Under the pieces are notes generated by a model. The model saw nothing but the letters and a program-made list of their open reading frames with translations, had not been told where the DNA came from and did not search any database. From assembly GCA_964244895.1 (NCBI GenBank), contig CAXTKV010000011.1:1-47411 (forward strand): 47,411 bases of DNA, read 5' to 3'. This DNA comes from an uncultured Deinococcales bacterium. Lineage in GTDB: Bacteria > Deinococcota > Deinococci > Deinococcales > JAAFIG01. The position numbers and the translations under genes were made by a program. This document shows, one piece after another, positions 1 through 47,411 of this stretch. Position 1 is the stretch's first letter, and every line of letters begins with the position of its first letter.

Positions 1-4
1 GAGC

Positions 5-538
5 CTAGACGGGTTCCGGGTTGAACGCATCCAGAAACAGTGGAATATCTCGCGACAGGTCGTCCACGCGCTGCGCCGCCAGTTCCATCTCGTCGATGTT
101 CAGCATGGCCGCGCCGAGCGTCAGGCACGCCCGGTAGAAGCGCGCGATCTCGAGGCCGCGCAACGGCAGGCGGGCGCGTTCGGGTTCCAGCAGGATGTGC
201 GCGGCGAAGAGTTCCTCAAATTCAAAGATCGGGTGGCCGCCCAAGCGCAGCACGGCGCTCAGGAAGTCGTTGATCTCGCGCGGGTTGTGCCACATCCCGA
301 AACACAACTCGTCCGTCAGGTCATCCACGGCCCGCAATCGTTCGGGCGTGAGCGGTTTGACGGTCACGATCTCTCGGGCCAGGCGTTGGCGCTCCAAACG
401 GCGCGCGGCGTACTGCGGCAGGCTCAGGAAGGCTTTGGGCTCGAGCCGACCGCCCAGCAGTCTTCGGACGCGGTGCGCGATCACGTAATCCTGGTATTCC
501 CTGGCGAGTTCGCTCACGCCCGCGTCGCGGTCTGGCAT
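5..538 (-). CDS. hypothetical protein (177 aa)
   Basis: Protein-like ORF; TACACT -10-like hexamer 8 nt upstream of ATG. Confidence 0.7.
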   Translation of the reverse strand: MPDRDAGVSELAREYQDYVIAHRVRRLLGGRLEPKAFLSLPQYAARRLERQRLAREIVTVKPLTPERLRAVDDLTDELCFGMWHNPREINDFLSAVLRLGGHPIFEFEELFAAHILLEPERARLPLRGLEIARFYRACLTLGAAMLNIDEMELAAQRVDDLSRDIPLFLDAFNPEPV

Positions 539-601
539 CTTGAAGAAGTGTACGGGTTGAGGTTGGGATCGTCTGTGTCGGAAGCTGGGTTGAGGCTCGG
601 G

Positions 602-1165
602 TTACGCCTGCGATTTGATCGGCTCGAGCGCCTGATTCATGTTGTCGTGATTGAAGACGTAATGCGCCAGCATCGAGGGCACGACGCTGCCCGTACCGAC
701 CGCGACCGCCCCGAAGACGATGCCCGCGAAGAACGTCCACAAGGGGTATCCCCAGGCGCGACGCGGCGCGGGATGAAAGGCCGCGAAGATTCCAGCCTGC
801 ACCAGAACCGCTACCCAGACGGGCGCGAAGCCCGAGAACGCCCCGAGCAGGAACCACCTGAAGAACAGTTCCTCGCCGATTGAACTGGTGGCGGCCAGCG
901 CCAGCGCCCAAGATGGCGTCAGGTGAATCCGCGCCAGGATGCCTTCCAGCAGCCCGCTCGCGTCGCGGAAGCTGGGCAGCGCGCGCTCCAGGCCGTGCGC
1001 CAACGCCAGCACCGCGAAGTACGCGCCGAGCGTGGTCACGCTCAGGATTTCCCACGGCGGCACGCGAAATTCCAGGTGCAGCCATCCACCGCCGAGCAGC
1101 CCGATCAGGCCGAGCATCACGCCCGGGGCGGCCAGCAGGATCTTGACATCCAGCTTTCGGATCAC
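602..1165 (-). CDS. CPBP (CAAX protease/Abi) family intramembrane metalloprotease
   Basis: Hydrophobic; EELFFRW, FAAFH, AHYVFN motifs; TATACT 6 nt before GTG. Confidence 0.85.
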   Translation of the reverse strand: MIRKLDVKILLAAPGVMLGLIGLLGGGWLHLEFRVPPWEILSVTTLGAYFAVLALAHGLERALPSFRDASGLLEGILARIHLTPSWALALAATSSIGEELFFRWFLLGAFSGFAPVWVAVLVQAGIFAAFHPAPRRAWGYPLWTFFAGIVFGAVAVGTGSVVPSMLAHYVFNHDNMNQALEPIKSQA

Positions 1166-1209
1166 GGTCGCAGTATAGCGGTGGCTTCAATGAGCTTGGT
1201 TTTACAGGG

Positions 1210-1252
1210 CACCGTCCAGCACGCCATTCCTGGAATGGCGTGCTGGACGGTG
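1210..1252. repeat. intergenic CGT-N5-ACG dyad element (spacing 26; perfect 21-bp arms)
   Basis: CGTCCAGCACG / CGTGCTGGACG. Confidence 0.9.
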
Positions 1253-1311
1253 TTCTCGAGCAGATGGCGATCCCAAGGAGCTGCCTGAGGGTTTCTCGAG
1301 GAGCGCGGTCT

Positions 1312-3288
1312 TCAGCGCTCAGAGATGCGCAGGCCGTAAGCGATACGGCGGGATCGTCCGGCGGGCAAATCCAGATCCCACAGCGGCAACAGCACGGTGG
1401 ACTGGTAGCGCCGCTCGAAGTGATCGCCAATTTTTTCCAGGGTTTCGACCGGGTGACGCCACAACAGCACCTCGCGCCCATCGAAGTCGAAGGCGATCTC
1501 GAGGCCGAGCCATTCGTCCACCAGGGACGCGGTTTTGACCGCGCGGTGTTCCGCGATCTGCGCCAGCGGGCCAGCCTTGCGCCCGTCGATCACGGCGTAC
1601 CGGTCTTTTGACGCGCCGGACAGCAAACCGAAGCCCCACTCCGAGCCGAAGCGCGTGATCACGTCCACGTCGCCCTTGTTGGTGATGCGGTACTCGATCT
1701 CGAGCCGGGATTCCTTGTGAACCACCCGCACGGCCTTCTTGACCTCGACGGGCACGGGTTCACCGATCGGGCCGCGCACGAAACCGTCGCGCACCAGGGT
1801 CACGCGGTCGCGGTACTTGGAGGCCTCGAACGATCCGGTCGTGAAATCGCCCAGTTCCAGGTACGCGTTTTGGGCAAATTCCGCCAGGTCGGATTCCGCC
1901 CCGATGAAATGATCGATCAGCGCGCGGCGCGGGTAGGCGTCGTAGGTCGCGCCTTCGGGGTGATAGAACTCCGGTCTGCGCGTGAAGGTGTCCAGCAGGT
2001 TAAACGCGCGCGGTCGGTAATCGAGTTCGGTGATCGAACCGCCCGAGGACGGGTTCCAGTAGACGTTCATGGTGTGCGATTCCGCGATCACTTCCAGGGC
2101 GCTGTCGCAATCGAAATCCTCATACTCGATCTCGAGCCAGGCGTACTTGCGCGGTTCGATCGCGTTTTCGGCGTTGATCAAATTCGTGTAGGCCGCCGAG
2201 CGCAGGAAGTTGCGGTACACCCCGCCGGACGTGCCGTGCCAGTAGGTCACGCCCGTCTGAGCCCGCCACAAATGCGCGTGGGCTTCCTGCGGAGCGCGGG
2301 CGGTGGCCTGAAGCTTTCTGGACACGCGCGCCGCCCGGCGCGAGAGGTGATCGGCCTCCGGGTACTTGGTCAGGAACGCCCGCCACGAGCCGCCGCGCAC
2401 GAACGGTTCCAGCTTCGCATCCACCTGCGCACCCTCGAGCAATCGCGCCAGGTCGGGCGGCATCGTCCATTTGGCCAGGCGTTTGCTGGAACTTGAAGGC
2501 AAGTACGCGCATTGCACGGGCGGAAACGCCGCGATGGCGCTCGATACGGTCGAGGTCTCGAGCCAGTCGCGTGCTGCCGTGATGGCCTCGAGAAACTTTT
2601 CAAACCAGCCCGACCTGAACGCGTTCGGGCCGCCATCCAGCCCACCCAGCGTTTCCGCATCGAGCGCGACCGTCAGCAGACCGCCCAGCTTGGCGCGCTC
2701 GCGCAGACGGGCCATCACGTCCGGCAGGTTGGAAAACGGAATCAGCCGGATGAACTCCTGCGATGCCGGAACCACCGTGACCGCCCGCCCCTGGTCTTCG
2801 GTGCGCACCGGGCGCAACAGTTGCCGCGCCTCGAGCCCCGCCGCCAGGCACTGGCCCTCGTCCAGAATCGTGTACGAAAGGCCCGCATCCGCAATCAGCG
2901 TGGGAAACTGTGGTTCCCACGCGAATTCCGCCAGCCACGCGCCGTTCGGTGCGACCCCGAACAGCCTCTCGATCAGTTCCGACTGGTGCCGCATCTGCGC
3001 GACCGCATCCCGGCGCGGCACGAGCGGCAGCAAGGGCTCGAACATCGCGCCGCCGACCAGTTCCACCCGCCCAGCAACAACGAGCTTCCGAAGCGTACTG
3101 AGGGCTTCAGGAAGCCCCTCGAGCCGTTCGATCAGCGCCCCGGAATAGTGCAAGCTAACGCGCACGTCGTGCGCGTCTAGGGCGGCCAAGAGCGGCAAGT
3201 ACGCGCTTTCAAAGGCGCGATCCACGGCGTCCGAGAGGTTGCCGACGGGCTGGTGGTGGTGGATGCACAACGCCAGCGTGAGCTTCAA
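1312..3288 (-). CDS. GH57 alpha-amylase/4-alpha-glucanotransferase family protein
   Basis: HHHQPVGN, HYSG, GAWLAE, YWHG motifs; start placed at TTG 3288 after GGAGG. Confidence 0.85.
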   Translation of the reverse strand: MKLTLALCIHHHQPVGNLSDAVDRAFESAYLPLLAALDAHDVRVSLHYSGALIERLEGLPEALSTLRKLVVAGRVELVGGAMFEPLLPLVPRRDAVAQMRHQSELIERLFGVAPNGAWLAEFAWEPQFPTLIADAGLSYTILDEGQCLAAGLEARQLLRPVRTEDQGRAVTVVPASQEFIRLIPFSNLPDVMARLRERAKLGGLLTVALDAETLGGLDGGPNAFRSGWFEKFLEAITAARDWLETSTVSSAIAAFPPVQCAYLPSSSSKRLAKWTMPPDLARLLEGAQVDAKLEPFVRGGSWRAFLTKYPEADHLSRRAARVSRKLQATARAPQEAHAHLWRAQTGVTYWHGTSGGVYRNFLRSAAYTNLINAENAIEPRKYAWLEIEYEDFDCDSALEVIAESHTMNVYWNPSSGGSITELDYRPRAFNLLDTFTRRPEFYHPEGATYDAYPRRALIDHFIGAESDLAEFAQNAYLELGDFTTGSFEASKYRDRVTLVRDGFVRGPIGEPVPVEVKKAVRVVHKESRLEIEYRITNKGDVDVITRFGSEWGFGLLSGASKDRYAVIDGRKAGPLAQIAEHRAVKTASLVDEWLGLEIAFDFDGREVLLWRHPVETLEKIGDHFERRYQSTVLLPLWDLDLPAGRSRRIAYGLRISER

Positions 3289-3608
3289 GATTTCCCTCCA
3301 GGGTCGCGTACATTCAGTCCGGTATTGGCGATAACATTCGTGCAGCGCGAACGATTCCGAATCAAGGAATTGAGTGTACAACAGTGCGAGTTTGCTCGAG
3401 TCAAGTCGAAAATACATCGCCGCTCGAAATTCTGTGAACGTCAATCCCGATGACGGTTTCTCTGAAGGCGAAGCTACAAAATCGCGTCGCAGGGGCAGGT
3501 CGCAGACCTGCCCTTCCCTCGAGACGGTGCTGACGCGAGCGACCTTCTCTTCTCGAGTTCTCGAGGTTTACGGGCGCGTGCAGAAACCTTGACGCAAAAC
3601 AGATGTTC

Positions 3609-3715
3609 GTAGGGGCGCAATTCATTGCGCCCTGTGCGCGTCGAGAGGGCGCGATCAATCGCGCCCTCCAGTTGGCCAGATTTTTCGCGCGTCAACCTTT
3701 GCGAATGCCGCTGTA
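3609..3715 (+). repeat. GTAG-type REP doublet (REPIN-like) with conserved tail, copy A
   Basis: GTAGGGGCGCAATTCATTGCGCCC (3609-3632), inverted degenerate partner 3647-3670, tail matching the reverse complement of 32052-32095; related hairpin GGGCAGGTCGCAGACCTGCCC at 3493-3513. Confidence 0.75.
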
Positions 3716-3759
3716 GACGTAGCGCATCTCCGCTCGCGATCGAGCTTGAAACGCGAAAA

Positions 3760-3801
3760 CACCGTCCAGCACGCGAATCCTGAAACGCGTACTGGACGGT
3801 G
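3760..3801. repeat. dyad element (spacing 25)
   Basis: CGTCCAGCACG / CGTACTGGACG. Confidence 0.9.
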
Positions 3802-3804
3802 TTT

Positions 3805-5418
3805 TTACGACTGGACTTTTTCCACCTCGAGCGGAGGCGCGATCCCGTCACGCACGAGTTTGAACCCCAACCCGTCCGTCAGCGCGATAAAGCTCGCCTT
3901 GATCGAGTTGACGCCCGCACCAACGGTCGTCCATTGCTCCTTGCCATCCCCGAAGGTGATCAGCACGCGCACGCGCGCCGCCGTGCCGTGCGAACCTTCC
4001 AGCACGCGCATCCGGTAATCCAATAGCTGCACGTCCTTGAGGCTCGGGTAATGGCGTTCCAGCGCGATCCTGAGCGCCTTGTCGAGCGCGTTGACCGGGC
4101 CATCGCCGAGCGCCGCCGCGTGTTCGCGGGTCTCACCGACCCAGACCTGAACGCTGGCTTCGGCTTCCGTATCGAAATCCGCGAAGCTGTCGATCTGCGC
4201 GCGGAAGACGCTGACGTTGAAGAACTCCGCCTCGCCCTTGGCGGCCCGCAGGAGCATCATCACGCTGGCGTCCGCGCCCTCGAAGGTGAAGCCCTCGTCC
4301 TCGAGTTCCTTCAGTCTGGCGATGGCCTGCGCGACCGCCGGGTCCTTGCCGTCGAGCTTGATGCCGTACTGCGCGGCGCTGGCGACCAGGTTGCTGCGGC
4401 CCGCCAGGTCGCTCATCAGGATGCGCCTGGAATTGCCGATGGTGGCGGGTTCCATGTGCTCGTAGAGGCTGGGGTCGCGGTTGACGGCGCTGGCGTGCAT
4501 GCCGCCCTTGTGGGCGAAGGCCGAAGCGCCCACGAAGGGTTGCTCGTTGCGCGGCGTGCGGTTGGCGCGGGCATCCACGAAACGGCTCAGTTCCGTCAGT
4601 TTGGACACGTCCGGCACGCACTGCGCGCCCAGTTTGGCCTGGATGAGCGCGATAAAAGACACCATGTTCATGTTGCCCGTGCGCTCACCGACGCCGTTGA
4701 CGGTTCCCTGCACCTGCCGCGCGCCCGCTCGAACCGCCACCAGCGCGTTGCTGATCGCCATTTCCATGTCGTTGTGCGTGTGAATCCCGACCTGCACGCC
4801 CAGTTTGAGCGTTTCGCGGACGAGCACCTCGACCTCTTCCGGCAGCACGTCGCCGAGCGTGTCGCACAGCACCAGACAATCCGAACCTGCCCTGACCGCC
4901 GTCTCGAGCACGGACAAAGCGTATGCCGGGTTGTCGCGGAAACCCGCGAAGGCCAGTTCCGCGTCGAAGATCACCTCGCGACCCAACTTTTTCAGGTAGG
5001 CCACCGTGTCAAAAATCATCTCGAGGTTCGCTTCCAGCGGGATGCCCAGCGCGTGCGTGACGTGCTTGTCCCAGGTTTTGGCGACCAGCGTGACGACGGG
5101 CGTCTGCGCCGCCACCAGCGTCTGCAGGATCGGGTCATCTTCGCAGGTGAAGCCCTTCTGGCGCGTGAAGCTGAAGGCCGCCAGCTTCGCGCGCGTCAGG
5201 CTGACGGACTTCATGGCCTCGAAAAAACGCGCGTCCTTCGGGTTGGAACCCGGCCAGCCGCCCTCGATGTAGGCCACGCCGAACCGATCCAGCGCCCGCG
5301 CGATCTCGAGCTTGTCTTCCAGGGACAGGTTGAAACCCTCGCCCTGCGTGCCATCGCGAAGGGTGGTGTCGTAAATCGAGAGGCTCACCCCTTGGAGCGA
5401 ATTGCTAACGTTTGCCAT
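3805..5418 (-). CDS. cimA: citramalate synthase
   Basis: YDTTLRDGTQGEG, GGWPGSNPKD, AHKGGMH motifs plus C-terminal regulatory domain; AAGGAGG RBS. Confidence 0.9.
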   Translation of the reverse strand: MANVSNSLQGVSLSIYDTTLRDGTQGEGFNLSLEDKLEIARALDRFGVAYIEGGWPGSNPKDARFFEAMKSVSLTRAKLAAFSFTRQKGFTCEDDPILQTLVAAQTPVVTLVAKTWDKHVTHALGIPLEANLEMIFDTVAYLKKLGREVIFDAELAFAGFRDNPAYALSVLETAVRAGSDCLVLCDTLGDVLPEEVEVLVRETLKLGVQVGIHTHNDMEMAISNALVAVRAGARQVQGTVNGVGERTGNMNMVSFIALIQAKLGAQCVPDVSKLTELSRFVDARANRTPRNEQPFVGASAFAHKGGMHASAVNRDPSLYEHMEPATIGNSRRILMSDLAGRSNLVASAAQYGIKLDGKDPAVAQAIARLKELEDEGFTFEGADASVMMLLRAAKGEAEFFNVSVFRAQIDSFADFDTEAEASVQVWVGETREHAAALGDGPVNALDKALRIALERHYPSLKDVQLLDYRMRVLEGSHGTAARVRVLITFGDGKEQWTTVGAGVNSIKASFIALTDGLGFKLVRDGIAPPLEVEKVQS

Positions 5419-5504
5419 TTCAACCTCCTTCCGTAGATGCTCGAGATTGACCGTCCAGAACGAATTTCAAGGCTCAAGGATACACCGACCCGCCCGAGAC
5501 TTCG

Positions 5505-5554
5505 AGCCTCAGATGCGCTCGAGTTCCGCAGCCTCAGATGCGCTCGAGTTCCGC
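5505..5554. repeat. 25-bp exact tandem duplication covering cupin gene 3' end
   Basis: AGCCTCAGATGCGCTCGAGTTCCGC at 5505-5529 and 5530-5554. Confidence 0.9.
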
Positions 5555-5902
5555 GACGGTGCGCTCGTTCACCACGTTACCCGTGTTCAACACGGTCGAA
5601 GGCTCGATCAGCACGACCCAGACTTCTTCAGTGGCCTTCGGGCAGTGCTCGACCCCGCGCGGCACGATCAGGAATTCTCCAGGCTCGAGGTGAACGGTTT
5701 TATCGCGGAACTGCATCTGGAACGCGCCCCGCACCACGAGGAACATCTCGTCCTCATGCTCGTGATGGTGCCAGACGAACTCGCCCTGGAATTTCACCAG
5801 CTTGACGGCGGTGGCGTTGATCTCACCGACGATCTTCGGGCTGAAATGATCGGTGAAGGTGGCGAATTTCTCGTTCAGGTTGACCTTGTCTGGGCTCGAC
5901 AT
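5534..5902 (-). CDS. cupin domain protein
   Basis: GEFVWHHHEHEDEMFLV...VPRGVEHCP; TACAAT 6 nt before ATG 5902. Confidence 0.85.
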   Translation of the reverse strand: MSSPDKVNLNEKFATFTDHFSPKIVGEINATAVKLVKFQGEFVWHHHEHEDEMFLVVRGAFQMQFRDKTVHLEPGEFLIVPRGVEHCPKATEEVWVVLIEPSTVLNTGNVVNERTVAELERI

Positions 5903-5921
5903 GAGATCATTGTAGCAGGAA

Positions 5922-5973
5922 GACCGTCCAGGGCACGAATTCCTGAATCGCAGGAACACCGTCCCAGACGGTT
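5922..5973. repeat. dyad element (spacing 35)
   Basis: CGTCCAGGGCA / CGTCCCAGACG. Confidence 0.8.
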
Positions 5974-5974
5974 T

Positions 5975-6289
5975 TTATTCCTGCTCGAGCGGCGGAAAGT
6001 TCACGAACACCGTCTCGAAATGCTCCACGCGAGCGCCATTCCGGAAATGCCCGAGCTTCGATTTCCACGTCTCGAAGGCGGGCGATCCTCGGAACCCGAC
6101 CGTGTGCGCCTCGAGCGTCGTCCAACGCACCTCCATCACGTACCGACCCGGCGATTCCTGGCTGCGGTGCAGCGTGTGCCCCAGATAGCCGGGGCTCGAG
6201 CCGATCACGCTGATGCAGTCCTGCATGGTGGTCTCGAAGGTGTCCGATTCGGCGGGCTGCACGAAAAACTCCGCGATCTCGAGAATCAC
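5975..6289 (-). CDS. antibiotic biosynthesis monooxygenase (ABM) family protein
   Basis: ILEIAEF...PGYLGH...WTTLEAHTVGFRGS; GTG overlaps the racemase stop (GTGA). Confidence 0.8.
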   Translation of the reverse strand: MILEIAEFFVQPAESDTFETTMQDCISVIGSSPGYLGHTLHRSQESPGRYVMEVRWTTLEAHTVGFRGSPAFETWKSKLGHFRNGARVEHFETVFVNFPPLEQE

Positions 6290-6996
6290 GACCGCACCGC
6301 TTCCTTTCCCAGCGCGAAATCCACGGCGGCCACGGCGTGGATCGTGGTCGTGTCGAAGACGGGTACGCTGGAATCTTCCTGATTGACCAACAGCATGATC
6401 TCCGTGCAACCCAGAATGATGCCCTCCGCACCCCGCGCCACCAGATCCCGCATGATCCGCACGTACTCGAGCTTGCTCGAGGCTTCCACCCTGCCCTGCA
6501 CGAGTTCGTCGTAGATCACGCGGTGGACGATATCGCGGTCGGGTTTTTCCGGGACGATCACCTCGAGATCGTACTTTTCAGTCAACCGTCCCCTGTAAAA
6601 ATCCTGTTCCATCGTGAAACCCGTACCCAGCAACCCGATTCTCGCGATGCTTTGCGCTTTGACCCGTTCCGCCGTCGCATCCGCGATGTGAATCAGGGGA
6701 ATCTTCACGGCCTTCTCGATCCGGTGCGCCAGTTTGTGCATCGTGTTCGTGCACAGCACCACGCACTCCGCGCCGCCCCGCTCGAGCCTGACGGCGGCGT
6801 CCTCCAGAATGTTGCCCGCCTCGTCCCAGCGCTCAGCGTGCTGCAAACGCTCGATCTCGTGGAAATTGACCGTGAACATCAAACTTCGCGCGTTTTCGAG
6901 CGGATGCACGCGGTCGCGCACGGTTTCGTTGATGATCCTGTAGTACATCGCGCTCGATTCCCAACTCATGCCGCCGATCAAACCGATGACTTTCAT
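6286..6996 (-). CDS. aspartate/glutamate racemase family protein
   Basis: IGLIGGMSWESS, CTNTMH, ILGCTEI motifs. Confidence 0.9.
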   Translation of the reverse strand: MKVIGLIGGMSWESSAMYYRIINETVRDRVHPLENARSLMFTVNFHEIERLQHAERWDEAGNILEDAAVRLERGGAECVVLCTNTMHKLAHRIEKAVKIPLIHIADATAERVKAQSIARIGLLGTGFTMEQDFYRGRLTEKYDLEVIVPEKPDRDIVHRVIYDELVQGRVEASSKLEYVRIMRDLVARGAEGIILGCTEIMLLVNQEDSSVPVFDTTTIHAVAAVDFALGKEAVRS

Positions 6997-7643
6997 TCCG
7001 CCTCCTGGACGAACTTCATGAGTGGTCGCATGGCGCGAAAACTGTTCGTGACGTGCTCGAGCAACCCGTCAGAATCGAAGCTCATCGCGTCGAACGACCT
7101 GGAAACCGTGAAGTTCCTGAATTTCAGTAGCTCCGAACCGGAATCGAAACCTTTCGGGTAACGCTTGAGTTTGCGCTCCTCGTCCAGCCCGCCGAACTGC
7201 TCAATTAAGGTTTTGTTCTTCAGGAGCGCATCCGCCTTTTTAGGGTTCCCATAGATAAACCCTCTGATGGCCGCCAGTCTTTCAGGCCCCGGCATGTACA
7301 CGCCACCCGCCGCGATGGATTCACCCGGCCCGGAGATTTGAAAATAGTACACGGGGCCATCCGAATGCCGCCCTTCCGGGCTGATGGCCGCGCTGAAGGT
7401 CGTCTTGTACGGCGATTTATCGTGGCTGAAACGCGTGTCGCGGTTGATGCGGAACAGGCAATCCTTGGCCTGGATGCCCTCGACGCTCGAGTCGAAGCGG
7501 GCGGTTTCTTTAATCACCCCATCCACGAACCGCACGAAATCCTCGCGCAACACCTGATACTCGGCGCGGTGCTTGTCGAACCAGGGCTTGTCGTTGTTGT
7601 ACGAGAGTTCGACCAGAAAGCGCACCAGATGACTAAGATTCAA
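6993..7643 (-). CDS. DUF2461 family protein
   Basis: NNDKPWF, FRINRDTRFSHDKSPYKT motifs. Confidence 0.85.
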   Translation of the reverse strand: MNLSHLVRFLVELSYNNDKPWFDKHRAEYQVLREDFVRFVDGVIKETARFDSSVEGIQAKDCLFRINRDTRFSHDKSPYKTTFSAAISPEGRHSDGPVYYFQISGPGESIAAGGVYMPGPERLAAIRGFIYGNPKKADALLKNKTLIEQFGGLDEERKLKRYPKGFDSGSELLKFRNFTVSRSFDAMSFDSDGLLEHVTNSFRAMRPLMKFVQEAE

Positions 7644-7670
7644 GGTTCGTACCGTCCGTTCTCGTTAGAA

Positions 7671-7712
7671 CACCGTCCCAGACGCAATGCCAAGTATGCC
7701 CGCTGGAAGGGG
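7671..7712. repeat. dyad element (spacing 25, degenerate)
   Basis: CGTCCCAGACG / CCCGCTGGAAG. Confidence 0.65.
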
Positions 7713-7723
7713 TTATCGCAGCA

Positions 7724-9286
7724 TCAAATCGCGGTGATGGCTTCTTTCTTGACACCGACCTGCGCCACAGACGCGTTGATCACCTCGAGCCAGGCGCGGG
7801 CGCTCGATTCGACGATGTCGGTCGCCACACCGTTGCCGCTGTACACGATCTCGCCGACGCGGGCACGGATACTAACCTCGCCCACCGCATCGCCACCGTG
7901 GGTCACGGCCTCGATGCGGTAACTTTCGAGGGTCGGGTGTACGTCCGTCAGGTGGCTGATCGCCTTGTACGCGGCGTCCACGGGACCGTCACCGCTTGAT
8001 GCGTGCTGTTTCGGGCCGGTCGGCGTCTGGAGCGTGACCGTCGCGGTCGGCACGACGTGCGTGCCGGAAAGGACTTGAATGCTCTCGAGCTTGAAGGTTT
8101 CGGGAACCTTGTTTTCGCGGGTTTCGACCAATGCGCGCAGTTCTTCGGTGCCCATGGCACCCTTGCGATCCGCGATTTCCTTGAAGCGCGAAAAGAGCGC
8201 GTTGACGGCGTCCTCGGTCAAGCCGTGATCTGCGATCGGCGTCTGCAGGTCGTACCCGAGTTTCTCGAGCGCCTGCTTGAAGGCCGCACGCCCGGAGTGC
8301 TTGCCGAGCACCAGCACGCCCGCCTCGCGCCCGACCAGTTCGGCGTTCATGATCTCGTAGGTTTCCTTGTTCTTTAAGACGCCGTCCTGGTGGATTCCGG
8401 CCTCGTGCGCGAAGGCGTTGTCGCCGACGATGGCCTTGTTGGGTTGCACCACCATGCCGGAATGCCTGCTGACCATGCGCGAGAGGCGGTAAATTTCTTT
8501 GGTGTTGATCTGCGTATGCGCCTGGTAGTAATCGCCGCGCGTGTGCAGGGCCATCACGACTTCTTCCAGGCTGGTGTTGCCCGCGCGCTCACCGATGCCG
8601 TTGATGGTGCATTCCACTTGCGTCGCACCGTTCTCGACGGCGGCGAGCGAATTGGCGACCGCCATGCCCAGGTCGTCGTGGCAGTGCGTGGAGATGTGAA
8701 CGTCTCGTCCGCGCACGACTTCGTCGCGGATTCGGGCGATCAGCGCACCGTATTCCAGCGGCGTGCCGTACCCGGTCGTGTCGGGAATATTGATGGTGGT
8801 CGCGCCCGCGTCTATGGCAGCGTTGAAAACCTGGATGACGAACTCGAAATCGGCGCGCATCACGTCCTGGGCGCTGAATTCCACGTCATCGCAGAACGTC
8901 CGGGCGTACCGCACCATCTGGTCGGTGATCTCGAGCACCTGCTCTGGAGTTTTTTTGATCATGTATTCCAGGTGAACCTTGCTGGCGCTGGTGAAGGTGT
9001 GAATCCGCCATTTGTCCGCCACCTCGAGCGCCTGAGCCGCGCGTTCGATATCGCCCTTGCTGGTGCGCGCCAGACCGCAGATGACCGGGCCGCGCACTTC
9101 CTTGGCGATGCGGTTGACGCAATCGAAATCGCCCTGCGACGTGATCGGGAATCCCGCCTCGATGATGTCCACGTTCATGCGCGCCAGCCCGTGCGCGATC
9201 TCGAGCTTCTGCGGGACGGACAGGGCCACGCCTGGGGATTGCTCGCCGTCGCGGAGGGTCGTGTCGAAGATTCGGATGTGGCGCAT
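7724..9286 (-). CDS. leuA: 2-isopropylmalate synthase
   Basis: [36 protein letters not shown] motifs. Confidence 0.95.
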
Positions 9287-9318
9287 CTGGCTCCTTTTGA
9301 TTCGTGAGACTCAGGGGA

Positions 9319-9370
9319 TTGCGTCTGGGACGATATTTTTTGATCTCGAGAATATGCGTACTGGACGGTC
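9319..9370. repeat. dyad element (spacing 35)
   Basis: CGTCTGGGACG / CGTACTGGACG. Confidence 0.8.
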
Positions 9371-9457
9371 TTCTCGAGCGTGAATCACGGTAGTCGTTCG
9401 GAGAGAACCCGCTCGCGGATTGTACGAATGTCGATCATCTCAATCCTTTCCGACAAC

Positions 9458-9482
9458 AAAAAACCCTCGAAGCTTCGAGGGT
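9458..9482 (-). terminator. leuA attenuator terminator
   Basis: ACCCTCGAAGCTTCGAGGGT palindrome followed by a T-run on the minus strand. Confidence 0.8.
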
Positions 9483-9504
9483 CACGCGACAAGCGAACAA
9501 ACGC

Positions 9505-9564
9505 CTAAGCCGAAACCCTCGAGCGGAACGGGGCTAGCGATAGGCGAATCGAAATTTGCTTCAT
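9505..9564 (-). CDS. leu leader peptide MKQISIRLSLAPFRSRVSA
   Basis: Two rare CTA Leu codons; contains TCGAGGGT able to pair with the terminator 5' arm (antiterminator). Confidence 0.7.
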   Translation of the reverse strand: MKQISIRLSLAPFRSRVSA

Positions 9565-9572
9565 CTGGAACC

Positions 9573-9602
9573 ACCGTATCAAGACTTCCGGAGGCGTGTC
9601 AA
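9573..9602 (-). promoter_or_regulatory. sigma70-type promoter of leu leader
   Basis: TTGACA-N15-TGA-TACGGT (extended -10). Confidence 0.7.
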
Positions 9603-9607
9603 CCGCG

Positions 9608-10189
9608 TCACTGCCGCCACTGGTTCGCACGAACGTTCTCCGCAGCCAGGCGCACAGTTTCCTCGATCCGATTGGCGCGGGTTTCAGAACGTTTCGCGCT
9701 CAGAATCCACTGAAGGATCGTTTTTCGCACACCGGGCGGGAACCCGCGCCAAAACCCGAGCGCCTGCGCGTTCGCCTCGAGCGCGGACACCAGATCTTCG
9801 GGTTCGATCATGTCCTCGCTCGCGTCGATCGCCGTCCACGAGCCGTTCTTCTTGGCGACCTCGATGGCCAGCAAGCCCGCCGGAGCCACCAGCCCCGCCG
9901 CGAGCAAGCGTTCGAGCCGGGATTTGTTCAATTTCGACCAGACGCTTTTCGGTTTGCGCGCACAGAAATACAGCAGGTGCCGTTCATCGTCCAACCTGGC
10001 GGGTTTGCTGTCGATCCAGCCGAAGCACAAGGCTTCCTCGACGGATTCGGCGTAGGTCACGGTCGGTTTGCCCGTGTGCTTTTTGTAGTACATCAGCCAG
10101 ATGCCGCTGGCCGACGCGTGATTCTTCTCGAGCCAGGCTCGCCAGGCGCGGCGGGTTTTGGGATAGAACATCTCGCGTTCAGGGGTCAC
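9608..10189 (-). CDS. YdeI/OmpD-associated family protein
   Basis: WRAWLEKNH, EALCFGWIDS, SAKRSETRANRI motifs; GTG at 10189 couples to the original hicA stop. Confidence 0.85.
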   Translation of the reverse strand: MTPEREMFYPKTRRAWRAWLEKNHASASGIWLMYYKKHTGKPTVTYAESVEEALCFGWIDSKPARLDDERHLLYFCARKPKSVWSKLNKSRLERLLAAGLVAPAGLLAIEVAKKNGSWTAIDASEDMIEPEDLVSALEANAQALGFWRGFPPGVRKTILQWILSAKRSETRANRIEETVRLAAENVRANQWRQ

Positions 10190-10355
10190 AGTTTTTCCCA
10201 TTCGTCATATCGCTGCGGTGTGGGTTCGGCAGGATCAGTTTCTGAGCGCCGCGCAACATGAACGGATGTTTCTTTCCATGGTATGGCCCTTCAAAACCTG
10301 CCGATTGCAACGCCCGAATCAGATCGCGCCACGCTATCGGGCCGAACGGGGGCAT
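10186..10355 (-). pseudogene. hicA: HicA-family toxin, internally deleted and frameshifted
   Basis: MPPFGPIAWRDLIRAL...GKKHPFM...PNPHRSD, then the terminal DEWEKL* appears in a different frame. Confidence 0.75.
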
Positions 10356-10615
10356 CAAGCAACCTGATCCAGGGTTTTCTGATACGACAATTCGAGCTTG
10401 ACGCCACCGAAATCGGGCAGTTCGTGATGCAACGAGATACCCAAAAGCACCCACTCCTCGAGCACTTCCCGCAACACATCCCGACATTTCTCGAGCGAGT
10501 CCTCGTTGGCCCACACGCCTTGCGCACCGGGAATCGAACCGAAGAAACCCTCGTCGCCCTCGAGCAATTCGTATTGGGCCAGGTGCATTCCAGCGTTCAA
10601 GTAATCCTCGAACAT
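10355..10615 (-). CDS. hicB: HicB-family antitoxin
   Basis: FFGSIPGAQGVWA...LEKCRDVLREVLEEW; TGATG overlap with hicA. Confidence 0.85.
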   Translation of the reverse strand: MFEDYLNAGMHLAQYELLEGDEGFFGSIPGAQGVWANEDSLEKCRDVLREVLEEWVLLGISLHHELPDFGGVKLELSYQKTLDQVA

Positions 10616-10640
10616 TTTTCACCTCTGACCAATTCTAGCC

Positions 10641-10670
10641 AAAAAAGGGCGCGGGTCGAAACCCGCGCCC
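10641..10670 (-). terminator. intrinsic terminator downstream of ilvC
   Basis: GGGCGCGGGT-TTCG-ACCCGCGCCC-TTTTTT. Confidence 0.85.
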
Positions 10671-10723
10671 CTCGAGCGACCCTCATTTCAGCCCGAAACC
10701 TGCTTCACGTTGGGCTTCTTGAA

Positions 10724-10760
10724 GTTTCAATCCTCACCCGAGTTCACCTCGAGCGAGCTT
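10724..10760 (-). CRISPR. solitary degenerate type I-C-like CRISPR repeat (no array)
   Basis: AAGCTCGCTCGAGGTGAACTCGGGTGAGGATTGAAAC: 37 nt, 8-bp stem with two G-U pairs, ends GGTGAGGATTGAAAC. Confidence 0.55.
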
Positions 10761-10764
10761 CTTT

Positions 10765-11832
<1,068 letters not shown>

Positions 11833-11888
11833 TTATACCAGTTCAGGGTGCATCACAACGCGTTCTCGGGATGAGCACGCGCCGAGAA

Positions 11889-11931
11889 TACCGTGCTGGA
11901 CAGGGTTTATTGAATTGCGAGCCAGACGGTG
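11889..11931. repeat. dyad element (spacing 26, degenerate)
   Basis: CGTGCTGGACA / CGAGCCAGACG. Confidence 0.7.
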
Positions 11932-11984
11932 TTTCCTCGAGCCGGGCGCGCATGCCGAGAACGCGTTGCACACCAACAAAACGT

Positions 11985-12548
11985 TCACCTCACGCGGTTT
12001 CGAGTCGCATCGTCCGTGGCCAGAATCGCGTACATGACCGAGTCCTCGAAGACATCGCCCTTCAACAGATCGCCTCGCATCACGCCCTCGAGTCGCATCC
12101 CGATCTTGGTCAGGACGCGACCGCTGGCGGCGTTGCGCGGGTAGTGCGCCGCCTCGATGCGGTGCAAACTCAGTTCCTGAAACCCGTAGCGCAGCACGGC
12201 TCGGGCGGCTTCTGTGGCGTAGCCCCGGCCCCAGTGATCCGCGCCGAGCCAGTACCCGAGGTGACCGCGTTTGTGCCGCGCGGTGATGCTCAACCCGATG
12301 CCGCCGATCAACCCGTCCGCATCTCGAGCACGAATCGCGAATTCGACGTGCTCACCGGACGCGAATCGTTCAAGCATGCCCCGGATGCGTTCCGTGCCCC
12401 AGCCTTCCGGGACGGGATGCGGAAAGGACAGCGTGCCGTCCGTGACTTCCCTGGGCGAGATCAACCGCTCAAAGGTGGCGGCATCCTCGAGCGAAAACGC
12501 GCGCAATATCAGGCGCTCGGTCTCGAGGATCGGGATCGTTTCAGTCAT
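11985..12548 (-). CDS. RimJ/RimL-type GNAT N-acetyltransferase
   Basis: LETERLILR, LGYWLG..HWGRGYATEA, NAASGRVL motifs. Confidence 0.88.
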   Translation of the reverse strand: MTETIPILETERLILRAFSLEDAATFERLISPREVTDGTLSFPHPVPEGWGTERIRGMLERFASGEHVEFAIRARDADGLIGGIGLSITARHKRGHLGYWLGADHWGRGYATEAARAVLRYGFQELSLHRIEAAHYPRNAASGRVLTKIGMRLEGVMRGDLLKGDVFEDSVMYAILATDDATRNRVR

Positions 12549-12571
12549 GCTCGGATTCCTCTTTGCAGGAT

Positions 12572-12623
12572 CACCGTCCTGGACGCACTTTTTCGAGATT
12601 GAAAAACGCTGTCCTGGACGGAG
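12572..12623. repeat. dyad element (spacing 35)
   Basis: CGTCCTGGACG / TGTCCTGGACG. Confidence 0.85.
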
Positions 12624-12634
12624 TTCTCGAGGGC

Positions 12635-12964
12635 TCAATCGACGATGAAGAGCTTCGCGCCCGTCGTGGTACTCGAGCGGTGCGGTTCGGCACCGTCTGC
12701 GACCTGGTAACTCACACCCGGCGTCAGCGTAAACACGCGCCCATCCTCGAGTTCCGTCTCGAGTTGCCCTTCCAGGCACAGCAGCACGTGTCCCTTGCTG
12801 CACCAGTGATCCGCCGCGTAACCGGGCGTGTACTCGACCATGCGCACGCGAATCTGGCCGAAATGCCGCGTGCGCCAGAAGGCCGTCCCGGTGATTCCGG
12901 CGTGTTCAGTGCGCGGCACGTCCGCCCAAGCGGTCGCGCCGAACGGGATGTCTCGCATCTTCAC
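12635..12964 (-). CDS. DHCW motif cupin fold protein
   Basis: ADHWCSKGHVLLCLEG motif. Confidence 0.85.
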   Translation of the reverse strand: MKMRDIPFGATAWADVPRTEHAGITGTAFWRTRHFGQIRVRMVEYTPGYAADHWCSKGHVLLCLEGQLETELEDGRVFTLTPGVSYQVADGAEPHRSSTTTGAKLFIVD

Positions 12965-12971
12965 GATGGCC

Positions 12972-13529
12972 TCAGTCGTTCGCCATGTCTGCCAGCGGGT
13001 GCTCGAGCGCGTTCGATTCCCCGCCGTGGTAGACGTGGCTGGGAATATCGGCGTTGCTGCCTCGGGTCAACGCGACCCGGCCCGTGCGCATGGTTTCGAT
13101 GATCCCGAACGGACGCATCTGCTCGATGAACGCGGTGATCTTGCCCTCGTCGCCGGTCAACTCGAAGACCGCGCTGGATCGGCCCGCGTCCACGTTGCGC
13201 GCCCGGAAATCCTCGGCCAGATGCCTGATCTCGAGTCGCGTGTCGTTGGTGACGCGCACTTTCAAGAGCACCAGTTCGCGGTCCACAAATTTTTCCGAGG
13301 CGTGATTGATGACTTTCAGCACGTCCTCGAGCTTGTCGAGTTGGCGTTGAATCTGATCCGCCATGTGCTCCGGGGCTTCCGCGATGAAGGTCATCCTCGA
13401 AATCCCTTTTTGCTCCGTGGTTCCGACGCTCAGGGAATCGATATTGTATCCGCGCCGCGCGAACATGCTGGTGACTCGGGTCAACACGCGCGGTTCGTCG
13501 CGCAGGAAGGCTGAAAAAATGTGCTTCAC
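12972..13529 (-). CDS. ilvN: acetolactate synthase small subunit
   Basis: ACT domain FARRGYNIDSLSVG, RELVLLKV, RTGRVAL; lies between ilvB and ilvC. Confidence 0.92.
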   Translation of the reverse strand: MKHIFSAFLRDEPRVLTRVTSMFARRGYNIDSLSVGTTEQKGISRMTFIAEAPEHMADQIQRQLDKLEDVLKVINHASEKFVDRELVLLKVRVTNDTRLEIRHLAEDFRARNVDAGRSSAVFELTGDEGKITAFIEQMRPFGIIETMRTGRVALTRGSNADIPSHVYHGGESNALEHPLADMAND

Positions 13530-13534
13530 GCAAG

Positions 13535-13587
13535 CACCGTCCTGGACGCACTTTTCTCGGATTGCAGGAACGCCGTGTAGCACGGTG
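13535..13587. repeat. dyad element (spacing 36), between ilvB and ilvN
   Basis: CGTCCTGGACG / CGTGTAGCACG. Confidence 0.8.
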
Positions 13588-13614
13588 TCCCCGCAATCCG
13601 ACTCCGGGCCGCAC

Positions 13615-15300
13615 TCATGCCGTCACCTTCGGCTTTTCCGGTTCCAGGTTCTCCGGCGCGTCGTCCATCATCTCGTCCAGTCCCTTACCTGCGGGAACCA
13701 TCGGGAAGACGTTGGTTTCCTGCGGCACGCGCACCTCTAAGACGGCGGGGCCGTCGGATTCGTACCAGGCTTTGATGGCCGTCTCGAGTTCCTCGGGGCT
13801 TTCAGCCACGTAACCGGGGATGCGGTAGGCGCTGGCCAGAATCGAGAAGTCCGGGTTGGAATCTTCCAGGTAGACCTCGCTGTAGCGCCGCCCGTGGAAC
13901 ATTTCCTGCCACTGGCGCACCATGCCCAGGTAGCCGTTGTTGATGATCGCCCATTTGACGGGAATGTCGTACTTGCGCAGCGTGGCGAGTTCCTGGATGG
14001 TCATCTGCGCGCCGCCGTCGCCGGAGATAGCGACAACCTTGACCCCCGGTGCTGCGGCGGCCACCGCCGCGCCCATCGCGGCGGGCATGCCGAAGCCCAT
14101 CGTGCCCGCACCGCCGGAATTCAGCCACTTGCGGGGCTTCTCGAACGGGTGAATCTGCGCGGTCAGCATCTGGTGCTGGCCCACGTCGGCGGCCACGATG
14201 TCATCCGGGCTGGTCGCCCTGGAGATGGCCTTGATGGCTGCCGCCGCGCCCCAGGCGGGGCGTTTGGGCTGGCGCGCCTTCCAGTCGTCCAACTTGACCC
14301 ACCAGTCCGCAATCTCGAGTTTCTTCTCGAGGCCGCGCGTCATGGCTTCCAGGGCGCGCCCGGAATCCGAGTGGATCGGCAGGTAGGCGGGGATCAATTT
14401 GCTGTGCTCCGCGATGTCCACGTCCACGTGGACGATCCTGGCGTTCTTGGCGAAACGCTTGGTGTTGCCGGTCACGCGATCGTCGAAGCGCATTCCCACG
14501 CCGATCAGCACGTCGCACTGGCTGATGGCGCGGTTGGAGGCCACGCTGCCGTGCATGCCGGGCATCCCGAGCCACTGCTTGTCGCTGGCCGGGTAATTGC
14601 CCAATCCCATCAAGGTCGTGATGACGGGCATCCCGGACTTGCGCGCGAAGGCGATGATCTCCGGGGACGCGTCGCACGCGCCACCGCCGACCATCAACAC
14701 GGGTTGCTTGGCGTGGCGGATCAGTTCTAATGCCTTCTCGATGTCGGCGGGGTTCGGCTCGAGCGGCGCGGGCAGGGCTTTGGGTTGCGCAATGGGGGCG
14801 TTCGTCTGCGCCTGCTGCACGTCCTTCGGGATGTCCACCAGCACCGGGCCTGGCCGCCCGGAAAGCGCGATGCGGATGGCTTCAGCGACGGTTTTAGATA
14901 CGTCGTCCGCGCTGCGCACCAGGAAGTTGTGCTTGGTGATCGGCATGGTGATGCCGGTGATGTCGGCTTCCTGGAAGGCGTCCGTGCCCAGCAGGGTGGT
15001 CGCCACGTTGCCGGTGATCGCCAGCACGGGCAGGCTGTCCAGCATGGCGTCCGCCAGGGCCGTCACCAGATTGGTCGCACCGGGGCCGCTGGTCGCCATG
15101 CACACGCCCAGACCACCCGTGACGCGCGCGTAGCCCTCTGCGGCGTGACCGCCGCCCTGTTCGTGCCTGACCAGGATGTGCTGAATTGGGCTGTCGTAGA
15201 GCGCGTCGTAGACGGGCATGATCGCGCCGCCAGGATGACCGAAGATGGTCGTGACGCCGTGCGCCTCGAGGGTTTTCAGTAACGCTTCTGAACCAGTCAT
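13615..15300 (-). CDS. ilvB: acetolactate synthase large subunit
   Basis: RHEQGGGH, TSGPGATN, DVGQHQM, GDG...NNGYLGMVRQWQ motifs. Confidence 0.96.
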   Translation of the reverse strand: MTGSEALLKTLEAHGVTTIFGHPGGAIMPVYDALYDSPIQHILVRHEQGGGHAAEGYARVTGGLGVCMATSGPGATNLVTALADAMLDSLPVLAITGNVATTLLGTDAFQEADITGITMPITKHNFLVRSADDVSKTVAEAIRIALSGRPGPVLVDIPKDVQQAQTNAPIAQPKALPAPLEPNPADIEKALELIRHAKQPVLMVGGGACDASPEIIAFARKSGMPVITTLMGLGNYPASDKQWLGMPGMHGSVASNRAISQCDVLIGVGMRFDDRVTGNTKRFAKNARIVHVDVDIAEHSKLIPAYLPIHSDSGRALEAMTRGLEKKLEIADWWVKLDDWKARQPKRPAWGAAAAIKAISRATSPDDIVAADVGQHQMLTAQIHPFEKPRKWLNSGGAGTMGFGMPAAMGAAVAAAAPGVKVVAISGDGGAQMTIQELATLRKYDIPVKWAIINNGYLGMVRQWQEMFHGRRYSEVYLEDSNPDFSILASAYRIPGYVAESPEELETAIKAWYESDGPAVLEVRVPQETNVFPMVPAGKGLDEMMDDAPENLEPEKPKVTA

Positions 15301-15321
15301 GCTCGCCTCCGAAGTCTCAGT

Positions 15322-15459
15322 TTACGCTTCTGCCGTGTCCTGAATCCACTGCGGATCGTCGGCCACGGGTTGCGCGTACAGTTCGCTGATGACCTGCTCG
15401 AGCGCCTCGAGTTGCGTGTGGGTTTCCGTCTTTTCGGGCTGATCTTCGAGTGTGTACAT
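15322..15459 (-). CDS. small acidic hypothetical protein (45 aa, MYTLEDQPEK...WIQDTAEA)
   Basis: GGAGG RBS 4 nt before ATG, host-like codons, lies between the ilv attenuator and ilvB. Confidence 0.55.
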   Translation of the reverse strand: MYTLEDQPEKTETHTQLEALEQVISELYAQPVADDPQWIQDTAEA

Positions 15460-15548
15460 GGTTCCTCCGGCTTGAATCCTTCAGTTGAATCCTTGAGTCT
15501 CGAGGTCGGGTCCGGCTGCGGGAAACACTCCTTCTGGGTTCGGGAACC

Positions 15549-15581
15549 AAAAAACGGCCCCCGGTTGGTGCCGGGGGCCGT
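15549..15581 (-). terminator. ilv attenuator terminator
   Basis: ACGGCCCCCGG-CACCAA-CCGGGGGCCGT-TTTTT. Confidence 0.85.
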
Positions 15582-15606
15582 GGGTGGCGTTGTTTCGGTT
15601 GACCGA

Positions 15607-15672
15607 TTACGCCGCGACGACCCCCGGTTGTACGAGGACGACTAGGGCAATAATCGCGGTGAAGTTCGACAT
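15607..15672 (-). CDS. ilv leader peptide MSNFTAIIALVVLVQPGVVAA
   Basis: Ile/Leu/Val-rich; contains CCGGGGGTCGT complementary to the terminator 5' arm. Confidence 0.85.
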   Translation of the reverse strand: MSNFTAIIALVVLVQPGVVAA

Positions 15673-15679
15673 CCGTTTC

Positions 15680-15709
15680 ACCGTATCAGCAAGTCACGGA
15701 AGGTGTCAA
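15680..15709 (-). promoter_or_regulatory. sigma70-type promoter of ilv leader
   Basis: TTGACA-N15-TGA-TACGGT. Confidence 0.7.
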
Positions 15710-15836
15710 GCGAAACCGAACGTTGCGCCCTCAAATATCCACGTTTTTTCGCGTTTCCGACGGCGTTCTCGAGCATTTGGCACCGTCGAGTGTCAGGTCT
15801 GGATGACGGCCTCTCGCTCGAGTCTTTTATCGTGAA

Positions 15837-15888
15837 GACCGTCCAGCACGCGAGATTTGAAAGTAAAAGAACACCGTGCTGGACGGTG
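15837..15888. repeat. dyad element (spacing 35)
   Basis: CGTCCAGCACG / CGTGCTGGACG. Confidence 0.9.
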
Positions 15889-15914
15889 TTCTTCTGAGCG
15901 ATTCGGGTATGTTC

Positions 15915-16883
15915 TTACCAGGCGTAGGCTTCCGGCGCTTCCCCGCCGGGGCCGGGCCAGATCTCGTCCAGGCGCTTGATGATGCCCTCGTCGAGTTTGA
16001 TCTCGAGGGCGCGCAGGCTGCCATCGAACTGTTCCATCGTGCGCGGCCCGATGATCGGGGCGGTCACGACGGGGTTGTGCAACAGCCACGCCAGCCCCAC
16101 ATCGGCGGGGCTCTCGCCGATTTCCTTGCACAGGCCTTCATACGCCTCGAGCTGCGGACGGTGCTTCTCGATGCGCTTCTGGACGGCTTCGGTCGCGCGG
16201 CGGCCCTCGGAGACTTTCTGCAGCACGCCGCCCAGCAGTCCGCCAGCCAGCGGGCTCCACGGGATCACGCCCAGGCCGTAGGCGCGGCAGGCCGGGATGA
16301 CCTCGAGTTCGATGGCGCGGGCGCTCAGGTTGTACAGGCTCTGCTCGGAGACCAGGCCCATGAAGTGCCGCGATCTGGCGATCTCGTTGGCCTGCGCGAT
16401 GTGCCAGCCACCGAAATTGCTGGAACCCACGTACAGCACCATGCCCTGCGCCACCAGGTACTCCATCGCCTGCCAGACTTCCTCCCAGGGCGTGGCGCGG
16501 TCAATGTGGTGCATCTGGTAGAGGTCGATGTGATCCGTTTTGAGGCGCCTGAGGCTGTCCTCGCAGGCTTTGCGGATGTGGTACGCGGAGAGTTTGCCAT
16601 CGTTCGGCCCCGTGCCCATCGTGCCGTAGACCTTGGTGGCCAGCACGATCTTCTCGCGCCGCCCGCCCTGTTCCAGCCAGCGCCCGATGATTTCTTCGGT
16701 GTAGCCGACGTGAATCTTGCGCCCGTAACCGTTGGCGGTATCGAAGAAATTGATGTCCAGTTCGAGGGCTTTGTCCATAATCTTGAAGCTGTCCGGCTCC
16801 GATGTCTCCGGGCCGAAATTCATCGTGCCCAAGCACAAACGGCTGACGTTGAGTCCGGTGCGACCGAGGTTCGTGTGCTGCAT
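15915..16883 (-). CDS. aldo/keto reductase
   Basis: LCLGTMNFG, FFDTANGYG, DLYQMHH, PWSPLAGG motifs; AAGGAGG before ATG 16883. Confidence 0.92.
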   Translation of the reverse strand: MQHTNLGRTGLNVSRLCLGTMNFGPETSEPDSFKIMDKALELDINFFDTANGYGRKIHVGYTEEIIGRWLEQGGRREKIVLATKVYGTMGTGPNDGKLSAYHIRKACEDSLRRLKTDHIDLYQMHHIDRATPWEEVWQAMEYLVAQGMVLYVGSSNFGGWHIAQANEIARSRHFMGLVSEQSLYNLSARAIELEVIPACRAYGLGVIPWSPLAGGLLGGVLQKVSEGRRATEAVQKRIEKHRPQLEAYEGLCKEIGESPADVGLAWLLHNPVVTAPIIGPRTMEQFDGSLRALEIKLDEGIIKRLDEIWPGPGGEAPEAYAW

Positions 16884-16984
16884 ACAGGCCTCCTTGAAGT
16901 GTTGAAACGAGCCCGACTCTACGCCCGGACGCCAGAAGTGCGACGGAACGTGAGGCACATTGCCAGCCGAATACACCTCGAGAA

Positions 16985-17026
16985 CGCCGTCCCGCACGCA
17001 TGCGTTAAATCGCGTCCAGGACGGTA
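16985..17026. repeat. dyad element (spacing 25)
   Basis: CGTCCCGCACG / CGTCCAGGACG. Confidence 0.85.
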
Positions 17027-17050
17027 TTCTCAAGCATCACGAATCCATTT

Positions 17051-18046
17051 TCAGGGCCACGACCTGCACGATTCGCGCACAATCAGTTCGGCCTCGAGCA
17101 CCTTGCGCGAAGGCTCCAGATCGCGGTTCGCCACGCGTTCCAACAGCAATCCCAGCGTGGCCTGAGCCATCTCAAGCACGGGCTGGCGCACGGTCGTGAG
17201 CTTGGGTGTGAAGGCTCGCGCCCACGAGAAATCGTCGATGGACACGATCGAAACCTCATCCGGGCAATACAATCCCAGGTCGGAGAGCGCCTGCATCACG
17301 CCGATCAGCATGTGGTTGTTGGCCACGAACAGCGCCGTCGGCGGGGCGGGCAGTCGGTACAGTTCGCGGCAGACCGCGTAGGCTTCATCGGCCAGAAATT
17401 GACCGAAGCGCACGAAGGCTGGATTGACCGCGATACCGTGTTCGCGCAGGGCGCGCTCGTACCCGGCCAGGCGATCCGCCCCAGCCAGCATCCGCTGCGG
17501 GCCCGCCACGGTTCCGATCCGCTGGTGGCCGAAAGAAAGGATGTGCGCGGTCGCCATGTGGGCCGCCGCCTCGTTCTCGAGCACCACCGCGTCCAGGGGC
17601 AATCCTGCGGGCGCGTTGTCCACCAGCACCAGCGGGCCGTGATCGGGGCGCAAGGATTCGTGCGCGGTCGTGTGGGTCGGGCAGAGCACCGTGCCCGCCA
17701 CGCGGTGCGTTCGCATCAGGGCCAGCGCGTCCTGTTCCCTGGTTGGATCGTTGTCCGTGACGCACAAGAGCATCGAGTAGCCTGCCGCCTCCGCCAGACC
17801 CTGCACGGCGTGGACGAACTCCGTGTAGAAGGGATTCGTGATGTCCGGGATGATCAAGCCCAAGAGGTTGCTCGATCCCTGCCGCAGGCCGCGCGCCACG
17901 CCGTTCGGCGCGTAACCGAGTTCTTCGATGGCGGCCTGGACGCGCGCTTTGAGTTCCGGGCTGACGAAAGCCTTGCCGCTCAAGGTCGCCGAGACCGTGG
18001 CGATGGAGACGCGGGCCAGTCGGGCGACATCGTGCATGGTCGGCAT
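17051..18046 (-). CDS. LacI family transcriptional regulator
   Basis: TMHDVARLARVSIATVS HTH, LTTVRQP motif; start approximate. Confidence 0.92.
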   Translation of the reverse strand: MPTMHDVARLARVSIATVSATLSGKAFVSPELKARVQAAIEELGYAPNGVARGLRQGSSNLLGLIIPDITNPFYTEFVHAVQGLAEAAGYSMLLCVTDNDPTREQDALALMRTHRVAGTVLCPTHTTAHESLRPDHGPLVLVDNAPAGLPLDAVVLENEAAAHMATAHILSFGHQRIGTVAGPQRMLAGADRLAGYERALREHGIAVNPAFVRFGQFLADEAYAVCRELYRLPAPPTALFVANNHMLIGVMQALSDLGLYCPDEVSIVSIDDFSWARAFTPKLTTVRQPVLEMAQATLGLLLERVANRDLEPSRKVLEAELIVRESCRSWP

Positions 18047-18425
18047 TGGTTGCGGTTCCGATTCCAGGCGCACGGTTGGGTGGAAAGCCGTGCCCCTCAG
18101 CGTTCTCGGGGCATTCTACCCGAATCCTCAGCTCGCCCTGAACCGAAGCGCCCGCATCGGTGGACGCGGGCGTTTCAGAAGGGCGGTTCAATGCGCGAAT
18201 GTTCGTCTCAGCGATGTCGGCTCGAGGTTCTTTCGGTTCCGGTTTTGGCGCAGGCTCGGGTGGTGAGCGTCTGACAATTTCGGCAAAGAACCGAAGGAGC
18301 ATCCGGAACGCTCGAATCGTGGCTCGAGCCTTCTTGCGCGACCTCGAGCATTTCCACGGACGAGACGATGGCATCTCGAGCGGCGGGCTGGACGCGTTCT
18401 GAGTGCGCCAGTGAGCGGCACACGC

Positions 18426-19301
18426 TTACTTCCACCAGCCTTTCGTGTCGCGCTTGGGTTGGCGAATCTCGAGTTCGCCCTCCGCGAGCGGCTCGATGTC
18501 CATCAGGTAGCGGTGCGCGGGGTTCATGCGCTCGTACAGTCCATCGGTCAGGTAATCGCGCTGGTGTAGTTGTTGCGGCAGGTCGCGGCGCGTGTAGGTC
18601 AGGTGCAGCACGCGGCGGCGTTCGCCGCTGACGTTGAGCGTGCCGCCGTGCCAGATGCAGGAATTGATGATGGCCACGGAACCGGCGGGCGCGATCACGT
18701 GAACCTCGCCGGGGTAGGGTGCGGCCAGGTCTTTGGGTTCTCTGGCCAGGTCTTCGGGGGTGAGCGGTTCGGGTTCCCAGTCGCCCCGGTTGGTGTGCGG
18801 GACGTTGATCGGTGCCCACCAGTGCGATCCGGGCACGACGCGGGTGGGGCCGTTGTCGGCCTTCATGTCGTCGAACAAAATCAGCGCGTTGGTGACCCAC
18901 CAGTCGTCGGTGAATTTCTTGGGCACGTCCACGTGCAGATCCTGGTGTCCCTTGCCGGGCAGCGGGTCGCGCAGGTTGGCTCCGTGCAGCTTGAATTCGC
19001 CGAGCATGTGGTGCGAGGCCGCCAGCACGGGTTTGCACTCGAGGCACAGGTCGTAGGCGGCGGTCTTATTGTAGATGTTGGAGACGCGCGGCGCGCCGGG
19101 TTCGACGTGGACTTCCTGGCCGCCCTGCTCGCCTTCGGCGGCGTGCAGCCGATCGAATTCGTCCGCCATCGCGCGGCATTGTTCGGGCGTGAAGACGCCT
19201 TCCAGGACGATGAACCCGTTCCGGTCGAGCGCATTCAGTTGCGCGCTGGTCAGTTCGTTGTCCGTCACGCCGAGTTGCCGCAGTGCTTGTTTGGTGTACA
19301 T
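18426..19301 (-). CDS. phytanoyl-CoA dioxygenase (PhyH) family Fe(II)/2OG oxygenase
   Basis: LHVD...NGPTRVVPGSH...WHGG iron-binding motifs. Confidence 0.85.
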   Translation of the reverse strand: MYTKQALRQLGVTDNELTSAQLNALDRNGFIVLEGVFTPEQCRAMADEFDRLHAAEGEQGGQEVHVEPGAPRVSNIYNKTAAYDLCLECKPVLAASHHMLGEFKLHGANLRDPLPGKGHQDLHVDVPKKFTDDWWVTNALILFDDMKADNGPTRVVPGSHWWAPINVPHTNRGDWEPEPLTPEDLAREPKDLAAPYPGEVHVIAPAGSVAIINSCIWHGGTLNVSGERRRVLHLTYTRRDLPQQLHQRDYLTDGLYERMNPAHRYLMDIEPLAEGELEIRQPKRDTKGWWK

Positions 19302-19381
19302 GGGTGTTCCTCCGAATAGCTGGTGGACGAATGCCGAATATCGCCGCTGTGCACGCCTTCGCGCGCGCCGACCCGAGTGAA

Positions 19382-19431
19382 CTAAACGTTTAGCTAAACG
19401 TTACGTTAGCACCCGATGGCGCGAAATGCAA
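19382..19431 (-). promoter_or_regulatory. promoter with LacI-type operator for the PhyH gene
   Basis: TTGCAT-17-TAACGT; palindrome CTAAACGTTTAG 19382-19393 plus adjacent CTAAACGTTA. Confidence 0.65.
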
Positions 19432-19473
19432 GCGCCCCAGAAGGCAATCTCGGGCCAGGTTGAATCTCGAGAA

Positions 19474-19514
19474 GACCTTCCCGCACGCGAATTAAATATG
19501 CGTCCTGGACGGTC
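19474..19514. repeat. dyad element (spacing 24)
   Basis: CTTCCCGCACG / CGTCCTGGACG, flanked by CTCGAGAAGA...TCTTCTCGAG. Confidence 0.85.
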
Positions 19515-19595
19515 TTCTCGAGCTATTTCGGGTCAATCGCGCACGGTACGAGAACCGTCTCGAGCCGATGCCCGAGATCCGATCTCGAGGCGAGT

Positions 19596-21575
19596 TCAGG
19601 ATCGCGCAGCGTGCAGCGCCAGCGCAATCGCGTCCGGATCGTAAACGCAGCCGCCCCAGACGCCGCCGCTGGCCTGCTGAAGCGCAGCCCAGAGCCTCGT
19701 ATCGTCCGGCAATAGGGGATGCGCCGTCAGGTCGGTGCGAGCCGGACGCTCCGCCAGCACTCGAGCGCCCGTGGTGGCATCGAAGCGCTGTTCGCCCTGA
19801 CCGACGAAGTTAACCGTACCCGTCATGCGCTCGCGGTCGATCACGATCTCGATCCAGTCGCCGTCCTGCAACTTGCCGATCGGCCCGCCCGCCAGCGCTT
19901 CGGGGCTGACGTGCCCGATGCACGCGCCCGTGCTGACGCCAGAAAAACGCGCGTCCGTGATGACCGCGACTTCCTTGCCCCAGGAAAGGTGCTTGAGGGC
20001 GCTCGTAACCTGGTAGGTCTCCTCCATGCCCGTGCCCATCGGCCCACCGCAGATCAGGACGATCACGTCACCGGGTTTGATCGCAACCTGTCCGGCGCGC
20101 CCCTTGATGGCCGCCACCGCGTCGCGCTCGCGGGTGAAGACCCGCGCTGGCCCGAGCTTGCGGTAGACGCCGTGCGCGTCCACCAGGCTCAAATCGAGGC
20201 TGGTGCTTTTGACCAACGACCCGTCCGGCGCGAGGTTCCCGGACGGGAAGGTCACGGTGCTGGTCAATCCGCGCGACCTGGCGCGCTGTGGCGAGAGGAT
20301 CACGTCGTCTGGATCGATGCCATCCTGTCGGCGCAGCACCTCGCGAAACGCGCTGCGCCGCTCCGAGCGCTCCCACCAGTCCAGGTTTTCGCCCACCGTC
20401 CGACCGCTGACGGTCATCGCCCCCAGGTGCAGCAAGCCCAGGTTCCGCAATTTGAGCATCACCTCGGGCACGCCACCCGTCAGGAAGACGCGCACGGTCG
20501 GATGGTTCTGCGGGCCGTTCGGCAGCGCGTCCACCAGCCGGGGCGTGCGCTGGTTGACCGCGCGCCAATCCTCGACCTTCGGGCGCTCCAGACCCGCCGC
20601 GTGGGCGATGGCGGGCACGTGCAACAACAAATTGGTCGAACCGCCGAAGGCCGCGTGAACCACCATCGCGTTGTGAACGGATTCCGCCGTCAGGATATCG
20701 CGGGTGCTCAATCCATTTTCGATCAAGCCCAGCGCGGCTCGGGCGCTCGCCCGAGCAATCTCGAGCCAGACGGCCTGCCCGCTCGGAGCCAACGCAGAGT
20801 GCGGCAAGGCCAGCCCGAGCGCTTCGGCCACCACCTGCGAGGTCGCCGCCGTGCCCAGGAACTGGCAGCCCCCGCCCGGCGAGGCGCACGCCCGGCAGCC
20901 GAGTTCGCTGGCGGCCTCGAGCGTGATCTCGCCCTGCGCGAACCGCGCACCGATGGTCTGAATCTTGCCCGCGTCTTCGCCGTCCTCCGGCGGCAGCGTC
21001 ACGCCGCCCGGCACCAGCACGCACGGCAAATCGGGCGTGCCCGCCAGCGCCATCATCATGGCCGGAAGGCCCTTGTCGCAGGTGGCGATGCCGATCACGG
21101 CGGCCCGCGTGGGCAGGGAGCGGATCAGGCGTCGAAAGACGATGGCCGCATCGTTGCGGTACGGCAAACTGTCGAACATTCCCGGCGTGCCCTGGGTGCG
21201 CCCATCGCACGGGTCGGAGACGTACCCGGCGAACGGGATCGAACCCGCTGCACGAAGCGTCTCGGCGGCAGCGCGGGTCATCAACCCGACCTCCCAGTGA
21301 CCCGTATGGTAGCCCAGCGCGATCGGTTGCCCATCCTCGGCGCGCATTCCGCCCTGGGTGCTGAGCAACAGCACCTGAGGCCCCAACAGCAGGCTGGGAT
21401 TCCAGCCCATGCCGACGTTCTGGCTCAGTCCGAACAGGTCGCCGCTCGGCGAGTTCAGGAGCGACTGCTCGGTCAAGGGCAACGAACCGGACGCACCAGG
21501 TGCTCGGGTTTGCACGTCTGTCAGATGGCGCGTGTCACCGATCAGATTCTCGAGGTCTCGCAACGTGATTCCCAC
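19596..21575 (-). CDS. YjhG/YagF family D-xylonate dehydratase (IlvD/Edd family)
   Basis: [44 protein letters not shown] motifs. Confidence 0.88.
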
Positions 21576-21795
21576 CTTTCGGTGCGCGGCTGGCGCGGTG
21601 TCCGGATTGAATTCAATGTCAGAACGTTCGTACTGGCGTGCTCGAGAATACGCGCTCGGGATGGTTCGTTCGGGTTCCTCTCATGTATTCGTCCTGGGAC
21701 GATCTTGGCGGGGCAAGCCAGGTGACTGCGCTCTCGAGAAACCCTCAGCCCATCCTGCCGCGCGAGGTCTGTGGTCGCGCGCGGTCTCGAGAAAA

Positions 21796-21837
21796 CACCG
21801 TCCGGTACGCATGTGCAAATACGCGTGCTGGACAGTG
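21796..21837. repeat. dyad element (spacing 25)
   Basis: CGTCCGGTACG / CGTGCTGGACA. Confidence 0.85.
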
Positions 21838-22036
21838 TTCCCATGCGTGACCCGTTCGAGCAAACCATCACCTACCCCGGTTATCCGTGCGCACCAGAAT
21901 AATCCGGTATCCCGATCAGCAAACGCCCGCACGGATCAAGGTCGAGCATGTCCGCGCCGAAAGCGTTTGACAAGTGGGCTTCCAATTCTTAGATTGCACC
22001 CGAACCCCTCGAGCCATCCGCACAGATCGGAACCCC

Positions 22037-22717
<681 letters not shown>

Positions 22718-22736
22718 AGGCGAGCAATCTCGAGAA

Positions 22737-22778
22737 GACCGTCCAGCGCACGAATCAAATCTCGCGTGCTGGACGGTC
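22737..22778. repeat. dyad element (spacing 25)
   Basis: CGTCCAGCGCA / CGTGCTGGACG. Confidence 0.85.
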
Positions 22779-22883
22779 TTCCTGAGACACTCGATAAGCC
22801 TGGCTCGAGATACGCAGGCCGGGCGCGACGGGTCAACGCAACGAAGGTTGGGGGCGCGAACACAAAAGTTTGTAGGCTCAGGT

Positions 22884-24044
22884 GTGAACGAATTGCACGC
22901 CTCGAAACTGGCACAAGCGCAGAGAATGCTCCAGCCCGGTCAGGTCTGGCTGATCGCGGCACGCGAGAGCCTGGAGCGACCGGAACCCGGCCTGAGGCTG
23001 GTGGTCGGTGCGCACGTCACCTGGGATTCTTTTTTCCTGGTGACGCGGGACGCCGCCATCGCCATCGTCGGGCGCTACGATGCGGAATCAATCGGCGCGC
23101 CGTGGCGCACGATTCCTTACGACGAGGACGCTGGCCCGGTTTTGCGGGCGGAACTGAGGGCGCTCGAGCCGCAAACCGTGCTGCTCGATTTCTCGAGCGA
23201 CGACCCCTTGTCGGACGGCTTGACGCACGGCCTGTACCTGCGCTTGATCGAACTGCTGCCGGACGTGAAGTTCTCGAGCGCTTCAGGTTTTCTGGGTTCT
23301 CTGCGTTCCCGCAAAACCCCGATGGAACAGGCCGCCATTCGCGAGGCCGTAAACCGCGCCGAGGCCGACCTGAACGCGATGGTGAACGCCATTCGGGTCG
23401 GCTGGTCCGAGCGCGACGTGGCGCGGTTCCTGCACGAACGCCTGCGCGCGGACGGCTGCGAGCCATCGTGGGGCTGGGAGGGTTGCCCGACCGTCAAGAT
23501 TGGGCCGGTGCAACCGTCCCACGCGGGGCCGACGGATCGGCAGATCAGGCCCGGCCTGTTCATGCACATCGATTACGGTGCGCGCATGCCGCACGGCTAC
23601 TGTTCAGACATTCAGCGCGTGTACTACTGGCCAGAACCCGATCGGGACGACATCCCATCCGAACTCGAGCGGGCGTTCAAGGCGGCCTGGGACGCCATCG
23701 AGGTCGCGTCGCAGGTCTTGCGTCCCGGCGCGCAGGGTTTCGAGGTGGACGCCGCCGCCCGCGCCAGCCTGGTATCGGCGGGCTACCCGGAGTACATGCA
23801 CGCCGTCGGGCACGGCCTGGGGCGCGCCACGCACGACGGCGGCACGCTGCTCGGCCCGAGGTGGGCGCGGTACGGCTCGAAACCCGATGGGATCGTCGCT
23901 GAGGGCGAGGTCTACACGCTGGAATTGGGCGCGTTCGTCGAGGGGTTCGGCTACGTGGGGCTCGAGGAGGACGTGGTGGTGCGCATGGATGGCGTGGAAT
24001 GGTTATCGGACCGTCAGAACGCGATCCGAATTCTGGGACGCTGA
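22884..24044 (+). CDS. M24 (Xaa-Pro) family metallopeptidase
   Basis: IDYG..GYCSDIQR, HAVGHGLG, LEEDVVV motifs; TAGGCT 5 nt before GTG. Confidence 0.88.
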   Translation: MNELHASKLAQAQRMLQPGQVWLIAARESLERPEPGLRLVVGAHVTWDSFFLVTRDAAIAIVGRYDAESIGAPWRTIPYDEDAGPVLRAELRALEPQTVLLDFSSDDPLSDGLTHGLYLRLIELLPDVKFSSASGFLGSLRSRKTPMEQAAIREAVNRAEADLNAMVNAIRVGWSERDVARFLHERLRADGCEPSWGWEGCPTVKIGPVQPSHAGPTDRQIRPGLFMHIDYGARMPHGYCSDIQRVYYWPEPDRDDIPSELERAFKAAWDAIEVASQVLRPGAQGFEVDAAARASLVSAGYPEYMHAVGHGLGRATHDGGTLLGPRWARYGSKPDGIVAEGEVYTLELGAFVEGFGYVGLEEDVVVRMDGVEWLSDRQNAIRILGR

Positions 24045-24048
24045 AGAA

Positions 24049-24100
24049 CACCGTCCCGGACGCGAATCTGAAGGCTCGAGAAACGTCGTGCTAGACGGTC
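24049..24100. repeat. dyad element (spacing 35)
   Basis: CGTCCCGGACG / CGTGCTAGACG. Confidence 0.85.
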
Positions 24101-24166
24101 TTCTCGAGTGGCACCAGCCGGAATCAACGAACCGAATTTCTCGAGCCGTGACCGTCTTCTCGAGGC

Positions 24167-24856
24167 TTAGACGAGGTACTCCAGGGGCGGGTGATGACCG
24201 CGCTGGATTGAAAAACGCTCGGCGTACTTGACCCCGACGGATTGCCCCAGCGCGGCGCGACCGGAACGGTACTGCTCACTGGTCCATTCCCAGCCGTAAA
24301 ATTCCGCGTAGAAATCGCGAATCTTGACGGCGGGCTCGAGAAAATCCGAGACATCGACGTGAACCACCGGGCGCGCGTTTTCAATCGGCGCGTACTGGTA
24401 GAAGGTCACGGGTTTGCGGTGCGCCTCGAGGTGATCGTGTCCACCATCGCGCACGACCTTCGGGATTCGCGCCAGCGTCAGCGCGTCGAAGGCGACCTTG
24501 GCGGTCGTGCGGTGATCCGGGTGACGATTGAAATCGTCCCAGGTGATGATCGCGTCGGGTTTCCACTCGCAGTACAAGCGCGCCATCTCGAGGGCTTCGG
24601 CGCGGTCACCCTTGACGTGCGTGTCGCCGAAATCGAAAAATCGGTATTCCGCGCCCAGGATTTCCGCCACGTAGCGCCCGTGTTCCTCGCGGACTTTCTT
24701 GACTTCATCGTGTGTTTTTCCCTCGAAGTGGGACGCGTTCTCGCCGTAAGTCGTCCAGACGAGCATCACCTCGTCTCCTCTGGCGCGGTGCTTGGCGAGG
24801 GTGGCGCAGCAACCCATTTCGTCGTCCGGGTGGGCAAAAACCGCCATGATCTTCAT
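24167..24856 (-). CDS. PIG-L family deacetylase
   Basis: AHPDDE and HPDH motifs; TAGAAT 7 nt before ATG. Confidence 0.9.
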   Translation of the reverse strand: MKIMAVFAHPDDEMGCCATLAKHRARGDEVMLVWTTYGENASHFEGKTHDEVKKVREEHGRYVAEILGAEYRFFDFGDTHVKGDRAEALEMARLYCEWKPDAIITWDDFNRHPDHRTTAKVAFDALTLARIPKVVRDGGHDHLEAHRKPVTFYQYAPIENARPVVHVDVSDFLEPAVKIRDFYAEFYGWEWTSEQYRSGRAALGQSVGVKYAERFSIQRGHHPPLEYLV

Positions 24857-24937
24857 GGGCGATATTCTAAGCGCAGGGGCTCGAGATGCACACGTATTTC
24901 TGGTTACGCGGCGAAACGCGAATCCCGAGAACACCGT

Positions 24938-25513
24938 TCAGGACGAGAGATTCGGTTGCCGCAACGTCTTTAGGTACGTGTTGCGGTGCGGCCAGGTCGG
25001 GCCGGGCGGCGGTGGCACGCGGGCGGCATCGGCGGGTGTGGTCGCGCGGCGGCGGGTCAGTTCCAGCTTCAGGCTCTCGAGGCCGCGCGCCATCGCCCAG
25101 TGGTGGTTGGCGGAAAAGAGGGGTTTCATCAGGAACGACAGGTATTTCAAAAAGGGCTGATCGGCGCGAATCGACCAGTCGTAGACGATATCGACCATCT
25201 CAGCGTCCTGGGTGAACGTCCAGATGCCGCGCCCGACGAAATCGCCGAAGGCGGTGATCGTGAAGCCGTGCGGCGCGTCGGATTGGGTGACGCGGAACTG
25301 CCAGCGCAGCGTGTACGGCAACCAGCCTTTGGTGTACAGGGCCACAACCTTGCCGATGCCGCGATCATCGCCGGGTTCCAGAACCTTGACTTCCAGGTAG
25401 ACGCTCGGCCACCAGCGTTCCAGGTCGGTCGCGTCGCCCAGGATGCTCGAGACTTCCTGAACGGTGCTTTCGACGCGCCAGCGCGTCACGAAACGGTAAT
25501 CGTTGCTCGCCAT
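24938..25513 (-). CDS. SRPBCC/polyketide cyclase-like protein
   Basis: YRFVTRWRV...WWPSVYL...FSANHHWAMARG; GGAGGAG RBS. Confidence 0.8.
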   Translation of the reverse strand: MASNDYRFVTRWRVESTVQEVSSILGDATDLERWWPSVYLEVKVLEPGDDRGIGKVVALYTKGWLPYTLRWQFRVTQSDAPHGFTITAFGDFVGRGIWTFTQDAEMVDIVYDWSIRADQPFLKYLSFLMKPLFSANHHWAMARGLESLKLELTRRRATTPADAARVPPPPGPTWPHRNTYLKTLRQPNLSS

Positions 25514-25555
25514 TCGCTCCTCCTCGGTCGTCGAAGATGCCATCGTGCGATTGCT

Positions 25556-25597
25556 GGTGTGTACGTGTCGGTGTGTACGTGTCGGTGTGTACGCGTC
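25556..25597. repeat. 14-bp tandem repeat x3
   Basis: GGTGTGTACGTGTC x2 plus GGTGTGTACGCGTC. Confidence 0.9.
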
Positions 25598-25873
25598 GGC
25601 CAAAGAAACCGGATTGCTGCGCGAGATGATTTCGTACTGTAGACCATTCCAAAAAAACAGGGCGCGAACGAGATCGCCCATCCAACCGTGAGGCTCGAAA
25701 GATGGCGTCCGAGACGATGCGCGCGTCTCGATTCCAATCGGTTCAAACCCTTTTAAATGAGCTTGATGTGAAACGCCTACGATTTCCTCAGATCCCTCTC
25801 GGGCGGCGCAGACCCGGTCGACGCCCGAAAACTGATCGATCCCCGGCGACAAACCGGGGATTTCGCCTGAAAT

Positions 25874-25916
25874 CATCGTCCGGCGCGCGGTCCAAAGAAT
25901 GCCGTCTGGGACGGTG
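25874..25916. repeat. dyad element (spacing 26, degenerate)
   Basis: CGTCCGGCGCG / CGTCTGGGACG. Confidence 0.7.
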
Positions 25917-25935
25917 TTCTTTAGCTCAGATCGCG

Positions 25936-26214
25936 CTAATTCAGATCGCGCTGCGTTCGCGCCATCTCGAGTTCATCCAGCACCTGCCAGATCGGCATGG
26001 AAAAATGGTGCGGCTCGAGCCTCAGGCCGTACACGCCCAGGCAGCGTTCCATCAATTCTTCGCGCGTCAGGACGCCATCGAAATCGGCCAGGTGCGATTC
26101 GTCGGACACGAACGCCCACGGCAAACCCAGCACCTCGCGCAGGAAGCGTTCCAGAGCCACCTGACGCTGTTCGGTCTGGGTCGCCGGGGCGAAACGGAGG
26201 TCGGCTTCGTCCAT
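25936..26214 (-). CDS. hypothetical protein (92 aa)
   Basis: ORF starting directly after the upstream stop; WAFVSDES segment. Confidence 0.6.
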   Translation of the reverse strand: MDEADLRFAPATQTEQRQVALERFLREVLGLPWAFVSDESHLADFDGVLTREELMERCLGVYGLRLEPHHFSMPIWQVLDELEMARTQRDLN

Positions 26215-26215
26215 G

Positions 26216-26785
26216 TCAGACGGGCGCGGCATCCGCCGCGGGCCGCAGTTTTTCCCAACGCTGGCGTTCGCGCGCGTCCAGGTCGATCTCGAGCAAGCGC
26301 AAGAGCGCGTCCAGGTCATCCCAGAGCATCGTGGGCAGCGCGCACATCTCTGGGGTCGTCAGGCGGAAGGTCTGATCCTCGAGCTGGGGCTGATCGTCCG
26401 TCTCGAGGATCGTCAGTTCGATCCCGTCACCATCGCGGGCCACGCCGAGCGTCGAATCCTTGAAACCCAGCGTCACGACCGCCTCGTACTCACCCTGCCA
26501 GCGGTAGTAGAGGTGGCTGGATCGGCCAAAAGCCGTGCCCAGCACGCGCGAGACCCACGATGAACGCCCGTGAACGGCGTATTCGGCCAGTTCCGTCAAG
26601 GGTTCCAGCGCGTGCTTCAACGGCGAGACGCAACCAAGCCTGAGGGGTTCCGCCGCGCCGATCTCGATTTCCAGCAGGCCGGAGACGTTCCACAATTCCG
26701 GCAGTTTGCGCGACGACGCATCGCGCGCGAGCTGCCGCAGCATGGACTCGCCGTTCTGATCGGGCATGAAGCGCACGGAGGACAC
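26216..26785 (-). CDS. hypothetical protein (189 aa)
   Basis: Protein-like ORF; TACGAT 6 nt before GTG. Confidence 0.6.
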   Translation of the reverse strand: MSSVRFMPDQNGESMLRQLARDASSRKLPELWNVSGLLEIEIGAAEPLRLGCVSPLKHALEPLTELAEYAVHGRSSWVSRVLGTAFGRSSHLYYRWQGEYEAVVTLGFKDSTLGVARDGDGIELTILETDDQPQLEDQTFRLTTPEMCALPTMLWDDLDALLRLLEIDLDARERQRWEKLRPAADAAPV

Positions 26786-26863
26786 GGGATCATCGTAACA
26801 ACTCGCGGATTGGTTGTGCTCGCGTTCAGGTTACACCGCACGGTTTTTGTCCGGTCGCACGCC

Positions 26864-26923
26864 CTCGAGTGGCGGATGCTCGAGTCCCGATCTCGAGTCG
26901 CGATCTCGAGTCAAGGTCTCGAG
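26864..26923. repeat. cluster of five CTCGAG with 13-15 bp period
   Basis: CTCGAG at 26864, 26879, 26892, 26905, 26918. Confidence 0.85.
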
Positions 26924-26953
26924 CATTGAAGCTTAAAGGGGCAAAGTTCGGCG

Positions 26954-27005
26954 CACCGTCCCGGACACGGTTTTCTTGGTCGCAAAAACACCGTCCCAGA
27001 CGGTG
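26954..27005. repeat. dyad element (spacing 35)
   Basis: CGTCCCGGACA / CGTCCCAGACG. Confidence 0.85.
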
Positions 27006-27041
27006 TTCGCCGGGTATGCCACCTCGGGGTAGACTGTCGCG

Positions 27042-28352
27042 GTGAAGCTCTACCGGGCCGCAATAGCGCACACGCCGCGCAATCCGTTCGAGCAGCCGGA
27101 CGCGCTCGAAGCCATCCAGGACGGCGGCGTGGTCGTGCAGGACACCAGAATTCTGGCGACCGACCATTTCGTGAAGCTCACGGCGGCCTTCCCGGACGCG
27201 GAAATCGTCGATCTCAGGCCGGGTTTTTTGCTGCCCGGATTCGTGGACTGCCACGTCCACTTCCCGCAAATCGCGGTCATCGGCGCGATGGGTTTGCGCT
27301 TGCTGGACTGGCTCGAGACGCGCACGCTACCGTTCGAGGCCAGACTGGCCGACACGGATTTCGCCCGAGACGTGGCCAAGGACTTCCTGACGCACTTGGC
27401 GCGCAACGGCACGACCACCGCGTTGGTCTTCGGATCGCACTTCAAAGACGCCACGCGCGCGTTCTTTCAGGAGGCCGAGCAGAGCGGGTTGCGGATCACG
27501 TCCGGGATGGTCTTTTCAGACCGGATGCTGCGCGCGGAATTGCACCAGACGCCGCAACACGCCCTGGAATCCGGCATGGAACTGATTCACGATTGGCACG
27601 GTCGCGGCAGGTTGCGGTACGCCGTCATGCCGCGCTTCAGTTTGTCCTGCTCGGACGCGATGCTCGAGGTCTGCCGGACGCTTCTGGAATCCAGCCCCGG
27701 ATTGTTCTTTCACACGCACATCAACGAGAACGCACGCGAGATACAAACCGTGCTTGAACTTTTTGCGGACGCGAAGGATTACCTGGAAACCTACGAAAAG
27801 CACGCGCTGGTCACGCGCCACAGCGTCTTCGCGCACAGCGTCCACCCTACAGATTCCGAATTGACCCGCCTGGCTCGGGCGGGCTCGAGCATCGCGCACT
27901 GCGCCAGCAGCAACGCCTTTATCGGGTCGGGATTGTTCCCGATGCGCCGCCACCTCGATCGCGGCGTGCGCGTCGCGCTGGGTTCGGACGTGGGCGGCGG
28001 CACGGGATTGAGCATGCTCAAGGAAGGCTTGCAGGCCTACCAGACGCAGATGCAGCGCAGCGCCACGTCGGAAGACGATGGCGTGCCGCTCGATCCGGCG
28101 CGTCTCCTTTACCTGGCCACCCGCGCCGGAGCCGACGCGCTGGAACTGCCCGAGATCGGGGATTTCAGCCCCGGCAAAATGTTCGATGCCGTGCTGATCC
28201 AGCCCCGCGCGAGCAGCACGCTCGAGCGCACGCTGTCACTTTCACCCGACCTCGAGGCCGCGCTCGGTTCCATCTTCACGCTCGCCAACGAGGATTGCGT
28301 AGCCCGAGTCTGGGTCGGCGGCGATGACGTGCTCGAGCGACTGCGCACCTGA
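27042..28352 (+). CDS. guaD: guanine deaminase
   Basis: PGFVDCHVHFPQ, PRFSLSCS, HTHINEN, GSDVGGGT motifs. Confidence 0.9.
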   Translation: MKLYRAAIAHTPRNPFEQPDALEAIQDGGVVVQDTRILATDHFVKLTAAFPDAEIVDLRPGFLLPGFVDCHVHFPQIAVIGAMGLRLLDWLETRTLPFEARLADTDFARDVAKDFLTHLARNGTTTALVFGSHFKDATRAFFQEAEQSGLRITSGMVFSDRMLRAELHQTPQHALESGMELIHDWHGRGRLRYAVMPRFSLSCSDAMLEVCRTLLESSPGLFFHTHINENAREIQTVLELFADAKDYLETYEKHALVTRHSVFAHSVHPTDSELTRLARAGSSIAHCASSNAFIGSGLFPMRRHLDRGVRVALGSDVGGGTGLSMLKEGLQAYQTQMQRSATSEDDGVPLDPARLLYLATRAGADALELPEIGDFSPGKMFDAVLIQPRASSTLERTLSLSPDLEAALGSIFTLANEDCVARVWVGGDDVLERLRT

Positions 28353-28457
28353 AGCGCCTCGAGAAACCCGCGCTGTATGCCACGCCTCGGGCGCACCCGA
28401 TCGGAGGTGCTCGCTCGAGATGGCACGCGGGCACAGATACGGTTCGCCCTGCGAGAA

Positions 28458-28499
28458 CACCGTCCGGGACGCAGTTTCAAACTCGCGTCCCGGACGGTG
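28458..28499. repeat. dyad element (spacing 25)
   Basis: CGTCCGGGACG / CGTCCCGGACG. Confidence 0.9.
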
Positions 28500-28561
28500 T
28501 TCTCTCCGAGGGACGCTGGCACTCGAGCGCGTACCGGGTTCGACCTGACTTCTGACCGCCC

Positions 28562-29719
28562 TTAGAGCCCCACGCTCCGCAAGTACGCCAGGAGCGGTTC
28601 CGCGCCCGTGAACATCGCCACCAGCGCGCCGAGCGCCAGGTACGGCCCGAACGGGATGGCGCGGTCGCCGCCCGCGATGCGCTGAATCACGCCGATGACC
28701 GCGCCCAGCACGACGGCGGCGGCCAGACCCATGACGATCCCCTGCCAGCCCAGGAACGCACCGATCACGGCGGCCAGTTTGACATCTCCGAAGCCCATGG
28801 CGACGGGGTCGGCGTCTTCAAATTCTTCAGTGTCTTCTTGCTTGTGGGTCGCCCAATAGATGGCCCAGTACGCGCCCGCGATCAGCGCGACCGCGCCAGC
28901 GCCCGAAAGCGCGCCCTGGACGCTGCCGACGATGCCCGGGCCGTACCCCGCACCGGACAGCGCGATGCTGACCAGCACGCCACCCAGGGTCAGAAAGTCG
29001 GGGATGCGGATGACCCGTCTGGCGATCAGGTTGATGCCGACCGCGACCAGCGCCGCGACCACCGCCCAGACCGGGCCGAACCACGCGCCGACCAGCGCAC
29101 CCAGGTGAATGTGCATGTAGTCGATCGGGAAATCCGGGTGGTTCGGTTCGCGGAATCGGCGCAGCACCCACGCGCCCAGCCCAGCGATCAGCGCCAGCAG
29201 TCCCGCCCCGATCAAAGCGCCGTGCAGGGCCGCGCTGAAATCCGGCAATCCGAGGCTGCTCGAGCCACCAGTAGACCGGACGGGCGCGAGCAACGCGACC
29301 AGCAGACCGATCAGGATCGGCGGCAGGGTCAGCGCGTCCGGCAGGGTTTTCGTGTCCAGGTCGATGCCCGAACCCGCGATCAGCACGGTCAAAAAGAACC
29401 ACAAACCGACCGTGCGCAGTCCGTCATCCAGAATCGGGAACCGCCAGGCGATGGCCAGATACCCGATGGCGGTGATCAATTCCACGACCGGGTAGCGGGC
29501 TGAAATCGGGTGGCCGCAGTAGCGGCACTTGCCGCGCAGGAGCGCCCACGACAGCACGGGCACCAGATCCAGCGCGCCGAGTTGGTGGTCGCAGTTCGGG
29601 CAGTGGCTGGGCGGGAACGCGACGGATTCGCCGCGAGGGATGCGGTAGATCAAGACGTTCGTGAACGATCCGATGAGTGCGCCGAGGACGGCAGCGAAGA
29701 CGAGCATGACGGCTTCCAC
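28562..29719 (-). CDS. pilD: prepilin peptidase (A24)
   Basis: GSFTNV, CPNC...GKCRYC, GFGDVKL, PFGPYL motifs; start at GTG 7 nt after TAAGAT (uncertain). Confidence 0.9.
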   Translation of the reverse strand: MEAVMLVFAAVLGALIGSFTNVLIYRIPRGESVAFPPSHCPNCDHQLGALDLVPVLSWALLRGKCRYCGHPISARYPVVELITAIGYLAIAWRFPILDDGLRTVGLWFFLTVLIAGSGIDLDTKTLPDALTLPPILIGLLVALLAPVRSTGGSSSLGLPDFSAALHGALIGAGLLALIAGLGAWVLRRFREPNHPDFPIDYMHIHLGALVGAWFGPVWAVVAALVAVGINLIARRVIRIPDFLTLGGVLVSIALSGAGYGPGIVGSVQGALSGAGAVALIAGAYWAIYWATHKQEDTEEFEDADPVAMGFGDVKLAAVIGAFLGWQGIVMGLAAAVVLGAVIGVIQRIAGGDRAIPFGPYLALGALVAMFTGAEPLLAYLRSVGL

Positions 29720-29816
29720 GCCCAGCATCTTACGGGCGTTTTTCGGGTTTTTAGGCCGGATTTGCACGCTGCGGCGCTCGGGATCGGGATCGGTCGGCTC
29801 GAGCCGCGAGCGATTT

Positions 29817-29858
29817 CACCGTGCGCGACGAAATGCGATAAATTCGTGCTGGACGGTG
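29817..29858. repeat. dyad element (spacing 25)
   Basis: CGTGCGCGACG / CGTGCTGGACG. Confidence 0.8.
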
Positions 29859-29883
29859 TTCTCGCGTGAAGATCGGCTTAACG

Positions 29884-29912
29884 CCGCCCTCACGAGCGGC
29901 TCGTGAGGGCGG
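29884..29912. promoter_or_regulatory. perfect 14-bp inverted repeat abutting a -10 box
   Basis: CCGCCCTCACGAGC-G-GCTCGTGAGGGCGG, then TAAAAT at 29914. Confidence 0.5.
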
Positions 29913-29925
29913 GTAAAATGATGGA

Positions 29926-30777
29926 ATGAAGCCATTTCGGACTGCATGGATCGCGCTGGTCGCCTCGAGCCTGGGATTGTTACCGAACGTCGCACAGGCC
30001 GCGCCGCTGACCATCGCGGGCGTGACCGTGGACCTGCCCGCGAGCGTCTTGAAGGACGTACCAGCCGAATTGCAGAGCGCGATCAACACTTTTTACACCA
30101 GCGACGCGGCGCACATCGTCACCCCGACGGCGCTGGCGCTCGAGAGCGGCGACGCGGGCGCGCTGGAACGGGCCTTCGCGCAATCGCCAGCGAAACTGCT
30201 GACGATGTCGAAAACCGCGTACCTGGACACGGTTCTGCTGCAATGGCCGATCGGCAGCGCAGAGAGCATCGTCGCGATCGTGTTGCCGCGCGCGCGGCTG
30301 GCGTGGCTGGCGTACCGCAAACCCTCCGATGCGCCGTTCGATGGGCGGATCATCGCGCAAAGGCTGGCGGCATCGCTTCAGACGAAGCTGTACGTCAAGG
30401 CCGACGACCTGGCGACGGCGCTGGGCTGGAAGCTGGTGCGTCCGAGCGTGCCCGATTTCGAGTATCAATTTCAGCGCCCATCCTCGACGGTCGCGCGGGC
30501 GCTCGATCTGTTCAACTGGAGTGTGCCGCGCCTGGATGCCGCGCTGACGCTGGCCAGCGGTTCGGGCGTGAACGGTTTCCTGAGCGCGACCCGAAGCCGC
30601 GTGACGCTGCTCACGCCGCCCGCCCGGATCGGCGCGAGTTCCGATCCGTACCTGGGGCTCGAGGTCGCACAGATTCTGAACGATTGCGCCCTGACCGCCC
30701 TGACGACTGCGAGCGCGACCTACCAATGCGGTTCGGTGGGCAACCCGTTCTCGTTGCCGGTCACGACCAACCAGTAA
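29926..30777 (+). CDS. secreted hypothetical protein
   Basis: Signal peptide ending AQA; TAAAAT 6 nt before ATG. Confidence 0.7.
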   Translation: MKPFRTAWIALVASSLGLLPNVAQAAPLTIAGVTVDLPASVLKDVPAELQSAINTFYTSDAAHIVTPTALALESGDAGALERAFAQSPAKLLTMSKTAYLDTVLLQWPIGSAESIVAIVLPRARLAWLAYRKPSDAPFDGRIIAQRLAASLQTKLYVKADDLATALGWKLVRPSVPDFEYQFQRPSSTVARALDLFNWSVPRLDAALTLASGSGVNGFLSATRSRVTLLTPPARIGASSDPYLGLEVAQILNDCALTALTTASATYQCGSVGNPFSLPVTTNQ

Positions 30778-31071
30778 TCAATCCCAATCGCTGACGGGAA
30801 TGGCCTCGCCATCGGTGACTTCGACGTTGGGTCGGGTGTAATTCGCGCCCCAGGTGATCTCGAGGGTCGCGCGGTCGAAGGTCTGCGCACCGACGATCTG
30901 TTTGCGCACGAAAAACCCGCTGTCCTGCGGCGAGATATCGCCGGATTTGGTGATGCGCAATTCGACCACCTCGCCGCGCTTGGCGGTCTTGACGCGCACC
31001 CGAAAGGCGTTCTGACCGTCGGGTTTGAGGTACGTCGGGGTGCTATCGGCAGGTTTGCGACGCCAGAACAT
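30778..31071 (-). CDS. hypothetical protein (97 aa)
   Basis: TAGACT 6 nt before ATG; protein-like. Confidence 0.7.
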   Translation of the reverse strand: MFWRRKPADSTPTYLKPDGQNAFRVRVKTAKRGEVVELRITKSGDISPQDSGFFVRKQIVGAQTFDRATLEITWGANYTRPNVEVTDGEAIPVSDWD

Positions 31072-31108
31072 GCCACGAGTCTACCCGTTCGGGTTCGTTC
31101 CCCCAGGA

Positions 31109-31161
31109 GACCGTCCTGAACGCCATTTCTCGAGATTCAAGGAAGATTGTCTGGGACGATG
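31109..31161. repeat. dyad element (spacing 36)
   Basis: CGTCCTGAACG / TGTCTGGGACG. Confidence 0.75.
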
Positions 31162-31201
31162 TTCATGGGCGCAGATCCTCGAGAAGGGTTAGCCTCTGGG
31201 C

Positions 31202-31960
31202 ATGAATGGACTTCGAGACAAGGTCGCGATCGTCACGGGCGGCGCGCAGGGCATCGGGCGCGGCATCGCGGATCGGCTGGCGAACGAGGGTTGTCGGATC
31301 GTGATCGCGGACGCCGATGCGGAGGCGCTGGCGGAACTCGAGCGCGAGGCTCCCGCGTTAGCGTGCGTACAAACCGATGTTTCGAGCGAGCAGAGCGTGA
31401 AAAACTTGATCGAGGTCGCGCTGGCGCGCTTCGGACGACTGGATTTCGCGGTCAACAACGCGGGCATCAGCGCCAACGCGCCGCTCGAGCAACTGACGTT
31501 GGCCGACTGGAACCGCGTCGTCGGGGTCAACCTGACGGGCGCGTTCCTGATCGCCAAGCACGCCAGCCCTCACCTTCGCGCAGCGCGCGGCGCAATCGTC
31601 AACATCGCGTCCACCCGCGCCACCATGTCCGAAGCCAACACCGAAGCCTATTCGGCCAGTAAAGGTGGTCTGCTGGCGCTGACGCACGCGCTGGCCGTCA
31701 GCCTGGGGCCGGACGTGCGCGTCAACGCCGTCAGCCCCGGCTGGATCGAAACCCGCGACCGCCAGAAAACCAGCGCCCGAGGTACCGTTGCTCATTCCGA
31801 AGCCGACCGCGCCCAGCATCCCGTCGGACGCGTCGGCGCGCCGGAAGACGTGGCGGCGATGGTCGCGTTCTTGTGCTCGACCGAATCCGGTTTCGTGACG
31901 GGTCAGAATTTCGTGGTGGACGGCGGCATGACCAAAAAAATGATCTACGTCGAGGATTGA
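31202..31960 (+). CDS. SDR family oxidoreductase
   Basis: [17 protein letters not shown] motifs. Confidence 0.92.
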
Positions 31961-32051
31961 GGGTTGACCGCGATCTCGAGACGAGCGCCGTTCTGAACGA
32001 TAGAAATTGATTTCATCGCGCTCAGAAGAACCGTTCGGGTTTCAATCCCAG

Positions 32052-32158
32052 TACAGCGGTCTTCGCAGAGGTTGACGCGCGAAAAACCTGGCCAGCGGTA
32101 GGGGCGCTGCTTGCTGCGCCCTCTCGACGCGCGCAGGGCTTACCCGCAGCGCCCCGAC
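32052..32158 (-). repeat. GTAG-type REP doublet with conserved tail, copy B (inverted relative to copy A)
   Basis: GTAGGGGCGCTGCTTGCTGCGCCC 32098-32121; spacer and tail match 3633-3715; related hairpin 32171-32195. Confidence 0.75.
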
Positions 32159-32237
32159 AAAACCCGTTCCACAGGGGCAGGTTGCGACCTGCCCTCCCCA
32201 GAAACACCGTGGCTATTTCTGCGCGAGACTCGAGGAA

Positions 32238-32289
32238 CACCGTCCAGCACGGTATCCTCGAGCATCAAGTATTCACGTCCAGGACGGTC
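32238..32289. repeat. dyad element (spacing 35)
   Basis: CGTCCAGCACG / CGTCCAGGACG. Confidence 0.9.
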
Positions 32290-32313
32290 TTTCGCCTTGT
32301 GCCCCGACCAAAA

Positions 32314-35300
32314 TCACGCAGCTTCAGCCCCGCTGATCGTCCGCATCACCATCGATTCCAGATCGAGCGCCCAACCGTCCTGCCACACAGCATCGGCCTG
32401 AACCGTCAGCGCGGCGCGGGCGGCGTCGGTCACGCGGTCCAGAAGCCTGGCCGCAGCCGGGGGCAACCGGGTCTGGGATGCCTGCTGCCAGCGCGAGACG
32501 CTGGCGCAGATGGTCAGGGCGCTGGCGTGGTGCTGGCGCTCGAGCGCGAGGTCGGCGCAGGTGGTCAGCACGTCCGCCATCTTGTAATCGCGTCCGATCT
32601 CGAGCAACAGCGCCAGGCTTTCCGAGAATCGGGCCTGTGCGAGCGCGTGGTCACCCTGGGAGAAGTACAGTTTGCCCAGGTTGGCCAGCGAGCTGGCGAT
32701 GCCCTGGCGGTCGTTCAGGCGGCGTTTGATCGCCAGGCTTTCTTCCTCGGCGATCAGTTCAGCCTCGGGCGTGGCGCTGAAACCCGCCAGGTTGCCAATG
32801 GCGTAGGCCACACCCTGAGCGTCACCGATCCGGCGTTTGACCTCCAGGCTTTCGCGGAACGATGCCTCCGAGCGTTGCAGGTCGTCCAGGTAGTAACTGA
32901 CGATCCCGATGTCGTTGAGGGTCGCGCCGACGCCCCACCATTCATTGACGCTGCGGTGCAAGGCCAGGCTCTGTTCGAGGTGCGCCAGCGATTCGCGGTG
33001 TTCGCCCGCCTCGTACTCGAGCACCCCGAGAATCCGCAGCGCGAAACCGATACCGCTGGCGTCGTTCAGATTGGAATACAACCGCAGGCTTTCCTCGATG
33101 CGTTGGCGGCTGCGCACGGCGTGGCCGACATCTTTTTCCAGCCCGCCCAGTTCCGCCAGCGCCCTGGCGCGCACCGCGACCGGCACGAGATCCGCGCGCT
33201 CCAGGAAGAACTCGAGCCACGAAATGCCCTCGAAGATCAGGCCGCGCGTGTAAAAGAACCATTTCAGCGCGATCGCCAGCCGCAAGCCGTTTTCGGGTGC
33301 GTCATCGTCCTGATAGGACCGCAGCGCCGTGCGCAGGTTGTCCAGTTCCAACGCCACCCGATCCAGCCAGCGTTCCTGGTCGGGGCCGCGCAGTTCGGGA
33401 TCTGCGGTTTCGGCGAATTCCAGAAAGTACGCAGCGTGGGCGCTGCGGGCCTGATCGAATTCCCGGCGCTCGTGAAGCTTTTGCAGGGCGAACTGGCGCA
33501 GCAGTTCGTGCATCGCGTACCGTCCCCGGTGCTGCGGATCGCGTTGCAGCAAGGACAGGTTGATCAGCGCCAGCAAACCGGACACGGACGCGCCTGCGAC
33601 GCTCAAGGCGGCCTCTCGGGTGAAGCCGCCCCGAAAGAGCGCCAACTGCGCCAGGACGCGCTGCTGGTGGACATCCAGGAAATGCCACGATGACTCGAAA
33701 GCGGCCTGGAGGCTGCGGTGGCGCTCCGGCTGATCCGGGCTCTCGTCCGGCGAGCGCAGGAATCCCAGATTGCCCTCGATCTCGTCCGCGATTTCCGGGA
33801 AGGACAGCACCTTGACCCACGATGCCGCGAGTTCCAACCCGAGCGGCATCCCGCCGACCAGACGGCAGATCCGGGCCGCCGCCAGCGCGTCTTCGGGGTG
33901 AAACCCCACGCCCGCATCGACGCGGCGGGCGGCCTGGAGCAGCAAGCGCAACGCGCCGGATTGATCGGGGTTCGTACCGTCCACGGGCAATTCCAGACCG
34001 TCCAGCGCCAGCACCCACTCTTCCGGCAAGCGCAGCCGCTCGCGCGAGGTCGTCAGGACGCGCAGTCCGGGTGCAGCCGCCAGCAGGCGTCCAATGGCGG
34101 GCGCAGCCTCGAGCAGGTGCTCGAAGTTGTCGAGCACCACCAGCATCTCGCGGCGCGCCAGGAACGGTTCCAGGGCTTCGAGGGCGTCCCTGGCGGGTTT
34201 CAGACCGAATTCCTGCGCCAGTCTCGGGCCGAGTTCATTGGCATCGGTCAGCGACGCCAGCGACACGAAGACCGCGCCATCGCGGAACTGGTGGCTCGTC
34301 TCGAGGGCGAGCTGCATCGCCAGGTGCGTCTTGCCCAGCCCACCCTGCCCGACGATGCTGACCAGGCGGCGCTCGAGCAGCAACGTCTTGAGCGCGACCA
34401 ATTCCCGATCCCGCCCGACCAGACTCTTGCCGGGGCGCGGCAGGCCGCGTTCCGGATCGCGCGATTCCTGAGGTGTGCGACTGGAAAAATCCGGCATCAG
34501 GGCGTAGCCGTTCGCACCGCGAATCAGCGCGCCCTCGCGCTGAAGTCCGTCCAGCAAGCTCACGATCCGACCCGGCAAACCATCCGAGCGCTGCCAGAGC
34601 CAGGCGATGAATTCCTGCGGCGGTTCCCAGCGCAAATACGAGCGCACCAGCACCTGACTGGCCGCCAGCGACAACGCCCCGAGTTCGACCCGGTCGCGCA
34701 ACAAGCCACCCAGCCAGACTTCCGCCCGGTGGGTGTCCGTGCCCGCCACCACCACCCCGAGCGCCGGGCCATCGCCGGATTCCAGCAATTGCCGCAGGGT
34801 CTTCAGGCTGGCCGGATCGATCAAGTCCATGCGGTCGATCAGCCAGACCACGCCCTCAAACGCGCCGTTCAGTCGCGTCAGCAGCGCTTCAGTCTCTGCT
34901 GCCACCGCCATCAACCCCAGTTCCAGCCCGAGCCCGTCCAGCAGCGCCCCGTAAGGGTGCGTGGCGTAAGCGCTCCGACCCGTCAGCGCGATGGTCGTGT
35001 ACCCGAGCAAGCGCGCGGCGCGTTCCGTTTCGCGCAGGAAACTCGAGTGTCCAGCCCCTTCAGCGCCCGAGACCAGCAGCGCCCCGCGACGGTACTGGGG
35101 CAAGAGTTTCAGAAACTGCCGCGAGACCTGCCCCGCGCCCTCGCGCTCGAGCAAACGCCCGCTGCCGTCCGCGTCCACCTCATCCTGACCCGCCAACCTG
35201 CCGCGCCCCGCGCGCTTGGCGGCGTACAGGTGCCGGTCGGCCCGCGCGAAGAGTTCCTCGGCGCTCACTTCCTCGGCGCTCTCGTCCGCCCCACGCCCCG

Positions 35301-35694
35301 TCGCCAAGCCGACGCTGACCGAGATCGTCAACGGTGGGTCGCCCGCGAACGGCACGGATCGGACAGCCACGATCAGGCGTTCCGCCAACAGCGCCGCCTG
35401 TTCGCTGCCCGTCTCCGGCAGCAACAGCACGAATTCATCGCCGCCGAAACGAAACAGCAGATCCGATCCCCGGCTGACTTCCGACACGCGTTGCGCGAAT
35501 TCGGTCAGCACCTGGTCGCCGCGCGCGTGCCCGAACGCGTCGTTGATGCTCTTGAAGTGATCCAGGTCGAGCATCAACAAGGACAGTTCCTGGTTGTTCT
35601 TCGCCGCGATTTCGTGCGCCTCGCGCAGTCGCTCATCAAATTCGGCGCGGGTCAGCGCACCGGTCATGGAATCAGTCGGGGTCGTGTGCTGCAT
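32314..35694 (-). CDS. GGDEF diguanylate cyclase fused to degenerate AAA, STAND (NB-ARC-like) ATPase and TPR domains
   Basis: DLDHFKSIND..GGDEF; GAEGAGHSS; GQGGLGKT, VLDNFEH, GMPL, MHELLRQ; TPR-like C-terminus. Confidence 0.85.
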   Translation of the reverse strand: MQHTTPTDSMTGALTRAEFDERLREAHEIAAKNNQELSLLMLDLDHFKSINDAFGHARGDQVLTEFAQRVSEVSRGSDLLFRFGGDEFVLLLPETGSEQAALLAERLIVAVRSVPFAGDPPLTISVSVGLATGRGADESAEEVSAEELFARADRHLYAAKRAGRGRLAGQDEVDADGSGRLLEREGAGQVSRQFLKLLPQYRRGALLVSGAEGAGHSSFLRETERAARLLGYTTIALTGRSAYATHPYGALLDGLGLELGLMAVAAETEALLTRLNGAFEGVVWLIDRMDLIDPASLKTLRQLLESGDGPALGVVVAGTDTHRAEVWLGGLLRDRVELGALSLAASQVLVRSYLRWEPPQEFIAWLWQRSDGLPGRIVSLLDGLQREGALIRGANGYALMPDFSSRTPQESRDPERGLPRPGKSLVGRDRELVALKTLLLERRLVSIVGQGGLGKTHLAMQLALETSHQFRDGAVFVSLASLTDANELGPRLAQEFGLKPARDALEALEPFLARREMLVVLDNFEHLLEAAPAIGRLLAAAPGLRVLTTSRERLRLPEEWVLALDGLELPVDGTNPDQSGALRLLLQAARRVDAGVGFHPEDALAAARICRLVGGMPLGLELAASWVKVLSFPEIADEIEGNLGFLRSPDESPDQPERHRSLQAAFESSWHFLDVHQQRVLAQLALFRGGFTREAALSVAGASVSGLLALINLSLLQRDPQHRGRYAMHELLRQFALQKLHERREFDQARSAHAAYFLEFAETADPELRGPDQERWLDRVALELDNLRTALRSYQDDDAPENGLRLAIALKWFFYTRGLIFEGISWLEFFLERADLVPVAVRARALAELGGLEKDVGHAVRSRQRIEESLRLYSNLNDASGIGFALRILGVLEYEAGEHRESLAHLEQSLALHRSVNEWWGVGATLNDIGIVSYYLDDLQRSEASFRESLEVKRRIGDAQGVAYAIGNLAGFSATPEAELIAEEESLAIKRRLNDRQGIASSLANLGKLYFSQGDHALAQARFSESLALLLEIGRDYKMADVLTTCADLALERQHHASALTICASVSRWQQASQTRLPPAAARLLDRVTDAARAALTVQADAVWQDGWALDLESMVMRTISGAEAA

Positions 35695-35950
35695 GCGTAC
35701 CTCCGGGCGGGTTCTGGGATTCATCGTAACTGGCCTGCGCGGTGCGCACCGTTCAATCGCGAGCTCATCGGGTCGGCGCTTCTCGCCTCAGATTGTCACA
35801 GCCGACTGCAGAGACGCCCGGTATCTGCTCAGTGCGTCCCTGGACATCACCGGGTCGTTCCGGGCGGGTTCTCGAGAAGGCCGCGACGCCCCGTTTCATC
35901 TGTCACGCGCGCGACAACCCCACAGTGCGGCGACGCGTAGGATTCAGGCC

Positions 35951-36322
35951 ATGAGCGACAGCCAGACCATCGACGCCGCCGTGCGCTCCTGGGCTGGTGT
36001 CAGCGCGCACCCGCACCGTTACGGCGGCACGGAATACCGACTGGGAAAGCGCGAGATCGGGCACATTCACGGTGAGCGGCTGGTGGACGTGCCCTTCACC
36101 AAAAAAGCCCGCGATCGAGCGATCCTGGAAGGCAAAGCCGAACCGCACCACCTCCTGCCGGAAACCGGCTGGGTCAGCATCTGGCTGAAATCGGAGGAAA
36201 ACGTCCGGGATGCGATCCATTTGCTCGAGGAGAGTTACAACGCGGCGCGCGAGCAGGTCAGAAACCGACAGGCGAGAGCCACCGCGTCCGCCAGGTTCGA
36301 GCCATCCGAAACGCAAACTTGA
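35951..36322 (+). CDS. DUF5519/luciferase-like domain protein
   Basis: PHRYGGTEY..REIGHIHG, HHLLPETGWV motifs; TAGGAT 7 nt before ATG. Confidence 0.75.
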   Translation: MSDSQTIDAAVRSWAGVSAHPHRYGGTEYRLGKREIGHIHGERLVDVPFTKKARDRAILEGKAEPHHLLPETGWVSIWLKSEENVRDAIHLLEESYNAAREQVRNRQARATASARFEPSETQT

Positions 36323-36353
36323 TCGGGACACTCGGATTCTTGTAGCGTGGGTC

Positions 36354-37166
36354 ATGACCGAATTTCGCGTCGCGCTCGCGCAGCACGCTTCCACGCCCGA
36401 CAAAGCCGCGAACCTCTCGCGCGCCTTGCGCGAGATCGAACGCGCCGCAGGGATGGGTTGCGGCCTGATCGTGCTGCCCGAGACGGACAGTGCAACTCCG
36501 CAGACGGACAGGGCCACCCCGCAGGAAGTCGCGCCCGCCGAAGCCGCGGAACCTCTTTCCGGTCACTACGTCTCGAGCCTGCGCGAGGCGGCGCGAGCGC
36601 ACGGCATCGCGGTCGTGAGCGGGTTGCTCGAGACGATCCCAAATGAGGCATTCCGCGCGTCCAACACCGCTATTTACATCCACCAGGACGGCGAGTTGAT
36701 CGGCGCGTACCGCAAGAACCACCTCTACGACGCCTTCGGCGGTGGCGAATCAAAACTGTTCGTACCGGGCATGCAAGCAACCCAGGCTTTCGACGCGGGC
36801 TGGGCGCGGGTCGGGCTGATGGTCTGCTACGACCTGCGCTTCCCGGAGGTCGCCCGCAAGCTCGCGCTCGAGGGCGCACAGGTCGTGATCGCGCCGAGCG
36901 CTTGGGTGGTCGGGCCGCTCAAGGAAGAGCACTGGATGCTCTTGACCCGCGCCCGCGCGCTCGAGAACACCGTCTATCTGCTGGCCGCCAACATGACGCA
37001 CGGCAAGCACACCGGGCGTTCCGTGGCAGTCGACCCGATGGGCGTGGTGATCGCCGACGCGGGCGAATCAGAGACGATTGCGCTCGCGCACCTCGACCTG
37101 GATCGCGTGCAGGCGGTGCGCCGGAAGCTCCCGGCGCTCGAGCATCGGCGCACGGACTTGTACTGA
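36354..37166 (+). CDS. carbon-nitrogen hydrolase (nitrilase-like amidase)
   Basis: LPE, YRKNHLYD, VCYDLRFPE catalytic triad. Confidence 0.9.
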   Translation: MTEFRVALAQHASTPDKAANLSRALREIERAAGMGCGLIVLPETDSATPQTDRATPQEVAPAEAAEPLSGHYVSSLREAARAHGIAVVSGLLETIPNEAFRASNTAIYIHQDGELIGAYRKNHLYDAFGGGESKLFVPGMQATQAFDAGWARVGLMVCYDLRFPEVARKLALEGAQVVIAPSAWVVGPLKEEHWMLLTRARALENTVYLLAANMTHGKHTGRSVAVDPMGVVIADAGESETIALAHLDLDRVQAVRRKLPALEHRRTDLY

Positions 37167-37174
37167 CGCCAGAG

Positions 37175-37216
37175 CACCGTCCAGGACGCACTTTAAGATT
37201 CGCGTCCTGGACGGTA
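37175..37216. repeat. dyad element (spacing 25)
   Basis: CGTCCAGGACG / CGTCCTGGACG. Confidence 0.9.
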
Positions 37217-37291
37217 TCCCCGTGAACCCAAGGCTTGGGAGCCATCCGAACCGCGAGCGAATCGATCTCAAAATGATTCCGGAAAGCCCCG

Positions 37292-38062
37292 TTACGCAAA
37301 TCTCGAGGCGGCATTGATGGCGACCTGAATCGCGCGCTCGACCGCCGTGGCCTTCGACTCGAGTATCGGTTGTTCGCTGGCCGTGCGCTGCGCGACCACG
37401 CCGCAGATGCAGGCGGCGGCGAAACCGTAAACGTTGCCCATCTTGAAGAGCGTGCCGGATTCCATCTCGTAATTCAGGATGTTCAGGTGGCGGTATTCCT
37501 CGGTGATGCCCTGCAGGGATCGCAACAGGTGCGGGTTGGCGCTCTCGGCGCGCTCCTGGCCCTCGTAGAACGTGTCCACCGATGCGGTCACGCCCAGGTG
37601 ATAATCTATCCCCAACGCCCTGGCTTCTTCCACCAGCGCGACCGTCACGAACGGATCGGCGGAAGCCGGGTACTCGCGCGGCGCGATGTCGTTGGCCGCC
37701 CCCTGACGGCACAATGCCGCCTTGGAAATCACCACGCTTCCGGCGGGCACGTGCGCTTGAATCGAACCGCAGGTGCCGATGCGGATGATGGTCTTGATGC
37801 CCACCTGCACCAGTTCGTTGACGACGATGCTCAACGATGGCGCGCCCATGCCGCTGGTGGCGGACAGGATGCGCTTGCCGTTCGCGAGCGTACCCGCGTA
37901 ACTGTTCAAACCCCGGTGCTCCGAGAGCGCCCGCACGTCCGAGAGTTGCCCGTTGGCGATGTCCCTGGCGCGGTTTGGATCGCCGGACAGGACCGCCAGC
38001 GTCGGCGCGTCAGAACCCAGATCGCTTCGAGAGAAGCCGATGTGATAGAGCGTGTCGGACAT
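37292..38062 (-). CDS. nucleoside (uridine) phosphorylase
   Basis: SGDPNR, GMGAPS, RIGTCGS, NYEMES motifs. Confidence 0.88.
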   Translation of the reverse strand: MSDTLYHIGFSRSDLGSDAPTLAVLSGDPNRARDIANGQLSDVRALSEHRGLNSYAGTLANGKRILSATSGMGAPSLSIVVNELVQVGIKTIIRIGTCGSIQAHVPAGSVVISKAALCRQGAANDIAPREYPASADPFVTVALVEEARALGIDYHLGVTASVDTFYEGQERAESANPHLLRSLQGITEEYRHLNILNYEMESGTLFKMGNVYGFAAACICGVVAQRTASEQPILESKATAVERAIQVAINAASRFA

Positions 38063-38167
38063 GGGATCACCTTAACGCGTCGGTCGGGAATTCGTGCAAA
38101 GAAGCCGCAAGTCATTTAGCCGCAAGCCGCGAGGAAAAGCGTGTGGCTCGCGGCTCATGGCTCGGGG

Positions 38168-38992
38168 TTAATGAGACGGATCCTTTTTCCACTCGAGGTG
38201 CCGCGCCCAGACGTTCTGCCAGAGCGACGCGACCTCGGGAAGCTCCAGGCCGAAGTGATCGCGCAGAACCAGATCGTACTCGGCCTTCGTCTCGAGCGTC
38301 CGGCTGGTTTGCGCGTGCGGCGTCAGGGTCGTGAGCACGGCGCCGCGCAGGGTAACAAAACCATGCGCTGTGGGTTTCTGGCAGACGGTGGTTCTGACGA
38401 AGCCGGATTCGGGCGAAGTTTGCAACCACTCGCACTGCTCTGCAAAGTGGGCCATCGTGCGCGGCTCGAGGCTGAAGTCGAAGTGCGGAGCCCCACCGTG
38501 CGCGTGGTTGTGCATCACCCAACGCTCACCGCTTGCCGTCGCGCGGGGCTCGAGACGGAAAGCGAAGCCCTTCTGGACGTATTGGCCCTCACGCAACGGT
38601 AAGGGCTCGAGGAAACCATCACCGAAGCCCACGTCCGCCAGGTGTGGGCCCTGCTCGAGTTCGACGAGGAGCACGAGGTGCGAACTGTACTCCGGCCCTT
38701 CGAGGTCCGTGCGTCCCACCGACCCGGAAAGCAACTGCACCTCGAAACCCATCTGAGCCAGCGCCCAGGCCAGCAGGCCGTTCATCTCGAAGCACCAGCC
38801 GCCGCGATGGTTCATCACGATTTTCCGGTACGCATCGCGCACGTCGAGGCTCAGGGTGCGACCCAGGTGAATGTCGAGGTTTTCGTAAGGAACGGCCATC
38901 AGGTGCGCGCGGTGGACGGCGCGCAACGTCTCGAGGTTCGGCTCGAGCGTTCCAGCGTAAGCGATGCGTTCGAGGTACTTTTGAAGCTCCAC
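38168..38992 (-). CDS. arylamine N-acetyltransferase family protein
   Basis: VPYENL, RGGWCFEMN, H, ADVGFG triad. Confidence 0.92.
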   Translation of the reverse strand: MELQKYLERIAYAGTLEPNLETLRAVHRAHLMAVPYENLDIHLGRTLSLDVRDAYRKIVMNHRGGWCFEMNGLLAWALAQMGFEVQLLSGSVGRTDLEGPEYSSHLVLLVELEQGPHLADVGFGDGFLEPLPLREGQYVQKGFAFRLEPRATASGERWVMHNHAHGGAPHFDFSLEPRTMAHFAEQCEWLQTSPESGFVRTTVCQKPTAHGFVTLRGAVLTTLTPHAQTSRTLETKAEYDLVLRDHFGLELPEVASLWQNVWARHLEWKKDPSH

Positions 38993-39049
38993 ATTTCCTC
39001 CCGATGCCCGAGCCTACCGCACGCGTTGAGGCTTCTCAAGCCTTAAGAA

Positions 39050-39101
39050 GACCGTCCAGCACACGTTTTTAGCATCGCAGAAATTGCCGTCTGGGACGGT
39101 C
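39050..39101. repeat. dyad element (spacing 35)
   Basis: CGTCCAGCACA / CGTCTGGGACG. Confidence 0.85.
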
Positions 39102-39238
39102 TTCCCGAGAAACCACGTCACGCCCGAAAACGCAGTCCCACGATCCAGTGCAAAGCCTTCTTGGTGGACGCGCAAACGGCGTTCCCGAAAACCGGGAACG
39201 CCGTCCATTCAATGCTCGCTCGAGAAACCCTTCCAGCA

Positions 39239-41158
39239 TCAGGTTGGCTCAAAACCCATCTTCCCATCCGTGACCCAGTGAATCAGGTTGAACATGGTCG
39301 TCAGATCGTGTTTCGGGTCGAAACCGCTCTTGGCCGCTTCAACTGTGGGCGTCCAGGTCGAATCCTGATACAGGAACGAGTGGTGATCGTTGTAGGCCAA
39401 CCCGACCAGCACCTCCGCCACGATCCGCCCGCCGACCGGCCCCAGATGATGCCCGCCGAGCGCATCGTCTTTCAGATCCGGGCGTTTTTCGAGTTCCGCT
39501 TCCCGCAGGATGTAGAACCACAACGGCGCACGGAAAGCGAACGGGTTGTGCCTGGAATCGTGAAAGCTCTTTCCGGTCGCGGCTGGGAACGCGTCCTCCG
39601 GGAATCCCGCCCAGAGTTGAGCCTCCGTGAGCGGCTCCAGATCGAGCGCCCGAGCCACATCCTGACCCGATGGCAGCTCGAAGCTGCTGCCGCGCAACAG
39701 GTTGCGGAACGCCAACGACGGGATGTGATCCGGCATGTTGCCGCTCTTGGCGACGTTCGGCGGCAGCATCGCCAACGGATCGACCAGCTTGGTGTCGATG
39801 CGGTATCCGGGCTGGGTCAGCATCTCGTCGTCTTGCTGAACACCAAATATACCCTTCTCGCCTACGAAGGTCGGCATATTGCCTTCGCTGAAGAACAAGC
39901 GCCAGTCGATCTCCCAGAACGGGAACAACGGTCCAAACCCGTCCAGGCTCATCCTGCGTTTTTTGGCTTCAGGCAGGTTGGGATTGAACGACACATCCGA
40001 GAATATCGGCACGCGGTGGTAACGCGGGTCATTGATAAAGTGATTTTTTTTGTCTCCACCACCCACGACGGCGTTTTCGTTGCCCGCACGCAAGGCATAA
40101 CTGGGCCGCACCTGAGAGTGCCCAAACCTGAAGGCCGCCACCGAGAACTCGACTGGCATGTACGCAATTTCGTGAGGTTTATAGAACTCGAAGGTGGGCT
40201 TGGGGTGTTTGAGCTCCAGTTTTTCTTTCACGAACTTCTCGATTTCCTTATTGCTTAGACCTCCATAAATCTTCAACCAGGTCTCTTCACCGACCACTTT
40301 TGGCAAGTAATCGTTCATCACGATGTACTGGTACGTCCAACGCACGATCCGTTGTGCCTCGAGAAACAATTCCTGATCCGAAAGCAACGGTCGGGCAGCG
40401 TCAAGCGTGTCCACCACCTTGTTGTGGAAGTTGATGAACAGGGCTTGAATCTGGCAGATGATGTTGTTCTCGTCGTTGCGCGGATCACCCGTCAGGGCGC
40501 GCCCTTCGACGTTGCGCGGCAAGTCCCCACGGCGCAAAACACGGCGATCGATATCGTGCAAATCGGCATCGTCTGCCGGATTGAAGTTGATCTTCCGACC
40601 CATCAACAATTTGATGCCGCGATCATCCTGGTAGAGGTACGGCTGGTCATCCGGCCCTCTGCCGTAGAGGGAATCCAGATCGAGGCGCGGCGTGCGGAAG
40701 TCTTCGGTGGCGTCCGGGTCGTTGATTTTCTGCAACGAGGACGCCGGGTCAAAGGTGATGTCGTGGTCGATGAACTGACCCAGGTAGGTGTACCCGGCAG
40801 GAATCGCGGGGTTTTCATCGCCGGGTTCAGGGTCGCCGTAGGCGGTGTCGAGCAACTTTTTCGGATCGTTTTTCTTCGTCACTGGGTCTAGTGGGACAGT
40901 TTCCGTCACGACATCTGGTCCCATCGAGACGACCTGAGGTGGCGTCGGTGGCGGATCGGCGGGCGTCCTGAAATGTGCGTGTTCCAACTGAATCATCATT
41001 TCGGCCAGCACCTTGAGATCCATTCTGTCGTAACTCTGACCATCAAGCCAGCGGAACATCCGGCCAAATCGCCCATTTTTAGCTGAAGACCTGGCTTTTG
41101 AAGCGTATTCCGTGCCGCGCAACTGACCGTGACCTCTATTTTGCTTTACCAGCGCCAT
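39239..41158 (-). CDS. animal-type heme peroxidase family protein
   Basis: GQFIDHDIT, LDLDSLYG, DPRNDEN, AFRFGHS, PLWFYILRE motifs. Confidence 0.85.
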   Translation of the reverse strand: MALVKQNRGHGQLRGTEYASKARSSAKNGRFGRMFRWLDGQSYDRMDLKVLAEMMIQLEHAHFRTPADPPPTPPQVVSMGPDVVTETVPLDPVTKKNDPKKLLDTAYGDPEPGDENPAIPAGYTYLGQFIDHDITFDPASSLQKINDPDATEDFRTPRLDLDSLYGRGPDDQPYLYQDDRGIKLLMGRKINFNPADDADLHDIDRRVLRRGDLPRNVEGRALTGDPRNDENNIICQIQALFINFHNKVVDTLDAARPLLSDQELFLEAQRIVRWTYQYIVMNDYLPKVVGEETWLKIYGGLSNKEIEKFVKEKLELKHPKPTFEFYKPHEIAYMPVEFSVAAFRFGHSQVRPSYALRAGNENAVVGGGDKKNHFINDPRYHRVPIFSDVSFNPNLPEAKKRRMSLDGFGPLFPFWEIDWRLFFSEGNMPTFVGEKGIFGVQQDDEMLTQPGYRIDTKLVDPLAMLPPNVAKSGNMPDHIPSLAFRNLLRGSSFELPSGQDVARALDLEPLTEAQLWAGFPEDAFPAATGKSFHDSRHNPFAFRAPLWFYILREAELEKRPDLKDDALGGHHLGPVGGRIVAEVLVGLAYNDHHSFLYQDSTWTPTVEAAKSGFDPKHDLTTMFNLIHWVTDGKMGFEPT

Positions 41159-41229
41159 AATTTCCCCTTTCAATTACAAATCAAAGCTCATTTCAGCGCA
41201 ATGTACACTGAATTTCCACAAAAACTTGA

Positions 41230-41254
41230 ATTTATGGTTCAATCAACCATAAAT
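41230..41254. promoter_or_regulatory. AT-rich inverted repeat upstream of the peroxidase
   Basis: ATTTATGGTT-CAATC-AACCATAAAT. Confidence 0.55.
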
Positions 41255-41454
41255 GAGCAACACGAACTGGCATACCAATATGCCCTATCGCGAACAAGCG
41301 AAGCGTAGCATAGGTATTTTTTTACTACTTCATATTCGCAAGAAACAGCATCTAGCACGGCACAAACTGGCTCCAAAAAGCCATTTTCGAGAGCCATTCG
41401 AGCATTAATTATCAAACAGTAAAGAATTCGTTGGCGTGGCCCAAGAATTGGCTT

Positions 41455-41973
41455 TTAACTCGGGCCGTCGCGCAGGGACTCGAGCAGTTCGACGATGCGC
41501 TCTCGCTGGCTGATCGCTGCCAGCACGTCACCGTTCCAATCCGAATCGATCGCGTACACGAATCGGGGCACGATCCAGACGCGAAAGTCCAGCATCAACG
41601 CGTTGGCGAAACCCATCACGCTCATGTAGGACGCGCGACCGCCCGCTGCGCAGATGAACCCCACGACCGAACCCGCCAACGATCTGGCTCCGATCAATTC
41701 GATCAGGTTCTTGGCGGCGGCGTTGATGTCGTAGTTGTAGATCGGTACGCAGAACACGAAGCGCCGGAAGCTGTGAACGCGTTTCTTGAGCGACTCGACG
41801 CGAGGGTCATCCCACGATCCAGCCGAGCCCGCGAGCGGCAACTCGAGTTCGCGCAAATCCAGCAGTTCCGCGTTCAGACCAGAATTCCTCGCTTCCTCGA
41901 GCGCGATTCTGGCCAGCAGTTGCGAGCGCGAATCCGGGTCGAGGCTGGTGGCGACGATCAGGATGTCCTTCAA
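41455..41973 (-). CDS. NADPH-dependent FMN reductase
   Basis: ATSLDPDSRS, PIYNY..AAKNLIE motifs. Confidence 0.85.
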   Translation of the reverse strand: MKDILIVATSLDPDSRSQLLARIALEEARNSGLNAELLDLRELELPLAGSAGSWDDPRVESLKKRVHSFRRFVFCVPIYNYDINAAAKNLIELIGARSLAGSVVGFICAAGGRASYMSVMGFANALMLDFRVWIVPRFVYAIDSDWNGDVLAAISQRERIVELLESLRDGPS

Positions 41974-42794
41974 GGGCGCATCTCGCTCTCGGGCGCGCCG
42001 ATGGCCCGCAAGTACCGTTCTGCGGAGCGCCGAACGGCGTTCTTTGCATCGCGATCCACCACGCCGCCGTACCAGGCGTTGTACAGCCGGTCGAACGGGT
42101 ACGGCTCGAGCGCCCCGACGATGCCCCGCACGCCGGGCGCGTCCAGGGGAATCAGGTTCGGGTAACTGCGCATGAAGCTCACGTAGCGCCGATCCTGAGC
42201 CACGGTGATCGTGTCACCCGTCAGCAACGCACCGAGCCCATCCGCGCCGTGCGCCCAGTGCAGCGCGCTCGAGCCCTCGAAGTGACCGCCGCAGCGAATC
42301 ACGGTCACACCGTTTCCCAGTTCCAGCGTGTCGCCGTGCCAGTAGTGAATGCGTTCGTCGGGGCGCATGGCGTAATCGCGGTCGCTGGCAGGCAGGTAGA
42401 TCGGCGCGTCGAAGGCGCGCGCCCAATCCACCATCGTCGAATACAGGTGCGGGTGCGAACCCGTGATCGCCTGGATGCCGCCGAGCGCGCGCACGGCCTC
42501 GAGCATCCCATCCAGCAAGGGCGCGCCGTCCCACATGATGTTGCCACCCGCCGTCCGCACCAGCAAGGCGCGCTGCCCGATGGCGAAGGACGGCTGGGTG
42601 CCGATACCGGTCAAACCCGGTTCCTCGGGCCGGATGTCGGCGCGGTGGGTGCCGCGCAATTCGTCCAGCGTCGTCCAGCGTTGGCCGTCGTGCCCGACGT
42701 ACTGGCGTTCGTCTTCGCAGATCGGGCAATGGTCGGGCGGGGTTTCGGTGGCGGCGAATTGCGCGCCGCAGGTCTCGCAGATGAAGTTCGTCAC
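41970..42794 (-). CDS. MBL-fold metallo-hydrolase
   Basis: ICETCG..CPICEDERQY, SHPH, GGHFEG, LTGD motifs. Confidence 0.85.
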   Translation of the reverse strand: MTNFICETCGAQFAATETPPDHCPICEDERQYVGHDGQRWTTLDELRGTHRADIRPEEPGLTGIGTQPSFAIGQRALLVRTAGGNIMWDGAPLLDGMLEAVRALGGIQAITGSHPHLYSTMVDWARAFDAPIYLPASDRDYAMRPDERIHYWHGDTLELGNGVTVIRCGGHFEGSSALHWAHGADGLGALLTGDTITVAQDRRYVSFMRSYPNLIPLDAPGVRGIVGALEPYPFDRLYNAWYGGVVDRDAKNAVRRSAERYLRAIGAPESEMRP

Positions 42795-42824
42795 GGTTCC
42801 TTCCTCAATTTACACCCAGGGTCT

Positions 42825-43112
42825 TCACACCGAGAACACCACGTCGCCCGCGTGAAACACCCTCGAGGTCACGGTCGGCGCATCGTTGGCGGCGGCCCGT
42901 TGCTGGCGAGCCAGCGCTATGGCTCGCTGGTAGTCTTCCCGAGTTTGCCAGCCCTGAATCACCATCACGTTTCCCTCGTCGGTGCGAACGGATTCGTAGG
43001 ACAACAATCCCGGCTGTTGCCGCAAGATCTCCAGGGCCAGGCGCGTCCTTCTCAATTCCTCGTCCGTCATGCCGGGTAAGACCTCGAAGATGGCGACAAC
43101 CTTGTAGCTCAT
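42825..43112 (-). CDS. small ABM-like/dimeric barrel hypothetical protein
   Basis: QQPGLLSY...WQTREDY; AGGAGG RBS. Confidence 0.6.
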   Translation of the reverse strand: MSYKVVAIFEVLPGMTDEELRRTRLALEILRQQPGLLSYESVRTDEGNVMVIQGWQTREDYQRAIALARQQRAAANDAPTVTSRVFHAGDVVFSV

Positions 43113-43226
43113 GGTACGCCCTCCTGATTGAAGATTGTTTCGTGCCTCGTGGGAGCGTCTATTGTCACGACCGGGGCTTCAGGCGAGGTGTTGCGGCCTC
43201 GAGTTCAGGTCGAGGCAGACCACGAA

Positions 43227-43268
43227 GACCGTCCGGGACGTGAGCTTTTATTTGCGTGCTGGACGGTG
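43227..43268. repeat. dyad element (spacing 25)
   Basis: CGTCCGGGACG / CGTGCTGGACG. Confidence 0.9.
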
Positions 43269-43270
43269 TT

Positions 43271-44377
43271 TTATGGCAAGATCAAGTGCAGATCGCCGAA
43301 CTCGTGCCAGAGGTACGCACCCTCGAGCGCAGCCCGGTACGCGACCTCGAGGTGACGCCGTCCCGCGATGGCCTCGAGCATGGCCAGGTGCGTGGCCTGT
43401 GGCTCGTGCCAGCCCGTCAGGATGCCGTCCACCGCCCGCACGCCGCGCTGCGGGGTGACGATCAAGCGCGTCCAGCCCTCGCCGGGATGGGTGGTTCCGC
43501 CCGCGTCGGTGACGGTCTCGAGGGCGCGCACGCAGGTCGTACCGACTGCGATCACGCGCCGACCATCACGGTGCGCCTGGTTGACCGCGCGGGCGGTTCC
43601 GGGCGGCACGCGGTAGAACTCCTCGAACGGCGGTTCGTGGTCTTCGAGGGAAGCGATCCCCGTGTGCAGGGTGATCGGTGCGACCACCACGCCGTGCGCC
43701 ACGAGTTTCGTGATCAATTCGCTGGTAAAAGCGCGCCCCGCTGATGGCATTTCGGCGCTGCCGGGTTCGGTGGCGTAGACCGTCTGGTACGCGCTGATCG
43801 GCCATTCGTGCGGCACGTATGAATAGCGAATCGGCTTGCCGTAGCGCTCGAGATACGAAACGAGCGGTTCGGGTCGCTCGAGAATGGCCAGCCACAATCT
43901 CGAGCCGCAGCGCGTGGGCGCAGCCGTGCGATCCATTGCATACGGCGCGAGGATGCGAGCCTTCGCACCGCCGGGCAGCGACAGCGTTTCGCCTTCAGTT
44001 GCATCGCGAAAGGCTTTCGTGGTGCGTCCGTCAGGGCTGCGGAGTTCAACCGTCCAGATGTCGGCGGGCAGGTGCGTCGAAAGGTGCATTTCCAGCTTCG
44101 TGCCGTCCGCGCGCGTCGCGGGCAGCGCGGCGGGCAGCGTACCGGAGGTGTTGATCACCAGCGCATCGCCGGGTTCGAGGAAGCTGGGCAGGTCGCGGAA
44201 GCGCGCGTGAACCACGGTGTCGTCGCGTCGACAGGTGACCATCAGGCGCACTTCGTCGCGGGCCAGACCGCGCGCCTCCGGCGGTTCGGTGGCCTCGAGT
44301 TCCGGCGGCAAGGTGAACTCGAGCGTTTCGATCTGAAACGCGGCTGGCGTGTTCACTCGTGATGGCGCGCGCATCAC
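43271..44377 (-). CDS. QueA-like S-adenosylmethionine:tRNA ribosyltransferase-isomerase
   Basis: YQTVYA..GSAEMPSAGRAF, AVGTTCVRALE, WHEFGD motifs. Confidence 0.85.
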   Translation of the reverse strand: MMRAPSRVNTPAAFQIETLEFTLPPELEATEPPEARGLARDEVRLMVTCRRDDTVVHARFRDLPSFLEPGDALVINTSGTLPAALPATRADGTKLEMHLSTHLPADIWTVELRSPDGRTTKAFRDATEGETLSLPGGAKARILAPYAMDRTAAPTRCGSRLWLAILERPEPLVSYLERYGKPIRYSYVPHEWPISAYQTVYATEPGSAEMPSAGRAFTSELITKLVAHGVVVAPITLHTGIASLEDHEPPFEEFYRVPPGTARAVNQAHRDGRRVIAVGTTCVRALETVTDAGGTTHPGEGWTRLIVTPQRGVRAVDGILTGWHEPQATHLAMLEAIAGRRHLEVAYRAALEGAYLWHEFGDLHLILP

Positions 44378-45090
44378 GATCTCGCCTCCAGCCTCTGCGC
44401 CTGGTAACGACCGCTCGGCAGGTCGGCCTCGAGCAAGCGCAAGAAGCCCGGCACGGCGGCTTCGGGTGCGGGCCGGTCGCCGATGTCTTCATTGGGGAAG
44501 GCTTCCTGGTGCATCCGCGTGTTCATGTCACCGGGGTCGACCCAATAGACGCGCACAGCGGGTTGCTCGGCGGCGAGAACGCCTGAAAGCTGTTCCAGCG
44601 CAGCTTTCGACGATCCGTAACCGCCCCAGCCCGCGTACGCCTCGATGCCCGCGTCGCTGGTGAGGTTGATGATCCGCGCACCGGGTTTCAGGATCGGTAA
44701 GGCGAGCTGAATCAGTCGCAACGGCGCGAAGACGTTGACGCTGTAGACGCGTTCCAGCGCATCCAACGGGTAGTCCGCCAGCGCGGGCTGCGGCTTCCAG
44801 TCGGCTTCGGCGGCGTCGCTCGAGGGGCCGAGGATGCTGGCGTTGTTGACGAGCGCGTCAAGCCCACCCAATGCTCGAGCCGCCTCGGCCAAGGCTCGAG
44901 CGTGAGCGGGGTCGCTGACATCGCCGGGAATGGCGGTGACGTTCGTGCGCGCCGCGAGTTCCGCGCGGGCGTTCTCCAGGGTGCTCGAGCCTCGGGCGGT
45001 GATGATCAAGCCCCAATCGCGCTCCGCCAGGGCTCTGGCCAGCGCCAAACCCAGCCCTCGAGATGCGCCGGTGATCAGTGCGGTTTTCAT
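44374..45090 (-). CDS. SDR family oxidoreductase
   Basis: TGASRGLG, NNAS, YGSSK motifs. Confidence 0.9.
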   Translation of the reverse strand: MKTALITGASRGLGLALARALAERDWGLIITARGSSTLENARAELAARTNVTAIPGDVSDPAHARALAEAARALGGLDALVNNASILGPSSDAAEADWKPQPALADYPLDALERVYSVNVFAPLRLIQLALPILKPGARIINLTSDAGIEAYAGWGGYGSSKAALEQLSGVLAAEQPAVRVYWVDPGDMNTRMHQEAFPNEDIGDRPAPEAAVPGFLRLLEADLPSGRYQAQRLEARS

Positions 45091-45261
45091 GGTGTCTCCA
45101 TTTCGGGAATGGTCACGAATCGCCTCTGGTGCGGCTCGAGGCTGAAAGGCTGTCTTTGAAAGGCGAGCCTGAAGTGCTTCGATCCTACATCCGAAATCAA
45201 GATTTAGCAAGTATTAACTGTTTTTATTGCCGAAACCCGAAGCCTGCGCTAGACTGCCCGC

Positions 45262-45960
45262 GTGAACCGCGCCGTCCACCCCGCCCTCAGCGCCATGCCT
45301 CAGACGCGCCAGACCATCCTGGGCGCGCTCAAAAAACGCGGCGAGTTGCGCGCCGAAGACCTGGCCGAAACCACCGGCATCACCGCGTCGGGCGCGCGCC
45401 AGCACCTGCAATCCCTCGAGATGGACGGATTGATCGTCCGCCGCGAATTGCGCGAAGGCGTCGGGCGGCCCAAGCTGGTCTACAAACTGACCGCTGCCGC
45501 CGACGCGCTCTACCCGCGCGGCTACAGCGAACTGACCAACGAACTGCTGGAGTACGTCCAGGACGACGACCCCGAACTGCTGGAGGCCATCTTCAGACGG
45601 CGGATGCAGCGCCGCATCGATAGCGCGAAACTCCGCCTGGATCCACTACCAGCCCTGGACGCGCGCGTCGCCGAACTGACGCGGATTCTCGACGAGGACG
45701 GCTACCTGGCCGACTTCGAACACCTGCCGGACGGATCGTACCGCATCACCGAGCACAACTGCGCGATCTTCGGCGTGGCCATGAAATACGGTCAGGCCTG
45801 CTCGAGCGAGATCGAATTCATCCGCGCCGTGCTGCCCGACGCGACCATTGAACGCGTGGCGCACATGGTCGGTGGGGCGCACGTCTGCGCATACGCGATC
45901 ATCCCGAGAACCGCGTCCCGAGCGAAGACCACCGAGACCAAGAAATCCCGCGCACGGTAA
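45262..45960 (+). CDS. SufR-like winged-HTH metalloregulator
   Basis: ARQHLQSLE..GVGRP..Y, HNCAI..C..C; TAGACT 6 nt before GTG. Confidence 0.8.
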   Translation: MNRAVHPALSAMPQTRQTILGALKKRGELRAEDLAETTGITASGARQHLQSLEMDGLIVRRELREGVGRPKLVYKLTAAADALYPRGYSELTNELLEYVQDDDPELLEAIFRRRMQRRIDSAKLRLDPLPALDARVAELTRILDEDGYLADFEHLPDGSYRITEHNCAIFGVAMKYGQACSSEIEFIRAVLPDATIERVAHMVGGAHVCAYAIIPRTASRAKTTETKKSRAR

Positions 45961-45967
45961 GCGAAAA

Positions 45968-46019
45968 CGCCGTCCCACACGTATATTCTTGAGCCTCGAG
46001 ATTCGCGTGCTGGACGGTG
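45968..46019. repeat. dyad element (spacing 35)
   Basis: CGTCCCACACG / CGTGCTGGACG. Confidence 0.85.
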
Positions 46020-46028
46020 TTCTCATCG

Positions 46029-46658
46029 TCAGTACCACACGCCGACGGCCTGTTGGTGGTACTTCGCCTCGCTGATCTCTCGGGCAAGGAAATCGGCCAC
46101 ATCGTGCGCCGAAATGATCTTGAAGCCGCCGGGAAACTTCCCCGTCTCGAGGTGGTATTTCCCGGTGTGGGCGCCGTCGTTGATGTACGGGCAGGCGGCC
46201 AGCGCATAATCCAGGCTCGAGTTGGCGACGATCTCGTAGGCGTACTGGTGGTCGGTGGCTGCCGCGATGAATAGCCTCACGAAAAACAAGGAAATCGCTC
46301 CAGCCGGGGTCGAGGGCATCTGCGCGGTTCCGCTGACGCCCAGGTAGCGGGTCAGTCCGGCAGATTTCATGGCCGCCACGATGACCTTTACGCTGTCCCT
46401 CACGACCGTCGAGGCTTTCAAGGGGTTGGCGCCGACGGCCATCACGACCGCGTCGAATCCCGCCTCGAGCGCCCTTGAGACGCTTTCAGGATCGGTCGTG
46501 TCCCCCTGCACGACGCTCAGGTTGGCGTGACGCAGGGTGACTTTGGCTGGCGTGCGGGCGAACGCTGTGACCCGATGGCCCGCGTTCAGGGCGTACTCGA
46601 GGACGCTCGCACCGACCCGACCTGTAGAACCGAAGACGATGACACGCTGGCTGCTCAT
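46029..46658 (-). CDS. NAD(P)H-binding (BVR-B-like) oxidoreductase
   Basis: VFGSTGRVG, ISAHDVA motifs; GGAGG RBS. Confidence 0.85.
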   Translation of the reverse strand: MSSQRVIVFGSTGRVGASVLEYALNAGHRVTAFARTPAKVTLRHANLSVVQGDTTDPESVSRALEAGFDAVVMAVGANPLKASTVVRDSVKVIVAAMKSAGLTRYLGVSGTAQMPSTPAGAISLFFVRLFIAAATDHQYAYEIVANSSLDYALAACPYINDGAHTGKYHLETGKFPGGFKIISAHDVADFLAREISEAKYHQQAVGVWY

Positions 46659-46712
46659 GGGTTAACCTCCGATATTCAAGGACGAAGATATCTTGAAGCT
46701 TGGAGATACTTT

Positions 46713-47180
46713 ATGTTTCGAGATACAAAATTGCAAGCAGCCAGCCGAAAACCCCAACACCGCACGCCGCTCCACAGCTTCCACGCCGCCGTCATGCGCC
46801 AGATCATCGGCGACCTGTCCGTCACAATTCAGCAATACGACCTGACACCCGCGCAACTCTCGACCCTGTTTCGCCTGCGCAGTCAGGGCGCGCTCGGCGT
46901 TACAGCCATCTCGGAACAACTCGGCCTGAGTTCCGGCACGACCAGCCACCTCGTTGAACGGCTCGTTCAACGCGAACTCGTAATGCGAACCGAACACCCC
47001 CTGGATCGTCGCGGACGAGAAATCAGCCTTTCGCCGACCGGACAGGAATTCCTGACGGCCTTCGACACGGAACTCAACCGATCCCTGGAGCAACTCGTCC
47101 GTCAGGTTCCCCCGGATTTGCTCGAGCGCCTGACCGAAGTGCTGCGCGAGGTCTTACCGCACCTGACGCAACCGCATTGA
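46713..47180 (+). CDS. MarR family transcriptional regulator
   Basis: LTPAQLSTL..LVERLV..DRR..LSPTG; start uncertain; imperfect palindrome 46689-46708 in the divergent gap. Confidence 0.85.
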   Translation: MFRDTKLQAASRKPQHRTPLHSFHAAVMRQIIGDLSVTIQQYDLTPAQLSTLFRLRSQGALGVTAISEQLGLSSGTTSHLVERLVQRELVMRTEHPLDRRGREISLSPTGQEFLTAFDTELNRSLEQLVRQVPPDLLERLTEVLREVLPHLTQPH

Positions 47181-47185
47181 AAAAA

Positions 47186-47227
47186 CACCGTCCCACACAC
47201 AAATCGTAAAACGCGTGCTGGGCGGTG
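47186..47227. repeat. dyad element (spacing 25)
   Basis: CGTCCCACACA / CGTGCTGGGCG. Confidence 0.8.
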
Positions 47228-47263
47228 TTCCCATATTTACGCCCCTCGAGATACCCTGAACCC

Positions 47264-47411
47264 ATGCCGCGCCAGAAACTCAAACGCGCCGACCTGGAAA
47301 AAATCACGGATTTCACGGGGCTCGAGAAACCCAAGAAAGCCACGGGTCACGAGAAAAAAAGAACCGCGCAAGTTCACAAGAACAAGCGCGCGTATGAACG
47401 CAAGAAGAAAG
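47264..47411 (+). CDS. small basic hypothetical protein, truncated by window end
   Basis: MPRQKLKRADLEKITDFTGLEKPKKATGHEKKRTAQVHKNKRAYERKKK; TACCCT 6 nt before ATG. Confidence 0.6.
   Translation, partial: MPRQKLKRADLEKITDFTGLEKPKKATGHEKKRTAQVHKNKRAYERKKK

Follow-up and report, generated by a model that had tools for sequence, protein, structure and literature searches.

The window, that is, the whole stretch of 47,411 nucleotides analysed here from an uncultured Deinococcales bacterium, contains 45 called genes, 38 of them with Pfam support, and 25 dyad elements (Table 1). A sequence-only reading of this DNA had described 25 intergenic copies, 14 with boxes 24-26 bp apart and 11 with boxes 35-36 bp apart, and our analysis confirmed every one of them in its position and its distance, all 25 falling between called genes. 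An nhmmer profile trained on copies from across the genome (E<=0.01) found exactly the same 25 loci and zero extra. The strict pattern ACCGTCC-N20-40-GGACGGT occurs nine times in the window, compared with 0.01 +/- 0.10 times in 100 shuffles, which excludes a chance origin of the dyads. Three copies contact a stop codon (3752-3807, 5916-5976 and 24042-24108).

Table 1. Dyad elements of the window, all of them doublets. Each row is based on a coordinate check, the profile scan and the measured box distance.
Position	Form	Box distance (bp)	Context and remarks
1205..1260	short	26	flanked by two minus-strand genes; RNA MFE -46.7 vs -17.3 shuffled
3752..3807	short	25	right end meets stop of HMGL/LeuA-like gene 3805-5388 (-)
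5916..5976	long	35	second box a full palindromic unit, then TTTTT; meets stop of gene 5975-6289 (-); sole terminator-like element in 1-20000
7666..7714	short	25	right box degenerate; folding no better than shuffles
9322..9378	long	35	spacer with CTCGAG
11882..11937	short	26	degenerate; ilvC / GNAT gene gap
12566..12631	long	35	GNAT gene / 109-aa ORF gap; spanned by contig of ~91%-identical relative
13530..13593	long	36	occupies ilvB/ilvN gap; ilvN GTG start adjoins element end; same genes overlap (ATGA) in G003, G007, G006
15830..15895	long	35	aldo-keto reductase gene stop 24 nt before
16977..17034	short	25	
19466..19522	short	24	
21790..21844	short	25	divergent gap
22729..22786	short	25	ThuA-like gene stop 17 nt before; spanned by relative's 18-kb contig
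24042..24108	long	35	convergent gap; overlaps stop of gene 22884-24044
25869..25924	short	26	
26954..27010	long	35	divergent gap; full unit as second box
28451..28505	short	25	near-perfect palindrome; convergent gap; MFE -46.1
29817..29866	short	25	divergent gap
31103..31168	long	36	second box degenerate; spacer with CTCGAG
32231..32293	long	35	convergent gap; spacer with CTCGAG
37169..37224	short	25	convergent gap; stop 6 nt before
39043..39109	long	35	
43220..43272	short	25	adjoins stop of queuosine-synthesis gene
45961..46025	long	35	fills convergent gap, 5 and 7 nt from the two stops
47179..47234	short	25	MarR gene stop 3 nt before

The RNA energy of each window copy was compared with that of 30 mononucleotide shuffles, and it lay more than 3 SD below the shuffles in 16 of the 25 copies and not so in nine. 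The arm mismatches that had been taken to argue against a hairpin do occur often, but the majority of copies fold in spite of them. As had been claimed, the elements do not qualify as canonical intrinsic terminators: one of the 11 elements at 1-20000 passed a hairpin-plus-T-tract scan, U-tracts and T-rich flanks were absent from the elements, and canonical terminators with a T-tract occur elsewhere in the window. The earlier argument against an RNA hairpin is also supported in that selection on a sense-strand hairpin left no sign, with no bias between G:U and A:C mismatches on the sense strand of the arms (432 vs 461, p=0.35) or across the whole half-element of the short form (607 vs 628). The orientation of the spacer relative to transcription is random (59 vs 57).

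Unit, registers and subfamilies

The repeat is built from a perfect palindrome of 25 nt, AGAACACCGTCC-N-GGACGGTGTTCT, in which the central base is free. Most copies join two of these units head to head in either of two registers, which place the dyad centres 25 or 35 bp from each other, and are 53-63 bp long. Unit, doublet and composite forms are all present. The inner halves of doublets have their own consensus, G-c-ACGC-aTTt, systematically unlike that of the outer halves, and conservation peaks at the outer ends of the element and declines inward.

A genome-wide count restricted to 11-mer boxes (CGTCC...ACG followed by CGT...GGACG, pairs within 80 bp) gave 684 pairs, of which 379 lie at 24-26 bp and 258 at 34-36 bp, so that two spacing classes are real and sharp. 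The peaks at 25 and 35 are those that had been expected. A minority of 20 pairs lie at the half-turn distance of 30-31 bp (3%), seven at 41 and one at 46, and a further class at 45, which had been thought possible, is missing from this count (0/684). Half-site distances peak at 10 (469), 35/36 (680/94) and 45/46 (266/106); the short form corresponds to L-35-R and the long form to L-45-R, together with L-46-R.

The long register is longer by ~10 nt and carries CTCGAG at a fixed spacer offset in 97/203 L-45-R and 38/75 L-46-R copies against 48/632 short copies; this motif is exact and stands at either of two mirror-image offsets. The spacer of the short form has an asymmetric consensus. The earlier description of the spacers as non-conserved thus needs correcting, and adding a ~10-nt CTCGAG segment to the short form would give what is seen in the long form. 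Box-type frequencies also depend on the class, the CAG type occurring in 22/203 long and 17/632 short copies, and nearest-neighbour distances are lower than in a column-shuffled null (6.93 vs 7.77+/-0.04; 12.0 vs 13.8+/-0.08). The arms of the short form covary, with complementary box triplets in 274/632 copies where 149 are expected; box types on the arms of the long form are independent (40/203 complementary, 30 expected, p=0.58). At most positions of the arms, single mismatches occur roughly as often as expected under independence. We consider it likely that the two box spacings are two subfamilies and not helical phasing, a rule that had been proposed from the 10-bp quantum: the ~10-nt segment could account for the step, box types differ between the classes and the 45-bp class is missing. 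Nearest copies differ at ~14% of positions, chiefly within the spacer, and conservation at the non-ascertained arm positions ACGC is 88-98%, a pattern that a recent neutral burst does not predict.

Placement and lineage distribution

The genome has 2,246 loci, which make up 2.5% of its DNA. Only 85 have their midpoint inside a called gene, and 96% of copies across the genome are thus intergenic. About half of the intergenic regions are occupied (1,962/4,083). Regions with 0, 1, 2 and 3 copies number 2121, 1866, 93 and 3, where a uniform null gives 2466, 1243, 313 and 54 and a length-weighted null 2818, 815, 276 and 97, so placement is much more even than insertion at random would give. More than one copy is found in only 96 of the about 1,962-2,059 occupied gaps, and there are no tandem arrays. 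Occupancy is highest in convergent gaps (445/606, 73%, against 1241/2858 tandem and 276/619 divergent) and does not increase with the length of the gap. Of the convergent gaps whose other DNA amounts to 20 nt or less, 84/100 hold a copy, and in those where it amounts to at least 300 nt, 55% of the copies are found no further than 25 nt from a stop codon as opposed to 10% under uniform placement. The median distance from stop to element is 19 nt for the short form, 22 nt for the long form and 35 nt for the single unit, with the next start ~100 nt away, and the outer palindrome overlaps the stop codon in 131/915 cases. The near-single copy per intergenic region, the occupancy of convergent gaps and the strong pull towards stop codons are unusual. 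The first and the last of these give support of a descriptive kind to the proposal that the elements mark gene boundaries. Orientation shows no bias with GC skew or gene strand, in a comparison of low power.

Strict matches number 886 in the genome under study (G000) and 0-2 in 30 relatives, and palindromic units 642, where 18 other genomes of its family have 0-1. Empty and filled sites, whose comparison had been suggested, are seen at ilvB/ilvN: the genes overlap in G003, G007 and G006 and are split by the element in G000. Judged from this junction, the element is an insertion relative to the sister genera. All nine elements spanned by contigs of a ~91-92%-identical relative are also present there. 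Target duplications of k=3-8 were sought at 14 boundary offsets and none was found at any boundary. CTCGAG adjoins ~14% of ends; it abuts one end in 169/628 short copies and both ends in six, where 13 are expected. The Y1/RAYT transposase (PF01797) has no match in G000 and has one in 16 of the 18 other genomes of the family. No GTAG was found beside the palindrome. A search of the assembly for a parent element or other long repeats found none, long repeats being nearly absent from it (17 pairs of at least 250 bp at >=85% identity).

Origin of the family

In E. coli, a BIME pairs a REP with an inverted REP; the linker between these palindromic units is short or long and less conserved than the units, and single units occur (PMC3333891, in part). 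The family described here is similar in its extragenic and mostly inversely paired units, in its short and long linker classes, less conserved than the units and with a conserved motif in one class, in having some singles and in its placement after genes; the E. coli elements are known to bind host proteins (same source). As far as that account goes, the two differ in that the unit is a perfect palindrome here and imperfect in E. coli, and in copy number, which is ~4 times the 584 REPs of K-12; in addition, the family has no tandem arrays, and neither a GTAG beside the palindrome nor a Y1/RAYT gene was found for it. The REPINs of Pseudomonas are inverted REP doublets with discrete spacings of 71 and 110 bp (PMC3116915, in part). 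They share with our elements the over-represented inverted doublets, few discrete spacings, extragenic location, existence of singlets and a spacer that is less conserved yet forms a hairpin. REPINs have RAYTs, however, are longer, and their doublets are described as randomly spread over extragenic DNA, some clusters being over-represented, unlike the distribution close to one copy per gap seen here. The SNRs of Deinococcus radiodurans, of which there are 295 copies of at least nine types, absent in a congener, are likewise lineage-specific noncoding repeats in the same order, but they are mosaic and ~8 times fewer, a comparison made by description and not by sequence (PMC1978522, in part). 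Because the architecture matches REP, BIME and REPIN families, the earlier exclusion of an ordinary REP fails. Correia elements of Neisseria and SMAG elements of Stenotrophomonas are very abundant intergenic palindromes with length classes set by an internal segment, co-transcribed with their neighbours, and resemble the present family in abundance, palindromic intergenic form and length classes. Correia elements differ in their TA duplications and their length of 100-155 bp, and we know of no report that either family obeys a one-per-gap rule.

We favour, at somewhat better than even odds (about 55%), the possibility that the window dyads are copies of a lineage-specific REP/BIME-like family of ~2,200 copies, which was likely spread in the form of mobile DNA able to fold into hairpins and would since have been kept at gene 3' ends. 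Abundance, unit architecture, subfamily signals, hairpin potential and arm symmetry support it, as do the gain in this lineage, the lack of duplications, the stability at nine of nine sites and the BIME and REPIN parallels. The family may have expanded in this lineage through cutting or copying of folded DNA, single-stranded or cruciform, by an enzyme of the HUH/Y1 type, which would leave no duplication and insert beside a short target, here CTCGAG. The two spacings would then be two replicating subfamilies, with no rule of helical phase behind them. Retention where harm is least or where the host gains modestly, perhaps at the transcript 3' end or in local DNA topology, would account for the conserved arms, the single copy per gap and the proximity to stops. 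The mobilising enzyme would be absent from the 91%-complete assembly. Against mobile repeats stand the regular placement, the occupancy that does not increase with gap length and is high in the tightest convergent gaps, the pull towards stops in long ones, the unbiased orientation, the independent long-form arms and the missing transposase, GTAG and parent element.

In a different, though unlikely, explanation the units would bind a dimeric protein as duplex DNA, the doublet being a site for a dimer of dimers, with one site per gene boundary for nucleoid organisation or topology, such as a gyrase or nucleoid-protein site easing supercoiling at transcription-unit ends. E. coli BIMEs are reported to relieve supercoiling at such ends, as gyrase or nucleoid-protein sites. 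The perfect dyad with its free central base, the sequence-specific conservation of half-sites, the near-independence of mismatches, the independent long-form arms, the lack of an RNA-strand signature, the single copy per region with convergent gaps foremost, and spacings about one helical turn apart with few pairs at 30-31 would all fit. In addition, BIMEs are binding sites for several proteins (PMC2817692, in part) and IHF binds the BIME-1 linker (PMC3333891, in part). However, the 45-bp class is missing, the 10-bp step goes together with the insertion of one particular segment, CTCGAG at a fixed offset, inner half-sites are systematically unlike outer ones, and short-form covariation and descent linkage among copies are not expected of sites evolved in place. 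No candidate protein was found, and the family is missing from sister genera although their housekeeping genes are the same; any protein partner would therefore also have to be new. The sequence-only interpretation, which had centred on such paired sites, is as a whole partly supported.

It is quite improbable that the elements are selected mainly as RNA, a 3' UTR hairpin blocking read-through or 3' exonucleases both ways, so that a single palindrome would serve both genes of a convergent pair. Proximity to stops compared with starts, its persistence in long gaps, the overlap with stop codons, the leading occupancy of convergent gaps and the strong hairpins of most copies speak for this, and in work by Liang, Rudd and Deutscher in 2015 E. 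coli REPs near stop codons reportedly affect translation and mRNA decay. Yet G:U and A:C mismatches are balanced, the T-tract is absent here and present in canonical terminators elsewhere in the window, spacer orientation is random, divergent gaps, which hold no gene ends, are occupied too, and copies lie within the ilvB-ilvN-ilvC cluster. An origin as MITEs derived from a DDE transposon, in which a full-length insertion sequence would encode the transposase and the 20-nt arms would be its terminal inverted repeats, we regard as very improbable. Conservation greatest at the outer ends, a burst confined to one lineage and two length classes, which some MITE families such as Correia elements have, would agree with it; target duplications are missing, no longer element with the same ends was found among the few long repeats, the doublets and the 25-nt unit would make unusually small MITEs, and the interior is not clonal. 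Two clonal MITE subfamilies had been named as an outcome contrary to the sequence-only reading, and two subfamilies with a conserved interior, here the likely reading, agree with that outcome in part, but without target duplications.

The single units are complete, with perfect dyad symmetry and a consensus that is theirs alone, unlike the decayed doublets of the REPIN model (PMC3116915, in part) and not as spread by mobile repeats would suggest.

Palindromic units in two registers

The sequence-only reading had listed 25 copies of an intergenic dyad in the window, and every one is present. A profile built on genome-wide copies (nhmmer, E<=0.01) returned the same 25 loci and no others. Measured from box to box, the box being the 11-nt core, the copies fall into two spacing classes as claimed, of 24-26 bp (n=14) and 35-36 bp (n=11), and all 25 are intergenic by codon-usage gene calls. 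These calls come from our own crude codon-usage caller, which places 4,411 genes over 81% of the source genome; Pfam supports 38 of the 45 genes called in the window. Nine matches to the strict pattern ACCGTCC-N20-40-GGACGGT lie in the window, where shuffled sequence would give 0.01, and Rfam at gathering thresholds has no match there. In the draft genome (5.12 Mb, 328 contigs, 62.7% G+C, 91% completeness) the profile scan finds 2,246 loci, which make up 128 kb or 2.5% of the sequence, a density of about 0.44 copies per kb, with 48% of intergenic regions occupied. The intergenic preference extends to the whole genome, since the midpoint lies inside a called gene for just 85 of the 2,246 loci.

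The outer half-sites of the element, ACACCGTCC and GGACGGTGT, occur 3,257 and 3,248 times in the genome when up to one mismatch is allowed. Measured from each left site to the right site that follows, distances peak at 10 (n=469), 35/36 (680/94) and 45/46 (266/106), with just 1-2 counts at 55/56. The peak at 10 corresponds to a single unit, AGAACACCGTCC-N-GGACGGTGTTCT, which is a perfect 25-nt palindrome; 165 such units are solitary and further ones lie within composites. The base 3' of the inner ACG works as a switch. With G the sequence continues as GTGTTCTT, giving the full unit, and with C it continues as aatTtt..GCGT, giving a doublet, that is, two units in one of two registers whose inner halves have a separate consensus. 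The doublets are thus of a short form (L-35-R, boxes about 25 bp apart) and a long form (L-45-R and L-46-R, boxes about 35 bp apart), and because of this anatomy the boxes first described are the cores of palindromic units. A dyad-symmetric unit with conserved half-sites, a feature expected of paired operator sites, is present. The family is also, as REPs are, a short extragenic palindrome in more than 100 copies, whose units are mostly paired inversely at set spacings across a linker that is less well conserved.

The spacers, which had been described as variable, are not random. The short-form spacer has an asymmetric consensus, so the element has an orientation, and the long-form spacer carries CTCGAG. 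Of the L-45-R copies 97 of 203, and of the L-46-R copies 38 of 75, have the exact hexamer at either of two offsets that mirror each other; in the short form it is found in only 48 of 632, at the exact centre. When oriented by this hexamer, the long form reads GAACACCGTCCaGcACGCg.TTTCTCGAGAttcAAaAat.GCGTgCtGGACGGTGTTC, which amounts to the short form with about 10 nt added.

Helical phasing of the two spacings had been proposed, with a possible third peak at about 45 bp. In a genome-wide histogram of the 11-mer boxes alone (684 pairs at most 80 bp apart) there are peaks at 24-26 bp (379 pairs) and 34-36 bp (258), seven pairs at 41 bp and none at 45 bp. The gap between the classes is empty in the window, while genome-wide 20 of the 684 pairs are 30-31 bp apart. 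The peaks at 25 and 35 and the scarcity at 30-31 agree with phasing; the lack of a 45-bp class, and the coincidence of the step with a specific inserted segment, do not. The CAG box type is present in 22 of 203 long and 17 of 632 short copies, and copies are closer to their nearest neighbours than under a column-shuffled null (6.93 vs 7.77+/-0.04; 12.0 vs 13.8+/-0.08). Judged from these sequence comparisons, the difference in box types between the classes and the closeness of neighbours are signals of subfamilies and descent. Together with the CTCGAG segment of about 10 nt and the missing 45-bp class, they make the 10-bp step explicable without helical phasing, though phasing may still contribute.

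Gene gaps, insertion and lineage

Copies lie just downstream of stop codons: the short form at a median distance of 19 nt, the long form at 22 nt and single units at 35 nt, with the next start about 100 nt away. Stop codon and outer palindrome overlap in 131 of 915 cases, and TAA is enriched there. Where a convergent gap holds at least 300 nt of other DNA, no more than 25 nt separates 55% of copies from a stop, where uniform placement would give 10%; for tandem gaps whose other DNA amounts to 300-500 nt the figure is 33%. Occupied gaps number 445 of 606 convergent, 1,241 of 2,858 tandem and 276 of 619 divergent. Occupancy is level across gap lengths, and 84 of the 100 convergent gaps with at most 20 nt of other DNA contain a copy. 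The numbers of gaps with 0, 1, 2 and 3 copies are 2121, 1866, 93 and 3, compared with 2466, 1243, 313 and 54 under a uniform null and 2818, 815, 276 and 97 under a length-weighted null; these counts depend on our own gene calls, in which missed genes would add multi-copy gaps, not mask them. This regularity of one copy per gap is the most unusual feature of the family. It could result from a host function, from a single preferred target in each gap or from collapse of nearby copies by slippage.

The family is restricted in its distribution. The strict doublet pattern has 886 matches in the source genome and 0-2, the control level, in 30 relatives from the same family or order, none of the same genus. 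The unit, at up to two mismatches, has 642 and 0-1 matches respectively in the source genome and across 18 genomes of the family. One true short-form copy was seen in G005, a genome from a different genus in which the repeats are otherwise lacking (see table). This could be a stray contig, the genome having 6% contamination, or a rare shared copy.

A comparison of empty and filled sites, as the sequence-only reading had suggested, was possible at ilvB/ilvN. The two genes overlap as ATGA in three relatives of other genera (G003, G007 and G006), and in the source genome the element occupies an 85-nt gap. The GTG start of ilvN directly adjoins the right arm, and any ribosome-binding site must therefore fall within the element. 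In the GNAT-ilvC gap the alignment to G003 and G007 is too diverged for insertion boundaries to be placed. Metagenome contigs searched with IlvN gave 12 loci with a best identity of 82%, and so contain no same-genus relative for such comparisons. In a relative about 91-92% identical, represented by contigs from two public DNA runs, nine of nine bridged window elements are kept. The same relative has two additional stretches (see table): 92 nt that could be an element of its own, and about 1.7 kb that could hold an additional gene.

Two clonal MITE subfamilies with target duplications had been named as evidence that would count against the sequence-only reading; direct repeats at the element ends are no commoner than in shuffled sequence (k=3-8, 14 offsets), which speaks against a DDE-type MITE. 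CTCGAG adjoins one end of 169 of 628 short copies and both ends of just six, against 13 expected.

In members of another genus of the family (loci L003, L007, L010 and L011) the ilvB-ilvN gap is 90-230 nt long and is filled by other palindromes, rich in G+C, whose ends read CCCCTAC; this is complementary to a REP signature of the GTAG type. Since these differ from the palindromes described here, each lineage of the family appears to have palindromic repeats of its own.

Coordinates of individual features (in the window unless a genome is named)
Feature	Position	Strand	Remarks
ilvB/ilvN element	13526-13617
Hairpin with T-tract	15554-15581	-	11 pairs, then TTTTT; in 615-nt gap upstream of ilvB
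Element near this hairpin	15830-15895		about 250 nt from hairpin
Element	26957		in stretch without alignment to relative's long contig
Element	28461		in stretch without alignment to relative's long contig
Abutting, element-free convergent junction	30775/30776		92 extra nt in relative's 18-kb contig (~92% identity)
Element	37178		in stretch without alignment to relative's long contig
Segment of 154 nt	37166-37320		about 1.7 kb in its place in relative's contig
Animal haem peroxidase domain protein, 547 aa	39242-40882	-	PF03098, E 5e-25
Short-form copy in G005 (locus L031)	G005:C557:1640-1712		CTCGAG-flanked

Transcript-level tests and candidate origins

The RNA folding energy is more than 3 SD below shuffles for 16 of the 25 window copies and not so for the other nine. 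The variable box triplets are complementary between the arms in 274 of 632 short copies (149 expected) and in 40 of 203 long copies (30 expected, p=0.58). For most of the remaining arm positions, the frequency of single mismatches is about what independence would give. No RNA-level selection is seen in mismatch types (432 G:U vs 461 A:C on the sense strand, taking tandem gaps in the orientation of the upstream gene; p=0.35), in spacer orientation, which is random relative to transcription (59 vs 57), or in T content, the downstream flanks being 20-23% T and not T-rich. A scan for hairpins followed by a T-tract in window positions 1-20000 flagged one of 11 elements; with the composition of the flanks, this indicates that the elements are not canonical terminators. 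Their exclusion as canonical terminators was thus justified: the hairpin is present and the T-tract absent, and canonical hairpin-plus-T-tract sites occur elsewhere in the window. One such hairpin, upstream of ilvB (see table), could act as an attenuator in an ilv leader or be where the upstream gene truly terminates. The form in which the elements are recognised may be duplex DNA, a cruciform or folded single-stranded DNA.

The Y1/RAYT domain (PF01797) has no match in the 91%-complete source assembly and is matched in 16 of the 18 other genomes of the family. From their sequences, six relatives' Y1 loci look like IS200-type TnpA, and around the Y1 genes of four relatives no element-like inverted repeats were found. 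Self-BLAST of the draft assembly for a parent element gave 17 repeat pairs of at least 250 bp, none with the element's ends, and almost no long repeats. The orientation of asymmetric copies has no association with GC skew or gene strand (Fisher p 0.08-1), at low power. The attC, Xer/dif-like and uptake-sequence candidates were dropped on anatomy alone (housekeeping context, no matching core sites, near-absence from genes).

In E. coli, BIMEs are described as a REP and an inverted REP joined by short or long linkers, one class of which is conserved; the same account counts 84 single REPs among 584 and makes the system dependent on the tetranucleotide GTAG as well as on a Y1 transposase (PMC3333891). 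Pseudomonas REPINs are described as inverted REP doublets with discrete spacings (71 and 110 bp) and a less conserved spacer, their doublets random across extragenic space and their singlets decayed remnants (PMC3116915). For D. radiodurans, one genome study gives 295 mosaic small noncoding repeats and places none in D. geothermalis (PMC1978522). The present family is similar in architecture to all three. We consider the elements to be REP/BIME-like palindromic repeats in a variant form, with a probability of about 0.55. This reading fits best, and the dismissal of an ordinary REP in the sequence-only reading does not stand. The family departs from REP/RAYT systems in that GTAG is absent 5' of the palindrome foot, where the flanks are c.cgAG or CTCGAG, and in that no cognate Y1 transposase is found in the assembly. 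It further differs from REPs and REPINs in its perfect-palindrome unit, in single units whose own consensus is a full perfect palindrome, where REPIN singlets are decayed, and in its distribution of one copy per gap. If the REP-like reading holds, this is one more such family, whose chief use is as a very dense case without a detected RAYT, relevant to how repeats of this kind are maintained or propagate when the usual transposase is lacking.

The regular, near-saturating distribution beside stop codons is not like the outcome of random selfish insertion, and it makes this genome suitable for testing a host role of REP-like repeats at the ends of transcription units. That the units are sites for a putative duplex-binding protein at gene boundaries is, going by sequence features, rather unlikely. 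Slightly less likely again is the more specific idea that the palindromes have been domesticated to mark gene boundaries and are read, as duplex or cruciform DNA, by a putative host protein that insulates neighbouring transcription units. One palindrome would be placed per intergenic region, beside the stop codon and common to both genes where they converge; the reader could be, for example, a topoisomerase or nucleoid protein, and the 25- and 35-bp registers would hold both dyads at equal rotational phase. If true, an architectural code spanning the genome would have arisen inside one genus-level lineage.

CTCGAG and other observations

Within the papers searched, the unit and arm motifs gave primer-like 10-mer matches only and the 15-mer palindromes none. 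The exact 19-nt unit occurs in at least 46 stretches of public genome contigs; the matches listed are single, chance-like ones in unrelated taxa, plus an AT-rich MAG with a short palindrome of its own. In this unrelated candidate-phylum MAG the 19-nt core, as TTACACCGTCCSGGACGGTGTAA, has four matches on three contigs (L033, L063 and L073) in AT-rich, intergenic-looking DNA. As their flanks are unrelated to those in the source genome, convergence or chance is likely.

No description of CTCGAG as a highly iterated palindrome was found in the literature searched. CTCGAG is the commonest hexamer of the source genome, with 21,883 copies; its density is 3.8 per kb within genes, where 73% are in frame as CTC-GAG, and 6.4 per kb in intergenic DNA. 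All genomes of the family, the source and 18 others, have 12,000-35,000 copies, and GAGCTC is nearly absent from them (0-25 in most genomes, 568 in the source genome); in the order's other families the counts are 128-7,001 for CTCGAG and 62-2,162 for GAGCTC. CTCGAG is thus an iterated palindrome family-wide, combined with avoidance of the reversed word GAGCTC. The window also encodes an animal haem peroxidase domain protein (see table), a domain uncommon in bacteria.
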